A DNA stretch of 64,000 nt. It comes from Moniliella sp. 'wahieum'. Taxonomy: Eukaryota. Under the pieces are notes generated by a model, which had not been told where the DNA came from, ran no database searches, and was given only the letters and a program-made list of their open reading frames with translations. Positions 1 through 64,000 of the stretch are shown here, piece by piece (positions within the stretch are counted from its first letter, which is position 1; the number at the start of each line of letters is the position of its first letter). Position numbers and translations under genes: made by a program. The stretch covers positions 124,001 to 188,000 of the forward strand of contig RSEE01000065.1 of NCBI GenBank assembly GCA_003971905.1, given 5' to 3'.

Positions 1-1953
1 GTGGCTAGTGGGCGAGTGGGAAGGATCGCAGTGGCGGCTCACCTGGGTAAGGGATGTGTTGCGATGGGATGATGACACCAACTACCTGGACCTGGGCCCC
101 AGGCGCGCGTTGGTTCCGTCAGCCACGATTGTGGAGTTGGAGCCGATTACGCCGGATGCTGCGGTACCAGACCACCATGAGCGTCCGCGACGGCAGGCGG
201 CCCAGCAGGCTGATTTGCGCAATCAGTCGTTGGTCCAAACTTTTGGGCCCTATCAGGGCAAAACGCGGGACGAATCGTATCAACCGTCCCATCCCACTGC
301 CGCGGCTGCGACCCCAGTGGGAAATGGTGGGGACAATGGTGGGGATGTTCCTCCTCTGTGGGTGGATCCCCGCAATGAGTACGAAGCCCGGCGGGAGGAT
401 GCAAGCGAGTGGGAGCAGGCCTTCCGGGATGAGGTGAGTGAGAATCTGGAAGACCGTGGGGTCTGGGAGAGTGTGCAGCGGCCGGCGAAGGGAGGAGTGA
501 TGCCACGTGTGTTGAGAGGCCGCTTTGTCTGCCATTACAAAACCGAGGCCGGTCGACTAGTTCGGCGGCGAGCTCGGTGGGTAGGCCAGGGTTTCCGTCA
601 ACGCCCAGGCCTTGATTATGATCCAGCTACGTTATCTGCCCCCACTGTACGCTTCATGGTATTGCTAACTGTCATCGTTCTTGCTCTGCGTCTTGATTGG
701 CCCGTTTTCACTTGTGATGTCGTGTCCGCTTTTCTTTATGCCGACCTTCAGCCAAGCGAATACGTGTACATGGAACCGCCAAAGGGTTTCGGCGGGGAAG
801 ATGGTAAGGTGTGGCTACTCAAGAAAGCCCTGTATGGCCTCAAGCAGAGCTCACGGCGATGGTATGAGAAACTTACCAAGCTGCTCCAACTCATCGGCTG
901 CACCTATACTGTCGCCGACCCGTGCGTGTTTACCCGTGTACGCGGAGAAGACGTAGTCATCCTCTGTATATGGGTGGATGATGCTTGCGTCGCTGCCTCA
1001 TCTGCTGAGGCATACTACAACTTCTTACGGGACCTACGTCAACATGTGGATGTCAAGGACGGCGGTCCGTTAGCATACTTTCTGGGTGTGCGTTTCGTCT
1101 TTCGACCTGGAGAGTGCCATGTCTCTCAGGAGGACTATATTAAGGCGAGCATGCGCCGATTTGGACGTGAGGACGAGCCACCTCATCGTCAGCCCCTTCC
1201 TACGGGAACTCAACTTGTCCCCCGCGCTGAAGGCGAGCGACAGGGTCCAGAGGAGGGAGACACATCGCTTCGCCAGTGAGGTGGGAACACTTGGATGGAT
1301 CGCATCCTGCACTCGCCTGACATTGCTTTTGCTGTGCGCTCACTTGGACAATTCTGCGCTGACCCTGGTCCCCAACACTGGACGGCTTTGGCTGGGTATG
1401 GGGCTACCTGGGTCACATGCTGTCTAGCGCTGACTCCATCCTACCGTTGGCCCACCGCTGGAACTTTACACCGACAGCAGCTACAACGAAAGGTGGGACA
1501 GCAAGGCCACCTCTGGCTTGGCAATCTACGTTTTTGGTGCCTTGGTTGGCTGGCGCTCGGCCAAACAGCGCGTGGTGGGACGCAGCACTGGTGACTCCGA
1601 GTATGTGGCAGCGAGTGAGGGTGTCGCTCATTCTATGGCGCTGCGTGAACTGTTGGTGGAGCTTGGTGCTTTTCCAGCAGGTGTTCCCTTCGCGCTTCGG
1701 TGCGACTCATCCGTGGCAGTCGGTGTGCCAATAATTGGGGCTCTGCCAAAGGGACGCGGCACCTTGCTCGCTCCTACCACTATATTCGGGAGAGCAACCG
1801 CGCAGGGCTTGTCACTCTGTGTCCATCAAAGGTGTGGACAACGTCTCCGATCTCCACACCAAGAGCTTGGCCTACAGGGTCATGGAACCGCTGCGTGACC
1901 GCGACATGGGTCCTATTCCTGATCTCCCCCCACCTGGCCACTCCGGTGCCTAG
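1..1953 (+). mobile_element. Ty1/copia LTR retrotransposon pol, 3' part (reverse transcriptase + RNase H), truncated by window start
   Basis: Copia RT motifs RARWVGQGFRQRPGLDY, DVVSAFL, VYMEPPKGF, LKKALYGLKQSSRRW, DPCVF, WVDD; then across frameshifts TR-PDIAFAV, RNase H LYTDSS, VGWRSAKQRVVGRSTGDSEYVA, CDS, TRHLARSYHYIRE, NVSDLHTKSL; stop TAG 1951-1953. Confidence 0.96.
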
Positions 1954-1958
1954 GTTTT

Positions 1959-2186
1959 GGTGGGGATTGAGCTCAAGAGCTTGAGGAAAACCGTCGGTAC
2001 CGTCCTGGGCTGGTGGGATGTGACGCCACACTGGTGTAGTGGCGCCGGTAGCCCAAGTCCGGAACCTTCTGGTTTGTTCCGTGCAATATTCCTTCCTGGC
2101 TGGCAGGAATATTCTCTAGCCCTCTGTAGTTCATGTGCAATCAATTTAGGACCAACTGCCTGTCCTCTGGTCTTTTACACACGTCA
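1959..2186 (+). mobile_element. Putative polypurine tract and 3' LTR of the copia element (right end uncertain)
   Basis: GGTGGGGA immediately after the pol stop, followed by TG at 1968; second LTR copy lies outside the window so the end cannot be fixed. Confidence 0.4.
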
Positions 2187-2640
2187 GCCTCAGTCAGGGG
2201 ACGTGGCACGTGGAGACGCCTGAGCGCTGAGCCTGAGAGCCGGAGGCCTGTGTGAGCTCAGGTGTTGCATGTTATGCATGTTACGCGCGCGACGCATATA
2301 ACCAGGCCAGAGCCGAAGAGGGACTCAGCAACACACTCAGTGCAATCGCGGCTCCGCGATTCAATATGAAGGTGGCGTTGGAGAGATGTGGCAGCCGGTG
2401 GGCGCCATATACACGCGTACCACGTAACCTGTAACATGTAACAAGCCTCCTTCGCGCGCGCGCGTCTCCTGAATCCGACTGATCCGGGCCTGACTAATGA
2501 AGTTGTCGGTATTTCAGTGCATCAAGCCAAGGACTTCAAAGGACTAGTGAGCGCTGAGCCGCTGAGCCGCTGAGCCGCTAAGCCCCACCGCTGAGCGCCG
2601 TTAAGCTTTTAAGGCCGAAGGAGACCATTATGCATTATGG

Positions 2641-2668
2641 TTCAACGTTCAACGTTCAACGTTCAACG
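2641..2668. repeat. Heptamer tandem repeat (TTCAACG)x4
   Basis: ttcaacgttcaacgttcaacgttcaacg read directly. Confidence 0.95.
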
Positions 2669-3795
2669 CGGGCCAACGGTTCAAAACAGAGTCCTTCGAT
2701 CATATTGATCGGTCTGAGTGGGCAATCCTGGACTCTCCCGCGGCAAGCTTCAAGTCCAGAGGCAAGCAGGTCCAGACCGAAGCCAGGCCCAGACCCTGCC
2801 AGGCCCCGGCCAGCTGACCACAACCTCGGCTCCTTATTTGGACCGGCGCTGACCGGGACCCCACGTGCTGTATCCAGGGCCTGTTTGACGAACTCATCAA
2901 CGCCAACCATCTCAAAACGTCAATGTCAACGTGTCAACGTTCCACGAGACTGTGTTCTGTCAGTACTCAGTGCCACACACACCATTTATGTCAAAGCCTC
3001 TCCTCAGGCCTCAACGCGCCTCAACCGGACCCAACTGCAGTCATATCCTTTGATTCTTTTCAAGCTTCAAGCTCCAAGGACGAATGACTTTTCCCTTCAT
3101 GATGATCATGAGTGTTGCGATCAACTGCGGAAGCTTGAACTTCAAAAGGCGCTCAAACTTCAAGCTTCAAGCTTCAAGTTCAAGGGCCTCAGACTATCAA
3201 GGTCTCACTTATACTATTCTCCCGCCTTTTCTGACTGCGGTAATAGCGGCTGGCCATCAGCTGTGACGCGTGACGAGGGAGAGACCCCAGACGCAAGGTA
3301 GGGTACAGAAGGGTACATAGGGGTACAGAAGAGCGATGCATGGTGTATCATGATGGATGATGTATAATGCATAATGTATGATCTGCCTGATCACGGAGAG
3401 GGCGCACCCTGCACCAGTAGGCACTTGATCCAAACGCGTGCATGAGCTGATTTGTTGCCTCTGCCCAAAGCCCTAGGGCCTAGGCGCCGCCAAAGGCTCC
3501 AAGCCCACCACCGACACGACCCGTTTCCACCCTCTCGCCAAGCCAGTCCAAACGCCGCCTTGTGCTCTCTTGCATCTCTCACGGCGATGACGGATGGCGT
3601 CGATGAGGCGCATGAGTGCGGTACACTCATCTTTTTCGCCTCGGGATGATCCAGCAGCTGCCCTCGCTCTATCGCGCGTCTGAATTCGCCTCCTGTAGTT
3701 TAATTACCGGGGGACACAGCGATTGATCTGTCGCGTCCCAATGGACTTCCCCCCATAACCACACCCAAACGAATCCGCCCCCCTTCGTCGTGCAT

Positions 3796-5040
3796 ATGCT
3801 GCCTTCATCGCCCCCTCCGCCTCTACATCGTCCCACCACACTCTTGTCTTCCCGAACAAGCTCCAGTCGCCCTTCCTCGATTCGTCCAATCTCGCCGTTG
3901 CTCTTGGATTCTCTGGATGCGAGCGGGGTGCAACGCGCAGTCCCGCCGCTCCAACGGTCCGCCACTGTCACAACCTCGCCCTGGATTTCTCAACCCACAA
4001 GTCCGCTTCCCTCAGAGCAGAGGATGCGCCGCACAGCCCGGCTGTGACCAAGGAGCCGAGACGAGCTCGGGCCATGACAACTCTCCCATGCTCTCGATGG
4101 GGCCATCCGCCAATGCTGTTGGGCAGAGCAGCGAAAGGAATGGGAAGGAGGATGCGTTCGCGCCCCAGAGTGTGCCTCTGGAGGCTACCTCTTCCCCCCT
4201 TGGTCCATCTCACAGTACTGGGTACCATTGGGTTGGTCTGTTACGTCGCTTGCGCTTGGGATCCCATGGTGAGCGATCCCCACGCCTTGCATTCCCAACC
4301 GATCCATCACCCGGACTCCTTGGTCGTCCTTCTTCCGAAGATGGTGCCGACCCTGTGGATCCGCACACCTTCTTTCCTTGCCCGCCTTCGACCTTCCATG
4401 GGAACCGTGCCGATACAGGAAAAAAGTTTCCTTTGAGAGGGCCAGCAGGCTCGGCTCGCGGTCTCCCGCCGAGGAGACTGGACCGAGTAGAAGCTCCTCT
4501 GCTGGAGCAAGGGGCGCTAGTACTTCAACGGAACCACCATTTGGAACGAATGCGTCCCAATGTCATCTTCGACTGGGACTCGTACATGGGCGCGCCCCGA
4601 GGGGAGTGAGTGGCTGTACGTCCACCAAGGTCTGTTGCACGAGCAGTCTCTCTTCACTCTCCTTTCCTTGGTGGCCGAGCGCGTAGATAGCGCTTTGGAC
4701 CTAATGGGGGTGGAGACCCAAATGACCCCGGCTCATCCGTATGTGTGGCTAGCCGCTGGCATGCCGCACCCACCCCAAGGGGTCGACTTGTGACTGGAAG
4801 GGAACCGTGGTTTTTTCCATTGAACTGACTCGGATCGCCAAGGTGCCTGGCTTGGCCAGCGTCGATCTCAAGCGAATTGCGGGTTGCGGTGCAGAGGAGT
4901 GTACGACCGGGTTTACCATACTTTTTTCGGCTGTGCGACTTGACTACAGACCCTTCCGTTTGACATGGGGTTGTTACTGGGGAGGCTGGACTGTCATGGA
5001 CGGCTATATCCCAGTAGTCATCCACCAAGTCCAGCAATGA
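3796..5040 (+). CDS. Hypothetical protein: Ser/Pro-rich N-terminus plus C-terminal KA1-like (kinase-associated) domain, no kinase domain; frameshifted
   Basis: Joined frames give LYVHQGLLHEQSLFT..VAERVDSALDLMGVETQ..YVW and VVFSIELTRIAKVPGLASVDLKRIAG, resembling the C-terminal KA1 region of fungal CAMKL kinases; end uncertain (4942-5040). Confidence 0.5.
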
Positions 5041-6002
5041 ACTGGGATTCATCAAAGTTGAGTCTCTACCCTTTTCTCATTTTGAAGAGCCCAGATGAAG
5101 TGTACGATCAAATTCAAGCTTGATGGACCTTGTTTTTGGACGCCACAAGTATCTTTCAGTGGCGCTGCAGCGCGCCTTGTGTTTTGGAACGAAGTTCTAG
5201 TGTATTGTGAAATGTGGGTTATCCCCTGTACCTCTCTTTCCACATCTTCATGATCGATTTATACGCAGTTAGCAGGAGTGCCTGATGCTTACCCCGACGT
5301 TGCGCAACAGCCGTGCGCGTGCGATGAGCGAGTCCCGCATCCATCTAGACCGCGTGAGATTTGCCGTAGGTCTGTGAGTTTGTGGGGACCACACTCATTC
5401 TACAGTGGGGTGAGTGTTACGAGACCGTACTAGCACCGTCCCCTCTCCCCTTCTGCCCAGTGGTTTTCTCGCCACTATCTTTTGGTTAAGATGAGCAGTT
5501 AAGGAGGGAGATGACCACGAGACTACTGCTAGTTCCCCTTTTGCTCCTCATCCTTCCCACATCGCATACCCCATTTCGACAAAACTTATAAAGCTTCTGC
5601 ATTGCTGGTCTGTTCGATGCTCAATCCCCCTTGAAGCATCAGCTCGGGTTTAGTTTTCTTCCTCAGTCCTTCCATTCAACGCGTTGAGTCCAACTCTCTT
5701 ACCTGATGGGGCCGCGATCGCGCTTGCAAAGGCGGATGCGGAGGCAACGTCCTACATGTCACACGCTGCACACTGTGGTCTGACGACTAAGCTTCACTTT
5801 ACCAGAACCACTGCTTGCGCTAGTAGAGGCAAAGCTCACCCAAGAGGGGGGGCAAAATGCTGAGGCATAAATGGAGCACGGGGGACATGGGCGGACAAGA
5901 AATGTAGAGTACAGAGCCCAATCAGTACCAGCCTTTGCTCCATACCGACGTGGAGAGTGAGTGAGCGGGTTATGAGGTGGGGAGGAGGAGGGGGGGCACG
6001 GC

Positions 6003-9000
6003 CTACTGCCCCTGGGCGGGGACCGATGACGGGAACGGATACGACATGGCGAGGGTACTCTTGATGTTGTCCAGGATGCGCGAAATCTCACTGGCACAGG
6101 TACCTGCAGCGTGGTTGGTGGTGCGCGCAGCAGTCGGGCCATGGTGTACAGCGTTCCCCAAGGATGCGGGCGCATGACCACGATCCGCTCGAGCAGAACG
6201 CGAAGGATCTGGCCTTGCACCTGGGAAGGTACCTCTGAGTCCTCGGGGACCAGACAAGCGGGGGGGGGCAGCAAATAAGTGGACCAACACCGTCGATGCA
6301 AACTGCATCGACGCACAGGGAAAGCGCAGCTGATTGGCCAGCGCAGAGAGGAGGAGGAGGAGCGATGCGGTCCGAGCTGGCCAAGAGTAAGCTCACCAGT
6401 TCACTGGCCTTGGCAATTGTTGCCTCATCAGGGGCTTCAGCCACACGCTGGCCCAGCGCTTGCGCCAATGCATTGAGAATAGGTTGAGCGACCATGAGGG
6501 CTTGCTCCTCTTCCTGCTCTTCGGTCTCGGCAGGAGTGAGAGTCGTGATGCTGACAACATGAGCGACAATCGTACCGAGCGAGGCAGGGGGGGGGCGGTA
6601 AAGTAATTAGCAAGGAGTGCGCTGACCTTAGCCCAAACAGGACTCGCATTGCCTCGAGCGTTGCGGGGGCTGAAGCTGGTTCCAACCTCGCTTCGGGGAG
6701 CAGGGCCAGGTCAACAGCCGGGTCGAGTGGGTCGGGAAGGCGCGAAGTTGGCGCGGGTAGGCACAGAGAAGGATGTTGCGCAACTGGACAAACTCGCGCG
6801 GGATCAGGTCGCAGAGAGGGAGAGCATAAAAGGCAAGGAACTCTGGGAAATCGTGCAGGAGCAACATAAAGATCCGGATCGCACCCAGATAGATTGACTG
6901 GGTCGTCTCCGTTCCCGCACCAACACGGCGTACGAGGGCAATGAGGCGAACTTGGGCCTGCAGGAGGGGGTAAAAGGCGTCCCACCCTTGACCGTCGGGG
7001 CAGAGAGAAGATGAGGAAGGAAGGCGCGATGCGAGATGAGTGACATCCAAGCATGGGTGTAACCCGCGAAGAGACTTGGCTGTAGTGCCAATAGACTAGG
7101 TGCGACCGCCACCAAGCAGGATACGTATCGGCTACCCAGCATAGGCGAGCTTTGGTGGAGGAGATGAAGAATGGAGCTGAACACGCGGAAGAACGTCTTG
7201 CCCGCCTCAGGTTGCGGATGCACATCCACAAACACCAGCACGATCACCAGCAGCATCTTGTGCAGTAAAATTACCTGGTTGCCCGAATGGAACGTGGTGA
7301 GCAGCACCACCAACTGGGCCAAGGCGTCGAGGGGGGTGTAGGCCGTTAGGCTTTGCCCAGCGTTCAAGCGGGTTTGAAGAGCATGACCCTTGATACATTC
7401 ATGGGTGCAGACGCGAAGGAAGAGCGCCGTGTTAGCTTCGCTCTTGAGGACGTCCGCCGCCTGCGCACGGTCGACAAACTCGAGGAAGGCTTTGTCCACA
7501 TTAACCGCCTCCTCAAATGCCAACACCCACTGGCCAAACCAATCTGCCATCACGTCTCGCACCGCCGGATCATCTAACGAAGCCGCCTCACCGACATGCT
7601 GCCAAAGACCGTCATGCAGAACAGACTTGACACTAACAGAGAAACACGTCAGTACACAGTCCACAAATGACAAAAAACGTACGAGTCGCTCGCCTGTCCA
7701 GCCTCCGACGTGGCACGAAGCATGGTGATAATGTGTCGCAGTTGGGTACGCGTAGCAACCGACTTGGTCGCTTCCTGGACAAACGCGGCGTTCATCTCAG
7801 CCTTGTCCGCGCCAGATTGAGCCCACTGAGCATCCACTTCGCCCACCCGCACCAGCTGTTCCTCAACCAAGGCAATCATGCAGGAACGTGCCGCACGTCC
7901 CACTGGCCATCGCCATAAACCAACCAAGCTGCCACCTCGCCTTGGGCGGGGGCGACAGGGCACACAGGCGCTGAAGAAGGGTGATGAGCGAGTTTAGCGC
8001 CAGCAGCTCCTGCGCCGGCGTTCTATCTTCCCCTGTTGCCCAAAGAAGCGCAACCACTTTCGAGGCAAACAAGAGTGCCGTTTCGTCCTTGCGTGGGCTG
8101 CCGCACCAGTTCGATGACCGAGAGCAGCAGCGCCGGCAGTTCGCTGTCCGGCGGCAGCTGGTCCAGAGCTGTGGCCTCTGCTCCGTCGGCGGTACGGGCA
8201 AGGCGGACGACGCGGTCAAAGTCGGGACCGAAGCGGTTGAAGAGCTGCAAGGCAAACGAGCCATCTGTTGGACGAGGACGTGAGACAGAAGAACGACCAA
8301 AGTCGTCGTAAACCCGTAGCTGAGCGGGGGAGAGACCATCAGCGCTGAGACGAAGCAAGTCCGGCAAAGCTGAAGCATAAGCAATATGCACGCTTTGGTC
8401 AGGATCCGCAAAAGGTCCCGGTGCGTTGCGTGCAGCCAAATGCGGAGCCAGAATGACATCCAGGTCCGCCACAGCCTTCTGCTGCGCAGCCCTCTCAACC
8501 ATTTTGCTCGCCATGTCGACGTTCTCGTTCATAAGGCTCGCCAGGGCCTCGACAGGAAGCGAGGCTTCGCTGAACCCGCCATCGAGGAAAATCATGTGGG
8601 CATGCTGGACCATCGACGTGCGGAGCGGGTCCTTGGATGTCACATACGCAATCGACCCTACTACGTCTTTGACCATCTGGTGCGCAGCGTGAGATAGCTT
8701 GGCCGAGTCGGACTCGAGAGCAAAGTCTTTGAGGACCAGCTCCTTGGTCGATAAGTTGCCAATCGTTGCCGAGCGCTCCACAACGGGGGGAGCAATGTCC
8801 CGCACGGCACGCTCAATCGCAACACACAGCATGCGTTTCAGGGTCGCGTTGGTCGCAAACAAGCTTAGAGTCGGAGGGATGACAATCAACTCGGGGAGGG
8901 AGGCGAGCATGCTTTGCAGCAGCGCAGAGTAGGGCATGGCTTCCTGGCCCATTGCAGGCTCCGGGACAGGTTCGACTCCCTCGGCCGATGCGGGGACAAG

Positions 9001-12000
9001 TGCTTCCTCTTCGGCGCCATTATTCAAAAGCGAAGTAGGCTCCACCTCGGCCATATTGATCTCGAGAGTTTTGCACATGACTTCAATCTCAAACTTGAGA
9101 TTGAGTTTGAGGCCCGCATAGTGGTAGAGTTCGACGAGCAAGGCCAGCACCGCTGCCAGCCAAGGGTTGGGCAACTTGAATACATCGCTCGTTTTGCACT
9201 GTTCCAAGACCTTGCACACGAACGGAATGGCCGCAATAAGGCGACCCGACTTGTACCCTTGTAGCAGCAGCTCCTTGAAGGCAATGTTGCGGTGCTTGAT
9301 GGGAATGTTGCGGGCGAGGGTCAAGCTGCCGAGCCACGAGGCCAGTTTTTGAGTAAGGTTCGTTCCGAAGAGGAGGTCAAAGTCGTCTCATTGTTGAGTA
9401 GCGTCTTAATCTTGACCATCGATTCACGCAAAATGTACCGCATCAGACGCGGGCCGCCCTCAATTCCCTCAATCAGCGATGCATAAAGCGAGTGGTTATT
9501 GGGCTCGATCGAGACACGTTGGAGAACAAGATAGTGGGCAAACCAATTGTACAGCTCTGGGGAAATTAGTGCCTTGGCGTCCCCCAGTTAGTATCGAGGT
9601 TGGACTTGGACAGGTTGTTGACCAAAAAGAGAATCTTGTCGCTCACATCCTCCGACGGTTCCTCCTGATCCTCCTTGTCGTCCAATTCATCCGGGTGAAT
9701 GGCCGTGAACGGCTCAGAGATAATAGCCTGGGTCACGGCGCGCACCGGTCCATCCTCCCCGGTCGTTGTCGGCTCGGTTAGCCCACCATCAGAGCGATTA
9801 GCTGAGACATGCTGCGCTTCTTGAATCATGCGCACAACGTCCGGTCTACCCTGGGCAATGGCTGGGATGGAAAGAAGAGCTTGAGAAAGCGGGGGCCACT
9901 CGGACAGACGCCGAGTAAAGTTTTGAAGTGCTTGAATTCCAAACGTAAACAACGGCGAAGACGGCGGCTTGCGCAATGCGTCAAGCACATAGCGGATCGC
10001 AATACCAAGCGGGATGTAGTCCACAAGTTCCTCATTGATAATCTGACCAAAGACGGTGGCAGCAATGCCCAGTTCGCGTGGGGGGTAGTCGCGTTCAAAG
10101 CAGCGGTACTCATCAAAGAGAGTGTGCACCAGACAGGCAAACAGCTGCTTCTGCCTAGGGTTATCACTTTCCTTCGTCCGCTTGAGGAGCGCAATCATTT
10201 CCTCCACTTTTCTGGCCCGAATACAGAGTGCGGTAATAGTCATCCGCCTCAGCTTGTATGTCGGATGGGAAGGACGCAACTTGCAGCCCAGGCTCCATGT
10301 TCTCACTGCCCGGAACGAGGTTCATCAGCCGCGGATGAACCTGGAGACAGACGTTACGGACTGACTTGAACGAGTCAATCTCGTCCTCACTCATCTCGTC
10401 CCCATGCGAGCGCAAGGCATAAAGAAAGGCGGCTACCGTCGACGGTGTGAGCGAGGTGATATGGTTATTGGCGCTTTTGCCCGCCAACTCGTCTTGGGCC
10501 TTGCGCTCGAGAAAGTCGAGCGCAGCTCGGACAAAGGCATGCGGTTGGGCTGCGATGCCCTGATCGAGCCACTTAGAGATATCCTGCCGTCCGTCCCGAT
10601 CAGCCAGGTTGGCGAGCTCAAATACCAGTGCCACTTCGGCCGCCGGTGTGGAGGCTGTGATTAAGGTCGAGTCCGTGGTCTGCGATAGAAGCCCGAGCTC
10701 GTTGAGTACCGAAAAGATACGAGGCAAGATGGCCGGCTGCGTCGCTGCGGTGCTTGCCAGTGCATGTATGGCAAACATAGGATCATGCCGAAAGAGATAG
10801 CAGAGGGCGAGCTCAACATTGGACTGGAACGTCGAAAGCAACACACTGACCAATTGGAGACAAAAGTTGGTGTGAATCTCCGGCCAGGGTCGCGGGACTT
10901 GACTAAAGCCGATCAGCATCAATTCAGCGTTCTGCTTGACGGCCTTGTCGAGCAAGTCTGTTACGACAACGCGCAATGTCGTATTCTCCAAGCGCAACCC
11001 GGCTGAGAGCAGGTTAGCCACGTCTTGGTTGTTCCAGCGCGATCCGACAACCTGGCGTGCTTGGGCTTGGAAGCGTCGCTGAAACCGTCTCCAAACCATC
11101 CTCCTTTGGGGAGCTAGTCTCATTGCGCTCCAGAAGGCAGTGGTAACGTTTCGGGGTTGACGATTTGGTTTAGAACCCATGTCGACATGTCGAACGTTGG
11201 TGGCTCGAGCATTAGCAGCCCACGGATGAGCAGAAGCTGGGCCAAGGGGTGGCGCCATGTGTCCCACAGTGCGTCCAACACGGAGGGATGGGCAAGTCTG
11301 CGCGCATGGCTGGCAATGACAGCCAGACCATAGGTCTGCTCCGCGTCAGGTTGGGTGGCTGGGGTGGCGAGTTCGTCAAACAGACCGACCACGCGGGGCC
11401 AGTTGATGTTGTGGCGTTTAGCGTGCCGATGCATGGCCCAGGCTGGGCCAATGGACAGCGTACTTGTTTTCAGCCACCGACCCGGAGGGTTCGACGGGCT
11501 CACAGAGCAGCGCAAGAAGCAGCTGCGCGATGGCCCGATCGTCGGGCGGGGAGGGTGGTGTGGGTAAACTGGAAGACAGCAAGCGCAGCATGGAAGACGG
11601 GACGGACGGTTAGGGTAGAGAGGGGTCCAATGCTGGCAGGATATCTGCGGCGGTGCGTGTCTGCATGAGGCTAAGCGAGAGTCAGGAGGGAAGAGCGCAA
11701 GGGCCAACGGCAGGCAACGTACCGCAGTGGGGAGTGCTTGGGTCAGGGCCTGGGCAGCGAGGTCGGCACCGACGTGCTCAATGGCAGCGCGGACGAACGC
11801 ACGCTGAAAGAGACGGGCCAGGCCGGGGCGTCGGGGGCAGCGTCGGAGAGACGGTGGTGAGCAGGGCGGAGAGGGCGCTGAGCGCGGGTTGGGTCTGGGC
11901 CGGCGGGGGCGGGAGGCGGCGAGGGCGAGGGGAGGGACCTGCTGGTGGAGGGCGGCGAGGGCGGAGGCAAACATGCGGTTGTCGGGAGAGGCGGCCGAGT

Positions 12001-12046
12001 CGCCAGCGGCGGCGGCTCGGCGGGAGAGCGCGCCGCCGGCGCGCAT
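6003..12046 (-). CDS. NOT1: CCR4-NOT complex scaffold subunit Not1 (multiple apparent frameshifts; intron ~7633-7683)
   Basis: LFDEYRCFERDYPPRELGIAATVFGQII; SDKILFLVNNLS; LARNIPIKHRNIAFKELLLQGY; AIPFVCKVLEQ; PNPWL; LKLNLKFEIEV; AWMSLISHRAFLP; LLHDFPEFL; RPHPWG; start approximate. Confidence 0.96.
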
Positions 12047-12291
12047 GGCACAGACGACGGGCGGAGGAGGTGGTGGTGGGGCGCAGCCGGCGGCGCGGTG
12101 GGCGCGGCGCGGAGGGCGGCCGCGTTGCCCAACCCTAGCATCGGCCGGTCTGGATCCAATCTGGAATGGTCTAACGTCAGCGCTTCCGCCGCATGGAGGC
12201 GCGCTCTGCTGCGCGATCATTAAGGTGATCTACCTTCCGTCTCTCCCTCCATCTGTCTACACAGCTAGATACAATGGGGTATCGGCATTGC

Positions 12292-13631
12292 CTAGCTCCC
12301 GGGCACATGACAGAGCCACACCAGCACGCTCGGCACCCACGCGGCCAGCGCCATGAGCAGCAGCCGTAGCCAAGGGCGCAGCAGGCGGTGGCGCTCGGAC
12401 CTGGCCACACCGGCAGAGCGAAAGTGGGCAGGGTGTGAGCGGGAGCGGGCGTGCGCATGTGCTTCTCGACCCGCAGCAGCCAAGGGTAAGTGCATCGAGC
12501 GAGTTCGCCGCATCCGACGGCGTGGTCGTGCAGGGGAGCATGGCGGAAATGGCGGCACGCGACTAGCTTGGTCAAAAAGGATGGTCGAGTCGTGGAGGTT
12601 GCGCACCGACACATACAGCAGCATGCCCGCCACGATCGTCCGTCCCACCGCAGGCACCTGGGTTCCAGCGGGAAACACTGCCCCGGCCAGCCACCCTACA
12701 AGCACGAAAGGCACAGCCCATGAGCGGCATAAAGAGTGGAGGACGGCCAAGTCGAATGCCAAGCAACAAGGCGGCGCTCGTGCTCAGCGATATGGCCGGA
12801 ACGAGAGGCAGGAACGAAGCCTCAGAGCCAATCTGAAAGGCACAGTGGCACATGTAAACGGCTGCACTGAGCACAACACTTGGTCGGATATGAGCCGGGT
12901 CCACCGGCACGAGGAGGCAGTACAAGGTCGAGTACGTCCGAGTAGCCGCCCAGCGGGAGAGAAGGACATGCCATCGTGATGGCTGGCGCCGCTTAGCACG
13001 AGGTGGACGGAATTGCTGGGGGCGACGGGTGCGAAGATGCGGCTGTGTGTGTTGACTCCCGCGTTCTTCTTCTTCGGCCCCGCTCGATTCATCCGCATCA
13101 TCCGCATCCCACTCGGCCAACTCGTGAGACTCGGGATGGCCCGAGACCAGGGGCGGGAGACCGGAGCAGGATGGGGATCGGCGGGCACTTCAAAATCGTG
13201 CACCGTGACTTCAAGAGGAGCGTACCCCTGTTCCTGCGCCATAGGCAGGGGAAGAGCCGCGATAACACTGTCGAAAATCCATAGCAGGAAGACGCCGAGC
13301 AAGAGCAGGGCGCCAAAGGCCGGCGCGAGCTTCTTGGAGTTCGTGCTCTTCGTGGCTGGAAGAAGAAGGGGAGGGAGGAGAGGAGGAAGACAAAGTGGAG
13401 CTGCTGCTGTGCGTGGCCCAGAGCAGGATGCGCACTGGCGACGAGCACATGCGCGGCAGCAGGCGCCGCGAGGCCGAGACTGAGGCCGAGAAGCGCTGCG
13501 CTGGCCAGCGTCGAGGAGCACGCAGCAGCAGCGGGGCTGGCGCGCGCGACGAGGAGGGCAGCGGTGCTGGAGCCCAGCACAGCGACGCCAGCGCCAGCAA
13601 CACGCACTGCAGCGGCCAGGGCCCAGGCCAT
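12292..13631 (-). CDS. Divergent multi-pass membrane protein, probably ZIP family metal transporter (Atx2/ZIP9-like); frameshifted
   Basis: Hydrophobic segments STLASAALLGLSLGLAAP, FGALLLLGVFLLWIFD, long loop, SHHDGM, AAVYMCHCAFQIG, VAGMLLYVSV, terminal LLLMALAAWVP follow the 3+5 TM ZIP layout. Confidence 0.45.
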
Positions 13632-13918
13632 GGAATCAAGCAGCCATGGGATGATGGGTGGCTCAGCCGTCGAAACCAGCCCACCCGCCCCGTTGCCGTG
13701 GCCGTGTCCGTCGCGGAAACGCCCCGCCGCCATGGTGTCCGCCTGGGCTGCCGACGGCCCATCCATTCCGCCACGGCACGGTGCAACCCCCGACTCCGCC
13801 CCTGCGATTTAATCGGCTGCGCCCGCCTCGGTCCGCTGTCAGCACCCACAGGCACCCACCCACTGCACCACCACCACCACCCCAACCACCCCCCACCCTC
13901 CCTCGTCGCCACCACACC

Positions 13919-15363
13919 ATGGGCGCATGGCCCGAATCTCTCAAGTGCGTCTGCTGTCTCCCTGTGCGTCGGCGAGCTGATCTGCCGCCGTGTGACCCCC
14001 CCCCCGAAGAAAGTACGCCAGACGCGTCTTCGAGCTGGCCGACGACTCGAACCGCGATGCGGTCAGCGAAGAGCTGCGCCAGATCGTGTTCGCCGCCACA
14101 GCAGACGATCCATAGCACCGACTGGGAACAGGCCCCGCTTCCTAAGTCTCTCCAGCCTGCGCCCACACCCCTCAAACGCAAGGCGTTGCGAGGCGTGCCT
14201 AAACTGACCCCTGAAGAACAAGCACGCCGCGACAAGCGCGCCCGCCGATTCGAAGCTGCCCCTGACCCGCTCCTTCCACCGCCTCGTCCTCTTTGACCGC
14301 ATCCGCGGCCCCTCCTAGAAAATCACGATTTGGCCAACCATCTTCAGCCCCAGCTTTTGTCCCGGCCCAGCACGCCTTTGGGGCGCGCCCGATGGCTTAC
14401 GGTGCCCCGGCTGCCGTTCTTCCCCGTGCGCCGGCCTTTGTCGATGCCGAAGTGGAAGACCCCAATGTTATTGATTGGGACAAGGACACTGTTGTGGGCA
14501 CCAGTACAGCACTCGAAAAACCATATTTGCGCCTCACCTCGGCCCCTGACCCCCGAACAGTGCGCCCACTGCCCGTGTTGGAGCAGACGTTGGCCCTGCT
14601 AAGAAGAAGTGGCGGGCTGAACACAATTATGCTTACATTTGTGACCAGTTCAAGAGTTTGCGACAGGATTTGACGGTACGTCTCTTTTGCTACTGTCGCG
14701 GCGGTGGAACTAACTGGGTGGGGTATGAGATAGGTGCAACGGATCAAGAACCCATTTACGGTCCAAGTATACGAGATTCACGCCCGTATTGCCCTTGAGA
14801 AGGGCGACTTGGGCGAGTACAATCAGTGTCAATCCCAACTCCTCGTGCTGTATGAGTTGGGGATCCCCGGCCGAGTCAGCGAGTTCACGGCATACAGGAT
14901 TCTCTATTTGCTCCACACGGGCAACCGCAGAGAACTCAATGCGCTTCTGCCGGATCTCCAGCGCCCAGTGAGCTTCCAGCCTGGCCCACAAGAGGAAAGA
15001 TGACGCGGCAGTGCAGCATGCGTTAGGGGTACGTAGGGCATTGCTAACGGGGGACTACCATGCCTTCTTTTCCCTCTACACCTCTGCGCCCAACATGAAT
15101 GCCTACATTATGGATCACTTCTCCGATCGAGAACGCACCGAGCGCTCCTCACGCTCGCCCGAGCCTACCGTCCCAGCTTGCCCCTTTCCTTTGTCCAGGA
15201 TGAACTAGCCTTCCAGTCTTCCCAGGAGGTCATGGAATTCCTCCATTCTGTACAGGCCGACCTGTATGCAGGAGAGGGCAAGTGGGACACGCGGGCTGCT
15301 CTGCCTTTTCTCTTGACTGCCGCCGAAAAGCTCAAGAGGGTAGACATCAAGGGTCAGCTGTAG
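13919..15363 (+). CDS. THP3: SAC3/GANP/THP3 family protein (Thp3/LENG8-like); introns, frameshifts
   Basis: IDWDKDTVVGTSTALEKPYLRLTSAPDPRTVRPLPVL; NYAYICDQFKSLRQDLT[intron 14676-14733]VQRIKNPFTVQVYEIHARIALEKGDLGEYNQCQ; EFTAYRILY; ends VDIKGQL. Confidence 0.92.
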
Positions 15364-15965
15364 GCGGTTATCTGTGTTCCCCTCCCCATCCCCATCGCAT
15401 TTCCCCTTTCTCCCCTCTCCTTCTCCCTCTCCTTCTCCCTCCCCGTATTTTTTCTTTTTTTGAACAGGTTGCCCGTCGCTCTTCGCCTGAGTGCTGACCA
15501 ATGCCCAAGTCGGCTCCTCTCCAAGACGGATGATCGATGACAGAAGTAACTTGGTATGGCACGGGACAAGACACTTTCGCCAAGGCAGCCAAGAGTAACG
15601 TTTCCACAGCAATAGCTCAACATACCGCCGGCGGCCCGGCAACGCCTCTCAACATTCCACTGTCGCCCCAAATGGGGAGGTTCCGTTACTTGTTGCTCTC
15701 CGTTGGGTCGACATTTTTCATGATCGTGGTGTCATTGGCCAGTCTCGTTAGCTTATTCATTCTTCCGAATTCATCGCCCTTTTTCTCCCGTTCTTGGTCC
15801 CAATCCCCTATAGGCCCGACACGTTGACCGTGCATTGTAGCCAGTGACTAGTGACTGCCGGTTGTGCTCCTCTTACATTGGTGTGTGGTACTCGTGCTGG
15901 TCACACAAGGGACTAGGCCACAAAGTGGAGCGATGGGGGCGAAACTGCACAGTTTTTTGGCAGAG

Positions 15966-15972
15966 TAGGGTT
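15966..15972 (+). promoter_or_regulatory. TAGGGTT telo-box-like motif upstream of THR1 (also 12131, 19341, 43548, 55681, 57439 upstream of other genes)
   Basis: Same heptamer recurs about 85-270 bp upstream of six or seven start codons. Confidence 0.5.
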
Positions 15973-16158
15973 GCCGCTTACCAGCTGGGTTTTGAGTAAA
16001 AGTTTTCTTTTTCGCTGTGGGCCGGTCGGAGCAGCGGACAAAAAAGATCATCGATCGAGGACGATTGTCCGCTCCTTGTCCGTTCCGGTGGGTGGCCAGT
16101 CAGAAGTTTTTCTCCATCAGCACCTCCTTCCCTTTCCTTCCCCACCAGCTCCTCCCCC

Positions 16159-17213
16159 ATGGTTGAGACCTTCACGATCAAGGTGCCCTGCACCTCCTCC
16201 AACATTGGCCCTGGGTTTGACGTTGTTGGCCTCTCGCTTTCCCTCTATCTTACACTGCGCGTCACCGTCGACCCAGCCGCCTCCAACCCGGCGCCCACGC
16301 TGCACTACACGGGTCAAGGCGCAGCGGATGCGCCGTTGGACGCGTACAAGAACCTGACCACCCGCACTGCTCTCTACGTGCTGCGTGCCAACGGGGTCCC
16401 TTCTTTCCCGGCAGGGGTGTCGATTGATGTGCACAACGAGGTACCGTTTGGTCGCGGGCTTGGCTCGTCGGGCGCCGCTGTGGTGGCCGGTGTGGTGTTG
16501 GGCAACCGGCTGGGAAAGCTGGGGCTCGACACGTCTCGTCTGTTGGACCATGCGCTGATGATTGAGCGCCACCCGGACAATGTGACGGCGCGCTGGTGGG
16601 TGGCTTTGTGGGCTCCTACTTGCTCGAGCTGTCGCCCGAAGACACGGAGGCGAAAGATGTGCCCCTTTCCGAGGTCCTGCCAGAGTACCCGCCCGATGCG
16701 TCGGCCGACTGGGGTCGCAACCCGCCCATCCCGCCGCGCGGAATTGGCCACTACATTCGGTTTGGCTGGGCATCTGAGATTCGTGTGATTGCGATCATCC
16801 CGCAATTTGAAGTGTCCACTGCCAAAGCGCGGGCCGTCTTGCCCACCACCTTTTCCCGGCACGACCTGGTATTCAACTTGCAACGGCTCGCTGTTCTCAC
16901 TACTGCCCTGGCCCGCAGCCCTGTGGATGTCAACCTCGTCTTCCAGGCGATGCAGGACAAGGTCCACCAGCCCTACCGCTCTCAACTCATCCCAGGTCTT
17001 CCGCGCATCCTTGCCAGCGTCACGCCTTCGTCCCACCCGGGGCTGTTGGGCATCTGTCTCTCCGGCGCTGGACCTACCATCCTGGCCTTGGCGACGGACA
17101 ACTTGTCGCACATTGCCGACACGATCACTGGTGAATTTGCCAAGGAGAAGATCGAGTGCGATGTGCAATTCCTCTCTGTTACCTACGAAGGGGCCCAAGT
17201 TCTGGAAGAGTAA
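16159..17213 (+). CDS. THR1: Homoserine kinase (one apparent frameshift near 16590)
   Basis: VPCTSSNIGPGFDVVG, GHMP motif PFGRGLGSSGAA, IERHPDN, MQDKVHQPYR, LSGAGPT. Confidence 0.97.
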
Positions 17214-17388
17214 AGGAGGGGAGAAGGATTGAACATGGCATATCTTGCGTTTTTATTTTCTTGTTTTTCTTGCTTTCGTTTAAAGGGGAGCCAGGTTGCG
17301 CACTTACACACCATAGAACAACCATTCTGTCATGTCAGGAGGAGGAGGGCAGCGGCGTCCACCCAGGGCACGGGGAAGGGGAAGGTGC

Positions 17389-19173
17389 CTACTGGCCCAG
17401 AACGTCAACGATCGCTTGGCGCAGTACCTGGGCCGCAAGCTCCATCTCGGACTTGGTGAAGGCCGACGAGACGGCAATTCGGATGGTCGGGTCAGAGTCG
17501 GGCTTGGTATCGAGCACCGCCGGGTTGATCGAGGGGAGGCGGCGAGAACGGACGAGGAGGACACCCTGGTTCAATGCGTGGTCCACGATGGCCTGCAGCA
17601 ACCGCGTCTGCTCTTCCACGGTCCGCTCCGTTTCCCCAGCACGCACGCGAATATGAATGACGGGCGAGGGGCTGTGCGAGGGAATGTCAATTGTAGGCAA
17701 CGTATCCAACACGCTCCGCAGCGTGCGAATGTTGTCTTGCAGCACGCGCAACGACGAGGCGTTCGTCTCGAGCCGCTGAATCGCAGCCGAGGCGGTTACC
17801 GCATTGAGCGCCGGCAGAGCAGCTGAGTAAACAAACCCAGGCGAGTTGATCCGTTGGTGGAACTCGACGACAGCCGAACCAGCAACAAAGCCGCCGGCAC
17901 TGCCAAGAGTGTTGGCCAGATTACCCGTCAGAATGTCAATGTCGGTAGCCGGCACCCCAAACAACTCGGTCGCACCCTTGCCCGTCTTTCCAATCGTACC
18001 AAAAGAAAGACCCTCGTCAAGCAGAATGCGGAACTTGTGTTTCTTGGCCAACGCAACAATCGCACCCAAATCGCTCAGTTGACCATCGTTCTCAAAGATG
18101 CCCTCGGTGATGATGAAGCGGCGGGTGAGGGGCTGCTTGCGGCGCACATCGTCGCGAGTGATCGACTCGAGCACGCGGGACAGGGAAGACATGCTGTTGT
18201 GCTCATACCATCGCACCTTCGACCGACTGATCTGAATGCCTTTCTGGATCGAGTAGTTCACCCCGCGTCAGCAACGATGACGTCTCCGCGCTTGCAAAAG
18301 GCAGGGATAACACTGGAGGTGGTGGTGAAGCCCTGGGCATAGACGATCGCACGCTCTGTGCCAAGGAAGCGTGCCAGGTTGGCCTCAAGGTCCATGTGGA
18401 CGTCTAAGAGAGGATGTGCAGGTTAGCAAATGGCAAAACAAAGAACAGGACAGGGCGGGCAACGCACCAATCGTGCCATAAAAGCCAGGCGGACTGCAGG
18501 ACCCAACGCCGTATTGGCGCAGCGTCTGGATCGCGCGCTCCTTCATCTCGGGCTCAGACGCCAGATCGGTAAAATTGAAGCTAGCTAGGTTCAAGACCTT
18601 GGTTCGCTGACCCACTGCTTCGGACTTGACCGTAGGGCGCGGGCCGTTGGGTCCAACAATGAGGGGGACCGAGGCCAAGTCCCACTTCTCAAACTCATCG
18701 AGAGGGGTGCAGAGAGGCTCAGGACTAAAGTCGTCCACCAGTCCATCGATCTCGGCCGCGGTGAGCTCGACAAAGTTCGAGCCGGAGGCCTGGGACTGGG
18801 TACGCTGCTGGAGAATGGTGCGCAGGGCAAAGCCGATGAGCAACAGCTCGAGCAGGGTGCGGAACGGGTCGTTCTGATAGCTGCTCGTTACGTAGCGCAC
18901 GACAATGGACGATCCCGGCAGCGCACGGAAGAGACGGCCGATGATAGCAAGGTGGTGTTGCAAGCTGCGCAGAAGAGGACGCGCCCAGGTGGCATCGTCG
19001 ACGTCGGGCGCGGCATCCGCAACGGAAGCGACTGTGGCTGCGGACGCCGAGGCGAGGCCAACGGCCACAACCAGCAAGCTGGCGAGGGCTAAGTACGAAC
19101 GCTGGATGGCGATGCCGGCACGGGGAAGCGCGGCGCGGGCCGGCGACGGCGGCGAGGACAGGGAGGATGGCAT
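17389..19173 (-). CDS. LCB1: Serine palmitoyltransferase subunit Lcb1 (intron 18404-18467; frameshift near 18262)
   Basis: [80 protein letters not shown]. Confidence 0.96.
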
Positions 19174-19573
19174 GCAGGCGGGCGGGAGCGGCCGAGTGAG
19201 GAGGTGGATGGTGTTGGGGGCTTCGGGCTGGGGGAGGACCACAGCAGTCGGACGGAGCAGCTGTGGGTGTTGAAACGTTCAATGCTGAAGACGGAGTAAG
19301 GCTGGCCCAGTGGCCTGATCTAGCGCGGATCCACCTGCGCTAGGGTTGAACGTTGATCCTCAGCCGTGCCTCGCGCGCCTCCCTGCGCGGAAAGCAAGCG
19401 TGGGGCGGAATTGTGCCCCACTGCGGGCTCGGCGTGTGGGTTGCTGCCGCTCCTACGGCTCTGGAAGGGCACACAGAAACTCGTCAATATTGTCGGTACC
19501 AGTGGCTCCGCGGTTCATGCGGCCGGCGCGGTGTCTTCTGCCTGCTCAACGACGCTAATGCGCAGAGGGGGTG

Positions 19574-19612
19574 AGTCCACCCTAGTCCACCCTAGTCCAC
19601 CCTAGTCCACCC
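19574..19612. repeat. 10-bp tandem repeat (AGTCCACCCT)x~4; minus strand TAGGGTGGAC
   Basis: agtccaccctagtccaccctagtccaccctagtccaccc read directly. Confidence 0.95.
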
Positions 19613-20658
19613 CGGGGCCCCTTGGTTTTCCTGCTATTGACTACGTTGACTGCATGGCCGCAGCCTGGCCCGTCTACTTCTTCTATACATTAGTTGGCCG
19701 CGCCTAGTATACGCCTCCACCAGTATTAGGTCCGCCTCAGCCTCACTTCGCCTGCTGTCTGAACGGGCGTGTCAGGATAGATCGTCGCCCTCGCACTCCA
19801 TCTGGCAACAGCTTTGGGCAGGCCACCCTTATCGGAACTCCTGTTGGGACTCTGTCCCAGACTATAATCTGGTTTATTATAGCCGCTCAGCACCCTCAAC
19901 CTAGTATCCTGCCTTGGTTATGATACATGTGGGAGGTTATTGATGCATGGGCGTCCTGCCTAGGGGTGTGTAACTACGGACCCTTCCGTTGCTTTTCTCT
20001 TTCCCGGGATCCTGTATCAGAGAGGGCATCTTTCCACTTTTGATAAAAAAAACAGAAGTATAACCGCTTGCTCGGTAGGGCACACGAAACCTATAAACTC
20101 TCCGTAACGCGTTACCATGTTTCCGCACTCTCTCCTCTCTTCCAAACAGTTCCCGATACAGCTCACATCTTGGTCTTTTTCTATGTGATCGAGGTGATGA
20201 TCGGGGTGCGCCTCGAGCCGTTGTTGTGTGTATGTTGGGAGCTTTAAAAAAACTTGGTCGAGAGGTTCTGTATCGCTGCCGGAAAGAATGTGCAAGAGAG
20301 CATCAACCCAGACAAGCGTCCATTTTGAGCATGGTCAACCAGTCAAATCGCCAGCATTCCTTCCCCTCCGCCAACACCATATTATCATGTAATGACACGA
20401 CGGATGAAGACCTGATGCCCTTCCTCTAGGGCAAGAAAACCTCCCAGTCGCAGAAGAGACTCTACATGATTTTGCATGCCTACCTACCGCAACCTGGTAA
20501 CCATGAAACAGTACACATGATAATGAAGGTCAATCAGAATAGGAGACTAGGTGGAAGACAACAAATGGACCATAGAGGGGGATGGACAACAGAGGAGAGT
20601 AGAAGGGAATCAATTGATGCGCCTCAGTGAGCCCGAGGTAAGGAAAGGGAAAGCTCCA

Positions 20659-21916
20659 TCACTTCGCACGCGCGAAGCATATCGAGCATTGATCTTGGAC
20701 ACCATCCATGGAAGGGGTGTTAGCAAGGATCGAAGCAGGATACGTTATGGTAGGAAACAAAGGAAAATCAAAGTATCCGCTTTGAGGTGTAGGAAGGAGG
20801 GGCTGGTCCGTTCCACCATAGTGAGCCGTAAAAGGGGAAATCGACTGGGATCGGCAATCGTACGAGGGCGAGAGGGTGTAGTTGGTCGTTGGCGGGTTCC
20901 ACAATGCACGGGGGTAAGCATGCTGGGAAAGAATACAGGAGGAGCCAAGTAGGAGGGTAGCACATCGCCACCGCTCATGAGAGAGCCACACTCTGACGAA
21001 GAAATACTGTGGTCCCGAGTGGTTCTTGTTTGATCTGGTGGGAGCAGCTCAGGAGTAGCGGTAGGCGACAAGGGATCTTAGGGGGCAAAACAGGGTCGGG
21101 TTAGATCCGTCTCCTCAACACATAAGATGAAACGAGGCGCCACTCACCCGTCCCACTATCTGGACTGAGACAGTCTTCAATCAGGTTGGTGGGGCTCTCT
21201 CCCTCGGCCGAGATGGGTGAAAGAGAGGGCCGCATGTGGTCTTGCCATTGAGGCACGTGAAGCGGAGAGGGCACCGGAGGTTTGGGTTCCCTCGTGGGCT
21301 TCCTAGAGGTGCGTTTGCGCGGAGGAGAAGATGGAGATAGAGTGTCTTCTTGTTTTTACGCTTTTTTAGCAAACGTCGATTGTACGCCGCGCACCGTTCG
21401 CACTGTCCTTCTTCAGTACAGGACATGCACGCTATAACCGTTAAAAGAAAGACGAGTCGTGATGGGTTAGCATGCCACAGAGTATTGCCCAATGATTGGG
21501 ATACAAACATACCCTTATGCCTGTTGAGTGAGAGCGATACCATCTTCTTGTCTCCTTCTTGGACATGCAGTCGAGCATGGCGAACAAGAGAGTCCTGGCG
21601 TGTAAAAGACTGCATTGAGGATAAAAAATATTCAGTACATTATGCACTCATTGCCCTGTACTGTGGGGAGGAGGGAGCAGTAGGGGAAGAGACTTACCTT
21701 TGGGCACCAAGGGCATTGGAACGGTTTTTTATCAGAGTGGATGTACTCGTGACGTTGGAGGTGGAGTAGGCGATGGAATTGGCGGGAACAGACGGTGCAT
21801 GTGAAGGTGCGATGCTCACCCTCATTGCTGGGCTCGATAGCGAGGTTCTGACGGCGTGGGTTCTTGCAGCGGGACATCTGCTGCTTTCGAGAGTAGGAGT
21901 TGGAGGATGGTGGCAT
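20659..21916 (-). CDS. Transcription factor A: two C2H2 fingers plus CxxC-x5-CxxC module; introns 21610-21697, 21432-21512, ~21077-21148
   Basis: FTCTVCSRQFHRLLHLQRHEYIHSDKKPFQCPWCPK/SFTRQDSLVRHARLH ... HK/ACMSCTEEGQCERC; canonical splice signals; start and 3' end approximate. Confidence 0.88.
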
Positions 21917-22414
21917 CGGGGTTACCGTAGCACAAGTCCAGGTTGATCTGGGCGATGAGAAATTGGTGGAGAAAAGAACCGGCTGCCCTACCGGGATGGA
22001 GAATTTGTGTAGGACGGGAGGATATGGGAAGGAAAAAGGCATCCCATATAGAGCGTAGCGGAGATATATGTACTTTTTTACTTGCTCTCCTGGTGGTCCG
22101 CGGGGTTCTCTGCTGGGTCACGCCGCTCAGCGCTCATTGCCCCTATGCTATACGCTGGACACTGAACCCCAAAAGTACTTAGTAGTCATCGACAGCGAGC
22201 TGTTGGCCCTAGGGATCCAGACCAAGTCCGGGGCCCGGACGCATATACTATGACTACTTTTCAATGCGTGAAAGGCTGGCATAGGAGGGTAGTAGAGTTG
22301 GGCAAATAACCGTTGAAGTATGACAGTCCCCACAGTTTGTCGTAGGTAGCGCTCGGACTCGCTTCTCCTGCAGCTTGAGTCTCAGGCCTCAGGCCTCGGC
22401 AGGTGATTGTGTTA

Positions 22415-22445
22415 GGGGGGGGGGGTGGGGGGGGGGGGGGGGGGG
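22415..22445 (+). repeat. Poly-G tract interrupted by one T
   Basis: Read directly. Confidence 0.9.
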
Positions 22446-22480
22446 TGAGTATGGGGGACACCGAACAAAATGTCGACGGC

Positions 22481-22510
22481 TACTCAGTACTCAGTACTCA
22501 GTATACTCAA
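22481..22510. repeat. Heptamer tandem repeat (TACTCAG)x3
   Basis: tactcagtactcagtactcagta. Confidence 0.9.
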
Positions 22511-25500
22511 GTAGTGGTTGCAGTACTATTGAGTACCCTGTGGTAGCCGTCTTGCCACTCGAGTAACTGAGTAATACGAGGTCGACCGACGTTGAGGCCG
22601 TTGAGACATTGAGGCCTGAGGCCTGATGATCGATGATCAATGATCCATGAGGAACGTTGAGGTCGATATCAGTCTAGACCCACACATCTTGCACCACAAT
22701 CGATCGGGGTTTCTCTTCTCCAGCATCTGAAATACTCAATACGAGACGGTGGACATTATATACTCGCAAGTGTACCATATATAGTAGGGCCGATCCGTGT
22801 CCTCCTGAACGCTTCGTTTCGAAGGACATCCGTGGCCAAATGTAGGTCTGCTTTGGCTGTACAACTGTTCCTAGAATCTGAATCATACGCAAGGTACTCA
22901 AACAGAAATGGGCAATGGCAGTAGGTGCGTCGAAGATTCAGCAGTTTATTGAGACGCCGTCACGTGCATCATGCACATCTTCAAGCCTTCGTACTTGTTG
23001 GTGCCATCAAATCTTTAAAGGCAGATCCTGCACCACAGCCCCTCAACGTCTCTCTTGAATAACTTGCGTTGGGCCAGTTTGTATGGAAGAACGAAAACGT
23101 GCCGGTATGGGGAGGAACCCCCCAAGAAGTATATGATATGCAGATTGATATGATCGATGATCTAGATCTTCTCCGCTGCATACATATAGAAGAGGTCGCC
23201 CTGAGTATACTTGGTATGTGACATGTGAGTGCTGAGTTATACCAAACCCCTTTCCTATACGTTCCATCTCGTTGTCAGTAAGAGCTGCAGCAGGTTTGGC
23301 ATAAAGGAAACCTTTGAGGCTGCTTGCGAAAGCGCTGAGGCGCTGAGCTCAGGCGCTCTGGCACAGCATCCCGCCACACAGTACAATAATATAGGCAAAA
23401 GCTTTGAGCTACTCTCAGATCTCACTAGTCACTATCCACCACGATTCACTTAGTAGTCACTACTCCGTTGAGTACTCAGACTAACCACCTCAGAATACTG
23501 TGAACGTTGGTTAACGCTGGCTGCTGCGTCCACGGCTTTTTTTCGGCAAAACAAGGGCTCGAGGATGGCCCAGGGCTAGACCCTTCTGCACAATTATTGT
23601 GATGATCGGTAAGGATGTTCAAGTTGCCACACACACCAAACGACTGAAAGTTGGGCTAGTTGACCGTGTTGTGTGCAGCCTTCAGATATAGATCAGATCG
23701 TCGAAGCATCTTGTCCCCCAAGGACAGAACCAGCGCAGCACGTTTTTCTGTACACGCCCCCCCTAACAGTTTTGGCAGGTCTCTTCACTGGTAATTCTCA
23801 AACTTGCACAGCCCACTGGCTATCTCCTCAATGTTCAACGTAACACGCAACGGCTATACAAACATAGGATCATTTCGCATTTTCAAGCCGTGGCACTCAA
23901 GCTCAACACTCAACGATTGTGCGTCCCTCTATACTTCCCAGAGGCGCGGGACTGGGTCTGATTCTTGCGATCCATGTGCATATTACAAAACGAAGAGTCG
24001 AAAGAGTATAGCGGAAAAGTATACTATTACCTCTCGGAGAGCGTCTTCGTCAGCCTCTCTCTCCACTTTTGATCAACCGGACGCTTCACAGTGCCTCAGT
24101 TTTCTCATGCACCCCCAAATGGCATTTCATATTGAGTACTGCCCTGTCCCAACGCGTTGTTCTGGATAGTGACAATCATCTTTGTGATCAGCTTTCTCCT
24201 GGATGTGCGATCGATACACAGGAATAAGGATACGCAACACATGCATATATCACAGAGATGCATCACTTAAAGATTGAGTATTTAGAAGTACTAAGTATAA
24301 ACCCCGCCCCCTACAACATGTCACACTCACATGGTGCTCACATTGCAGCCATATCGCTTCCACTTGGAGTTCTACTCATTAGACTCGCCCGGCTACTGGT
24401 CAGCGACAGTAGTAACCTACACGTAACTAGAAAGCAGCTTATTATTAATCGGTGCACTATATATTGCTCTCAGTAACTAATAAAATTAGCAACTCAGTTA
24501 CTAGTTAACTCAGTACTCGGTGCACTTAGAACAATGAACGTATGAACTCAGTAACCGTGCCTGGTCTAGACCCCGGACTCAGTATTCTGGGTCTCAGACC
24601 TCAAAATTCAATACGGGTGCGGACTGCGGGTACTGCTGGCTAGTGCGGGCCGCGGCAACTTGTACGCGTTGCTCAGTGGCGTTCGGCCAAAGCATCCGGC
24701 GCTCTGTACTCCGGCGATACCAGCGGTCGCGTGCCGGTCGCGGTCCATCTCCTTCCAATTCCATCTCGTCCATCGGTCTCGCAGGCCCCCGGCCGCCGGT
24801 CCCGGGCAACTGCACCTATTGAGTAACCGCGCAGCGTCACGCATCCGCAAGGTTATGCACTTGCTGCAGGATCGGGCGCCCAGCGCTGAGCCTCAGGCTT
24901 TTGGAATCTGTTGCCCAGGGACGAGTTTCTGCTGCAATCAGATGGCCCGACTCAGTCAACTATAGTACGTTCAAAACGTTCAATAGTCAGATCTCAGACT
25001 GACTATAGTGTCTAAAGGACAATTAGGCCCTTAGGCCTTAGGCCCTTAATAGAGCTTAGATCTACGAGACGCGGGAGATGGAGAGCTGACCATGCCGGGT
25101 ACGGAGGCCGGAGGGGCCTCTATTGTCTCAAACGCCAAACACCGATTTTCGAATACCAAACGAGTTGCATATAATGCAAAACCCCGCCTGTGAACTGTGG
25201 TGTGCCTGACAATGGCTGCCCTCCTCATATGTGGACGCGGTTGTGTGACAAGGCCAGAACGCCATCACGCGTCACGTCACCACGTCACGGTAAAGCTATG
25301 CAGTGGCATGTTTATTTGCGGTTTCGTGCTTGGGACGAGTCGTACGCGCAGAGCGCGTAACCAACACAACGCAACCGGTAGCGGAAACCGTAGCGGATGT
25401 TGACAGCTCCCCCTCCCGCGTAGAGGTGTGGAAGGCGAGCACGGCAAGGGGAAGGAATGTGGTAGTGATGCAATTATAGTAGGGGATGCACAATCACTTA

Positions 25501-28500
25501 TGGGAGAAAAGGCAATAATAATACCCCCGCGTCACTCCCAGTCTCTGGGCTCTAACAAAGACGAGGGAGACCATAGGAGAGACCAGAGTCGAGATTAAAT
25601 CGTTCATGGCGAAACAAGAGCAAAAGACATGAGGAAAAGCGGAACAAGAAACAGGGAAAGAGCGAGAGCGAGAAGCGAAAAAATTGGAAATGGGACCGAG
25701 ATCAGCCAAAGTATGACAACCCCCGCTGCGAGGGCGCAAACAGAGGGGGAACGCGGCCGCACCCCAGAATGAGACTCTTCGATGATGAGATTTTCCTCGG
25801 ATGCCCAAACAATTTACTGGCAACATCCGTGGCAGCCTACTAATAGGCTGCCGCTATAGCACCCGGCATGTGCCATCAATAATGACCTCTGGGGAAAGAA
25901 TGACACATTCTTAGTCGTCTCTGGCTCTTGGCGTTCTTGGCGCATTGCTCTTACTGATGCATGATGCAGCTGATGAAACAGTAGATGCGGCGCCCCCACC
26001 TGATGTTCCACCAGGCATTTTTGCTGTCTCCTCGTGTACCACCTTTTTCGGTACACATTTAGCCTCGTTGGTACCTGAGTCCCTCAGAGTGTGATTCACG
26101 TCCATCCCCGATCCTCCGAACATTCCCGCTCCCATGATCGACATGATCGGCAGTATGCCTGTGGCCTTCCTTCCTCCTTCCGCGTCTTTTTCCCTCTCTT
26201 AATTCCTCCTCGGTGGGATCTGAGAACATGAGTGTCCGGGATGTGCGCACATATATCGGCTCCCGCACAGTTGCGTGCAGCGCTCCAGCCTTGGATGGAC
26301 GCGGGAACGTACAAACCATGATGTACTGAAGCGGTAACACCAGATCACACTCTTGCGCTAGGTGCTGTGTGCGAGAGAGGAACGGCCCAGGGACGGATGA
26401 TGTAGAGACCGATCGGGACCTGATTGCTGTCGGTGAGCTCAAGGCACCTGGCTGTCGGCAAGGAGTAAAGTCAAGTGTAGTTGGTCGCAGTTTGCTGTGC
26501 TCAGGCACATGCGGCCATATGCCTCTTCGTTGATGTTCTTGCGCTGTTCTTGACTCATCTCCGGGATCTTCATTTGGCGCTGTGGCGCTGCATGCAGTAA
26601 ACGTCACCAGAAGAAAGGGTTTGTTGGGAATCTCGAGAGGCCTCTGTGGCCTTTTTGGCGTGAGTCGGTGCCGAAACCTGGACCCACCATTAGTTGATCG
26701 TTATTTGAGGCGACCAATCACATATCTGCATTCAACATGACATCAGAAATGTCATTTATCAATCTTCATCTTCACCACCAACCCAAATATAGTAGCAGTG
26801 AGAGGTTATGTGCACACTGAAGGCATTGACACTAATAACACAGGCCACTTGTCCTGAAATACTCTTACGCGGGAGCTTTCATGGCGTCCCTCTCGTTCCC
26901 CAGAAGTATTCCGCCATGCATGTATCATCTTTCGTCGATTGCGACGGACTCTTATTGGAAGCCGAGTCCCTTTGGGTGGGCGCTAAAGGTATCTATATAT
27001 CTTCCGAGACGAACCGGATACGATCTCTTCGTTTCTCCACCGACTCCATCTAGTACACCCTCATTCCTCCTGCACCGAGCCCCCAACAATGTCACCGCCC
27101 AATACCATCATGTCGCGTGATACTGTTGATGATTCAGCCCTGATGTAACCCCCACGCCAACTGTGGTATTTGGCGTTAATCCTCCAGCTTCCAGCACTCT
27201 CATTCTACCACTCCTTACCCATTTTGAACGCCTCTGAGGTAGGGATGTCACTCTCGAACTGCCCTCATGGCTTTGTACTCCAAGTCATCCGTCCCGAGTC
27301 ATTGCTCCGCCCCAAATTGCGATTGGCCACTACTTGATCTAGACTCGTCTTCGCCCCTTCTCGTTTTCCTTTACCTCATTGTCGTCCATATTTTCCTCGT
27401 CCAGGCGCGTGGGGATACACATATTCCCTTGTCATTGTCGACCACTTGACTCCTCGCTATTTACCCCGACACTATTCCCCTGTGGTGTCCTAAGGTGAAG
27501 CCACCGTCATAGACTCCACATGCGTAGTTCATATGTGCAATGCAATACTGCACCACCAGCTGCCTGGTCTCTGTTCTTCTATAATACACCGTATGCACCT
27601 CCTGCTCTTCTCTCTGCAGGCGCGGCACCAAACGCATTGAGGCCCAGAGAAGAAATATGAAGAAGAAAATTGCAGGCGAGTTCCCGCTGTTGGGGCACTA
27701 CATGGCCACGCACAACAGAAGTCTTCCTGTTGGCCTCTTCCCCCTCCTTTTCTCTCCCCCTCTTGTCCCCTCCTCTCGTTTCCTGCCTATCGGGGAAAGT
27801 CCGTGAGGAACTGTCATGGGTGTAGCCCAGGACTGTTCCCGCACAAGCCTCCAGCGTCATCGTTCCATCCTCCACCGTTCCATAGTCCGTGTCGATCAAA
27901 AGCAGTAGCACCCTCAACTGTTCCGCCGATCATCGATCATCTGCTTCCTGGGGGACTCGGAACGGCGTCGTGGCTTACTAGCGCTTAGAAGAGGAAACGA
28001 AGAATGCGAGACAGGCACGTGACACAGCAAGTTTGATTCCGCTTCCGTTGCCACCTTTCACTTCGGTGCCAGCCTTGGCTTCGGTCTCCGCTTCGCCGCT
28101 TTCACTTCTCCGCTCCCACACCGTATTGCCGCCGTGGCCTCTGTGGACCGGTAACCGGCAAACGGAAGACAAAACACGCATTGAATATTTTGATCGATTG
28201 ATCGCCGGCAGCTAATTAAGCTCGTAAAAGCCGCTTTTGCATTGACACGGCGGGCTTTATCCTGTGGCTGATATATATGTGAAGCCCCGTGACGCGTGAG
28301 GCCCCTGATGCGTGCTGGTGCAGGCTGGTACTCCTTGACACACCACAGGGAAAAAAGGGGGGAGTCTAGCGCCACCTTGACGCGCGGGCCTGTCAACAAT
28401 TCACACACACATTCGTTTTTTTTTTTTTTTTGTTACCTGAGGCAGCCTCTGCTGACCAGCCTGGCCGTCCTTGGTTTTTGAGGGCCTGCGAGGTCCTGAG

Positions 28501-30875
28501 GAGAGATAACCTGACCGGCTGAGTAGTGACCTAGTGGCCTATCGTGACCGGCCCCAGCGAGCTAGGCGGTGGCTTGCTTCTCATGCTGCTCTCGTTTGTA
28601 ACATGTAAGACAAAGGTGTACGCTGGTGTACGTTGCGGGTACCACATTCCACACATTTCTTCCTGCTATCCTCGCAAGGTCACATCGCCGACGCACACTG
28701 CTACTAAGCTGGATTTCGTGGCTCTCCAGGTGCCCCTGAGCATGGGCATGGAAGATGGATGTGCCCCTGGAAGCTGGATTGTGCCGATGATGCAGGATGC
28801 AGTTGGCAGGGACGAGCGCGGCTGGGCATGTGGTCAGACGTTCTGCGCGTTACGCGTTGACACGTTTAAAATTTAACGTCTGTTCTTACCTGCGCGTAAC
28901 GCGTAACGCGTAACGCTTGTATCGCAGCGGCATTAGCGTGACGCGTGACGTAACCGTGGGCGACGATTGTCAATTTTTGATTCAGTAGTACCTGGCAATT
29001 GGCGACTAGCATCTGAGGCCTAGTGAGTGACGCCATGCAGTGTGACAACATGTGACATGCGCCATTTGACGCGAAGGGTGTTTGTGCTAAGATGGAGATG
29101 CCACATTTATCGCGACGGCAGGCATGTGTTTTGATTTGCCCGAGAAGGCTCTCGGCTGCCGAGGCCGAGAGAGACGCGGAAACTGCTCTGGCCTGTTCGC
29201 TCTCTGTCCTCTGCGTTTTCTCCGTCTCGCAGGTCCCATCGAGAGAGATACGAGAAGGAACTGAGTAACTGACGATTGATGCATTGGTGCGACATGCACA
29301 TACAGGGCATGGGTCCCATGTCACATGTCACAGGTCGCCCTGAGCATGCGAGCGCTACAGAGCCAGGATGCTGGTTTGCCACACTCACTGACGCTTGGGC
29401 CCTCGCCAGGGGGGACACAAGCGGCAGGGGTACAGCTTGTTGCCGGACGCAGCCTGGTTACATGTTACAGCAGCTGCCACGGTGCCGCTCAGCTCATGCA
29501 TGTCATGAGCATCCCGAGGCCTGACATGGACAAAAATGGTCGAAACTGCATGGCAGCAGGTGGCACCAACCCAGCACCAACATACAAACACGCTGGAGCG
29601 CAGGCCCTGGATCATGCATCCGATCTCAGATCTTACATCCGAACAGCATCCAACATCCTGCATCCAGCCACCTTGTTAGCTGCCTGTACAGGCGAGGCCT
29701 GCCATGTGCATCAATCATCTCACGCCAGTCTGTCGATTAGCCCCCCGTAACATGTAACAGGCGCATACGCTCTGGCAGCTGCGTCAGATTTCAAATGGCC
29801 ACAAGAGGCCAGCACCCTGGCGCACCCCCAGCAGCATACGCCGAGTGCGGGGAAGGCACAGCGGCAGTGTCGCCCCAGCTACGCTTGTTCCCGACGCAAC
29901 GCTACCCACGTAATACGCATGCTTGCAGCCAGGCCAGGCACTGGCGCTGGGATGTTTTAGTCAGCCACGCATACAGGCACTCCTGGCGCCCCTTGAAGAG
30001 CTTGAAGCTTGAAGCTTGAACGAAGGGGCTGAGCTCTCGCGCTGACTCGTGGCCCCGCCACCAGCCACCCTGTGCCCCTTCCAGCTTCAAATTTCAACCT
30101 CGGCGTTGGCCGCGTGCCGTCCAGCCTGGACGCTGTGCCTGCTGTACCCGCTTTTACCGCGGAGCGCCCTGCCAGTTGGTGCGTGGACCTCCGCTGTGAC
30201 ATGTGTCGCCTGTGACGAATGACGCATGTGCATGACGTATGATATGTGACATGTGACGCGTGCCGACGGAGCCTCAGCGCCGCGCCTGGCCCCCTGCGGC
30301 GTGCTGCGGTGGCAAGGCATCGCGGCACAGTGCAGGGCGTGTGCTGCCTGTGTGCGCCCCCCGGCCTCGGCACGCCACCCGCATGCTCAGCCGAGGCGCG
30401 AAGGCGCAGCACGCGACACTGCCCCCGTCCCCGCTGCAACCAGCTTCGTCGGGATGCGCAGTAGACGTTACGCGGTGCGCGTTAGTCTTGGACGGCAACA
30501 ATGCACAATGCACGCTGGCGGCGGGCTTAAGCTGCTTGAGGCTAGGCGCTGGGCGCTTAGGCTAAGCGCTAAACGCTGGTACGTACCTGCGAGAGAGCGA
30601 GCGGCGCCGAGCAGCGCAAAGAGAAAAACAGGCCGCTGGCCGCGGCCAGCACGGGGGCAGTGGGCCATTGGTACGGCCCAAAGCACGAGCAGCACCACGG
30701 GGGGAGCGTCCGCACCCGGGGCGGTGCGGCACCAGGGCCGTGTGTCGAAACCCCAGAGTTGAGCACGACGGGACGAGGGGTTTTCATATACCCCCGCGCC
30801 CTTTCTCGCTCCAACGTGCTCACACCCCGCACGCCCTTCTCGCCCGTCCCACCGCTTTCACACCCGCCCCTCGTC

Positions 30876-32609
30876 ATGGACACCCACAGTGACCCTGCCT
30901 TCCCGTCCGGGCCACCCCCTGCCCCCGCCACTGGCTCCGGCGCAACCCCTCGCCGCCACCGCCGACGTCGCAGCAGTGACGGCTTGGCCTCCAGTGGTGC
31001 TGACGCAGCATCCGCCTCGGCAGCAAGTGCGTCGCCTTCGCGCCAGTTTGTATGCAAAGAATGCGGACGCTCTTTTGCCCGTCTGCTCCACCTCCAGCGC
31101 CATGAATACCGCCATGTGGACTACCGTCCCTTCCAGTGCCCCTGCTGCAGCAAGACGTTTAGCCGCCACGACTCGCTCGTGCGCCACGCTCGCCTCCACA
31201 AGGACGATCTTCCGGAGGGCAGCCTAGTTGTCGGCCAGTTGCGCAAGCACAACAAGGGTACGTGTCCCCCCCACCCCACCCCCAGCCCCTGACCCTTTAA
31301 CTCTCCTCCACCTTAACTTGTCTTATTGACCTCATGACCTGGAATACGCAGCTTGCATGTCGTGTACCGAAAATACCAAGTGTGCACGCTGTGCCAAGTT
31401 TGCCCGCCGTACCCCTGGAGCCAAGGCAAGCAAGAAGGCTGCTGCTGGCACTACCGCTACCTCCACAGCTGTTACTGCGTCAACGCCCGACTCGGCCAAT
31501 GAGACCGGCAGCGCTTCCCCCGACGATGGGCCGTACTCGGCTTTTGAACCTGGCTCGGCAGCATCGCTGTGGTGCTTTCCAGGTTCAAGCATTGCGAATC
31601 TCGCTGAAGAGCCTGACCTCTCCCACCAACCCTTGTTCCAGCCTGACAGGGCTTCAAACGGTGTGCAGGACATTCAACTTGGCTCGCCAATGGCGGCCCC
31701 TCTATTTCACTCGTATCCTCGGGCCTCTCCTTCAATCTCTTCACCCACCTCGAGCGGTACCTTTACCTCGAACGGTCAAGCTCCGAAGGAACCACCCTCC
31801 ATCGGATACCATCGACGTCTTCCTTGGGTTCATCCCTGCCTCGAGCATCCTTTTCCTCGTCCGGAACCACTGCGATCGATTCTCTCCCGCTCCTGAGTCC
31901 TTCGTCCCATTCCACCTTCTCGGACGAGGCCCTTCCCTTCCCCCCCAGTCCCGTCAATGTCCCTACCGCTGTTGACCCCCAGCTTCAGATGACGTTGGTG
32001 GGTACCAGACGATGGGATCGATGGCAAGGCGGACTTGGCCAAACCGTACCCCCTCAACGCCGCGGCCGAGTTGACTCCCCCAGACCTGCTCATGCCTTCG
32101 TCCACGAACGACTGGCTTGACCCTGCCATGTTGGCTCCGCAAGATGTCATCGACACGTACGTGCAGATGCAAATGCAGATGGTTACCATTCGCAACTTTA
32201 TGCACCAGAACATGGTTGCCTATCTCTCCCACCTCCTCCCTCCCCAAGCCCTGGCCGTGCCATCGACGCCTCTCCCCCAGCCACCTGCGCCTTCCCACGC
32301 TGGCCTGACCAGTACCGCCCCCTGGGGTTTGCCCCGGGCACTGCAAATGGTCCCGGCTGCGATGCCTCGACACCTGGATTGGTTGGTGCCACCTCCCTGC
32401 CTACGGTACCGAATGGTGTGATGCCGGAACGGTATCCTGCCTCCGGGGATGGTGCTACGTCAACCGATTCCGAGTCCCACAAGCTCACCCACCTCGTCCC
32501 CGGCGTTGCTCCCTTTCCCCACCAAGCTGATCCAGCCACTGGCGCGACGATTGTGCCGACGATGCTGGACCCAAGAGACGTATTCACGTTGGATAGCCTG
32601 GCAAGCTGA
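30876..32609 (+). CDS. Transcription factor B, paralog of A: two C2H2 fingers plus CxxC-x5-CxxC module, long Pro/Ser-rich C-terminus; intron 31258-31351; frameshifts
   Basis: FVCKECGRSFARLLHLQRHEYRHVDYRPFQCPCCSKTFSRHDSLVRHARLH ... NK/ACMSCTENTKCARC; TATA-like TTCATATA near 30783. Confidence 0.9.
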
Positions 32610-33744
32610 CTCGACCAGCTCGGTTGCTCCCAACATGGCTCAGCCAGGAACGTGACGATACCCTCTTCATCTCTCTCTTCTCCTTGCCCTTTTCTCCTTT
32701 CTGAATACCTGCGCCCGCGACCCATTGTCCCCCCCCCCCTGCTCTCCGACATGTTTCTACTACTAGGCTCACTACCCCCAGCTACCATATGTTGACTGTA
32801 CCATCAGAAAAAATCTCTGTTTTGATCTAGGGCTGTTGCATGTTATTGCTTTGGAGAATTGTCTTGGGAATGTGAGGTAAGCCCTGACCTGAGTACTGGG
32901 TACGGATGTTAGTCCTGAGTAACCGGGCCTGGCCAGCCGTGGTCGCAGGCTGGTCACAGCTGTTGTGGATGTGCACTGGGACGGCTGCCTCTGGAATCTA
33001 GAATGGATGGCTGCATGCATGGATTCGAGGGGCATAGTGCATTGGAAGCGGTGGCCAGGTATGTATGTAGCTTGGAGGGGGCTGAAGCTCTGAAGCTCTG
33101 AAGCTTGAAAGGGCGTGTCCTTCTCCACCAACACAGCCCGAGCGCCTGTTGTTTCTCCACCACCCGATCGTTACTCCATAGGCCTTAATCCCGCCACAGC
33201 AACAAGGTAGCGCAGGCTCAGTTATTGGTTACTCAGGACGCTCAGTCCCAGTGCTGAGCGCAGCTGAGCAAGCTGAGCGCCTAGTCGTTAATCGGTTTTG
33301 AGCAATTCTGAATGGAACGTTCAGTTGAATTGAACACACCGTAGTGTTGACGTTGACCCTTCGGCTGGAGTGGCATCATGCATCATGCATCGCAAGTCAT
33401 GCGTCAACTCGCACCTACGTACAGCGCGCCGGAACGGCAAACCGGCCAAGCCAGCCAAGCGCACCTGCCCCCCTATAGCCACCTCCCCTTGAATTGGCCT
33501 GCTTCAAGCTTCAAGCTTCACACACGCCAAGAACATGGGCACCCCGGGCGTCGGTCGCCGGTCGCCAGTCGACAGTCGTCCAGTGGTCAACAGATCAGTA
33601 AAAACTCAGTACAGTGCTTGGTAGCGCTCAGTACCCTTCAGTACGGTCAGACGCCAATATCCAATGCCGAGAGCCACGGAGAACGCCTGTCCTTGGACCC
33701 TAGTCCCTACTAGCAGAGTTCGATTTTCAGTCCTTGTTGGCGTT

Positions 33745-33812
33745 TGAAGCTTGACGCTTGGAGCTTGAAGCTTGAAGCTTGAAGCTTGAGGGCCTGAAGC
33801 TTGAGATCTTCA
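33745..33812. repeat. Degenerate heptamer array (TGAAGCT)n
   Basis: tgaagcttgacgcttggagcttgaagcttgaagcttgaagcttgagggcctgaagcttgagatcttca. Confidence 0.9.
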
Positions 33813-35053
33813 CAAGGGACCGTGGGGCTTACTAGGCGACGCCGCGTCTAGACTCAAGGACGACGCTGACGCGCTACTGCCTGTCGAAACAAATTAAAGG
33901 CATCAATATCCAATCAGTATGCATTACCGCCTTATTACCGTCGCCAACAACCACCTCTTGCCCCTGAGGCCCTGTCAACGTCCAGGCTCGCTTGCCTCGC
34001 CCACAGCCGAATCCAACAGCAGAGAGAAGAACCTCGGGCTCAGGGGGGCGGGGGGCTGCGGTCGTGTGTGGGATCTGGCCTGTCGAGACCTATGAGGGCC
34101 TGAGACCTGATACATCTGAGCTGCCCAATCTCCGAAAGAAGGCCACTGGCGATCTATATATAGCCGACGATATTTGCCATTGCTCTCAGCTTCACATGTC
34201 ACATGTCACAGTGCGCAAGTGTGCGTGGGCACTGGCGCAACGTATCCAGCTGGCAGCGCGACCCCCTCTTGGCCAGACGGCGGGAACCCAGTCCTGCACG
34301 ACGCCCTGAGGCTCAAGCCTGAGGCTATGAGGCACGGAGAGGGGGTCGGAGATGTGATGTTGGGCTGCATGTGGTTGGTCGGCCGGGGCTGTGCAGTGCC
34401 TGGTAGTTTAACGTACGTTTAGTATCGCAGAACGAGCAAGGCCGATCGAATCTTCTTAACGCCACGGACATTCGCCCTCTCCTCGGTTTTAGCACCAAGG
34501 GATGGGATGGTTAGGTTGTAATCAGACTTGTATTATTGTAGAACGGGAAATCATAATATTACAGCAGTGTAGGCCGTTATTAGAGAGCCGGTGTGGTGTA
34601 TGAGGACCCGTCAGGCCAATGATGATGTTCAGCGTTGAAGTTCAACGTCCAACACCGTCGACACTGTCCATTGTTGCATGAGCTACGTCAGCTCACCAGT
34701 ACTAATTCTCAGTGCCCTCCACAGCGCCCTCCTCATAGAGACTCTACAGCCTCATCAACGCTTCCGTCATCGCGTCATCGGCTCTCAGCAACCCGAGCGG
34801 GTTTTGCTGATCCTGCTTGTATAATAGGCATAGTTCTTTCTGCCCGTTGATGCAGCCTGTTGATGCGATCCCATACTGATAAAAAACAAAGAGACGATTC
34901 GGTGAAGCCCCTACTAGATTCAAAACGGCAATAATGCCGTGAGGAGGGAGACACAACAGGGAGCAAAATAGAAACGATCGAGGGTTAGGGATGGAGGAGG
35001 TGATCGAGATTCAATACGCAGTATATTCAGTGCTCCGTTGAGTGGGGGTTTAT

Positions 35054-35090
35054 GTGCCCTTGGGACTTGTTGATGGTCATAGCTAAAAGC
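35054..35090 (-). pseudogene. Tiny relic of a Pif1-type (Helitron-like) helicase motif
   Basis: Minus strand GCT TTT a GCT ATG ACC ATC AAC AAG TCC CAA GGG CAC = AF-AMTINKSQG. Confidence 0.5.
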
Positions 35091-35120
35091 GTGCCCGCAG
35101 TGCCCGTTACTTGTGGGTAC

Positions 35121-36510
35121 TGTTGGCCTAGGGAGCCGGACGGGCAGAAGTGAGGAGAAGGTGATGGATTGGAGCCAGAGTTGGGTCTGGGTACAGAGGC
35201 ATCTATATAGGAGGCTGGACTAGGCACAGGGACAGTGAGTCACACAGGAGAGAGTGCAGGGCACAGGGACAGTGACACGCAGGGACGTCAGCGTGGAAGC
35301 CGATGGAACCGAGGCGAACCTGGTCTACCGACTGGGAGCCAGAGGATCACAGTCAACACCCCCGCTGGCCAGGGAACCCGGAGACATCGGTTGTGGGATG
35401 AGCTCCTGCCAGTGGATGTAGAGAGGGAGGACTTGAGTGGCAACCGGGACGAATGGCCTGGAGTTGTGCATGGCCACACGACTGGCCTACACCCCCGCTG
35501 TCCAGGATGACACCTGAACGAGCCGAGCGCTTGTGGTTGGTGTATTGTGCGACCGCCAGATGCTTGTAGAAGTCTTAGAAGTAAAAGTAGTAGGGGTTGC
35601 GCCCGAAGCGATTTGGTGGGCAAAAGTAAAAGCACCAGTTATATGTAGTGAAAGAAAATTGGAAACTTGGAGTAAATGCGGTCCAAGGTCGTTTGGCATC
35701 AAAATTGGATGCGTTTGGTAGTTGTTTGGTTCCGCATGCCTGGTGCCAGTGGGGTCCATTGGGCATGGGAAATGAACGGGCGCTATGCGTCAACCGTCTT
35801 GATCTGTTTGGGTTCTCTTTGTTGTTGAAAAAGAGGAGTGGAAGAAGTTGGGTGACCACCCCCCCCCATCCTTTCCCCAGGTGCCCCGGATGAATTGGCA
35901 ATCCGGGGCGTGTAGCCGTGGGTGGGCACTTGATGAGCAGCCACCCCCGCTTTCTGCGATTCGCCTGCGCCGTTTTGTCGTTGGAGGAATTTCGTCTCGT
36001 TGACGATACCCGACACGTTTTGTTCCGTCGTGTGTTGTCCCTAAAAATCATTGCCCCATCTGTGGGGGACGAGTGTGCCGATTGTGGCGGTAGTATGCCG
36101 ATTGTGGCGGTAGTATGCCGATTGTGGCGGTAAGGTGCCGATTGTGGCGGTGGTGTTGTTGGGCGGGAGGACGGGTGTCTTGTGGGCTTGGCGGCTTAGC
36201 TTGGGCTTGTAGGCTTGGGGGTGGGCTTGCTTGAAGAGCGCTCCCCTTCCGGGGGATCAGATTGTAGCTCTGTTGGCCTAGGGAGCCGGACGGGCAGAAG
36301 GATGAGGAGAAGGTGATGGATTGGAGCCAGAGTTGGGTCTGGGTACAGAGGCATCTATATAGGAGGCTGGACTAGGCACAGGGACAGTGAGTCACACAGG
36401 AGAGAGTGCAGGGCACAGGGACAGTGACACGCAGGGACGTCAGCGTGGAAGCCGATGGAACCGAGGCGAACCTGGTCTACCGACTGGGAGCCAGAGGATC
36501 ACAGTCAACA
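35121..36510 (-). mobile_element. Non-autonomous LTR retroelement (TRIM-like), 1390 bp
   Basis: Direct repeats 35121-35358 (238 bp) and 36271-36510 (240 bp), TGTTG...CAACA ends, differing by a 2-nt indel as far as I can read; minus-strand PPT-like CAGCGGGGG abutting the left LTR; no gag/pol motifs recognised in the 912 bp interior. Confidence 0.9.
36076..36151. repeat. 20-bp tandem repeat (TGCCGATTGTGGCGGTAGTA)x~4 inside the LTR element
   Basis: Read directly. Confidence 0.95.
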
Positions 36511-38645
36511 TTTGAGATCCTGAGATCTGACTCTAGACGCCTCAGCAGTTCAGCGTTTCGAGGCCTGAGGCCTGAGGAGGCACCGCTGTAAAAGACTGAG
36601 AGTGTTAGGGCGTTGAAAACGTTGAGGCCGGAGGGGAGCAGTCCTACTATATATCATTGACATGGGCACTTAATACAAGCATCCGGCCCTATTCCTCCCC
36701 CCCAGCTTTCAAAGCGCGTAAAACGCCACAACCGCCACATCAAATATACACATAGAGATCGGAGTGTTGTGCAGCAACATTCCAGGCATTTCCATAGTTG
36801 TGTGGGCGGATGGTGGGCGGCAAGGTGGATACGATGGAATGGTGCCGGTGGCTACCGTCACTCCAGCGGTGATTTTGTTGAAGGAGAATGGGGGATGGGA
36901 AGAGGCAGGAATGACGGATGTTTGATGCTCTTGGTGATACCAAAAGCCAGGTGAACGTTGAACTTTCGCCACATGCAGAGAGCTGCGATGGCTGCGATAC
37001 CACCAACCCTTCTGTCGAGATGCTGAAGGCCGCGGGGCGTCCAGTACGTAGGATACGGTACAAGTCATGTTGTCTCTTCTATATATTAATAGAACTTTCT
37101 TGATGGTTTCAGGGCAAAACGATCTAAGAGGCGCAGTGTCAGCGCCGTCATTGTAGCGTTTGGTGTCGCGCGCCAGCACTTCCATGGTCATCACAATAAT
37201 GGCCTTTTCATATACCGAGACGTCCAGCCTCCCCACTCAGGCCGACTTCTCAGGTATTCAAGACTCCAGCTTCAAGCGTCAAAAGTTCAAGCTTCTGCAT
37301 TCGGAGTAACTCGGTTTCCTCCAGGCCTCAGGCTGATGGCTGAGGAGCTGAGGGCCACTCTTCTCCAACCACAGCAGTCCGACTGTGTGCCGTGCCCGAG
37401 CCGACAGCATCACACTCTTTCTCTGGCGCACATGTCAAACGCCAGCGATCGAGGCGATGGAAATGCTTGATGGTCGATGGCTGATGATCGATGATTGATC
37501 GATGAACGATCGATGAACATTGAATTCATTGTTCAAATTTCACCTCGGTGGATCTGCGGTGCCAGTGCGGGCGCCTTCCTTCCCTTCGATGTGACAGGCT
37601 GGATGGAATAGAATATTGGCCGGCCTGGTGTGCTTCGATTACGCATGGGATTGCACATGTCAAGCGTCAGCAACAGCTTCACCCCCACGCAGTCTGGCCC
37701 TGCCCGCCTGTGGCATAGACGCCGACGGATGCTTCTACACGCTTCTCGCTGCGAACATACAGCCTTGTGCTCAGCCCCCACTAGTCACTGCGAAAAAGCT
37801 TATTGAGACTGGGCTGTGGCGGCGTTACTACTCGCTCGTCAAACGTTAATCATTAACCGTTAAGCACTACTACTCATTAATATTTTAATACCCTTCCACC
37901 ACCCTTCATCCCATTACTCTCTTCTGTCCGCGACCTGCCCTGGGGTTGAACGCTCGCAACTCAGGACCAGCAACTTCTTTTCCAGCCTCGTTTCCCTCTC
38001 GGCCTGAAAGCCCCCTTGGGCTTCTTGGGCCTTCATTCCCCCCGTCCTCATTCTATCACACGCGCCCTCGCCACACCCCTCCTACACATCGACCCCGTCG
38101 CTTCCTCGGGAAACCCTCAAGCGGCATTTCCGCCATCGATCTGACCCTCACGCCGCCAGCCATCTCCACGCCTATCTTCAGGCGCGCCCCCTGCACCTAC
38201 ATCCCGACTCGTCTTTTTCCTTCGCTGCTCCACAGGATCGGCGCGACGGTTTTGAGCCTTCGTTCGAGTTCGTCCCCCCCTCCTTTCCGTCCCTTCTGTA
38301 CGCATGTGTGGCAGTGAATATACAACCGCGGCTTGACAGTTCTTGTTGCTAATGCCCGGTGCCCCTCACCACGTTTTCCGCGCGGACTGCTAACGTACCT
38401 TCCCCTAAGACTGTCTTCAACCTTCTTCTCATTCGTCTCCTCAGTGCCACAGGCTTTGCTCTCTTTCTGCCAGAGCATTACCGCTCAGTCACCAAATCCT
38501 CCGCCCACACACTACTTTGCTTGCAGTGGCGCTTGTGCCTGACGTATTCCAAGCCCCCCGTTAGTTTCGGCGTGACTGGTAGTTCCCCGAGCTTCTTTTG
38601 TCTTGCCTTCATTCAACTCTCATACTTTCCATCGCTGGGGTCATA

Positions 38646-41598
38646 ATGCCCCCAACTCCTGATCCTCCCTCACCACAGACGCAAAACGCGACAATTTCTC
38701 CCTTCTCGTGTCCAAACCCGAGCCCAAGCTCAAAGTAAGGACTGTCTTCTCTTTCGCAACCGACCGCTGGACAAATCTGACGCTCAACCCTCAACTGACC
38801 CAGGTCCAGGCAGGGTCCTCCTCCCCCTCTCTTCCGGCCATACATCGGCGCAACAACAGCAGCAGCAACAGCAGCAGCATCCACAACGGTCCCGCCCACA
38901 TGGTGGTCCAGCATATGTCTGGCCTTACGTCCACAGCTACCCGCTGTTGCCGCTTACCCCCCCTTACACTATCCCTCAACCCGCTATGGCCAGGAACCCG
39001 CGGCTACTACGCGGTTCCATCACAGATGCCACCGTTTTCCACCGCCTCCACCTCCCGATATCCTTCTTCCACCGGATCTCAATCCCAATACGACGGTCAC
39101 CACCCTTCCTACCATCTCCTTGCTCCAGCCCACCCGTGCCAACACGGGTGCCGTGGTGGGCTCAGGCCCAGCATTCTATGCACTGGGAGTGCCACCGGTA
39201 AGCTTACATTTCTCTGTCGTGACCGCATTGACTTGTCGTGCCTCGCAGCAAGATTGGCTTTGCATATCGGGTTTGAGTTTGGATTTTAAGAGGCTGTCAC
39301 TCACCACTCCAGTCTCATGCAGGTTGTTGATCATCCTCTACGATGTATCCGCTCTTGGCCTACTTACCAGCCAACGTACGAACCCTATCCAATGGCCCCC
39401 GTTCCCATGTACCAAGCCCCACGCCTTTGTGGTCGTCAACATCGAATCAGCCTGCTTCGTCCAACGCCCGCTGGCGTCGTACCCTCTGGCGCGGTCGCGT
39501 CTTTCTTGCCGGTGACGAGCCACGAGCTCTCTCCAAACCACCTCAGCCACCCAGTCACCTTCCGCGATGTCCTCACCCCTCCCATCTGAGACGGGGACCC
39601 AACCGCGTGTCAAGCCTTCATTGGCGGAGAAGGCTGTGGCCGTCTCGCGTCCCGGAGCCGAGAAAAGTGAGTCCTGCAAGCCGCATCCTACTGGAGAGAC
39701 GAGGACCGCCTTGATCCTGCTGCGAAAGAGCCAAGCAGCACGCTCACCGACGCGGCTGCGAGGCCTGCTGCTTCACCAGTCAAGCCCGAAGACGGCCAAG
39801 GAGATGACCGCAAGCTTGTCCGTTCCGAGCATGTGATGTGGGTGGGCAACGTGCCCAAGGACGTCACTGCGCTGCAGCTCTGGCACTTTCTCCAAAACAG
39901 CATCCTTCCTCCGTCTTCCTCACCCCTGCCCACCTCAGGTTCGCCTTACCCGCTCTTCCCTCTCCCGGCGAGACCAACGTCGATGCCAGTTCTTCTCTCT
40001 GGGCTCCCTCACGGGAAACGATGAGCAGCCTCACTGCCTCTGAGGTTCCCGAAGCTTGGACTGCGGCATTGTGTCGATCTACGTGATTGCTCGGTCGAAC
40101 TGTGCGTTTGTCAACTTTGATAACCACTCCGATCTTGTTGCCATGGTCGAACGGTGCGATGGTGCTCGTCTTCGGATGGGACGGGACGAACTTCCGCTGG
40201 TGGCGCGGGTACGTGACCGGCACGAAGAAGTGGAAGCCGGTGTGGCTGGCCAACGGGGCAAGGGCTTCCACGCTGCGTATGCGCGCAACTACAATCGCAC
40301 CAAGTTGGCGCAGCGCCAAGCTCGGCTCAAGCAGGGCATGGATCGCATGGCTATTGGCGAAAGCAACGACCTCGTGGGTCGCGCTGGTCCCTTGTCTGAT
40401 GAAGAATCCATGGGTAGCTGGGTATCGGTCGAAACCAGCGCTTCTACCGATTCGTCCTTGCTTCGCCACCCTGCCTTTGCCCAGCGTTTCTTTATCCTCA
40501 AGTCGCGCACGGTCGCTGAGTTGGAGAAATCGGTAGAGACGGGTACCTGGACCACACAGCCACACAACGAAGCGGTATTGGATCAAGCCTTTCGCAATTC
40601 GAAGGACGTGTTTATCTTCTTCTCGGCCAACCAGAGTCGATCTTGGTTTGGTTATGCTCGCATGACTTCCTCCCTTAGTTTCACCGACGAGCCCTTCCAG
40701 CTTCTTTCCTATCCGCCAAGCGGCCAAGCCGCACGAAACACATGTTGGCTAATGCTGGTGGCACTGCCGCCCTTGGCCCCTCACCGGCATGCGTTCCCGA
40801 CAACCACAAGGAGGGAGAAGGAGACCCATCCGAAGCCACGCCGGCCAACCCTGCTCAGCGGCCCACCCTGCACCATACCTCGGGCTTTTCCGTCTCCTCT
40901 CCCTCGATTTTGGAAGGGTTGGCGCGGTATACGTTGGCCAAAGCTGCAGGCATTCGATGGGATCCGGGGCAAGAGTACGACCCCCCTTCTCCCCTCGTAT
41001 CCCCCTCTTCGAACGACGGGTCGATAACATCCACAGTCGCCCACTCGGCCCGGCTGTCGTGCAAGCGCAGCACGCGGGCCGATTGTTATGCGACTTGTCT
41101 GACGGAACGGGGAAGCAAGACCGATCCCTTTCTCCTACCTCGACGTTTTCGGGAGGCAAATCAACAGCCCATCCGCTCTCCCCCGAACCCAAAACCTTTT
41201 CCATCGAGTGGATCAAGGTGGAGACCATGCCGTTTGTTGCGTCACGTGGGGTGCGCAATCCGTGGCGGGGCAACAAGCAAATCAAAGTGTCCCGGGATGG
41301 GACCGAGCTCGAGCCAAGCGTGGGCCGAAGCCTCAAGGCGCTGATGGATTCCTACTCCTCGGAGGCTCTCACCGCAAGAGGAAAGGGCAAGTTAGTGGAT
41401 CAGAGAGAGTCCACAGCATCCAGCCTGCCCATCCCTACTCATGCCCCATCGTTTAACTTACCCCTCTCCCATGGCACCTCCCAAACGCAAGCAGCCCCTC
41501 CGCTTCCCACCAAACCTTCCACCTGGGCCCCAATTATTCCTGGCAAGAAACGAGGCGGGTCTCGCCGCAAGGGAGGTAAGAAACCAAGATCAAGCTAG
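38646..41598 (+). CDS. RRM + YTH domain RNA-binding protein (YTHDC1/Mmi1-like), YTH split by a large insertion; intron 39198-39322; frameshifts
   Basis: RRM: VMWVGNVPKD..SNCAFVNF; YTH: RFFILKS..LEKSVETGTWTTQPHNEAVLDQAFRNSKDVFIFFSANQSRSWFGYARM ... FSIEWIK..VRNPWRGNKQIKVSRDGTELEPSVGRSL; start approximate. Confidence 0.88.
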
Positions 41599-42861
41599 GA
41601 GGAAATAACTTATCCACCTACCCCTCACTTGTTATCTCGCATCTTTTCAATGCGGTCTCCAGCCTGGTCTCTCCCACGGACTTTCCATCCACTCCAGCAT
41701 ATTTTATCGTATCAGGGCAAAGTAGCGCTCTTGATGCGGGGGAGAAGGCGGATGAGACAACATCGATGATCCAGTGGAGAATCAAATCAAGCGCATCCCA
41801 AAACACGAAAATGGTGTGCTTGGCCCATCACTACTCTCCCACGGAGCGGACAACAAGAAAAGACAAAGTCCCATGTGCGTTGCTAAACACGATTCCTGCA
41901 CTCGGCCCATTCTTGCGTCCTCTGCCAGCAACAAAAGAAGAGGAAACACATTGAAGCGTGCCCATCACACTAAACACGAGATGAGCGGTACGCTTGCCCA
42001 ACCTCCCTCTTCTTTGTCTGCTGTCATCCCCCCCCGCCTTTACCCCCATACCTCTCTTTCTCTATACGTTATATGGGCCTCATTTGTCGCAGGCGGCGCC
42101 CCATCCCCCAACGCACACACACAGAAAATAAGAAAAACACTCTATTAAAAGACACCGTCGTAGTTGTCGCCTCCCCCCCCCCTCGCGCCTCCCTCATACA
42201 TAATCCTCCTTTATACAATCCATTCGCATTCTTGTGTTCCATCCATATGTCATTCAATTCTGAGAATTGGTCGGACCCCTGCCTTTTCCCTCCATTCCAC
42301 TTTTCTATACTGTGTGCCTCCCCGTTGTTCTTCACTTCATGCGCCCTTGCTGTTACGATTGGATCACAGGCCTATATACATCTCGGTGTACCATGCACTC
42401 CATATAGTCCTTGCACTATACCATATGTGCTACCTAATAGTCATCTCTATACCAATGCCATCCCAGCAACGTATCCAGCCCCCTTTCCCATGTTCCCTTA
42501 CTTTGTGTCACACACACCTTACTGACAACTCTGTCCAGCATGGCTACTGTATGGACGAACAAGGTGAATAAGACGACGCCAAAAATGATGGATCGTGAAG
42601 GAAAACTCTGTTGGATATGGTATTTGTGCTACGGTTCTTCTGCGCAGTGGCCCTCAAGTTGATCGGTAACACGTGACGCTCGCCTAGTCGGGCGGAAGCG
42701 TTCCGCTCACAGGCTGCGCACCTGCTGCCCATTCCATCTCCTCTCTTTCCTGTCTGTTTCCCTTGAAGCTTGAGACGTTGCTTGAAGACTTGTGGCTGTG
42801 ATCACATTGCCTTCCCGCCTTGTCTGAACATCTGAAGGCTGCTTTGCAGCTCGGGTGCCGG

Positions 42862-42981
42862 TGAGCACTGGCTGAGCGCTCAGGCTGAGCAGCTCAGCGC
42901 TGCTAAGCACACTGAGCGTACTGAGCGCGTACTGAGCGCGTACTGAGCGCTCAGGCTGAGCACTGAGCTGGGCCTCAGACT
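42862..42981. repeat. CTGAG/CTCAG-based degenerate palindromic repeat cluster
   Basis: gctgagcgctcaggctgagcagctcagcgc...actgagcgcgtactgagcgcgtactgagcgctcaggctgagc. Confidence 0.85.
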
Positions 42982-43361
42982 GATCCCATAATAGGATCCC
43001 AGAGTGCTCCCAACAATACTCCCGATACTCTTTCACTCTCCGGTCCGAGACACTGCATGTGTCAGGCCACGTGTGACGGGTCAGTTGGAAGAAGCTTTTA
43101 AAAAGCCCGAGAAGACGGGCTGGGGACGACTCAGCAGGAGGCAGACACGAGGTGTGGCGTGCACGCGGGCCAGGCGCGGCCGATCGAGCTTGGGAGGAGA
43201 GAAGACGGCGGAACGGGGACGAAACGAGGAGCGTCAGGCGGTCAGTATTCCAGGGGATCGATATTCAATGTTGCACCCTGAAGTTTAAGTTTCAACCTTC
43301 AAAGGGAGGCCTGGGAGGCCGGAGGCCGCAGGGTTGTGCGCGGCTGTGCCAGGGCGAGTGC

Positions 43362-43410
43362 TGTGACATGCGACATGTGACATGTGACATGTGATGCATG
43401 ATGCATGTGA
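43362..43410. repeat. Heptamer array (TGACATG)n switching to (TGATGCA)n
   Basis: tgtgacatgcgacatgtgacatgtgacatgtgatgcatgatgcatgtga. Confidence 0.9.
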
Positions 43411-43733
43411 CCGGCGGACCGGGAGCGTGAGGCGGGTGCGCGGGGCGAGTGTGTGATGCCCTGTGTGACATGCACGGGGGATGCCGGGGGCCCAGACCCT
43501 GGCGGGCTCCACAGCCAAGCCACAATGCTCAAAGGCGCGGTGGGCAGTAGGGTTGCCAGCAGAGTGACGGGCGCGCACACGCAGGCACGGGGGTGCTGTG
43601 CGCCACGCGTGTCGCAGCCGTGGAGCAGCAGCACGCAGCCGCGCAGCCACGCGCCTCTGCGGCCGCAGGCTGTGGCTGCTGTGTTGCGTGTTGCATTGCC
43701 TGCCTGGGTGCTGTGCCTGCAGTGCTCCCCCCC

Positions 43734-46021
43734 ATGCCTGCGCCCGGCACACCCGCCCCCGGCACACCCGCCAGCGCCGTCGCCAGCAGCAGCGGCCCCA
43801 GCAGCCTCGCCGCCCCTCCCGCCTCCGCTCCTGGCGCGTCCATGCCGTCGCCCCCCGCCCCCGCCCCCGCCCCCGCCTCCTCCTCCTCCGCGCCTCCTCT
43901 GCGGCCCCCGCCCCCGACGCCAGCGACGCCCAGCGCACCCAGCGCAAGCTCTCCCTCCACCGCGCCCTCGCCCATGCCCAGACGGCCGTCCAGCACGACA
44001 ATGCCGGCGAGCATGCCCAGGCCGCCGAGGCCTACCACGCCCGTCACCCTCCTCGACGTTGTCCTCGCCCACACCTCCCACAAGCGCCAGGCCGAGCGCC
44101 GCCGTCTGGCCGACATCCGCTCTGCCTATTCCGAGCGCATCATCCGCCTCGCCCGCTATACCCAGCCCCGCCCTCTCCTCCTCCCTCCCCAGCCCCAGTC
44201 CGAGCCCGAGCCCTCCTCCTCTCGCCCTGCCCCTTCCGCCTCCCTCCCCGCGCAGCGGCACCGAATCCGACACCGCCTCCCACCCCTTGCTTGGTCCCCG
44301 CAACTCCTCCCGTCTCCCCGCCACCGCCGCCGGCCAAGAGCAACCTCCCGCGCCGTTTGCGTCGCCACGACTTACCCGTCGACGCTCCACCTCCGCCCCC
44401 CAGCTAGTCAATTTGCTCCTCGGCCCCGAGTCCGCCAGCGAGGACGACCGCCCTCCGCGCCAAAACAGTCGGCCCCTCCCCGCTCAGGCCGCAGCCCCCA
44501 TCTCCATCCCCATCCCCATCACAATCCCAGCCCCAGTCCCAGCTTCAGTCCAACCCCACGACTCCTGCCTACACCGAGAGCAACCCCCCTCCGGCGACCC
44601 CGTCACTACCCTCCATTCCTTCTCCGCCTACGCCCACCACGTCCCATGCCCGCACTCGTCTTCACGTTCTCAGTCCGCCAGTGTCGCCCTCCCCCCTCGT
44701 TCCACTTCCAGCACGCCCAATCTGTGGCATCGCGCCACCACCACCGCTTACCGCCTTGGTCCCTCCTCCCGATTCTTCCCCGCCCCGGGCCAAAAGCGTC
44801 TTGGCACGCAGTCCTACGCCCACCAGGAGACGCACCCCCCCGGCTCGCCCACCGGTCTCACCCCGTTCCCCACCGACGACGACGCGTGCGCAAAACGCGC
44901 CCCGCCGCTGCCTTCCCTGCCCTCGGCCGAGGAAGAGGAACCGAACCGGGTGCGCAGCCTGAGCCAACCGCTCGCCACGGGCTACCACCTGCCCCGCCCC
45001 CCCCGCACCCAACCGAACCGAAGCGGCCGTTCGTCTCCTCACTGCCGACCTACCCAGCTGGGCCCCGACCAAACCCGTTCCGGCCCCGGTCCTGCCCGCA
45101 CCGCGCCGCCAGGCACCGACGCCAGTTTGGTCGTCGCACGCATGCTGGCTTCTGCCTTGCCTGGGTGTTCCTGGCGGGGGCGAGGGCCAGGGCGGGAGTG
45201 GACGATTGTTGTTGCCCCCCTCAGCATGGACGTTGCCGGCCCATGCGCGCGGGAATGCCCGACGCGACGCTCAAGTTGCTGGCCCAGGTGGGCTCGGCGT
45301 TAGCCTCGGCCGCGCAGTTGGGCACCAGCTTGCTCACCCCCCGCCTGCACCTACGCCCACGCCTCTGCCTGCGCTACCAATGGAGTCCGGTGGTGGGCCG
45401 GGCCCGTCGGCAGCGTCGGCAGCGCAGTTTGTTGCTGCGCTGGATGCGGTGGTGGGGGCAGTACGTGCGTGTCAGTTGCGCGCCGGCCCGAGCTACGGGC
45501 ACCAGTCGCGTCCGAGCCTAGGGCGGAGCAAACATCGAGCCACGCCGTCGCAAGGTCGGGACGAGCTGTTGTTTGCGTCTGGGCGCAGCGACGGTGCGCG
45601 CACCCCGTCGCCGCACCCGCCTTCGTCGGCGGGCATGGCGAGTCGCATGGCGTCGTCGGGGGGCATGACGATGGGGATGGGGATGACGAGTCGGGTGGGC
45701 GGGCACACGTTGCGCGCGAGCTTGAGTGCGATCGGACGGGGCAAATGGCGTGAGCCGGCACGGACGAGCCAAGGCCCCGGCGAAGCGTATGCGTTGGCCT
45801 TGGCGCGCGTCTTGGGCGGCTTGGCGGCGCTCGAGGCGCATCGGGACAGCTGCCAGGGCAGGTACGCTTGCTTGCCCCCCAGCACCCGCACCCTCGTCCA
45901 CAACAAAGTCGCCACCACCACCGCCTTGGTCGGCGGCTTGGTCCTCGCCCCAGCGTTAATCGACGTGACCGCCGTGTGGGAAAACTACTTGTCGCACGGC
46001 GCCTTGAACTGGATCGAGTGA
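43734..46021 (+). CDS. Fungal MIT domain-containing, proline-rich protein; frameshifted
   Basis: LHRALAHAQTAVQHDNAGEHAQAAEAY..VTLLDVVL..ERRRLADIRSAYSERIIRL (MIT three-helix pattern); helical C-terminus LLTPRLHL...LVLAPALIDVTAVWENYL. Confidence 0.7.
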
Positions 46022-46149
46022 GGCCGAGGCCGCGCGCTGCGCAGCGTAGCCTGCTTGCCTACCCTGCCTCTCCTCCCCTTGCCCGTCTTTCCACTCTCCT
46101 ACATCTTCTACCACTGACTTGTCTCTGTTGTTGGTGCGCGCATTCATAG

Positions 46150-49100
46150 TCATCTGTAACGCTCCGTTCCCCTCTGATGGGGCGAAGGGAGGGACGGGGT
46201 AGGCGTCAAGTCGCTCGTTTCGGACCAAGCAGAGTGGGCAAGGTAGTCCCGCTGCTCATAGGCGAGCGAGAGGGGGGAGGAGGGCGACGACAGCGTGCGC
46301 GAACGCGAGCGAGGCATGGGCGAACGAAGGGGGAAAGGGAGGAGCGGGAAGAGTCCAGCGAGGCAGGCGACCATCGCCGCCAGGCATCGCGGCCATGGAC
46401 GTGAGCGCGCTGGAAGACGATGCCAAACTCCCCACCTCGGTCCGAGGCGACAAGAAGCCGTCCCAGGCTCCTCGGTATCTGTCGTGTCCCCGACAGTGGG
46501 GAGCGCAGCGAGGCAGGCGTCCGCGAGAACGAAGTGAGCAACGAGGAACAAGGGGGGGAGGAAGCAAGCATGCCCTGCTCCCTCCCAGACAGCTCAAGAT
46601 CGCTGAGAGAAGACGCGTCGCTGAACCGGTCCGGCCCCGCAACAAGGAACGGCTCCTCCTGAACCGACTCTTCTTGCGTCCATTCCTCCGCCGACACCTC
46701 ATCCACCTCATCCGGCGAGGCAACCGGCTGCTTTAGCGTACCCCCCTGCTCATCGACCCTCTCCACGTGCGCAACATCATCCTCCAGCTCTCGCCGCCGT
46801 GGTGGTAACCCCGCCGGCTGCCCAACCGGCTCGGTCTGCTTCCTAGGCGAGTGCGCGTCAATCGACGTGGTCCCGACCGGGGCGTCACCAGGGTCCCTGC
46901 CAAACGGATCCTCGGCACGCGGTAGCAGCACGGCCCCATCTCGCCCAGGGGGGGCAACGTACCCGAAGCGACCAAGGACACGCCATGGGGAGTGGGCCTG
47001 GCACGCGGGTCGACGACGGATGCCTCGCCTTGCGTGGTGCCGGAAAGTGTCTCAGGTACATCCGAGGCGCCCTCGGCGCCCAAGGGGGGTACTCTCGTCC
47101 TTCTTTGCATCGAGTGGGTAGCCTGAAAGCCAGAGGTGGGGTCCCTTTCCAAACGGGGTTCCACCTCATCCCTCCTCGGCTGCGAGAGAGCGACGGGGCT
47201 GGCTGTGACAGTGGGGAGCGTTACCGCCGCCCCCAGAATCTCACGATGGTTCGCTGGGCCAAGGGAACGTGCGGCAGGGGGCCAAGGCAAGGGCGCTGTC
47301 GAACGGGCCAGCGGTGGGCTCATCCCCACATCCATACTTGTGCCCCTCGTGGTTGGGGGCGTCAAGGGGGCAGCAGAGGGGCGGTTTGGTTCGGTGGGCT
47401 CTGCCTGGCCCGGGCGGGATGCCACGGCGGGAGCAACGGCCCAGGCCATTCTTTCCTCGAGAGGATGATCCGGCGGTTGGTGGTTGGGGGTGGGACAACA
47501 GCTGTAAGGCAGTGGTAGTGCTGGTATCCCCGGCAGCGTTGGGATGGATGGGCCCATCTCCTGCTGCTCCCTCCCCGGCGAAGTGAGACGGTTCAGGCGG
47601 AGGCCTATGGATTGTTGTGCCGAGTAAGGGGGGACGGATCGTGTCCCATCTCTTCTCCCCCAGAGGAAAGAGGGACTGAAGTTGCAGCACGTCCTTGGTC
47701 GGGAGGAGGTACCTTGGGCACCGACGGTTCCATCCTCTTGATAACGACTTCGGACTGCGATGGAGTGGGCGGGCTGCGAACGGGATGGGCGGCAGGCAGA
47801 ACTCCATCTTGCTCGGTCACAGTTGCCTCGAGCGCTGCCCTATCTTGGTGCCTCGGCATCGGAGGAGATTGGGGTATGCTTTTTCTTTCCAGACAGCCTC
47901 GGCTGGCCTCGAGGGCATCCATGGCGGCGTTGGGCCATGTCCAGATGTAAGGTCTAAAGCAAGTCAGTCGACGCTCTCGTAGACGGCATCCAATACGTAC
48001 GCGCCATCCCATTGGGTAGGTTCCACCACGTCCACCGGCTGCACAGGTAGCGCCGTGGACGCAGGGCTGGGCAGAACCCATGCCAGTCGATGAGCAAGGT
48101 AGGTGACGATCGTGTCGGCATTGCCCAGAAGCAGAATGTCCGGTTGATAGTGGGGTACCGGGGTCTTGTTGATCATTATAACCGGAACCCGGTGGGGCAC
48201 CAGCGCGACCAGGTCCGCTACCGGCGCCACATTCAGCGACGTCCCCGCCACAATGACCAGGTCCACCAGTGGACGATCAGCCTCGAGCAACTGTTGGAAT
48301 TGGCTCGGGACACTTTCGCCGAAAAAGGTAATGTCGGGCTGGGTATGCCAGTAACAGTACAGTAACACGGTCAGCCAGAGTGCCCGCAACCTCCAGGATC
48401 CGAGACTTACCTTGAGTACGCCCAAGCCCGGCAGATCCTCCTTTTCGGCTTTGGCCACCCAATATTCTTCCCGACTGGGCTTGAGGCGTTTTTTGCGTCG
48501 GTGTCTCTGCGCACGCTCTTCGCAGACAGGACAGCTGGGCACTTGTTTGGCCATCACGGCGGCCTTGATGTGGTCCCCCTTCACTTGGGTCTTGCAGGCC
48601 GGATCGGTACAGGTAGCGGTGGCGAAGCTGCCGTGGCATTGAAGCAAGCGCGTGATCCCGGCAGCTTGCTCAAGTGTGTCAATGTTCTGGGTATAGTTGC
48701 GTAACAGTTGGCCGCGATCTTGGAGCAGCTTGACAAATCGATGGGACAATGACGGCTGGAAGTTGGAAGGAAAATAGTATGCCTATACCATGTAGCATGT
48801 CAGCCTTCAACGTCCAAGCTTCAACCTTGCCAGGTATAGTTCTCAAGGCGAAGAAGGGCGTTGGGAGGCCTTAAGGGGGGGGGGACGTACGCAAAGTCGT
48901 AAAAGATGCTCGGATTGGATAGAAAGCAGTCCATGTCAAACATGTCTTCTGGTTCCTGGAGGTCATACTTTCCCTCTAGGAATTTATAGATGCCATTGGG
49001 GGAGCGAAAGTCGGGGATGCCACAGACACGCTGATCCCTGCGCCGGTCAGGACAATGATGTTGCGTGCCTTGAGAATCAAGTCGACGGCATCGTCCGGAG

Positions 49101-49736
49101 TGTTGTATTGCTCCAAACGAGCACGTTTGTGCAAGCTAACCACGGGAAGAGTCATCTGGTTCTTTGAGACAAATACAACACGTACGCTTGAATCATCCTC
49201 TGGTGAGGATTTGGACCAATCGGTCTTGAGAAAAGTCACGGTCCACAAAGAATTCCGGCTGGAAGAGGGGGAAGATGGTCAATGCCCCATGCCATTACGC
49301 GTCCCGAACGCACGGAGCACCAACCTTTTGAAATCCCTTGGCGATGAGGAATAGGCGAATCTGGAGACAGTCAAACCAATGTCAGTGTTCTCGCACTCTA
49401 CTCTGCGAGTCGTTCCAGCAGGCACCAACGGACATCGAAGGCACGTTCATACCGCTGCAGCCAGCGCTTCAGGCCACATTCTTGCAGTTCAGCATCGAGT
49501 TGACCGATGCGCTCCGGGGGAAACTCTCGTAGGGCTGGCCCAGCATGATGTGATGATGTGGGGGGTTAGCGACGCGTCCTCCTGCCTGCCAGCCCGCCGA
49601 CGCGAAACGCGGGCGGGCGGCTGTGGCGCTGGAGGAGGAGAGACAGGAACGAACCAGCGTGCTGGAGATCATGCGCCTGCTTGCCACCCTCCCAACCCGC
49701 CAGGGCGGCGTTCTGGACGGCTGGGGCAGGCCGCAT
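46150..49736 (-). CDS. SIR2: NAD-dependent deacetylase, Sir2/Hst1 (SIRT1-like) with long low-complexity C-terminal tail; introns include 48783-48890, 48339-48410, ~47954-48001
   Basis: IIVLTGAGIS, GIPDFRS, LRNYTQNIDTLE, QCHGSFATATC..C..CPVC, K/PDITFFGE, GTSLNVAPV, LLGNAD; both ends approximate; SIR2 vs HST1 orthology not resolved. Confidence 0.92.
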
Positions 49737-49987
49737 GAGGCCAAAGGGGTGTCGAACGCGAGAAGGCCCAAGGAGGAAGCGCAAATTGCCCAGCAGGAGC
49801 GGTGGTCAGCGCGTCCGCACTGCGCTCGAACCTCGAGTGGGATCGGTGATGGAGTGGGGGCATGGATGATCTGGTGCCGTGGGAGGAGCCGCGTTACGTC
49901 AGCGCGTCGCAGCGCGTCTGCCGCTAGCCAGGCCAGGCCGGCTCCACGCGGCCAGAGCGGCTGCGTCTGCCAGACGTCCCCACCACC

Positions 49988-50536
49988 ATGGTTTCTGAGG
50001 CGCCCGAGGTGATCCAGGACTTGGCCATCTATGCCATCGTTGTTCCCGCGCTCCTGATCCTGGTGGGCATCATGTACGGAATCGTCATGTGGGGCGAGCA
50101 CACGGTGCGCGAATGGAACACGCCGCGCACGCCCTTCCACACGGGGCACCAAGGTCCGCTGGGCTGGAACGGAGAGGGCCAACGACGAACGTACCAAGGT
50201 GCATCGGTGTCTTGCGACTCTGCATCGCAACCCCTTCTCTCCAAGGACACGCCCACCATCCCCGAGGAAGACCAAGATGGGGACGCAGATGATGCGACAA
50301 CGGTGGTGGGCGAAGATGCAGCGAGCGAGGTCACGGCCGTCGAGGGGTCCCGGTGGAAACTGCGACGAGAAGGGTTCAGTACCACGTCGCGTGCGGGTAG
50401 TACGACCGCACGCCCGGAGCGCCCTCGCAGTGGGAGGGGACGAGGACAAGGACGACCGCCGCGCTCGCTCCGAGGAACGGTGCGGATCATTGATGAGTCG
50501 GGCCAAGAACGTATTATCTATCCCCACAATGTGTGA
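49988..50536 (+). CDS. Hypothetical single-pass membrane protein, 182 aa
   Basis: Uninterrupted ORF, start context CCACCATGG, N-terminal hydrophobic stretch LAIYAIVVPALLILVGIMYGIVMW. Confidence 0.6.
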   Translation: MVSEAPEVIQDLAIYAIVVPALLILVGIMYGIVMWGEHTVREWNTPRTPFHTGHQGPLGWNGEGQRRTYQGASVSCDSASQPLLSKDTPTIPEEDQDGDADDATTVVGEDAASEVTAVEGSRWKLRREGFSTTSRAGSTTARPERPRSGRGRGQGRPPRSLRGTVRIIDESGQERIIYPHNV

Positions 50537-50808
50537 CCTTGGGTGGTTGCATCATCCTATTTCCCAGTGTACTTTTTTCTTCTCTCAACAAGGTCTCGTG
50601 CATTTTTTCATTTTTGTTCCTTCGGCTCCCTCATTCGCCCCACTCCCGTTGCAAACGAATGGAACAAAGTAGGCAAGATCCATTTGGTGGTGATGAGGCT
50701 CATGGGCTCAATGAGGCAGAGACTTGGAGACATTCTTCTATTATATAGTCCCCGAAGGGAGCTAATCTGTGCGTTTCAAGAGGTTCATCATTTTCACTGT
50801 ACCTTCCA

Positions 50809-53300
50809 TCACGACCGCGTCGTCGCCCGTCCACGTAGCGAATCCTCCGGCTCAGATTGGGGCTGGGCAAGGACGGAATCGTACGAAGGGGGCAAGGCCT
50901 GGTCATCCTCCGTCTCCACCAGGTCGTTCAAACGGGGGATCGCCTCGGCCAAATCGGGATAGGCGCGGACCCGGGAGCGGGAGCGCGACCCACCGCGGAT
51001 CGGCGTTGTCATCCCGACCCCCGGGGCTTGGGGCCAAAGGAAGACGAGAAAGGTGTCCGGCGTACCCATCTAGGTTCTCCCGTACCACCGGTGGCGCGTC
51101 CCCGAGCGCAATGGAAGGTGCGCCGTCCTTGCCCACCTCAGTCACCGTGGGGGGACGAGAAGAACGCTCGCGCGAGGTGGCACGCGAAGGGGAGGCAGAA
51201 GGTGCACCACTCGGACCCCCGGAGGAGACGGAGGAAGAGGCGGTAGCCGAGGGGCCTTGGTGGGTTGAGGAGGACGCACTTGGTTGGGAATTGCGCGCCA
51301 ACGCGGAATCGTCAATGGGGGTGTACTCGCCAATTTTGCCGCGGCTGCGGACTTGGTTGATCGGGACATCGTACCCAGGCGTGCGCGGGAGCATATTGCG
51401 TTCCTTGGCTTCGAGATCGGCCAGGCTCATGCCACACACACAAAAGTCATGTCCAGTGGGCTGAAGCGGGCCGGCAGCGATGGACCAAGGCGACTGTTCT
51501 TGCTTCAAGGCCTCGGGAACGCGGTACATGTTGCCCGTCCCGCGCTGGGACAGCTCCTTCTCCTCATAGAGGGGAAGCGTGACGGCGTGGTAGGCAACGC
51601 AACACGAGGGGATAATCACGGGCTGACGCAAGGCGAATGCCTTGAGCTTGCGTTCCGTCTCCGAGGGGAGGCCCTCCAAGCTCGGGTCGCGCGAGTGGAT
51701 AACTTCGACAACAAGCGTGTGACTGAAACGAATGTCCCCCTTGGAGCCAGGTAGGGTAGTTGGGCGAATCACATTGTCATCGGGAACCCGTGCGATACCT
51801 TGAACGGACCAGGCATGATCCGTGCCACAATTCCGGATAATGTGTTCCTTGGCTTTGGGCAACTCCATGTCACTGGGGCGGTGCGGGATAAATCCCTTCT
51901 CAAACAGGCGGTGCTTGATGGGTGGGACCGACTGTTTTCCCCTCTTGGCCGTATACAAATCGATCTGCGTCTCAAGGGAGACCCGGACCATGTAGACGAT
52001 CAAGTCGGTGGGAGGGTTAGGCGAGTGGACATCAATGTTGAAGATACCGCCGACAGAGATGTTGTTGGAAGTACAGGCAATGCTCAGCAACCCGACGGTA
52101 GGGTGAAGATCATTGTACATGACCGCCATGGCCGTCGATGGCGACTCGATACTCGGCACCGTCATGGGGAAAATTTCTCGCACCGCATCCACGTTCGACT
52201 TGGCCCGCCCTGCGCCAATCGCAGTCGCCTTGATCGTATACCGAACCCGTCCATACGGAGAGCGTTCAACGTGGCGCAGTTGGAGGGCAGAATAAACGCA
52301 AACTCAAATCTGTAGAAACATCGGGGTCAGCGTACCGACGTTGGCTCGACGGCTGTGCAAGGGACATACCCATGAATCCCCTTGGCGACAAACATGCCCT
52401 CCTCGTCGTCGGCCTCAAACACGGAATCGTCGTGGGGACGCTCAGAGCGAGAAGGTGCACGGGAAGTCAGGCCCTTGCTCGGAGAGCGAGATGGCTGCAC
52501 GGGGGTGATGGTTTGCGGGATTGGGTGGGGGCGCTGTCCCTTCTTCTGGCACTATGGAGGGACGGTGGTGAGGGCGACCGCGGTGCTCCTCGTCGTCGTC
52601 CGCCCGAGAATGATGGGCGGAGACACTTCTGCGCCCAGGCACAGTAGCCGAACTGAACAGTCCACCCGGATGGACGGGGTTGCGGGAGCTGGATCGCCCG
52701 CGGCTAGAGGGAGAGACAGGGCGCGAGGGTCTGCTGGCGTTCCGGCTGGACGAGCGTCCGCGCATGGCAGCGGCAAGCGCACCGGCCAGTCCGGTAACAC
52801 TTTGATCGCGACGCGTACGGGACGTGTCCCGGCGCTCGGCGCGTCCACGATCTTCACACTCGCTATCGCTACTCTCCCGCTCAGGGGAGGGGGCGCGACT
52901 GGTCGATCGGGAGGGAGCGCGGGAAACCGAGCGGCTGGTCGAGGCGCGGACACGACTGTGGCTGTGGCTGTGGCTGTGGCTGTGCCGGGAGCGGGAGGCA
53001 CGCCGATCTCCAGAGTCTTATCCATGATGATGCGCTCGTCCCAGTTGACAGGCACGGTTGAGGTCTGTTGGTCCAGAATGCCAATCATCTCCGATGCACG
53101 GAGACGGACGCGGATCCCGCCAATGTGCCGGTCGCTGGGCACCTGCAGCTCAATCAGCCCGCGCACCAGCTCGTCATCTGCCTGGGGCGGAGCGTCGGGG
53201 TTGGCGGAGCGGACGGGGGCGGACTCGGGGGGTGGAGGAAGATGACGTTTTGGAGCAGATGGATCCTGACCTCCGAGGGCTGGAAAAAGGTGGAGAGCAT
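50809..53300 (-). CDS. Alpha-arrestin (ART-like ubiquitin ligase adaptor); intron 52310-52369; frameshifts
   Basis: VRIHLLQNVIFLHP, VRGLIELQVP..IRVRL, KGIHG/FEFAFILP..PYGRVRYTIKATA, PTTLPGS..IRFSHTL; PY motifs LPLY and PPSY. Confidence 0.82.
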
Positions 53301-55198
53301 GCTTCGTCTTTGCTGGGGCCGACCGTCGAGGGCCAGCAGCGAGCACGCGCACAAGAGAAAAGAAGAAGAAAAGAGAGATGAGGTGGTGGCGCAGAGACCA
53401 GAGCAGCTCGCAAAAGCGGGGCTGGCAGGGCGCGGGACAAGTTGAGTACCTGGGGGGATCCGGGGGAGCGATGTGCCAGCGAAGGCAACCGAAGTGTGCC
53501 ACCTGTATCCTAGCCGGTGGATCGTGGCTAGTGGCGGGTTTGGGCGTGTGTGGGCCATGTGCTTTGGGGCTGCTGGGCTGGCGAGCGGCCGCACGACAAA
53601 CCATCATCACCGGCATCACCGCACTCACCGCACGCGTCCAGCAGGCCTCATCCATCAGCATCACCCGCCACGGACCATCACCAGCATGCCACCTGTCAGG
53701 CCGCCCGTTGCCATGCATGCCACATGTCAGGCCGGGCGCCGCAGACGAGCTTTCGGGCGGGGGCGGAATGCGCGGAATCGATGGCAGTGTCTCACTTTAG
53801 CCGGCGGTTTCCGAGCGGCGCTGCCTCCGTGGCCGGCAGGCTCGACAGACCGTGGCTGGCCCCAGAGGCAGGTACACGCAGGTACAACATGGCCGGCGCC
53901 ACGAGCTGGCGGCCACTCCATAGCCACTAGTCAGTACGATGCCCTTCTATTAATCCAAATCCTCTATTGCCCACTAAACTAGCCCATGTCAAACCATCCA
54001 TCATCAATCGAGCCGTTTGAAAATGGTTTGGGAGGGCTGGGACACCCAAAGACACAGCGTGGCCTTAGTGACCCCTGCGTGCATCAGCTGCATTAGCTGC
54101 ATCGCCCATCGCAGCCGCAACTTTCAGTCCAAGCTGAACCCATTCCGACGCCCCCACAACGTTTCAGCGCCTGATGCTATTGGGTCGCTAATAGGCTTCC
54201 AGACCTTCATGGTCCGGTCGCTGGTCACCGTGAAAAACGCTCAGGCGTGCCAGGTGAAACGCTGAATACGATTCGGCTGTGTTTTTTTGCTGCTCCTGGT
54301 GCCGTCGTCTCCAGCGGCTTTCAACCGAGGGGTCAATCGGACGTCATTCTCGCGTTTCTTGCTGAACACGTTGAGCCAGGAGGCACAGCTCATGTGTTTG
54401 ACTAAGGCCCCTTCAGTCCCTCCTCAGGCCGAGGGGCTCTGGCTTCTCGCTTTTGTTTTCCTTGTTCCTCAGTGACTGTGTGGCTGTGCTGTCTGTCCCT
54501 GTTGGGCGTCATTGGTTGGCTTAGTTCGACCACCATCACCGGCACCACCGATAGTGCAATTGTATCATCCTCGAGGATCACCAAAACTCCAGTTCTCCTT
54601 CACCCGGGGGTGGTCTATCATATCATCATCTCTTTCGCCATCATCATTAAACTACTAGAGGGTCTATGTAGCTGATGCAAAACTTGCATGCATGTTGGTG
54701 GGCTCGCGACTCGAAATACAAGGTGGTACATTATGATAACTTCTTCATGTCGGCCGCGTTCTGTTGATGAACGCGCCGCAGTGAAACACACCAAACGTAT
54801 GCAAAAGGCTTGGACCATGGCTATGTGTTTGCTTGTGACACCACAAGGCCGTTGCGGCTTGGCTAATTCGACATGCACCGTCAACGGCTCCCTAAAGCGA
54901 AACAGACCAAAACGGGGCACCTGGGGCTCCATGATGCGAACAATGCAGAAGTGACCTGAAGAGCGGGGCGTGAGGGGCACGCCGCCATCGTGTTCAGTGC
55001 CACAAGAATGAAGACGGTCTGCGGTTTGAGTGGCAATTCGCCCAGCCATAAAGTCCAAATGATGATGTGTTCGCCCGGATGCTGATTCTAGGGGGAAAGA
55101 CAGCTAGAAGCATTTTCGGGACGGAACATCGACCCGGATCAAAGGAAAGGGGCGGGAGAGGAAACAGACGTGGGGGAAGGACTCCTCCCGAAAACACA

Positions 55199-55496
55199 TC
55201 AAGGTTGGCTTTGTGTGGGTGCTTGCGGCGCGAAGAGGGAGGCCTCTGTACCCTGGGGAACTGGTGCAACACCCAACGCTGAGCGGCCGAGAGGACCCGC
55301 GCTCATGTGCCCGGACATCGCCGTGCTGAGACGTAGGTGCAGGCACGGCTTGGCCATTGGTTCCGGGCCAGTGGGGTGGACATCATGTGCCCCGGGCACG
55401 GGCTTTCCTTCAGCCTCAACACTGCTTTGCGAGCGGAAATCGCATCCTCGACATTTTGAGTCGAGATGGCGATCCGGGTGGCGGACGGCGCAGCAT
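55199..55496 (-). CDS. CDC26: Putative APC/C subunit Cdc26-like small protein (needs a +1 base near codon 6; stop at 55303 or 55199)
   Basis: ACCACCATG CTG CGC CGT CCG CC[n] ACC CGG ATC GCC ATC TCG ACT CAA AAT GTC GAG GAT = MLRRPPTRIAISTQNVED, matching the Cdc26 N-terminal MLRRxPTxI/L signature. Confidence 0.55.
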
Positions 55497-55911
55497 GGTG
55501 GTCGTTAACCCTTTCAAGGTCGGATGGAGGTGGCGATCGCGTTTCCAGCCGAGGTCGCCGCCAGTGTTGCTTGGACACGCGCCACACGGTTGGGCTGGAT
55601 GGCGACGGTGCTTACGTACTCAGCATACGTCTCTCTCTCTCTCGGTTGCACGTGACCAGTTTGGGACAGCGACGAAGAAATAGGGTTGCAGCCAAAGCGG
55701 CACTCTGCTGCAATTTCTAAGCTGCAGGGCGGGCACGGGGGCAGCGCTCACGTAATGCACCTGACAGCGCACGGTCAGAGCCGGCGGCGCACAGGAGCAG
55801 TGTGCGGGTCGGACGGCCCCCGTGCGGTCTTCCTGGAGGAGGGCGTGGGTGGCCGGTGCTGGTGGGCAGGCGCTGGCGGTGGTTCTTGGGCCTTACCCGC
55901 CATCCCCCGCC

Positions 55912-57121
55912 ATGTTCGCTCGTGTTGCTGCTGCCCGTGCCCTGCAGGCCACCTCGGCCGCCCCCGCGGTCCGTGGCTTCCACGCCTCCGCCGCCCAGGC
56001 TGCCACGCTGCGTGAGCTGGAGCAGCGCATCAAGTCCGTCGGCAACATTGAGAAGATCACCAAGTCGATGAAGATGATTGCCGCTACGCAGCTCAACAAG
56101 GCCCAGCGCGGCATGGAGGCTGCCAAGGCGTACGGCAAGGCTAACCAGGGTGAGTGCTTGTTCTGACATGGTCTGATTGGTTCCAAGCTGTGAGAGCTTT
56201 GGAAGGTCCCAGGGAGTGGCCTGCATCAGGCTTCCGCCACAGAACCATCTTGCCCCGTCGCCGATTCCAATGGCACCGCCAGTCCGCGTGGCTATGGTGC
56301 CGATCTCGTATTCACCTCTGACGCCTGGCGTACGCTAGCTCGTCCGGAAGGGGGGTGGGTGGGTTCAGGAGGTGGGACGCGGTTGGGACTTGCCCTACGC
56401 TCAATGGACCAGTACCATTTCTTATATCGACTTGTGCTGACCCTTTCCGTCATCAGAGATCTTCAAGCAGACTGGCGCCAAGGCCCCGGAGGGCGGCAAG
56501 CAGCTGATTGTCGTCGTGTCGTCGGACAAGGGTCTCTGCGGTGGTATCCACTCGGCGGTGACCAAGAAGACGCGGCAAGAGTACGCTGACGCGGCCGAGG
56601 GCGACAAGCCCCAGATCATTGTGGTCGGTGACAAGTCCAAGGCGCAGCTGCACCGTGCTCTCCCTGAGGCCCTTGTGCTCTCCTTTAGCGGCTTTGGTAA
56701 GGAGAACGCCACGTTCGCTGACGCGGCTGCTATCACCGACCTGATCTTCGCCCAGGGTCTTGAGTTTGACTCGATCAAGATTGTGTACAACAAGTACATG
56801 TCTGCCATTTCGTTTGAGTCGGTCGCCGACAGTGTGTACGCCGAGAAGGTCCTTGCCGAGGCGCCTGAGTTCAACGTGTACGAGGCTGATGAGGACTATG
56901 TGTCGGACCTGGCCCAGTTCTCCATCTGCAACGCCATCTTTGCTGCGCTGGCCGAGGGCCATGCGTCGGAGATCAACTCGAAGCGGAACGCTATGGACAA
57001 CGCCTCGAAGAACGCCGGCGAAATGATCACCAATCTCAACATGGCATACAACCGTGGTCGCCAGGCTGCCATTACCAACGAGCTTGTCGAGATTATCACG
57101 GGTGCGTCGGCCATGGAGTAA
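55912..57121 (+). CDS. ATP3: Mitochondrial F1 ATP synthase gamma subunit; intron 56150-56456
   Basis: Presequence, ATLRELEQRIKSVGNIEKITKSMKMIA, SSDKGLCGGIHS, RNAMDNASKNAGEMI, YNRGRQAAITNELVEIITGA; splices in frame. Confidence 0.98.
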
Positions 57122-57707
57122 AGAAGGAGCCTCTTTTGTTTGAGCGCCTCATCGCCAACGAAGAAAAGTATTCCATGCATCCCCGACCTGTTAGGTTGTG
57201 TCGTTTCGCATTGATAGCTGGAGTTTGCTTTGGGAGTGAGGTTGGTTGACGCGTGGCGTCAACGCCCAAGGCAGGACAGTGGCTTCGAGGCCGACCTGAG
57301 GGCTAAAACGGCGTCGGAAGTCAACATGAAAAGCGGCTGCAAGCAGAGGCGCTGGCGTGGTTGCCCGCTCAGCTTGGCCCACGAGCTGCATGGCCGGCCT
57401 GTCGTTGACCTTCCTTATAGGGCCTGGATCCGGCCGGGTAGGGTTACCGCAAAAACCGCCGGCGACACTGGCGATGTGCTATGCGTCGAAATTCCGCCCG
57501 TTCGTTCCGCCCGGCCCAGGCCCGCTTGGGGCCAGCCCGCGTCTGATGGGCCTCGATGTCCTTCCTCAGCGACTGCCCGATCCCGTCACCGCCAAGTGGC
57601 GTCGCCAGGCCATCCATTCTCGCGCGACCGCCGACGTGTTTCCTGCATCGTCTTTACCGGCACGGCGCTCTGCTTTGCCACACCGTTTGTCTGTGCTCTG
57701 CTGTACC

Positions 57708-60364
57708 ATGATCGAGGAGCGCAAGCGTCCTCTCGACTCCTCTGAGCCTGCTGCTGGGAGCCCGCTCAAGCGCCCACGCGAGGAATCCAGCACCAATGGC
57801 GCCCCTGAGGAGGAGAGCCCGGCCTTTAAGGATCTCGAGGTTCGTTCCTCCCTCCCCTTTTGTCTTCCCCTCCCTCTTCTGTCCTCATCTCCGCCACGCG
57901 CCGGTCGCTGACATGTGTGCAGACGTTCCGTAAAGAAGCCATCTACCGCCGAATGCTGGAAGCCCAGCGCGACCTGGCCCGCGGCGTAAAGAAGGCGCGC
58001 TCGCTCCAGCGACAACTGGATGGGCTGGAGGAACGGACGAGCACTTTTTCCAAATGCTGGCTCACGCTTGTGGCCGACATGGAAGGGTTGCTCGACTCGC
58101 CCACGCGCAAGGAAGGTAAGCCCCCCCCCCCTCCTCCCACTTTTTTGGAAGCCATGCCTAACCCTTTCTTAGCTCTGTCCCAATCCTTATCTGCGTTCCA
58201 AAATGCCTCCGACTCCGAGGCGCTCCAACATGCAATGCAGCAGACAACTGACACCTTGCGCAAGGTGGTCTCGGCCTCGTTGCTACGAGAAGGAGAGGGC
58301 GGTTTGGACGACAGGAAGATCTTAGATCGGTGCCATCTGCTCACCGAAGAGGTACGTCCCGTCTCTCCATTTCTTGGGTTCATACTGACCCGATCCAGGC
58401 CTCGGCACTGCGACAACAAGTACTGGCCCAGCGGCGTGACCTTGACGTGGCTCATGCCGAGTTGAAGGAGGCGGTGCAAAAACTGCGCATTGTAGAGCGG
58501 CAGCGGGACCGCTCGCTGGCCCCAGGAGTGTGGGCCGTGGAGCACCCCAACGAAGAGAGACCCGAACCGGTGCCCGCGTCGGACCCGACCCCTGCACCTG
58601 CAGAAGCGTCCAAACCAGATCCTTCCAGTACGGACGACACGCCCGCCGTGCCCGCCGCTAAGCTGAACGCGCTCGAGATGGAAGTGCAGGATTTGTCGGC
58701 ACTGGCCAAAGGGCGCTTGGAGGAAGTGTCTGCTGTGCGACAGGAACTGGTGCAAGCCAAGCAGGAAATGGAGAGGATGCAGATGCGTCTGGAAAAGGCT
58801 CACACGCCTTCGTTGGAGCAGATTCAGAATGCGCCTGCGTACCTCGAAGCGCAAGCTCGCGCTGAGCTGGCTGAGACAAATGCTCGCCGCGCCGCCACTC
58901 TGCGCGAAGTGGAAAAAGAGGAGAATGTGGCTCTTCGCGCGGCTCATCAATCTTTGGAACGGCTGATCGGACGTGAACAGGGCCGCACCTTGGAAGAACT
59001 CAAAGCAGTTGAAGGCACGAGAGTCTGACCTGATTCGTCTTCGTGGCCAGAGGGACGAAGCGGCAGGCAAGTTGAACGAGTACAAAGCGCGGGCTGGGGT
59101 GCAAGTGAGCACAACGCAGGAACTGAGGGCTCTGGTCACGCTCAAGGAGAGGAAGGCGGAACGGTTCCGTGCCGAGGTGCGACGTCTGCACCTAATTCTC
59201 GCTGCTAAGGCGGGAGATAACGACCTGGACCCAAGTCAAGGAGTCTGGCGCAGCCGACTTGGACGTGGAGGGGATGCTGCGACAGGCCAAGGAAGAACTC
59301 CAGCATTGTTTGATGACCTACAGACGCGGTATGATGCTCTTGTTGCCTCATCGACGGAAGGCCAGGTGGACGCGGCGCAGTTGGCGGTGCAGCTTACTGA
59401 GCTCCGCCGGCTTCTCGTCGTCGCTACGGAGGGAGAAGCCGGGGCCGACGTGAGCGAAACCCAAGCGGTCGAGATCTGGAAGGAAAAACAGGCATTGCTC
59501 ACCAAGCTCCAAGCTCAAGTGGACGCTGTGGACTCGACGGTAAACGAGTTGTGTGCCGAGATTGATGCTCTGGGCGCATCGAGTGCGTCAGAGGAGCGGG
59601 AGACAGAACGAGCACTGACACAACGCGTGGTCGAGGTGGGCAAGTTGGAGGATAAGGTGCTACGTCTCACCGCTGAGAAGGCCAAGGCGGACAACAAGTA
59701 CTTCAGTGCGATGCGGGCGAAGGACGCGCTAGAGGCCGAGAAGCAGCTTTTGACACGAGAAGTGGAGAAGCACAAGGCGCGATGGACAGCTTTGTGGCTG
59801 CAGAGAAGGCGTTTTCCGCCCAGCAGGTGCTCAATGAGGGCGAGGTCAAGGCTGCGCGAGACGCGTTGGAAGCCCACAAGGTAGAGCTGGCGCAGGCCAA
59901 GGCGCAACTGGCCAGTTTGCAGACGAAGGAGGCGGATGCGCATCGTGTGCTTGCATCGAACGAGAAGAGGATGGCGGAGCTGGTCCGGTCTGAAGAGGAC
60001 GCCAAGTCGGAAGCGCGTCGGGCCGAGGAGCGGGCGCAAGGCGTGGCACATGACCTTGAGCGGGCGCGCAAAGCGGCTGCTGCGCCGCGCCGCGGGTCGG
60101 GTGGGAGCGGAAACGAGGAACTGGAGGCGCTCAAGTCGCTGTTGATTTGCTCGACGTGCAAGGAACGGTATCGGGGCAAGGTGATCACCAAGTGCATGCA
60201 CACCTTCTGCCCCGAGTGCATCGACTCGCGTATCCAGACCCGGCAGCGCAAGTGCCCACATTGCGGCTTGGCGTTCGCCATCAGCGATGTGCAGCCCTGT
60301 ATTGTGCGTCCCATTCCTTGCGCGCTTTGAGTATAAACGAACGGACGGTTGGACAGTGCAATGA
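57708..60364 (+). CDS. BRE1: E3 ubiquitin ligase Bre1 (histone H2B); introns 57840-57922, 58352-58398, probably 60304-60356; frameshifts
   Basis: FRKEAIYRRMLE, coiled coils, EKAKADNKYFSAMR, RING CSTC..TKCMHTFCPECIDSRIQTRQRKCPHC. Confidence 0.95.
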
Positions 60365-61338
60365 ACTTGCTGTTCGTCACCCCCTCACGCGCTACGTATC
60401 AGTCTACCCTGTCGATGCCACTCGTCATCCCCCCTCTCGTCCCCACCGTCTGTCAATGCTCTCAACAATGGAGGCGAGGCATGGATCAGTCGCGATTGCA
60501 GCCGAGCCACGGCAAGTACCCAAGCAGGCTGGTTGGCAACGTGATCCGGATAGACACGTACATGAGGTAGCGTGATTGTCTCGTGATTGTCTCTTCGAAC
60601 GTAGCCTTTGGCAACAAGCGACGCGGCGTGGGTTCTTTTAATGGGTGCGTGGGGGTCAGTGTACCTGTGAGCTCGACTAGGGCGGGAGTGAGTGCAAGGG
60701 TGGGAACGGGGGGCGAGATTGGGTACGAGCCCAGCCAACTCTGAGCGGCGAGAAGGGGTCGGGGGTGGGCATGATGCAGATGGGGTGCAGAGGGGGTGGG
60801 AGAAAGGGCGGGAGGCGAGCGGCAAGCGGGCTCAGGCTGACAGCGGTGGGAGATGGGAGTTTTTGCTTGGTGGCGTGGGACAGCCGAGACGATCGGGGTA
60901 GCCAGAGCCGAGCCCAACAAGGGCCCCCACCTTGGGCGTCAGCATGTGGAACGATCCCGCCTCCGATGTCGCCCGGCATCCGTTGCCACATGAGCAGGGG
61001 AGAAGGGAGACTGGTGGACGCTCTGCTACCCCCATCAGGCCTCCTCGCCAGCACCTGCGTGTGCTCTGGATCGACACTTTTGGTACGCTGAAGGCGGAAA
61101 CACATCTGTCCGCCTCACCTGGCTCACCCCCAGCGAGAGTGGTCAATGCCGTTGGGGCTGCGGTAAGCCTGGATCAGGAGTCAGTCTACCTTAGACTCTC
61201 CATACACAGCGCATGCCCACAGCGTATGCCCAGTCCCAAGTGCAATCAGTAGTATCGTATTGCATCTGCTCTGTATAGTAGATGGCGCCTACCAAGTGTC
61301 CGACAACGATGCTTTCAAAAAGGGAGCAGGCCAAGGAA

Positions 61339-64000
61339 TTACTCCCCAAACGCCTGGTGAAGGTCAATGACCAGCTCGCTGTACTGTTTCCTCGCCAGCG
61401 CCAGGCCCTGCTCCATCGTCCCTGCATTCTCCAGCGCAGGCGGCTCGCTCCCGGCCGCTGGACCCGTACCGTTGTCCAGCCCAAGAATCAACTTGAGCAC
61501 CGCACTGTACTCCTCAAACGTATACTGGGCTCCCTGTTGCTTGAGCTGAGCCAGCACATCCTGCGCGAAAGAGTAGATTGGGTCAGTAGCCTAGCCTACA
61601 AGGCGAACAACACTATGGACATACCTCGGGAGAATGAAGCAACAGATCAAACAGCGCGCGCGAGCGCGGTAGCGTCACATCCACCGTCCCCCGCCGTATT
61701 GGAAAGGGCGAGAGACTTGATGTTCTGCTCAAGAGCAAGGATGTTGCGTTCCATCTTGGTCACGCCGTGCCGGTTAATCGCACGGATCCTGAGCACCGAA
61801 GCGACCAGGAGCGTGTCGAGGAAGCGCGCGAGCCCAACGTAGAGGAACATGCGGTCTGCGTCCGTCAAGACCAGCGAAAGCGCATCGTCCCACGACGCCA
61901 ACTTGTCGTTGAACGCATTGATATTTGGGTCGGGCTCCTGAGATGCTTCCTCATTGATAAAGGGCGAGCTGGACACATCGCTGGTCTGAGCGTCGCTCTG
62001 GTCCGCAGTGGCGAGATAGATGTGCCATGCAGCCTGCAGTCGTAGCTCGGCATGGAGAGTGAAGAGGATGGTGCGGGCCAGGTGGGCAAACGTGGGTGCA
62101 AGCTGTGAAGCGACGAACCATCTCCTCCGTGAGCGGAAGCTCAAGGATGGTAGACGGCTTATCCATCGCCTCCGGATCCACCTTCTCGGGAAGCGTAGCA
62201 ACTGGCTTCAATCGATGCAAGAAGGTGGTAAAGTTATCAACCGAGTGCTTCAGCGTCGCCAAGGCCACCATGCGTCTGCGCGCCGGCTCGGGAAGAAGCT
62301 GCTCCATCGTCACCTTTGACCCGTCGCCCGAGAGGGAGGAAGAAGGGCCACTTCATGCATCAGCAGTGTCTCCCGCCTCTTGTCCGTCGTCTCTCCCACT
62401 TCAGTCAGAATGGAGACAAGATCCGGCTTGCTCGCCCACACAGCGCAGGTGTACTTTCCCTTGCCCTCAGCTTCCGAATCCCGTGTGACGAGCGCTGTAT
62501 AACGCGCGGTAGCCCCTTTGTACAGTTCGACCACCAGTACGACCATCAGGCGCGCAACACGGCGTTTCTGGAAGGGCATGTGCTGGAGGATGAGATATGT
62601 GTCCTGCAAGAGGCGAACAGTGTTGGGCACAGCCTTGGACACGGGCTTTTCCCCTGCACCGCTCGCACCGTCCGTCTCGAGGGAAGACATGAGAGCAGGA
62701 GGACGGTCGCTCCCCGGCATAGTCTCGGGACGGAGAGACTCCTCGTCATGGCTAGGCACCACATCCAGGCCCGAGATCGCAGTGGTAAACTGCGCCTGCA
62801 CCCGTGCCTCCAGGTGAGGGAGGAAGTGTGCCGCACAAACCGGCGTAGGAACTGAGAATACGAGTCGTTTACTACCGTGCCAGGGTCTTCCTCTTCGTTC
62901 TGGGCCGCGCGCCGGCGCGAAAGGGAGGTAGACTCCTCCTCGTCTTCCTCTTCCTCGTCATCCTCCCCAGCCCCCTCCGCATCAGCGGGGAGCACCTGCT
63001 TGGCACGTGCAATGAAGACGAGCACCGGGGTAAAGAGTTTGGACAAACCCGCAATATCTGGTTTGGCAAGCGTACGGTGTGCGTTCGCTCCCGTCTCGGA
63101 CCCGGGCGCATGGCCAACCGCGCCCAACCAAGCGCTCAAGTCGATGGCTGCCAGCTCCGAAGCAAACCCGGTGCCAACGGGGCCGGCGTCGGCCGATACC
63201 AAGCCGGGAAGGTAAGTACGAATCGTCTGCATAATCTGCTCTTCGTACTTGCGTGTCGTATTGCGGTCGGCCGTTGACACAACGCCCACTCCATTGGGCG
63301 GGACGCTTACCCCCCCGTCGGGGGCCAAATTGAACAACCGTTTCTTGCTGTCGCGCTCCACACGACCCATCCGCAGAACTTCATTTACATCTACCATCGT
63401 CCTGCGTGCCGACGCCGCCACTGCACCAGGGGAGAGATGCGCATCGTTCGCCCCTGCCGCCAAGTGGAAGAAAGAATGCCCTGCAGTTGATCCTGCATAT
63501 GCCGCCAAAGATTGCGGGGTTTGACTGACGTCCGCTTGTCGCCCCGGGTGCCTCCACTGCGGGTGGAGAGCCGAGAGCAGACCTCGTACACCACCCGGTA
63601 GCACTGCAGCACCGCATCAAACTTGGCAAACATGGTCCAAAACAAGTCGCGCAACGTCTCTTCGTCCCTCGCTTGGGCATAAACCTCGGCCGCGCTCTTT
63701 CCCCGAGAGCGCCTGGGGCAAGATTGGTTAGTGCAAGCAAGGCCGAGTTGGGAGCAGCCGTGGGCCCGCCCGAGAAAGTGAGGGTGCGTGCCCCTCCATT
63801 TCGGGTCACAAGGCTCGATCGGTTGGCCCATGGAGCCGAAGAACCCCGGTTCAAGTTCGTCCCCCACTGTGCTTCGGCATCGTGGCGCCGCTCTACCTCA
63901 TCAATCGTACCTTCGACGAGTTGGTGCAACTCTGCTTGCTGCCGCTGCAAAACGGCATCCAGCACTTCGGGCAGCTTACCCAACCGGGCAGCGCTTTCCA
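61339..64000 (-). CDS. SEC8: Exocyst component Sec8, 3' portion (5' part beyond window); intron 61561-61624; frameshifts
   Basis: LGKLPEVLDAVLQRQQAELHQLVEGTIDEV, ETLRDLFWTMFAKFDAVLQCYRVVYEV, INRHGVTKMERNILALEQN, YTFEEYSAVL. Confidence 0.88.

Follow-up and report, generated by a model that had tools for sequence, protein, structure and literature searches.

Palindromic heptamers in intergenic DNA of Moniliella sp. 'wahieum' are probably scars of transposon excision

In the intergenic DNA of Moniliella sp. 'wahieum', TNA trinucleotides are paired across four-base palindromes far more often than shuffled sequence would predict. We conclude that these sites are probably excision footprints left by a cut-and-paste element that duplicates 7 bp of its target and whose flanks are sealed into flush hairpins, to be opened 2 nt from the tip, as in RAG and Transib, some of the footprints being lengthened later by slippage. 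The window analyzed here is a stretch of 64,000 nt (assembly GCA_003971905.1, contig RSEE01000065.1, positions 124,001-188,000, forward strand).

The window holds 70 sites in which a palindromic tetramer separates two TNA trinucleotides with the same N, compared to 2.2 ± 1.5 (maximum 8) in 200 local shuffles that kept the approximate dinucleotide content. A count of palindromic heptamers against shuffled DNA had been proposed in a first-pass annotation of the window, and the palindrome-heptamer observation made there is confirmed. All TNA pairs four nucleotides apart included 77 palindromic and 117 non-palindromic cores, and in control frames the respective numbers were 18 and 439 (G-N-C), 21 and 363 (C-N-G), and 10 and 126 (A-N-T). 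The N was identical on both sides in 70 of the 77 palindromic pairs. Gene spans (33.5 kb of the window, drawn from open reading frames and Pfam hits) contained one of the 70 sites, compared to 980 of the 2,444 TNA triplets.

The arrays cited in the first-pass annotation were found on the spot or at most about 10 bases off. Exact tandem heptamers number 34 in the window; a palindrome of 6 bp is present in 25 of them, each time of the A....T type. Other details had to be amended. The spacer N, described as G or C, is mostly so, but it is A or T in 12 of the 70 sites; the "about eight" different units are really 12 of the 16 possible palindromes in the window. Among individual sites, the AGCGCT-G at 23330 is an 8-bp variant, the AGGCCT-T array at 25024 mixes 7- and 8-bp steps, and the AGCGCT-G at 42872 has a complementary N.

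The same pattern was observed across the genome. In 841 kb of sampled DNA, 704 of 1,357 same-type TNA pairs enclosed a palindrome, compared to 3-5% for control trinucleotides, and all 16 palindromic tetramers were used in a 741-kb sample. One 18-nt array pattern had 1,738 occurrences genome-wide; its reversed control had none. We counted 587 clusters in 846 kb, a density of ~0.7 per kb, which extrapolates to roughly 48,000 clusters in the 69.5-Mb assembly. The sites had been described as arrays, but the majority (496 clusters) are single-unit scars; units are mixed in 27 of the 91 longer clusters. As for a second genome with the pattern, the mixed-array pattern matched 29 metagenome stretches, in which other TNA pairs were palindromic in only 17 of 198 cases, so that these stretches did not reveal one. 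A literature search found nothing on intergenic heptamer repeats of Ustilago maydis.

We found that the palindrome is an inverted copy of two flanking bases, taken from one side only. Among 392 isolated palindromic sites, 67 matched two bases on the left and none on the right and 54 matched none on the left and two on the right, with a sharp stop at two bases; the respective counts among 447 isolated non-palindromic sites were 26 and 34. A rarer 9-bp form consists of a full 7-bp duplication centered on TNA plus two inverted bases, and this full repeat gives the duplicated unit as nn-TNA-nn.

Maximal repeats D-M-D were divided into classes named by the length of the duplication and the number of inverted bases. 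In the 5+2 class the spacer was inverted in 156 of 231 cases with TNA in register, compared to 111 of 761 without TNA (Fisher p 4e-52). The corresponding figures were 15 of 35 versus 28 of 222 for the 6+2 class (p 6e-5) and 22 of 33 versus 18 of 147 for the 7+2 class (p 6e-10). TNA was centered in 24 of the 47 members of the 7+2 class, with at most two cases at any one of the remaining offsets. Classes with two inverted bases were enriched; those with three or four had no more than three cases each. A 5-bp duplication with two inverted bases was tried as the full account and was ruled out by the 6+2 and the centered 7+2 classes.

The assembly contains haplotype pairs, and we observed filled and empty alleles of the scars that differ between them. 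The comparison covered 151 kb of aligned haplotypes, with a strict set of clean indels; window positions 23241-35120 fell outside it, as their homolog was absent among the hits. The rule fitted 14 of the 24 clean 7-bp indels (nine one-sided events, three self-symmetric targets and two array changes) and did not fit the other 10. In five of the nine one-sided events both junction bases were new, so plain slippage is impossible for them; three events were one base off a plain tandem copy and one was such a copy. The empty alleles of the five events had no palindrome, and the new junction bases were the inverse of the flank. Among nine-base indels two of eight were of the 7+2 type, and both 8-bp events were plain tandem copies. 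An insertion present in two old solo-LTR copies and missing from the reference copy points to gain rather than loss.

Multi-unit arrays change by whole units between haplotypes, as heptanucleotide microsatellites do. On the other hand, most clusters here are single units, some of the longer ones are mixed, and the initial unit differs from a plain tandem copy. Slippage accounts for the growth of arrays, not for their origin.

Several of these alleles are found in the zone at 2221-3374, just to the right of an LTR element (all intervals are unstranded). It includes one 8-bp variant (2926) and 11 clusters that start at 2221, 2432, 2548, 2628, 2642 (three units), 2960, 3004, 3060, 3160 (two units), 3264 and 3365. 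A 7-bp duplication of the self-symmetric target CA-TTA-TG at 2626-2639 is present as one copy, the empty allele, in the homologous contig C157. The single scars TCA-GTAC-TCA-GT (2960-2971, palindrome from the right flank) and TGA-CGCG-TGA-CG (3264-3275) are both without the 7 bases in C157; substitutions close by kept the two scars outside the strict indel set. The AAGCTT-C array at 3158-3178 is two units longer in C157, a length change of the slippage type.

Two single scars lie at 15531-15854, between NOT1 and a GHMP-kinase gene, and one at 19347-19356, on the 5' side of an aminotransferase gene. The zone at 22127-26146, 5' of a C2H2 zinc-finger open reading frame on the minus strand, has 13 clusters, which start at 22127, 22382, 22484 (two units), 22610 (two units), 22627, 23151, 23219, 23415 (mixed GATC and CTAG), 24498, 24987, 25031, 25265 and 25955, with 8-bp variants at 23336 and 24535 and a 9-bp variant at 26135. 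The interval 27930-30572, 5' of a C2H2 zinc-finger gene on the plus strand, has 13 more, starting at 27930, 28290, 28599, 28867, 28897 (two units), 28939, 29321, 29458, 29748, 30003 (two units), 30087, 30247 and 30563, and an 8-bp variant at 28191. Here the 9-bp variant at 29992-30007, a 7-bp duplication of CT-TGA-AG with two inverted bases between the copies, runs into an AAGCTT-G array.

The zone at 33083-34778 has 8-bp variants at 33083, 33091 and 34767 and seven clusters, at 33099, 33376, 33504 (two units), 33745, 33766 (three units), 33795 and 34192 (two units). Six clusters (36521, 36566, 36952, 37485, 37496 and 37533) make up the zone at 36521-37542, on the 5' side of a YTH-domain gene. 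The interval 42764-42926 contains a single scar (42764), the site with complementary N (42873) and a 9-bp variant (42913). At 43070-43086 the window carries the empty allele TG-TGA-CG, which is filled (TGA-CGCG-TGA) in the homologous contig C17, and the mixed CATG/CATG/TGCA array at 43364-43407, in a single TGA register, is 21 bases shorter in C17. The sole site within a gene span (62353-62362, SEC8 region) has no flank copy and is not kept in C17; it is probably a chance occurrence.

On this reading, each single site would record one landing of a cut-and-paste DNA element and the repair after it had left. The element would insert at xy-TNA-zw and duplicate these seven bases; it would later be excised flush with its ends, with each flank sealed into a hairpin, as with RAG and Transib. 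Judging by the geometry, a host nuclease would open the hairpins 2 nt past the tip and leave 3' overhangs of 4 nt, of which the left one reads zw-w'z' and the right one y'x'-xy. End joining that keeps one overhang would produce xy-TNA-zw-w'z'-TNA-zw or xy-TNA-y'x'-xy-TNA-zw (+7), and a smaller loss from the other flank would produce the +8 and +9 forms. All three products are present in excess, and the form retaining both overhangs is almost missing. Once two units exist, slippage alters the array length, as the changes between haplotypes show, and fresh visits beside old scars may give the mixed arrays. If the sites are scars, their "grammar" is no code but the fossil trace of a reaction that breaks and rejoins DNA.

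The sites have the traits of a flush flank-hairpin footprint: an inverted flank end, an even-centered palindrome with mostly two inverted bases and a fixed-length duplication that survives partly or wholly. Flank hairpins are used by hAT, Transib, MULE and RAG, according to the account in PMC5499845, and Artemis is described as opening hairpins chiefly at +2, leaving 4-nt overhangs (PMC2175297). RAG coding-joint P nucleotides and Transib excision, as these two sources present them, similarly show an even-centered palindrome at the flank end, two inverted bases as the dominant number and variable trimming of the partner end. The scars here, however, lie in a 7-bp TNA-centered duplication; they are inherited, spread over the whole genome and much less varied, and the enzyme is a putative one. 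The target duplication of Transib is 5 bp.

The hAT elements also combine a target duplication with a short palindromic insertion at the joint, and hAT7 of rust fungi is reported to make 7-bp duplications (PMC12730594). Footprints of Ac/Ds (hAT) are recorded from plants, budding yeast and Candida albicans (PMC5873905). Unlike most of the sites in Moniliella, hAT palindromes center on the complement of the element-adjacent base, a form seen here in 11 of 273 cases compared to 81 of 273 for the flush form. Ds excisions gave 28 footprint types among 128 in the data of PMC5873905, a greater variety than that of the scars, which counts against the scar reading. The CMCT clade (EnSpm/CACTA, Plavaka, ESTA and Transib, with CNEST and CNIRT6 of Cryptococcus; PMC12730594, bioRxiv 10.1101/2025.05.19.654958) is kin to RAG1, and Tnp2-like genes occur in the Moniliella genome. 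Still, its duplications are reported as 2-5 bp (PMC12730594), not the 7 bp that we infer here, and the Tnp2-like copies, broken and end-less, are at most candidates for the scar agent.

A search of ~1.0 Mb, or 1.5% of the assembly, found no inverted-end element flanked by a 7-bp nn-TNA-nn duplication; comparing ~840 kb of this DNA all against all revealed no MITE family either. The pairs recovered by scanning for inverted ends plus duplications were all due to chance or to LTRs; one of them, in C17, starts with CAC, has 10 of 14 matches between ends 12 kb apart, and was dismissed as chance. All six clear large insertion polymorphisms were of the LTR type with 5-bp duplications, and the LTR integrase was rejected as the agent on this length and on TNA being in register in only one of the six.

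DNA-transposase matches were limited to three broken Tnp2-like (EnSpm-like) loci with the Tnp2 domain present, around which no convincing CA..TG inverted ends were seen. The C17/C62 pair had pN/pS of 0.8-2.0 and frameshifts, a neutral decay on which domestication of this gene was rejected. A second copy of the C34 locus is absent from the assembly, hence there is no empty site to read. With two Tnp2-like ORFs as queries, word-seeded protein searches gave no match; an exhaustive protein search with such ORFs found only distant relatives (25-40% identity), and a profile of distant relatives revealed no further locus in the sampled DNA. Searches of the genome for the hAT dimerization domain (PF05699) gave no match, with the control genomes silent too, and neither did those for KDZ, DUF4218 and Plavaka, with controls below the cut-off everywhere. 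Given tens of thousands of scars but few elements, the family would have to be small, extremely active or recently lost, which weighs against the scar reading.

Scars this abundant and still polymorphic, with the element absent from ~1 Mb, only broken Tnp2-like genes recovered by family searches and products unusually uniform, could also come from a host-borne RAG-like activity with no resident element. A domesticated RAG/CMCT-like nuclease or another break-repair route would make a 7-nt staggered break at nn-TNA-nn, after which the ends would be filled in, sealed as hairpins, opened at +2 and joined. It would be a lineage-specific, ongoing mutational signature, in which intergenic TNA sites gain a single exact palindromic insertion of 7 bases about once per 360-550 substitutions, with tens of thousands of repeat seeds built up beside genes. 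Flank hairpins, though, arise by a nick and an attack across an intact junction, which requires DNA between the two copies, and the Tnp2-like pair tested was not under purifying selection. We regard this origin as unlikely.

A first unit created at short quasi-palindromes by fold-back or by template switching during replication, and then amplified by slippage, is less likely still. Variation of array length between haplotypes agrees with this origin, as do the three of 24 indels at self-symmetric targets, the over-representation of such inferred targets (140 of 394 strand-counted sites) and the four of nine one-sided events that differ from a plain tandem copy by one base at most. But the five events with no prior palindrome do not, nor does the N, which in the 741-kb sample was the same in 664 products and complementary in 87, the reverse of what a perfected palindrome would give; a zero-loop switch with a fixed 7-bp TNA-centered window has no basis in template switching either. 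Of the earlier proposal of this kind, the mutational process and the slippage are supported and the fold-back is not.

The other earlier proposal, a code of spacing or shape that a DNA-binding protein reads and selection maintains, is highly improbable. The sites do crowd long intergenic tracts near the zinc-finger and YTH genes and are nearly absent from gene spans. Conversely, 98 of 154 cores (64%, a figure that new insertions push down) were present in the other haplotype too, compared to 66% for adjacent 10-mers, and only 20 of 75 clusters were identical in both haplotypes. Use of every palindrome and sites arising within old LTRs also speak against a code, and binding does not predict the sharp two-base flank copy. 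An assembly or amplification artefact has a negligible chance: the assembly is noisy (737 of 1,191 clean indels are single-base), but many sites are common to separately assembled homologous contigs, gene spans are avoided, and a sequence-specific, flank-templated 7-bp insertion is no known read error.

If excision is the correct reading, the scars point to an element of the RAG/Transib kind whose target duplication is 7 bp, and we found no description of such an element in the literature searched. For motif finders there is a warning, as the strongest intergenic "motif" here would be a scar. An entire class of microsatellites next to genes would also originate from excision scars. Finally, the genome would hold a dense, readable record of transposon visits, in which the choice of target, the position of hairpin opening and the outcome of end joining are legible in vivo without an assay.

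The palindromic TNA heptamers are real. In the source assembly (69.5 Mb, 223 contigs), of which the window is C65:124001-188000, the first-pass annotation had claimed intergenic heptamer arrays built on a 6-bp A....T palindrome; 25 of the 34 exact tandem heptamers of the window contained such a palindrome, with A....T in every one. Of the 194 T-N-A pairs 4 bases apart in the window, 77 had a palindrome between them, compared to 4-7% for the three other symmetric triplets, and N was identical on both sides in 70 of these 77 sites, while 200 local shuffles produced 2.2 ± 1.5 same-N sites (maximum 8). The intergenic placement also held, with one of the 70 sites located within approximate gene spans, which contain 40% of the TNA triplets.

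In an 841-kb sample (hand-chosen blocks from 15 contigs, the window included and haplotype duplicates removed), 704 of 1357 same-N TNA pairs were palindromic, compared to 94/1959, 68/1429 and 19/634 for control triplets. Genome-wide, one 18-nt array pattern had 1,738 occurrences, its reversed control 0. Single units made up 496 of the 587 clusters, and mixed palindromes were present in 27 of the 91 longer ones. A weaker class was observed for the CCA/TGG triplets, with an inverted spacer in 33/151 and 25/119 cases compared to ~6% for most triplets (741-kb sample), which suggests a relaxed target (T/C)-N-A. Among 29 metagenome stretches with a mixed-array pattern, no enrichment was found nearby (17 of 198 TNA pairs palindromic).

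Scanning of 86 of the 127 ORFs of the window gave genes of fungal type: NOT1, a GHMP kinase, an aminotransferase, two C2H2 zinc-finger ORFs, a YTH protein, Sir2, ATP synthase gamma, Bre1 and Sec8. The last four lie in a gene-dense 20 kb (window 44000-64000) with one site, probably due to chance; short spacers and introns, like exons, are apparently avoided by the scars. ATP synthase gamma has its closest named matches, at 60-63% identity, in Malassezia, Tilletiaria, Kalmanozyma, Tilletia and Ustilago, which places the host near the smuts as a basidiomycete without a close relative. NOT1, the GHMP kinase and the aminotransferase (window 5835-19114) have, besides the 94-98% haplotype, copies at 78-84% on other contigs (C157, C22 and C153 compared), a hint of an earlier duplication or of hybrid ancestry.

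At a site, the palindrome is a copy of two flanking bases from one side, ending there. Among 392 isolated sites the largest cells were left-2/right-0 (67) and left-0/right-2 (54). Such one-sided copying turns xy-TNA-zw into xy-TNA-zw-w'z'-TNA-zw or xy-TNA-y'x'-xy-TNA-zw. Rarer than this main form were repeats of 6 or 7 bases with two inverted bases between the copies (6+2 and 7+2). The spacer was inverted in 15 of 35 6+2 cases with TNA in register compared to 28 of 222 without (p 6e-5), and in 22 of 33 compared to 18 of 147 for 7+2 (p 6e-10). In the 7+2 class, TNA was exactly central in 24 of 47 cases (any other offset, at most 2), which gives nn-TNA-nn as the duplicated unit. With 3 or 4 inverted bases there were no more than 3 cases per class, the product retaining both overhangs was almost missing, and the odd-centred hAT-type form was seen in 11/273 compared to 81/273 for the flush form.

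The scars are polymorphic between haplotypes. Window 2180-23241 has its homologue in contig C157 and the window from 36511 on in C17, a further part of which pairs with C62; the alignments span 151,394 columns and contain 4,367 substitutions. Indels were counted if 10 identical bases anchored them on each side and no more than two substitutions lay nearby, more complex ones being left out; there were 24 clean indels of 7 bases, compared to 19, 18 and 8 of 5, 6 and 8 bases. The rule fitted 14 of the 24: five right-flank copies, four left-flank copies, three self-symmetric target duplications and two array changes; three more were other tandem copies and seven had no fit. Read by eye, the nine one-sided events had both junction bases new in five cases, one base off a plain tandem copy in three, and a plain tandem copy within an array in one. 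The 7+2 form accounted for 2 of 8 9-base indels; 2 of 8 8-base indels fitted, both equally plain tandem copies. Sites at window 2626, 2960 and 3264 are filled in the window and empty in C157, while window 43070 is empty and filled in C17. Five repeat families (53 copies) had three sites, two of them insertions relative to a reference copy and one ambiguous. We infer about one event per 360-550 substitutions in a noisy assembly. At window 2221-2242, the 7-bp form faces an 8-bp form (twice) in C157; one target may have given two different products, or a single base may have changed later.

The mark left by an opened DNA hairpin is inverted bases copied from the flank end. We consider it probable that the sites are excision scars: an element would insert and duplicate xy-TNA-zw, then excise flush at its ends, and both flank hairpins would be opened at +2, upper-strand joining yielding one observed form and lower-strand joining the other. 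Such a course of events would account for the length of the insertion, for mirror forms that are about equally frequent, for an N that stays unchanged and for the +8/+9 forms. Published work describes flank hairpins as products of the hAT, Transib, MULE and RAG enzymes (PMC5499845), Artemis opening mainly 2 nt past the tip to leave 4-nt 3' overhangs (PMC2175297), and, in yeast, the Artemis-related Pso2, along with Ds footprints centred on the base complementary to the adjacent one (PMC5873905).

A host-borne process making the same scars with no resident element is unlikely. The element proposed for the excision scars did not turn up: scans of about 1.0 Mb gave no inverted-end element with such a 7-bp duplication, a result that counts against the excision reading and in favour of the host-borne one. 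Repeat families in about 840 kb of scanned DNA were LTR and LINE-like only, and six clear large insertion polymorphisms were all LTR-type with 5-bp duplications. Against it, the one testable Tnp2-like pair (C17:556181-558825 and its C62 homolog), common to both haplotypes, decays neutrally; its best relative has 29% identity (E 9e-21), with none close among 1.8 billion representative proteins. Convincing inverted ends were seen at none of the three Tnp2 (EnSpm-like) loci in the genome. The locus at C34:513262-516872, with three long frames (446, 251 and 543 codons), is flanked by two ordinary genes and has no second copy in the assembly. Genome searches for hAT, KDZ, DUF4218 and Plavaka families, which had no working controls, gave no match. 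With 1.5% of the genome scanned, an element family numbering a few dozen copies would in most cases escape notice.

Among the LTR elements, a non-coding one at window 35121-36510 (1.39 kb, ~240-bp identical LTRs, TG..CA) is young, as its ~49 near-full genome copies are 95-99% identical. Its flanks are unlike each other and the homolog switches there from C157 (left) to C17 (right), by rearrangement or misjoin. A 5.3-kb LTR element that begins upstream in C65 has its right end in window 1-2179 (5-bp duplication; absent from C157). At window 2686-2692 the site is empty, whereas C157 carries an 864-bp solo LTR there, flanked by a 5-bp duplication.

The mutational process plus slippage proposed in the first-pass annotation survives in part. 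Slippage does lengthen arrays, as unit-length differences show, and would act after scar formation. Fold-back origin, by template switching at quasi-palindromes, is decidedly improbable given the unchanged N and the new bases at both junctions in five one-sided events. The alternative proposal, a TGA spacing code read by a protein, finds very little room, as the other haplotype contained 98 of 154 cores compared to 66% of the neighbouring 10-mers. An assembly or amplification artefact can practically be dismissed.

P-nucleotide footprints are familiar from assays. In the literature, mostly outside subscription journals, we found no genome-wide carpet of P-nucleotide excision scars, no palindromic TNA heptamers in smut-related fungi and no EnSpm-like element with a 7-bp duplication. 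The present analysis contributes a comparison of haplotypes and the 7+2 class with its central TNA. The scars work as RAG/Transib joints do, a likeness of working rather than an assignment to a named superfamily.
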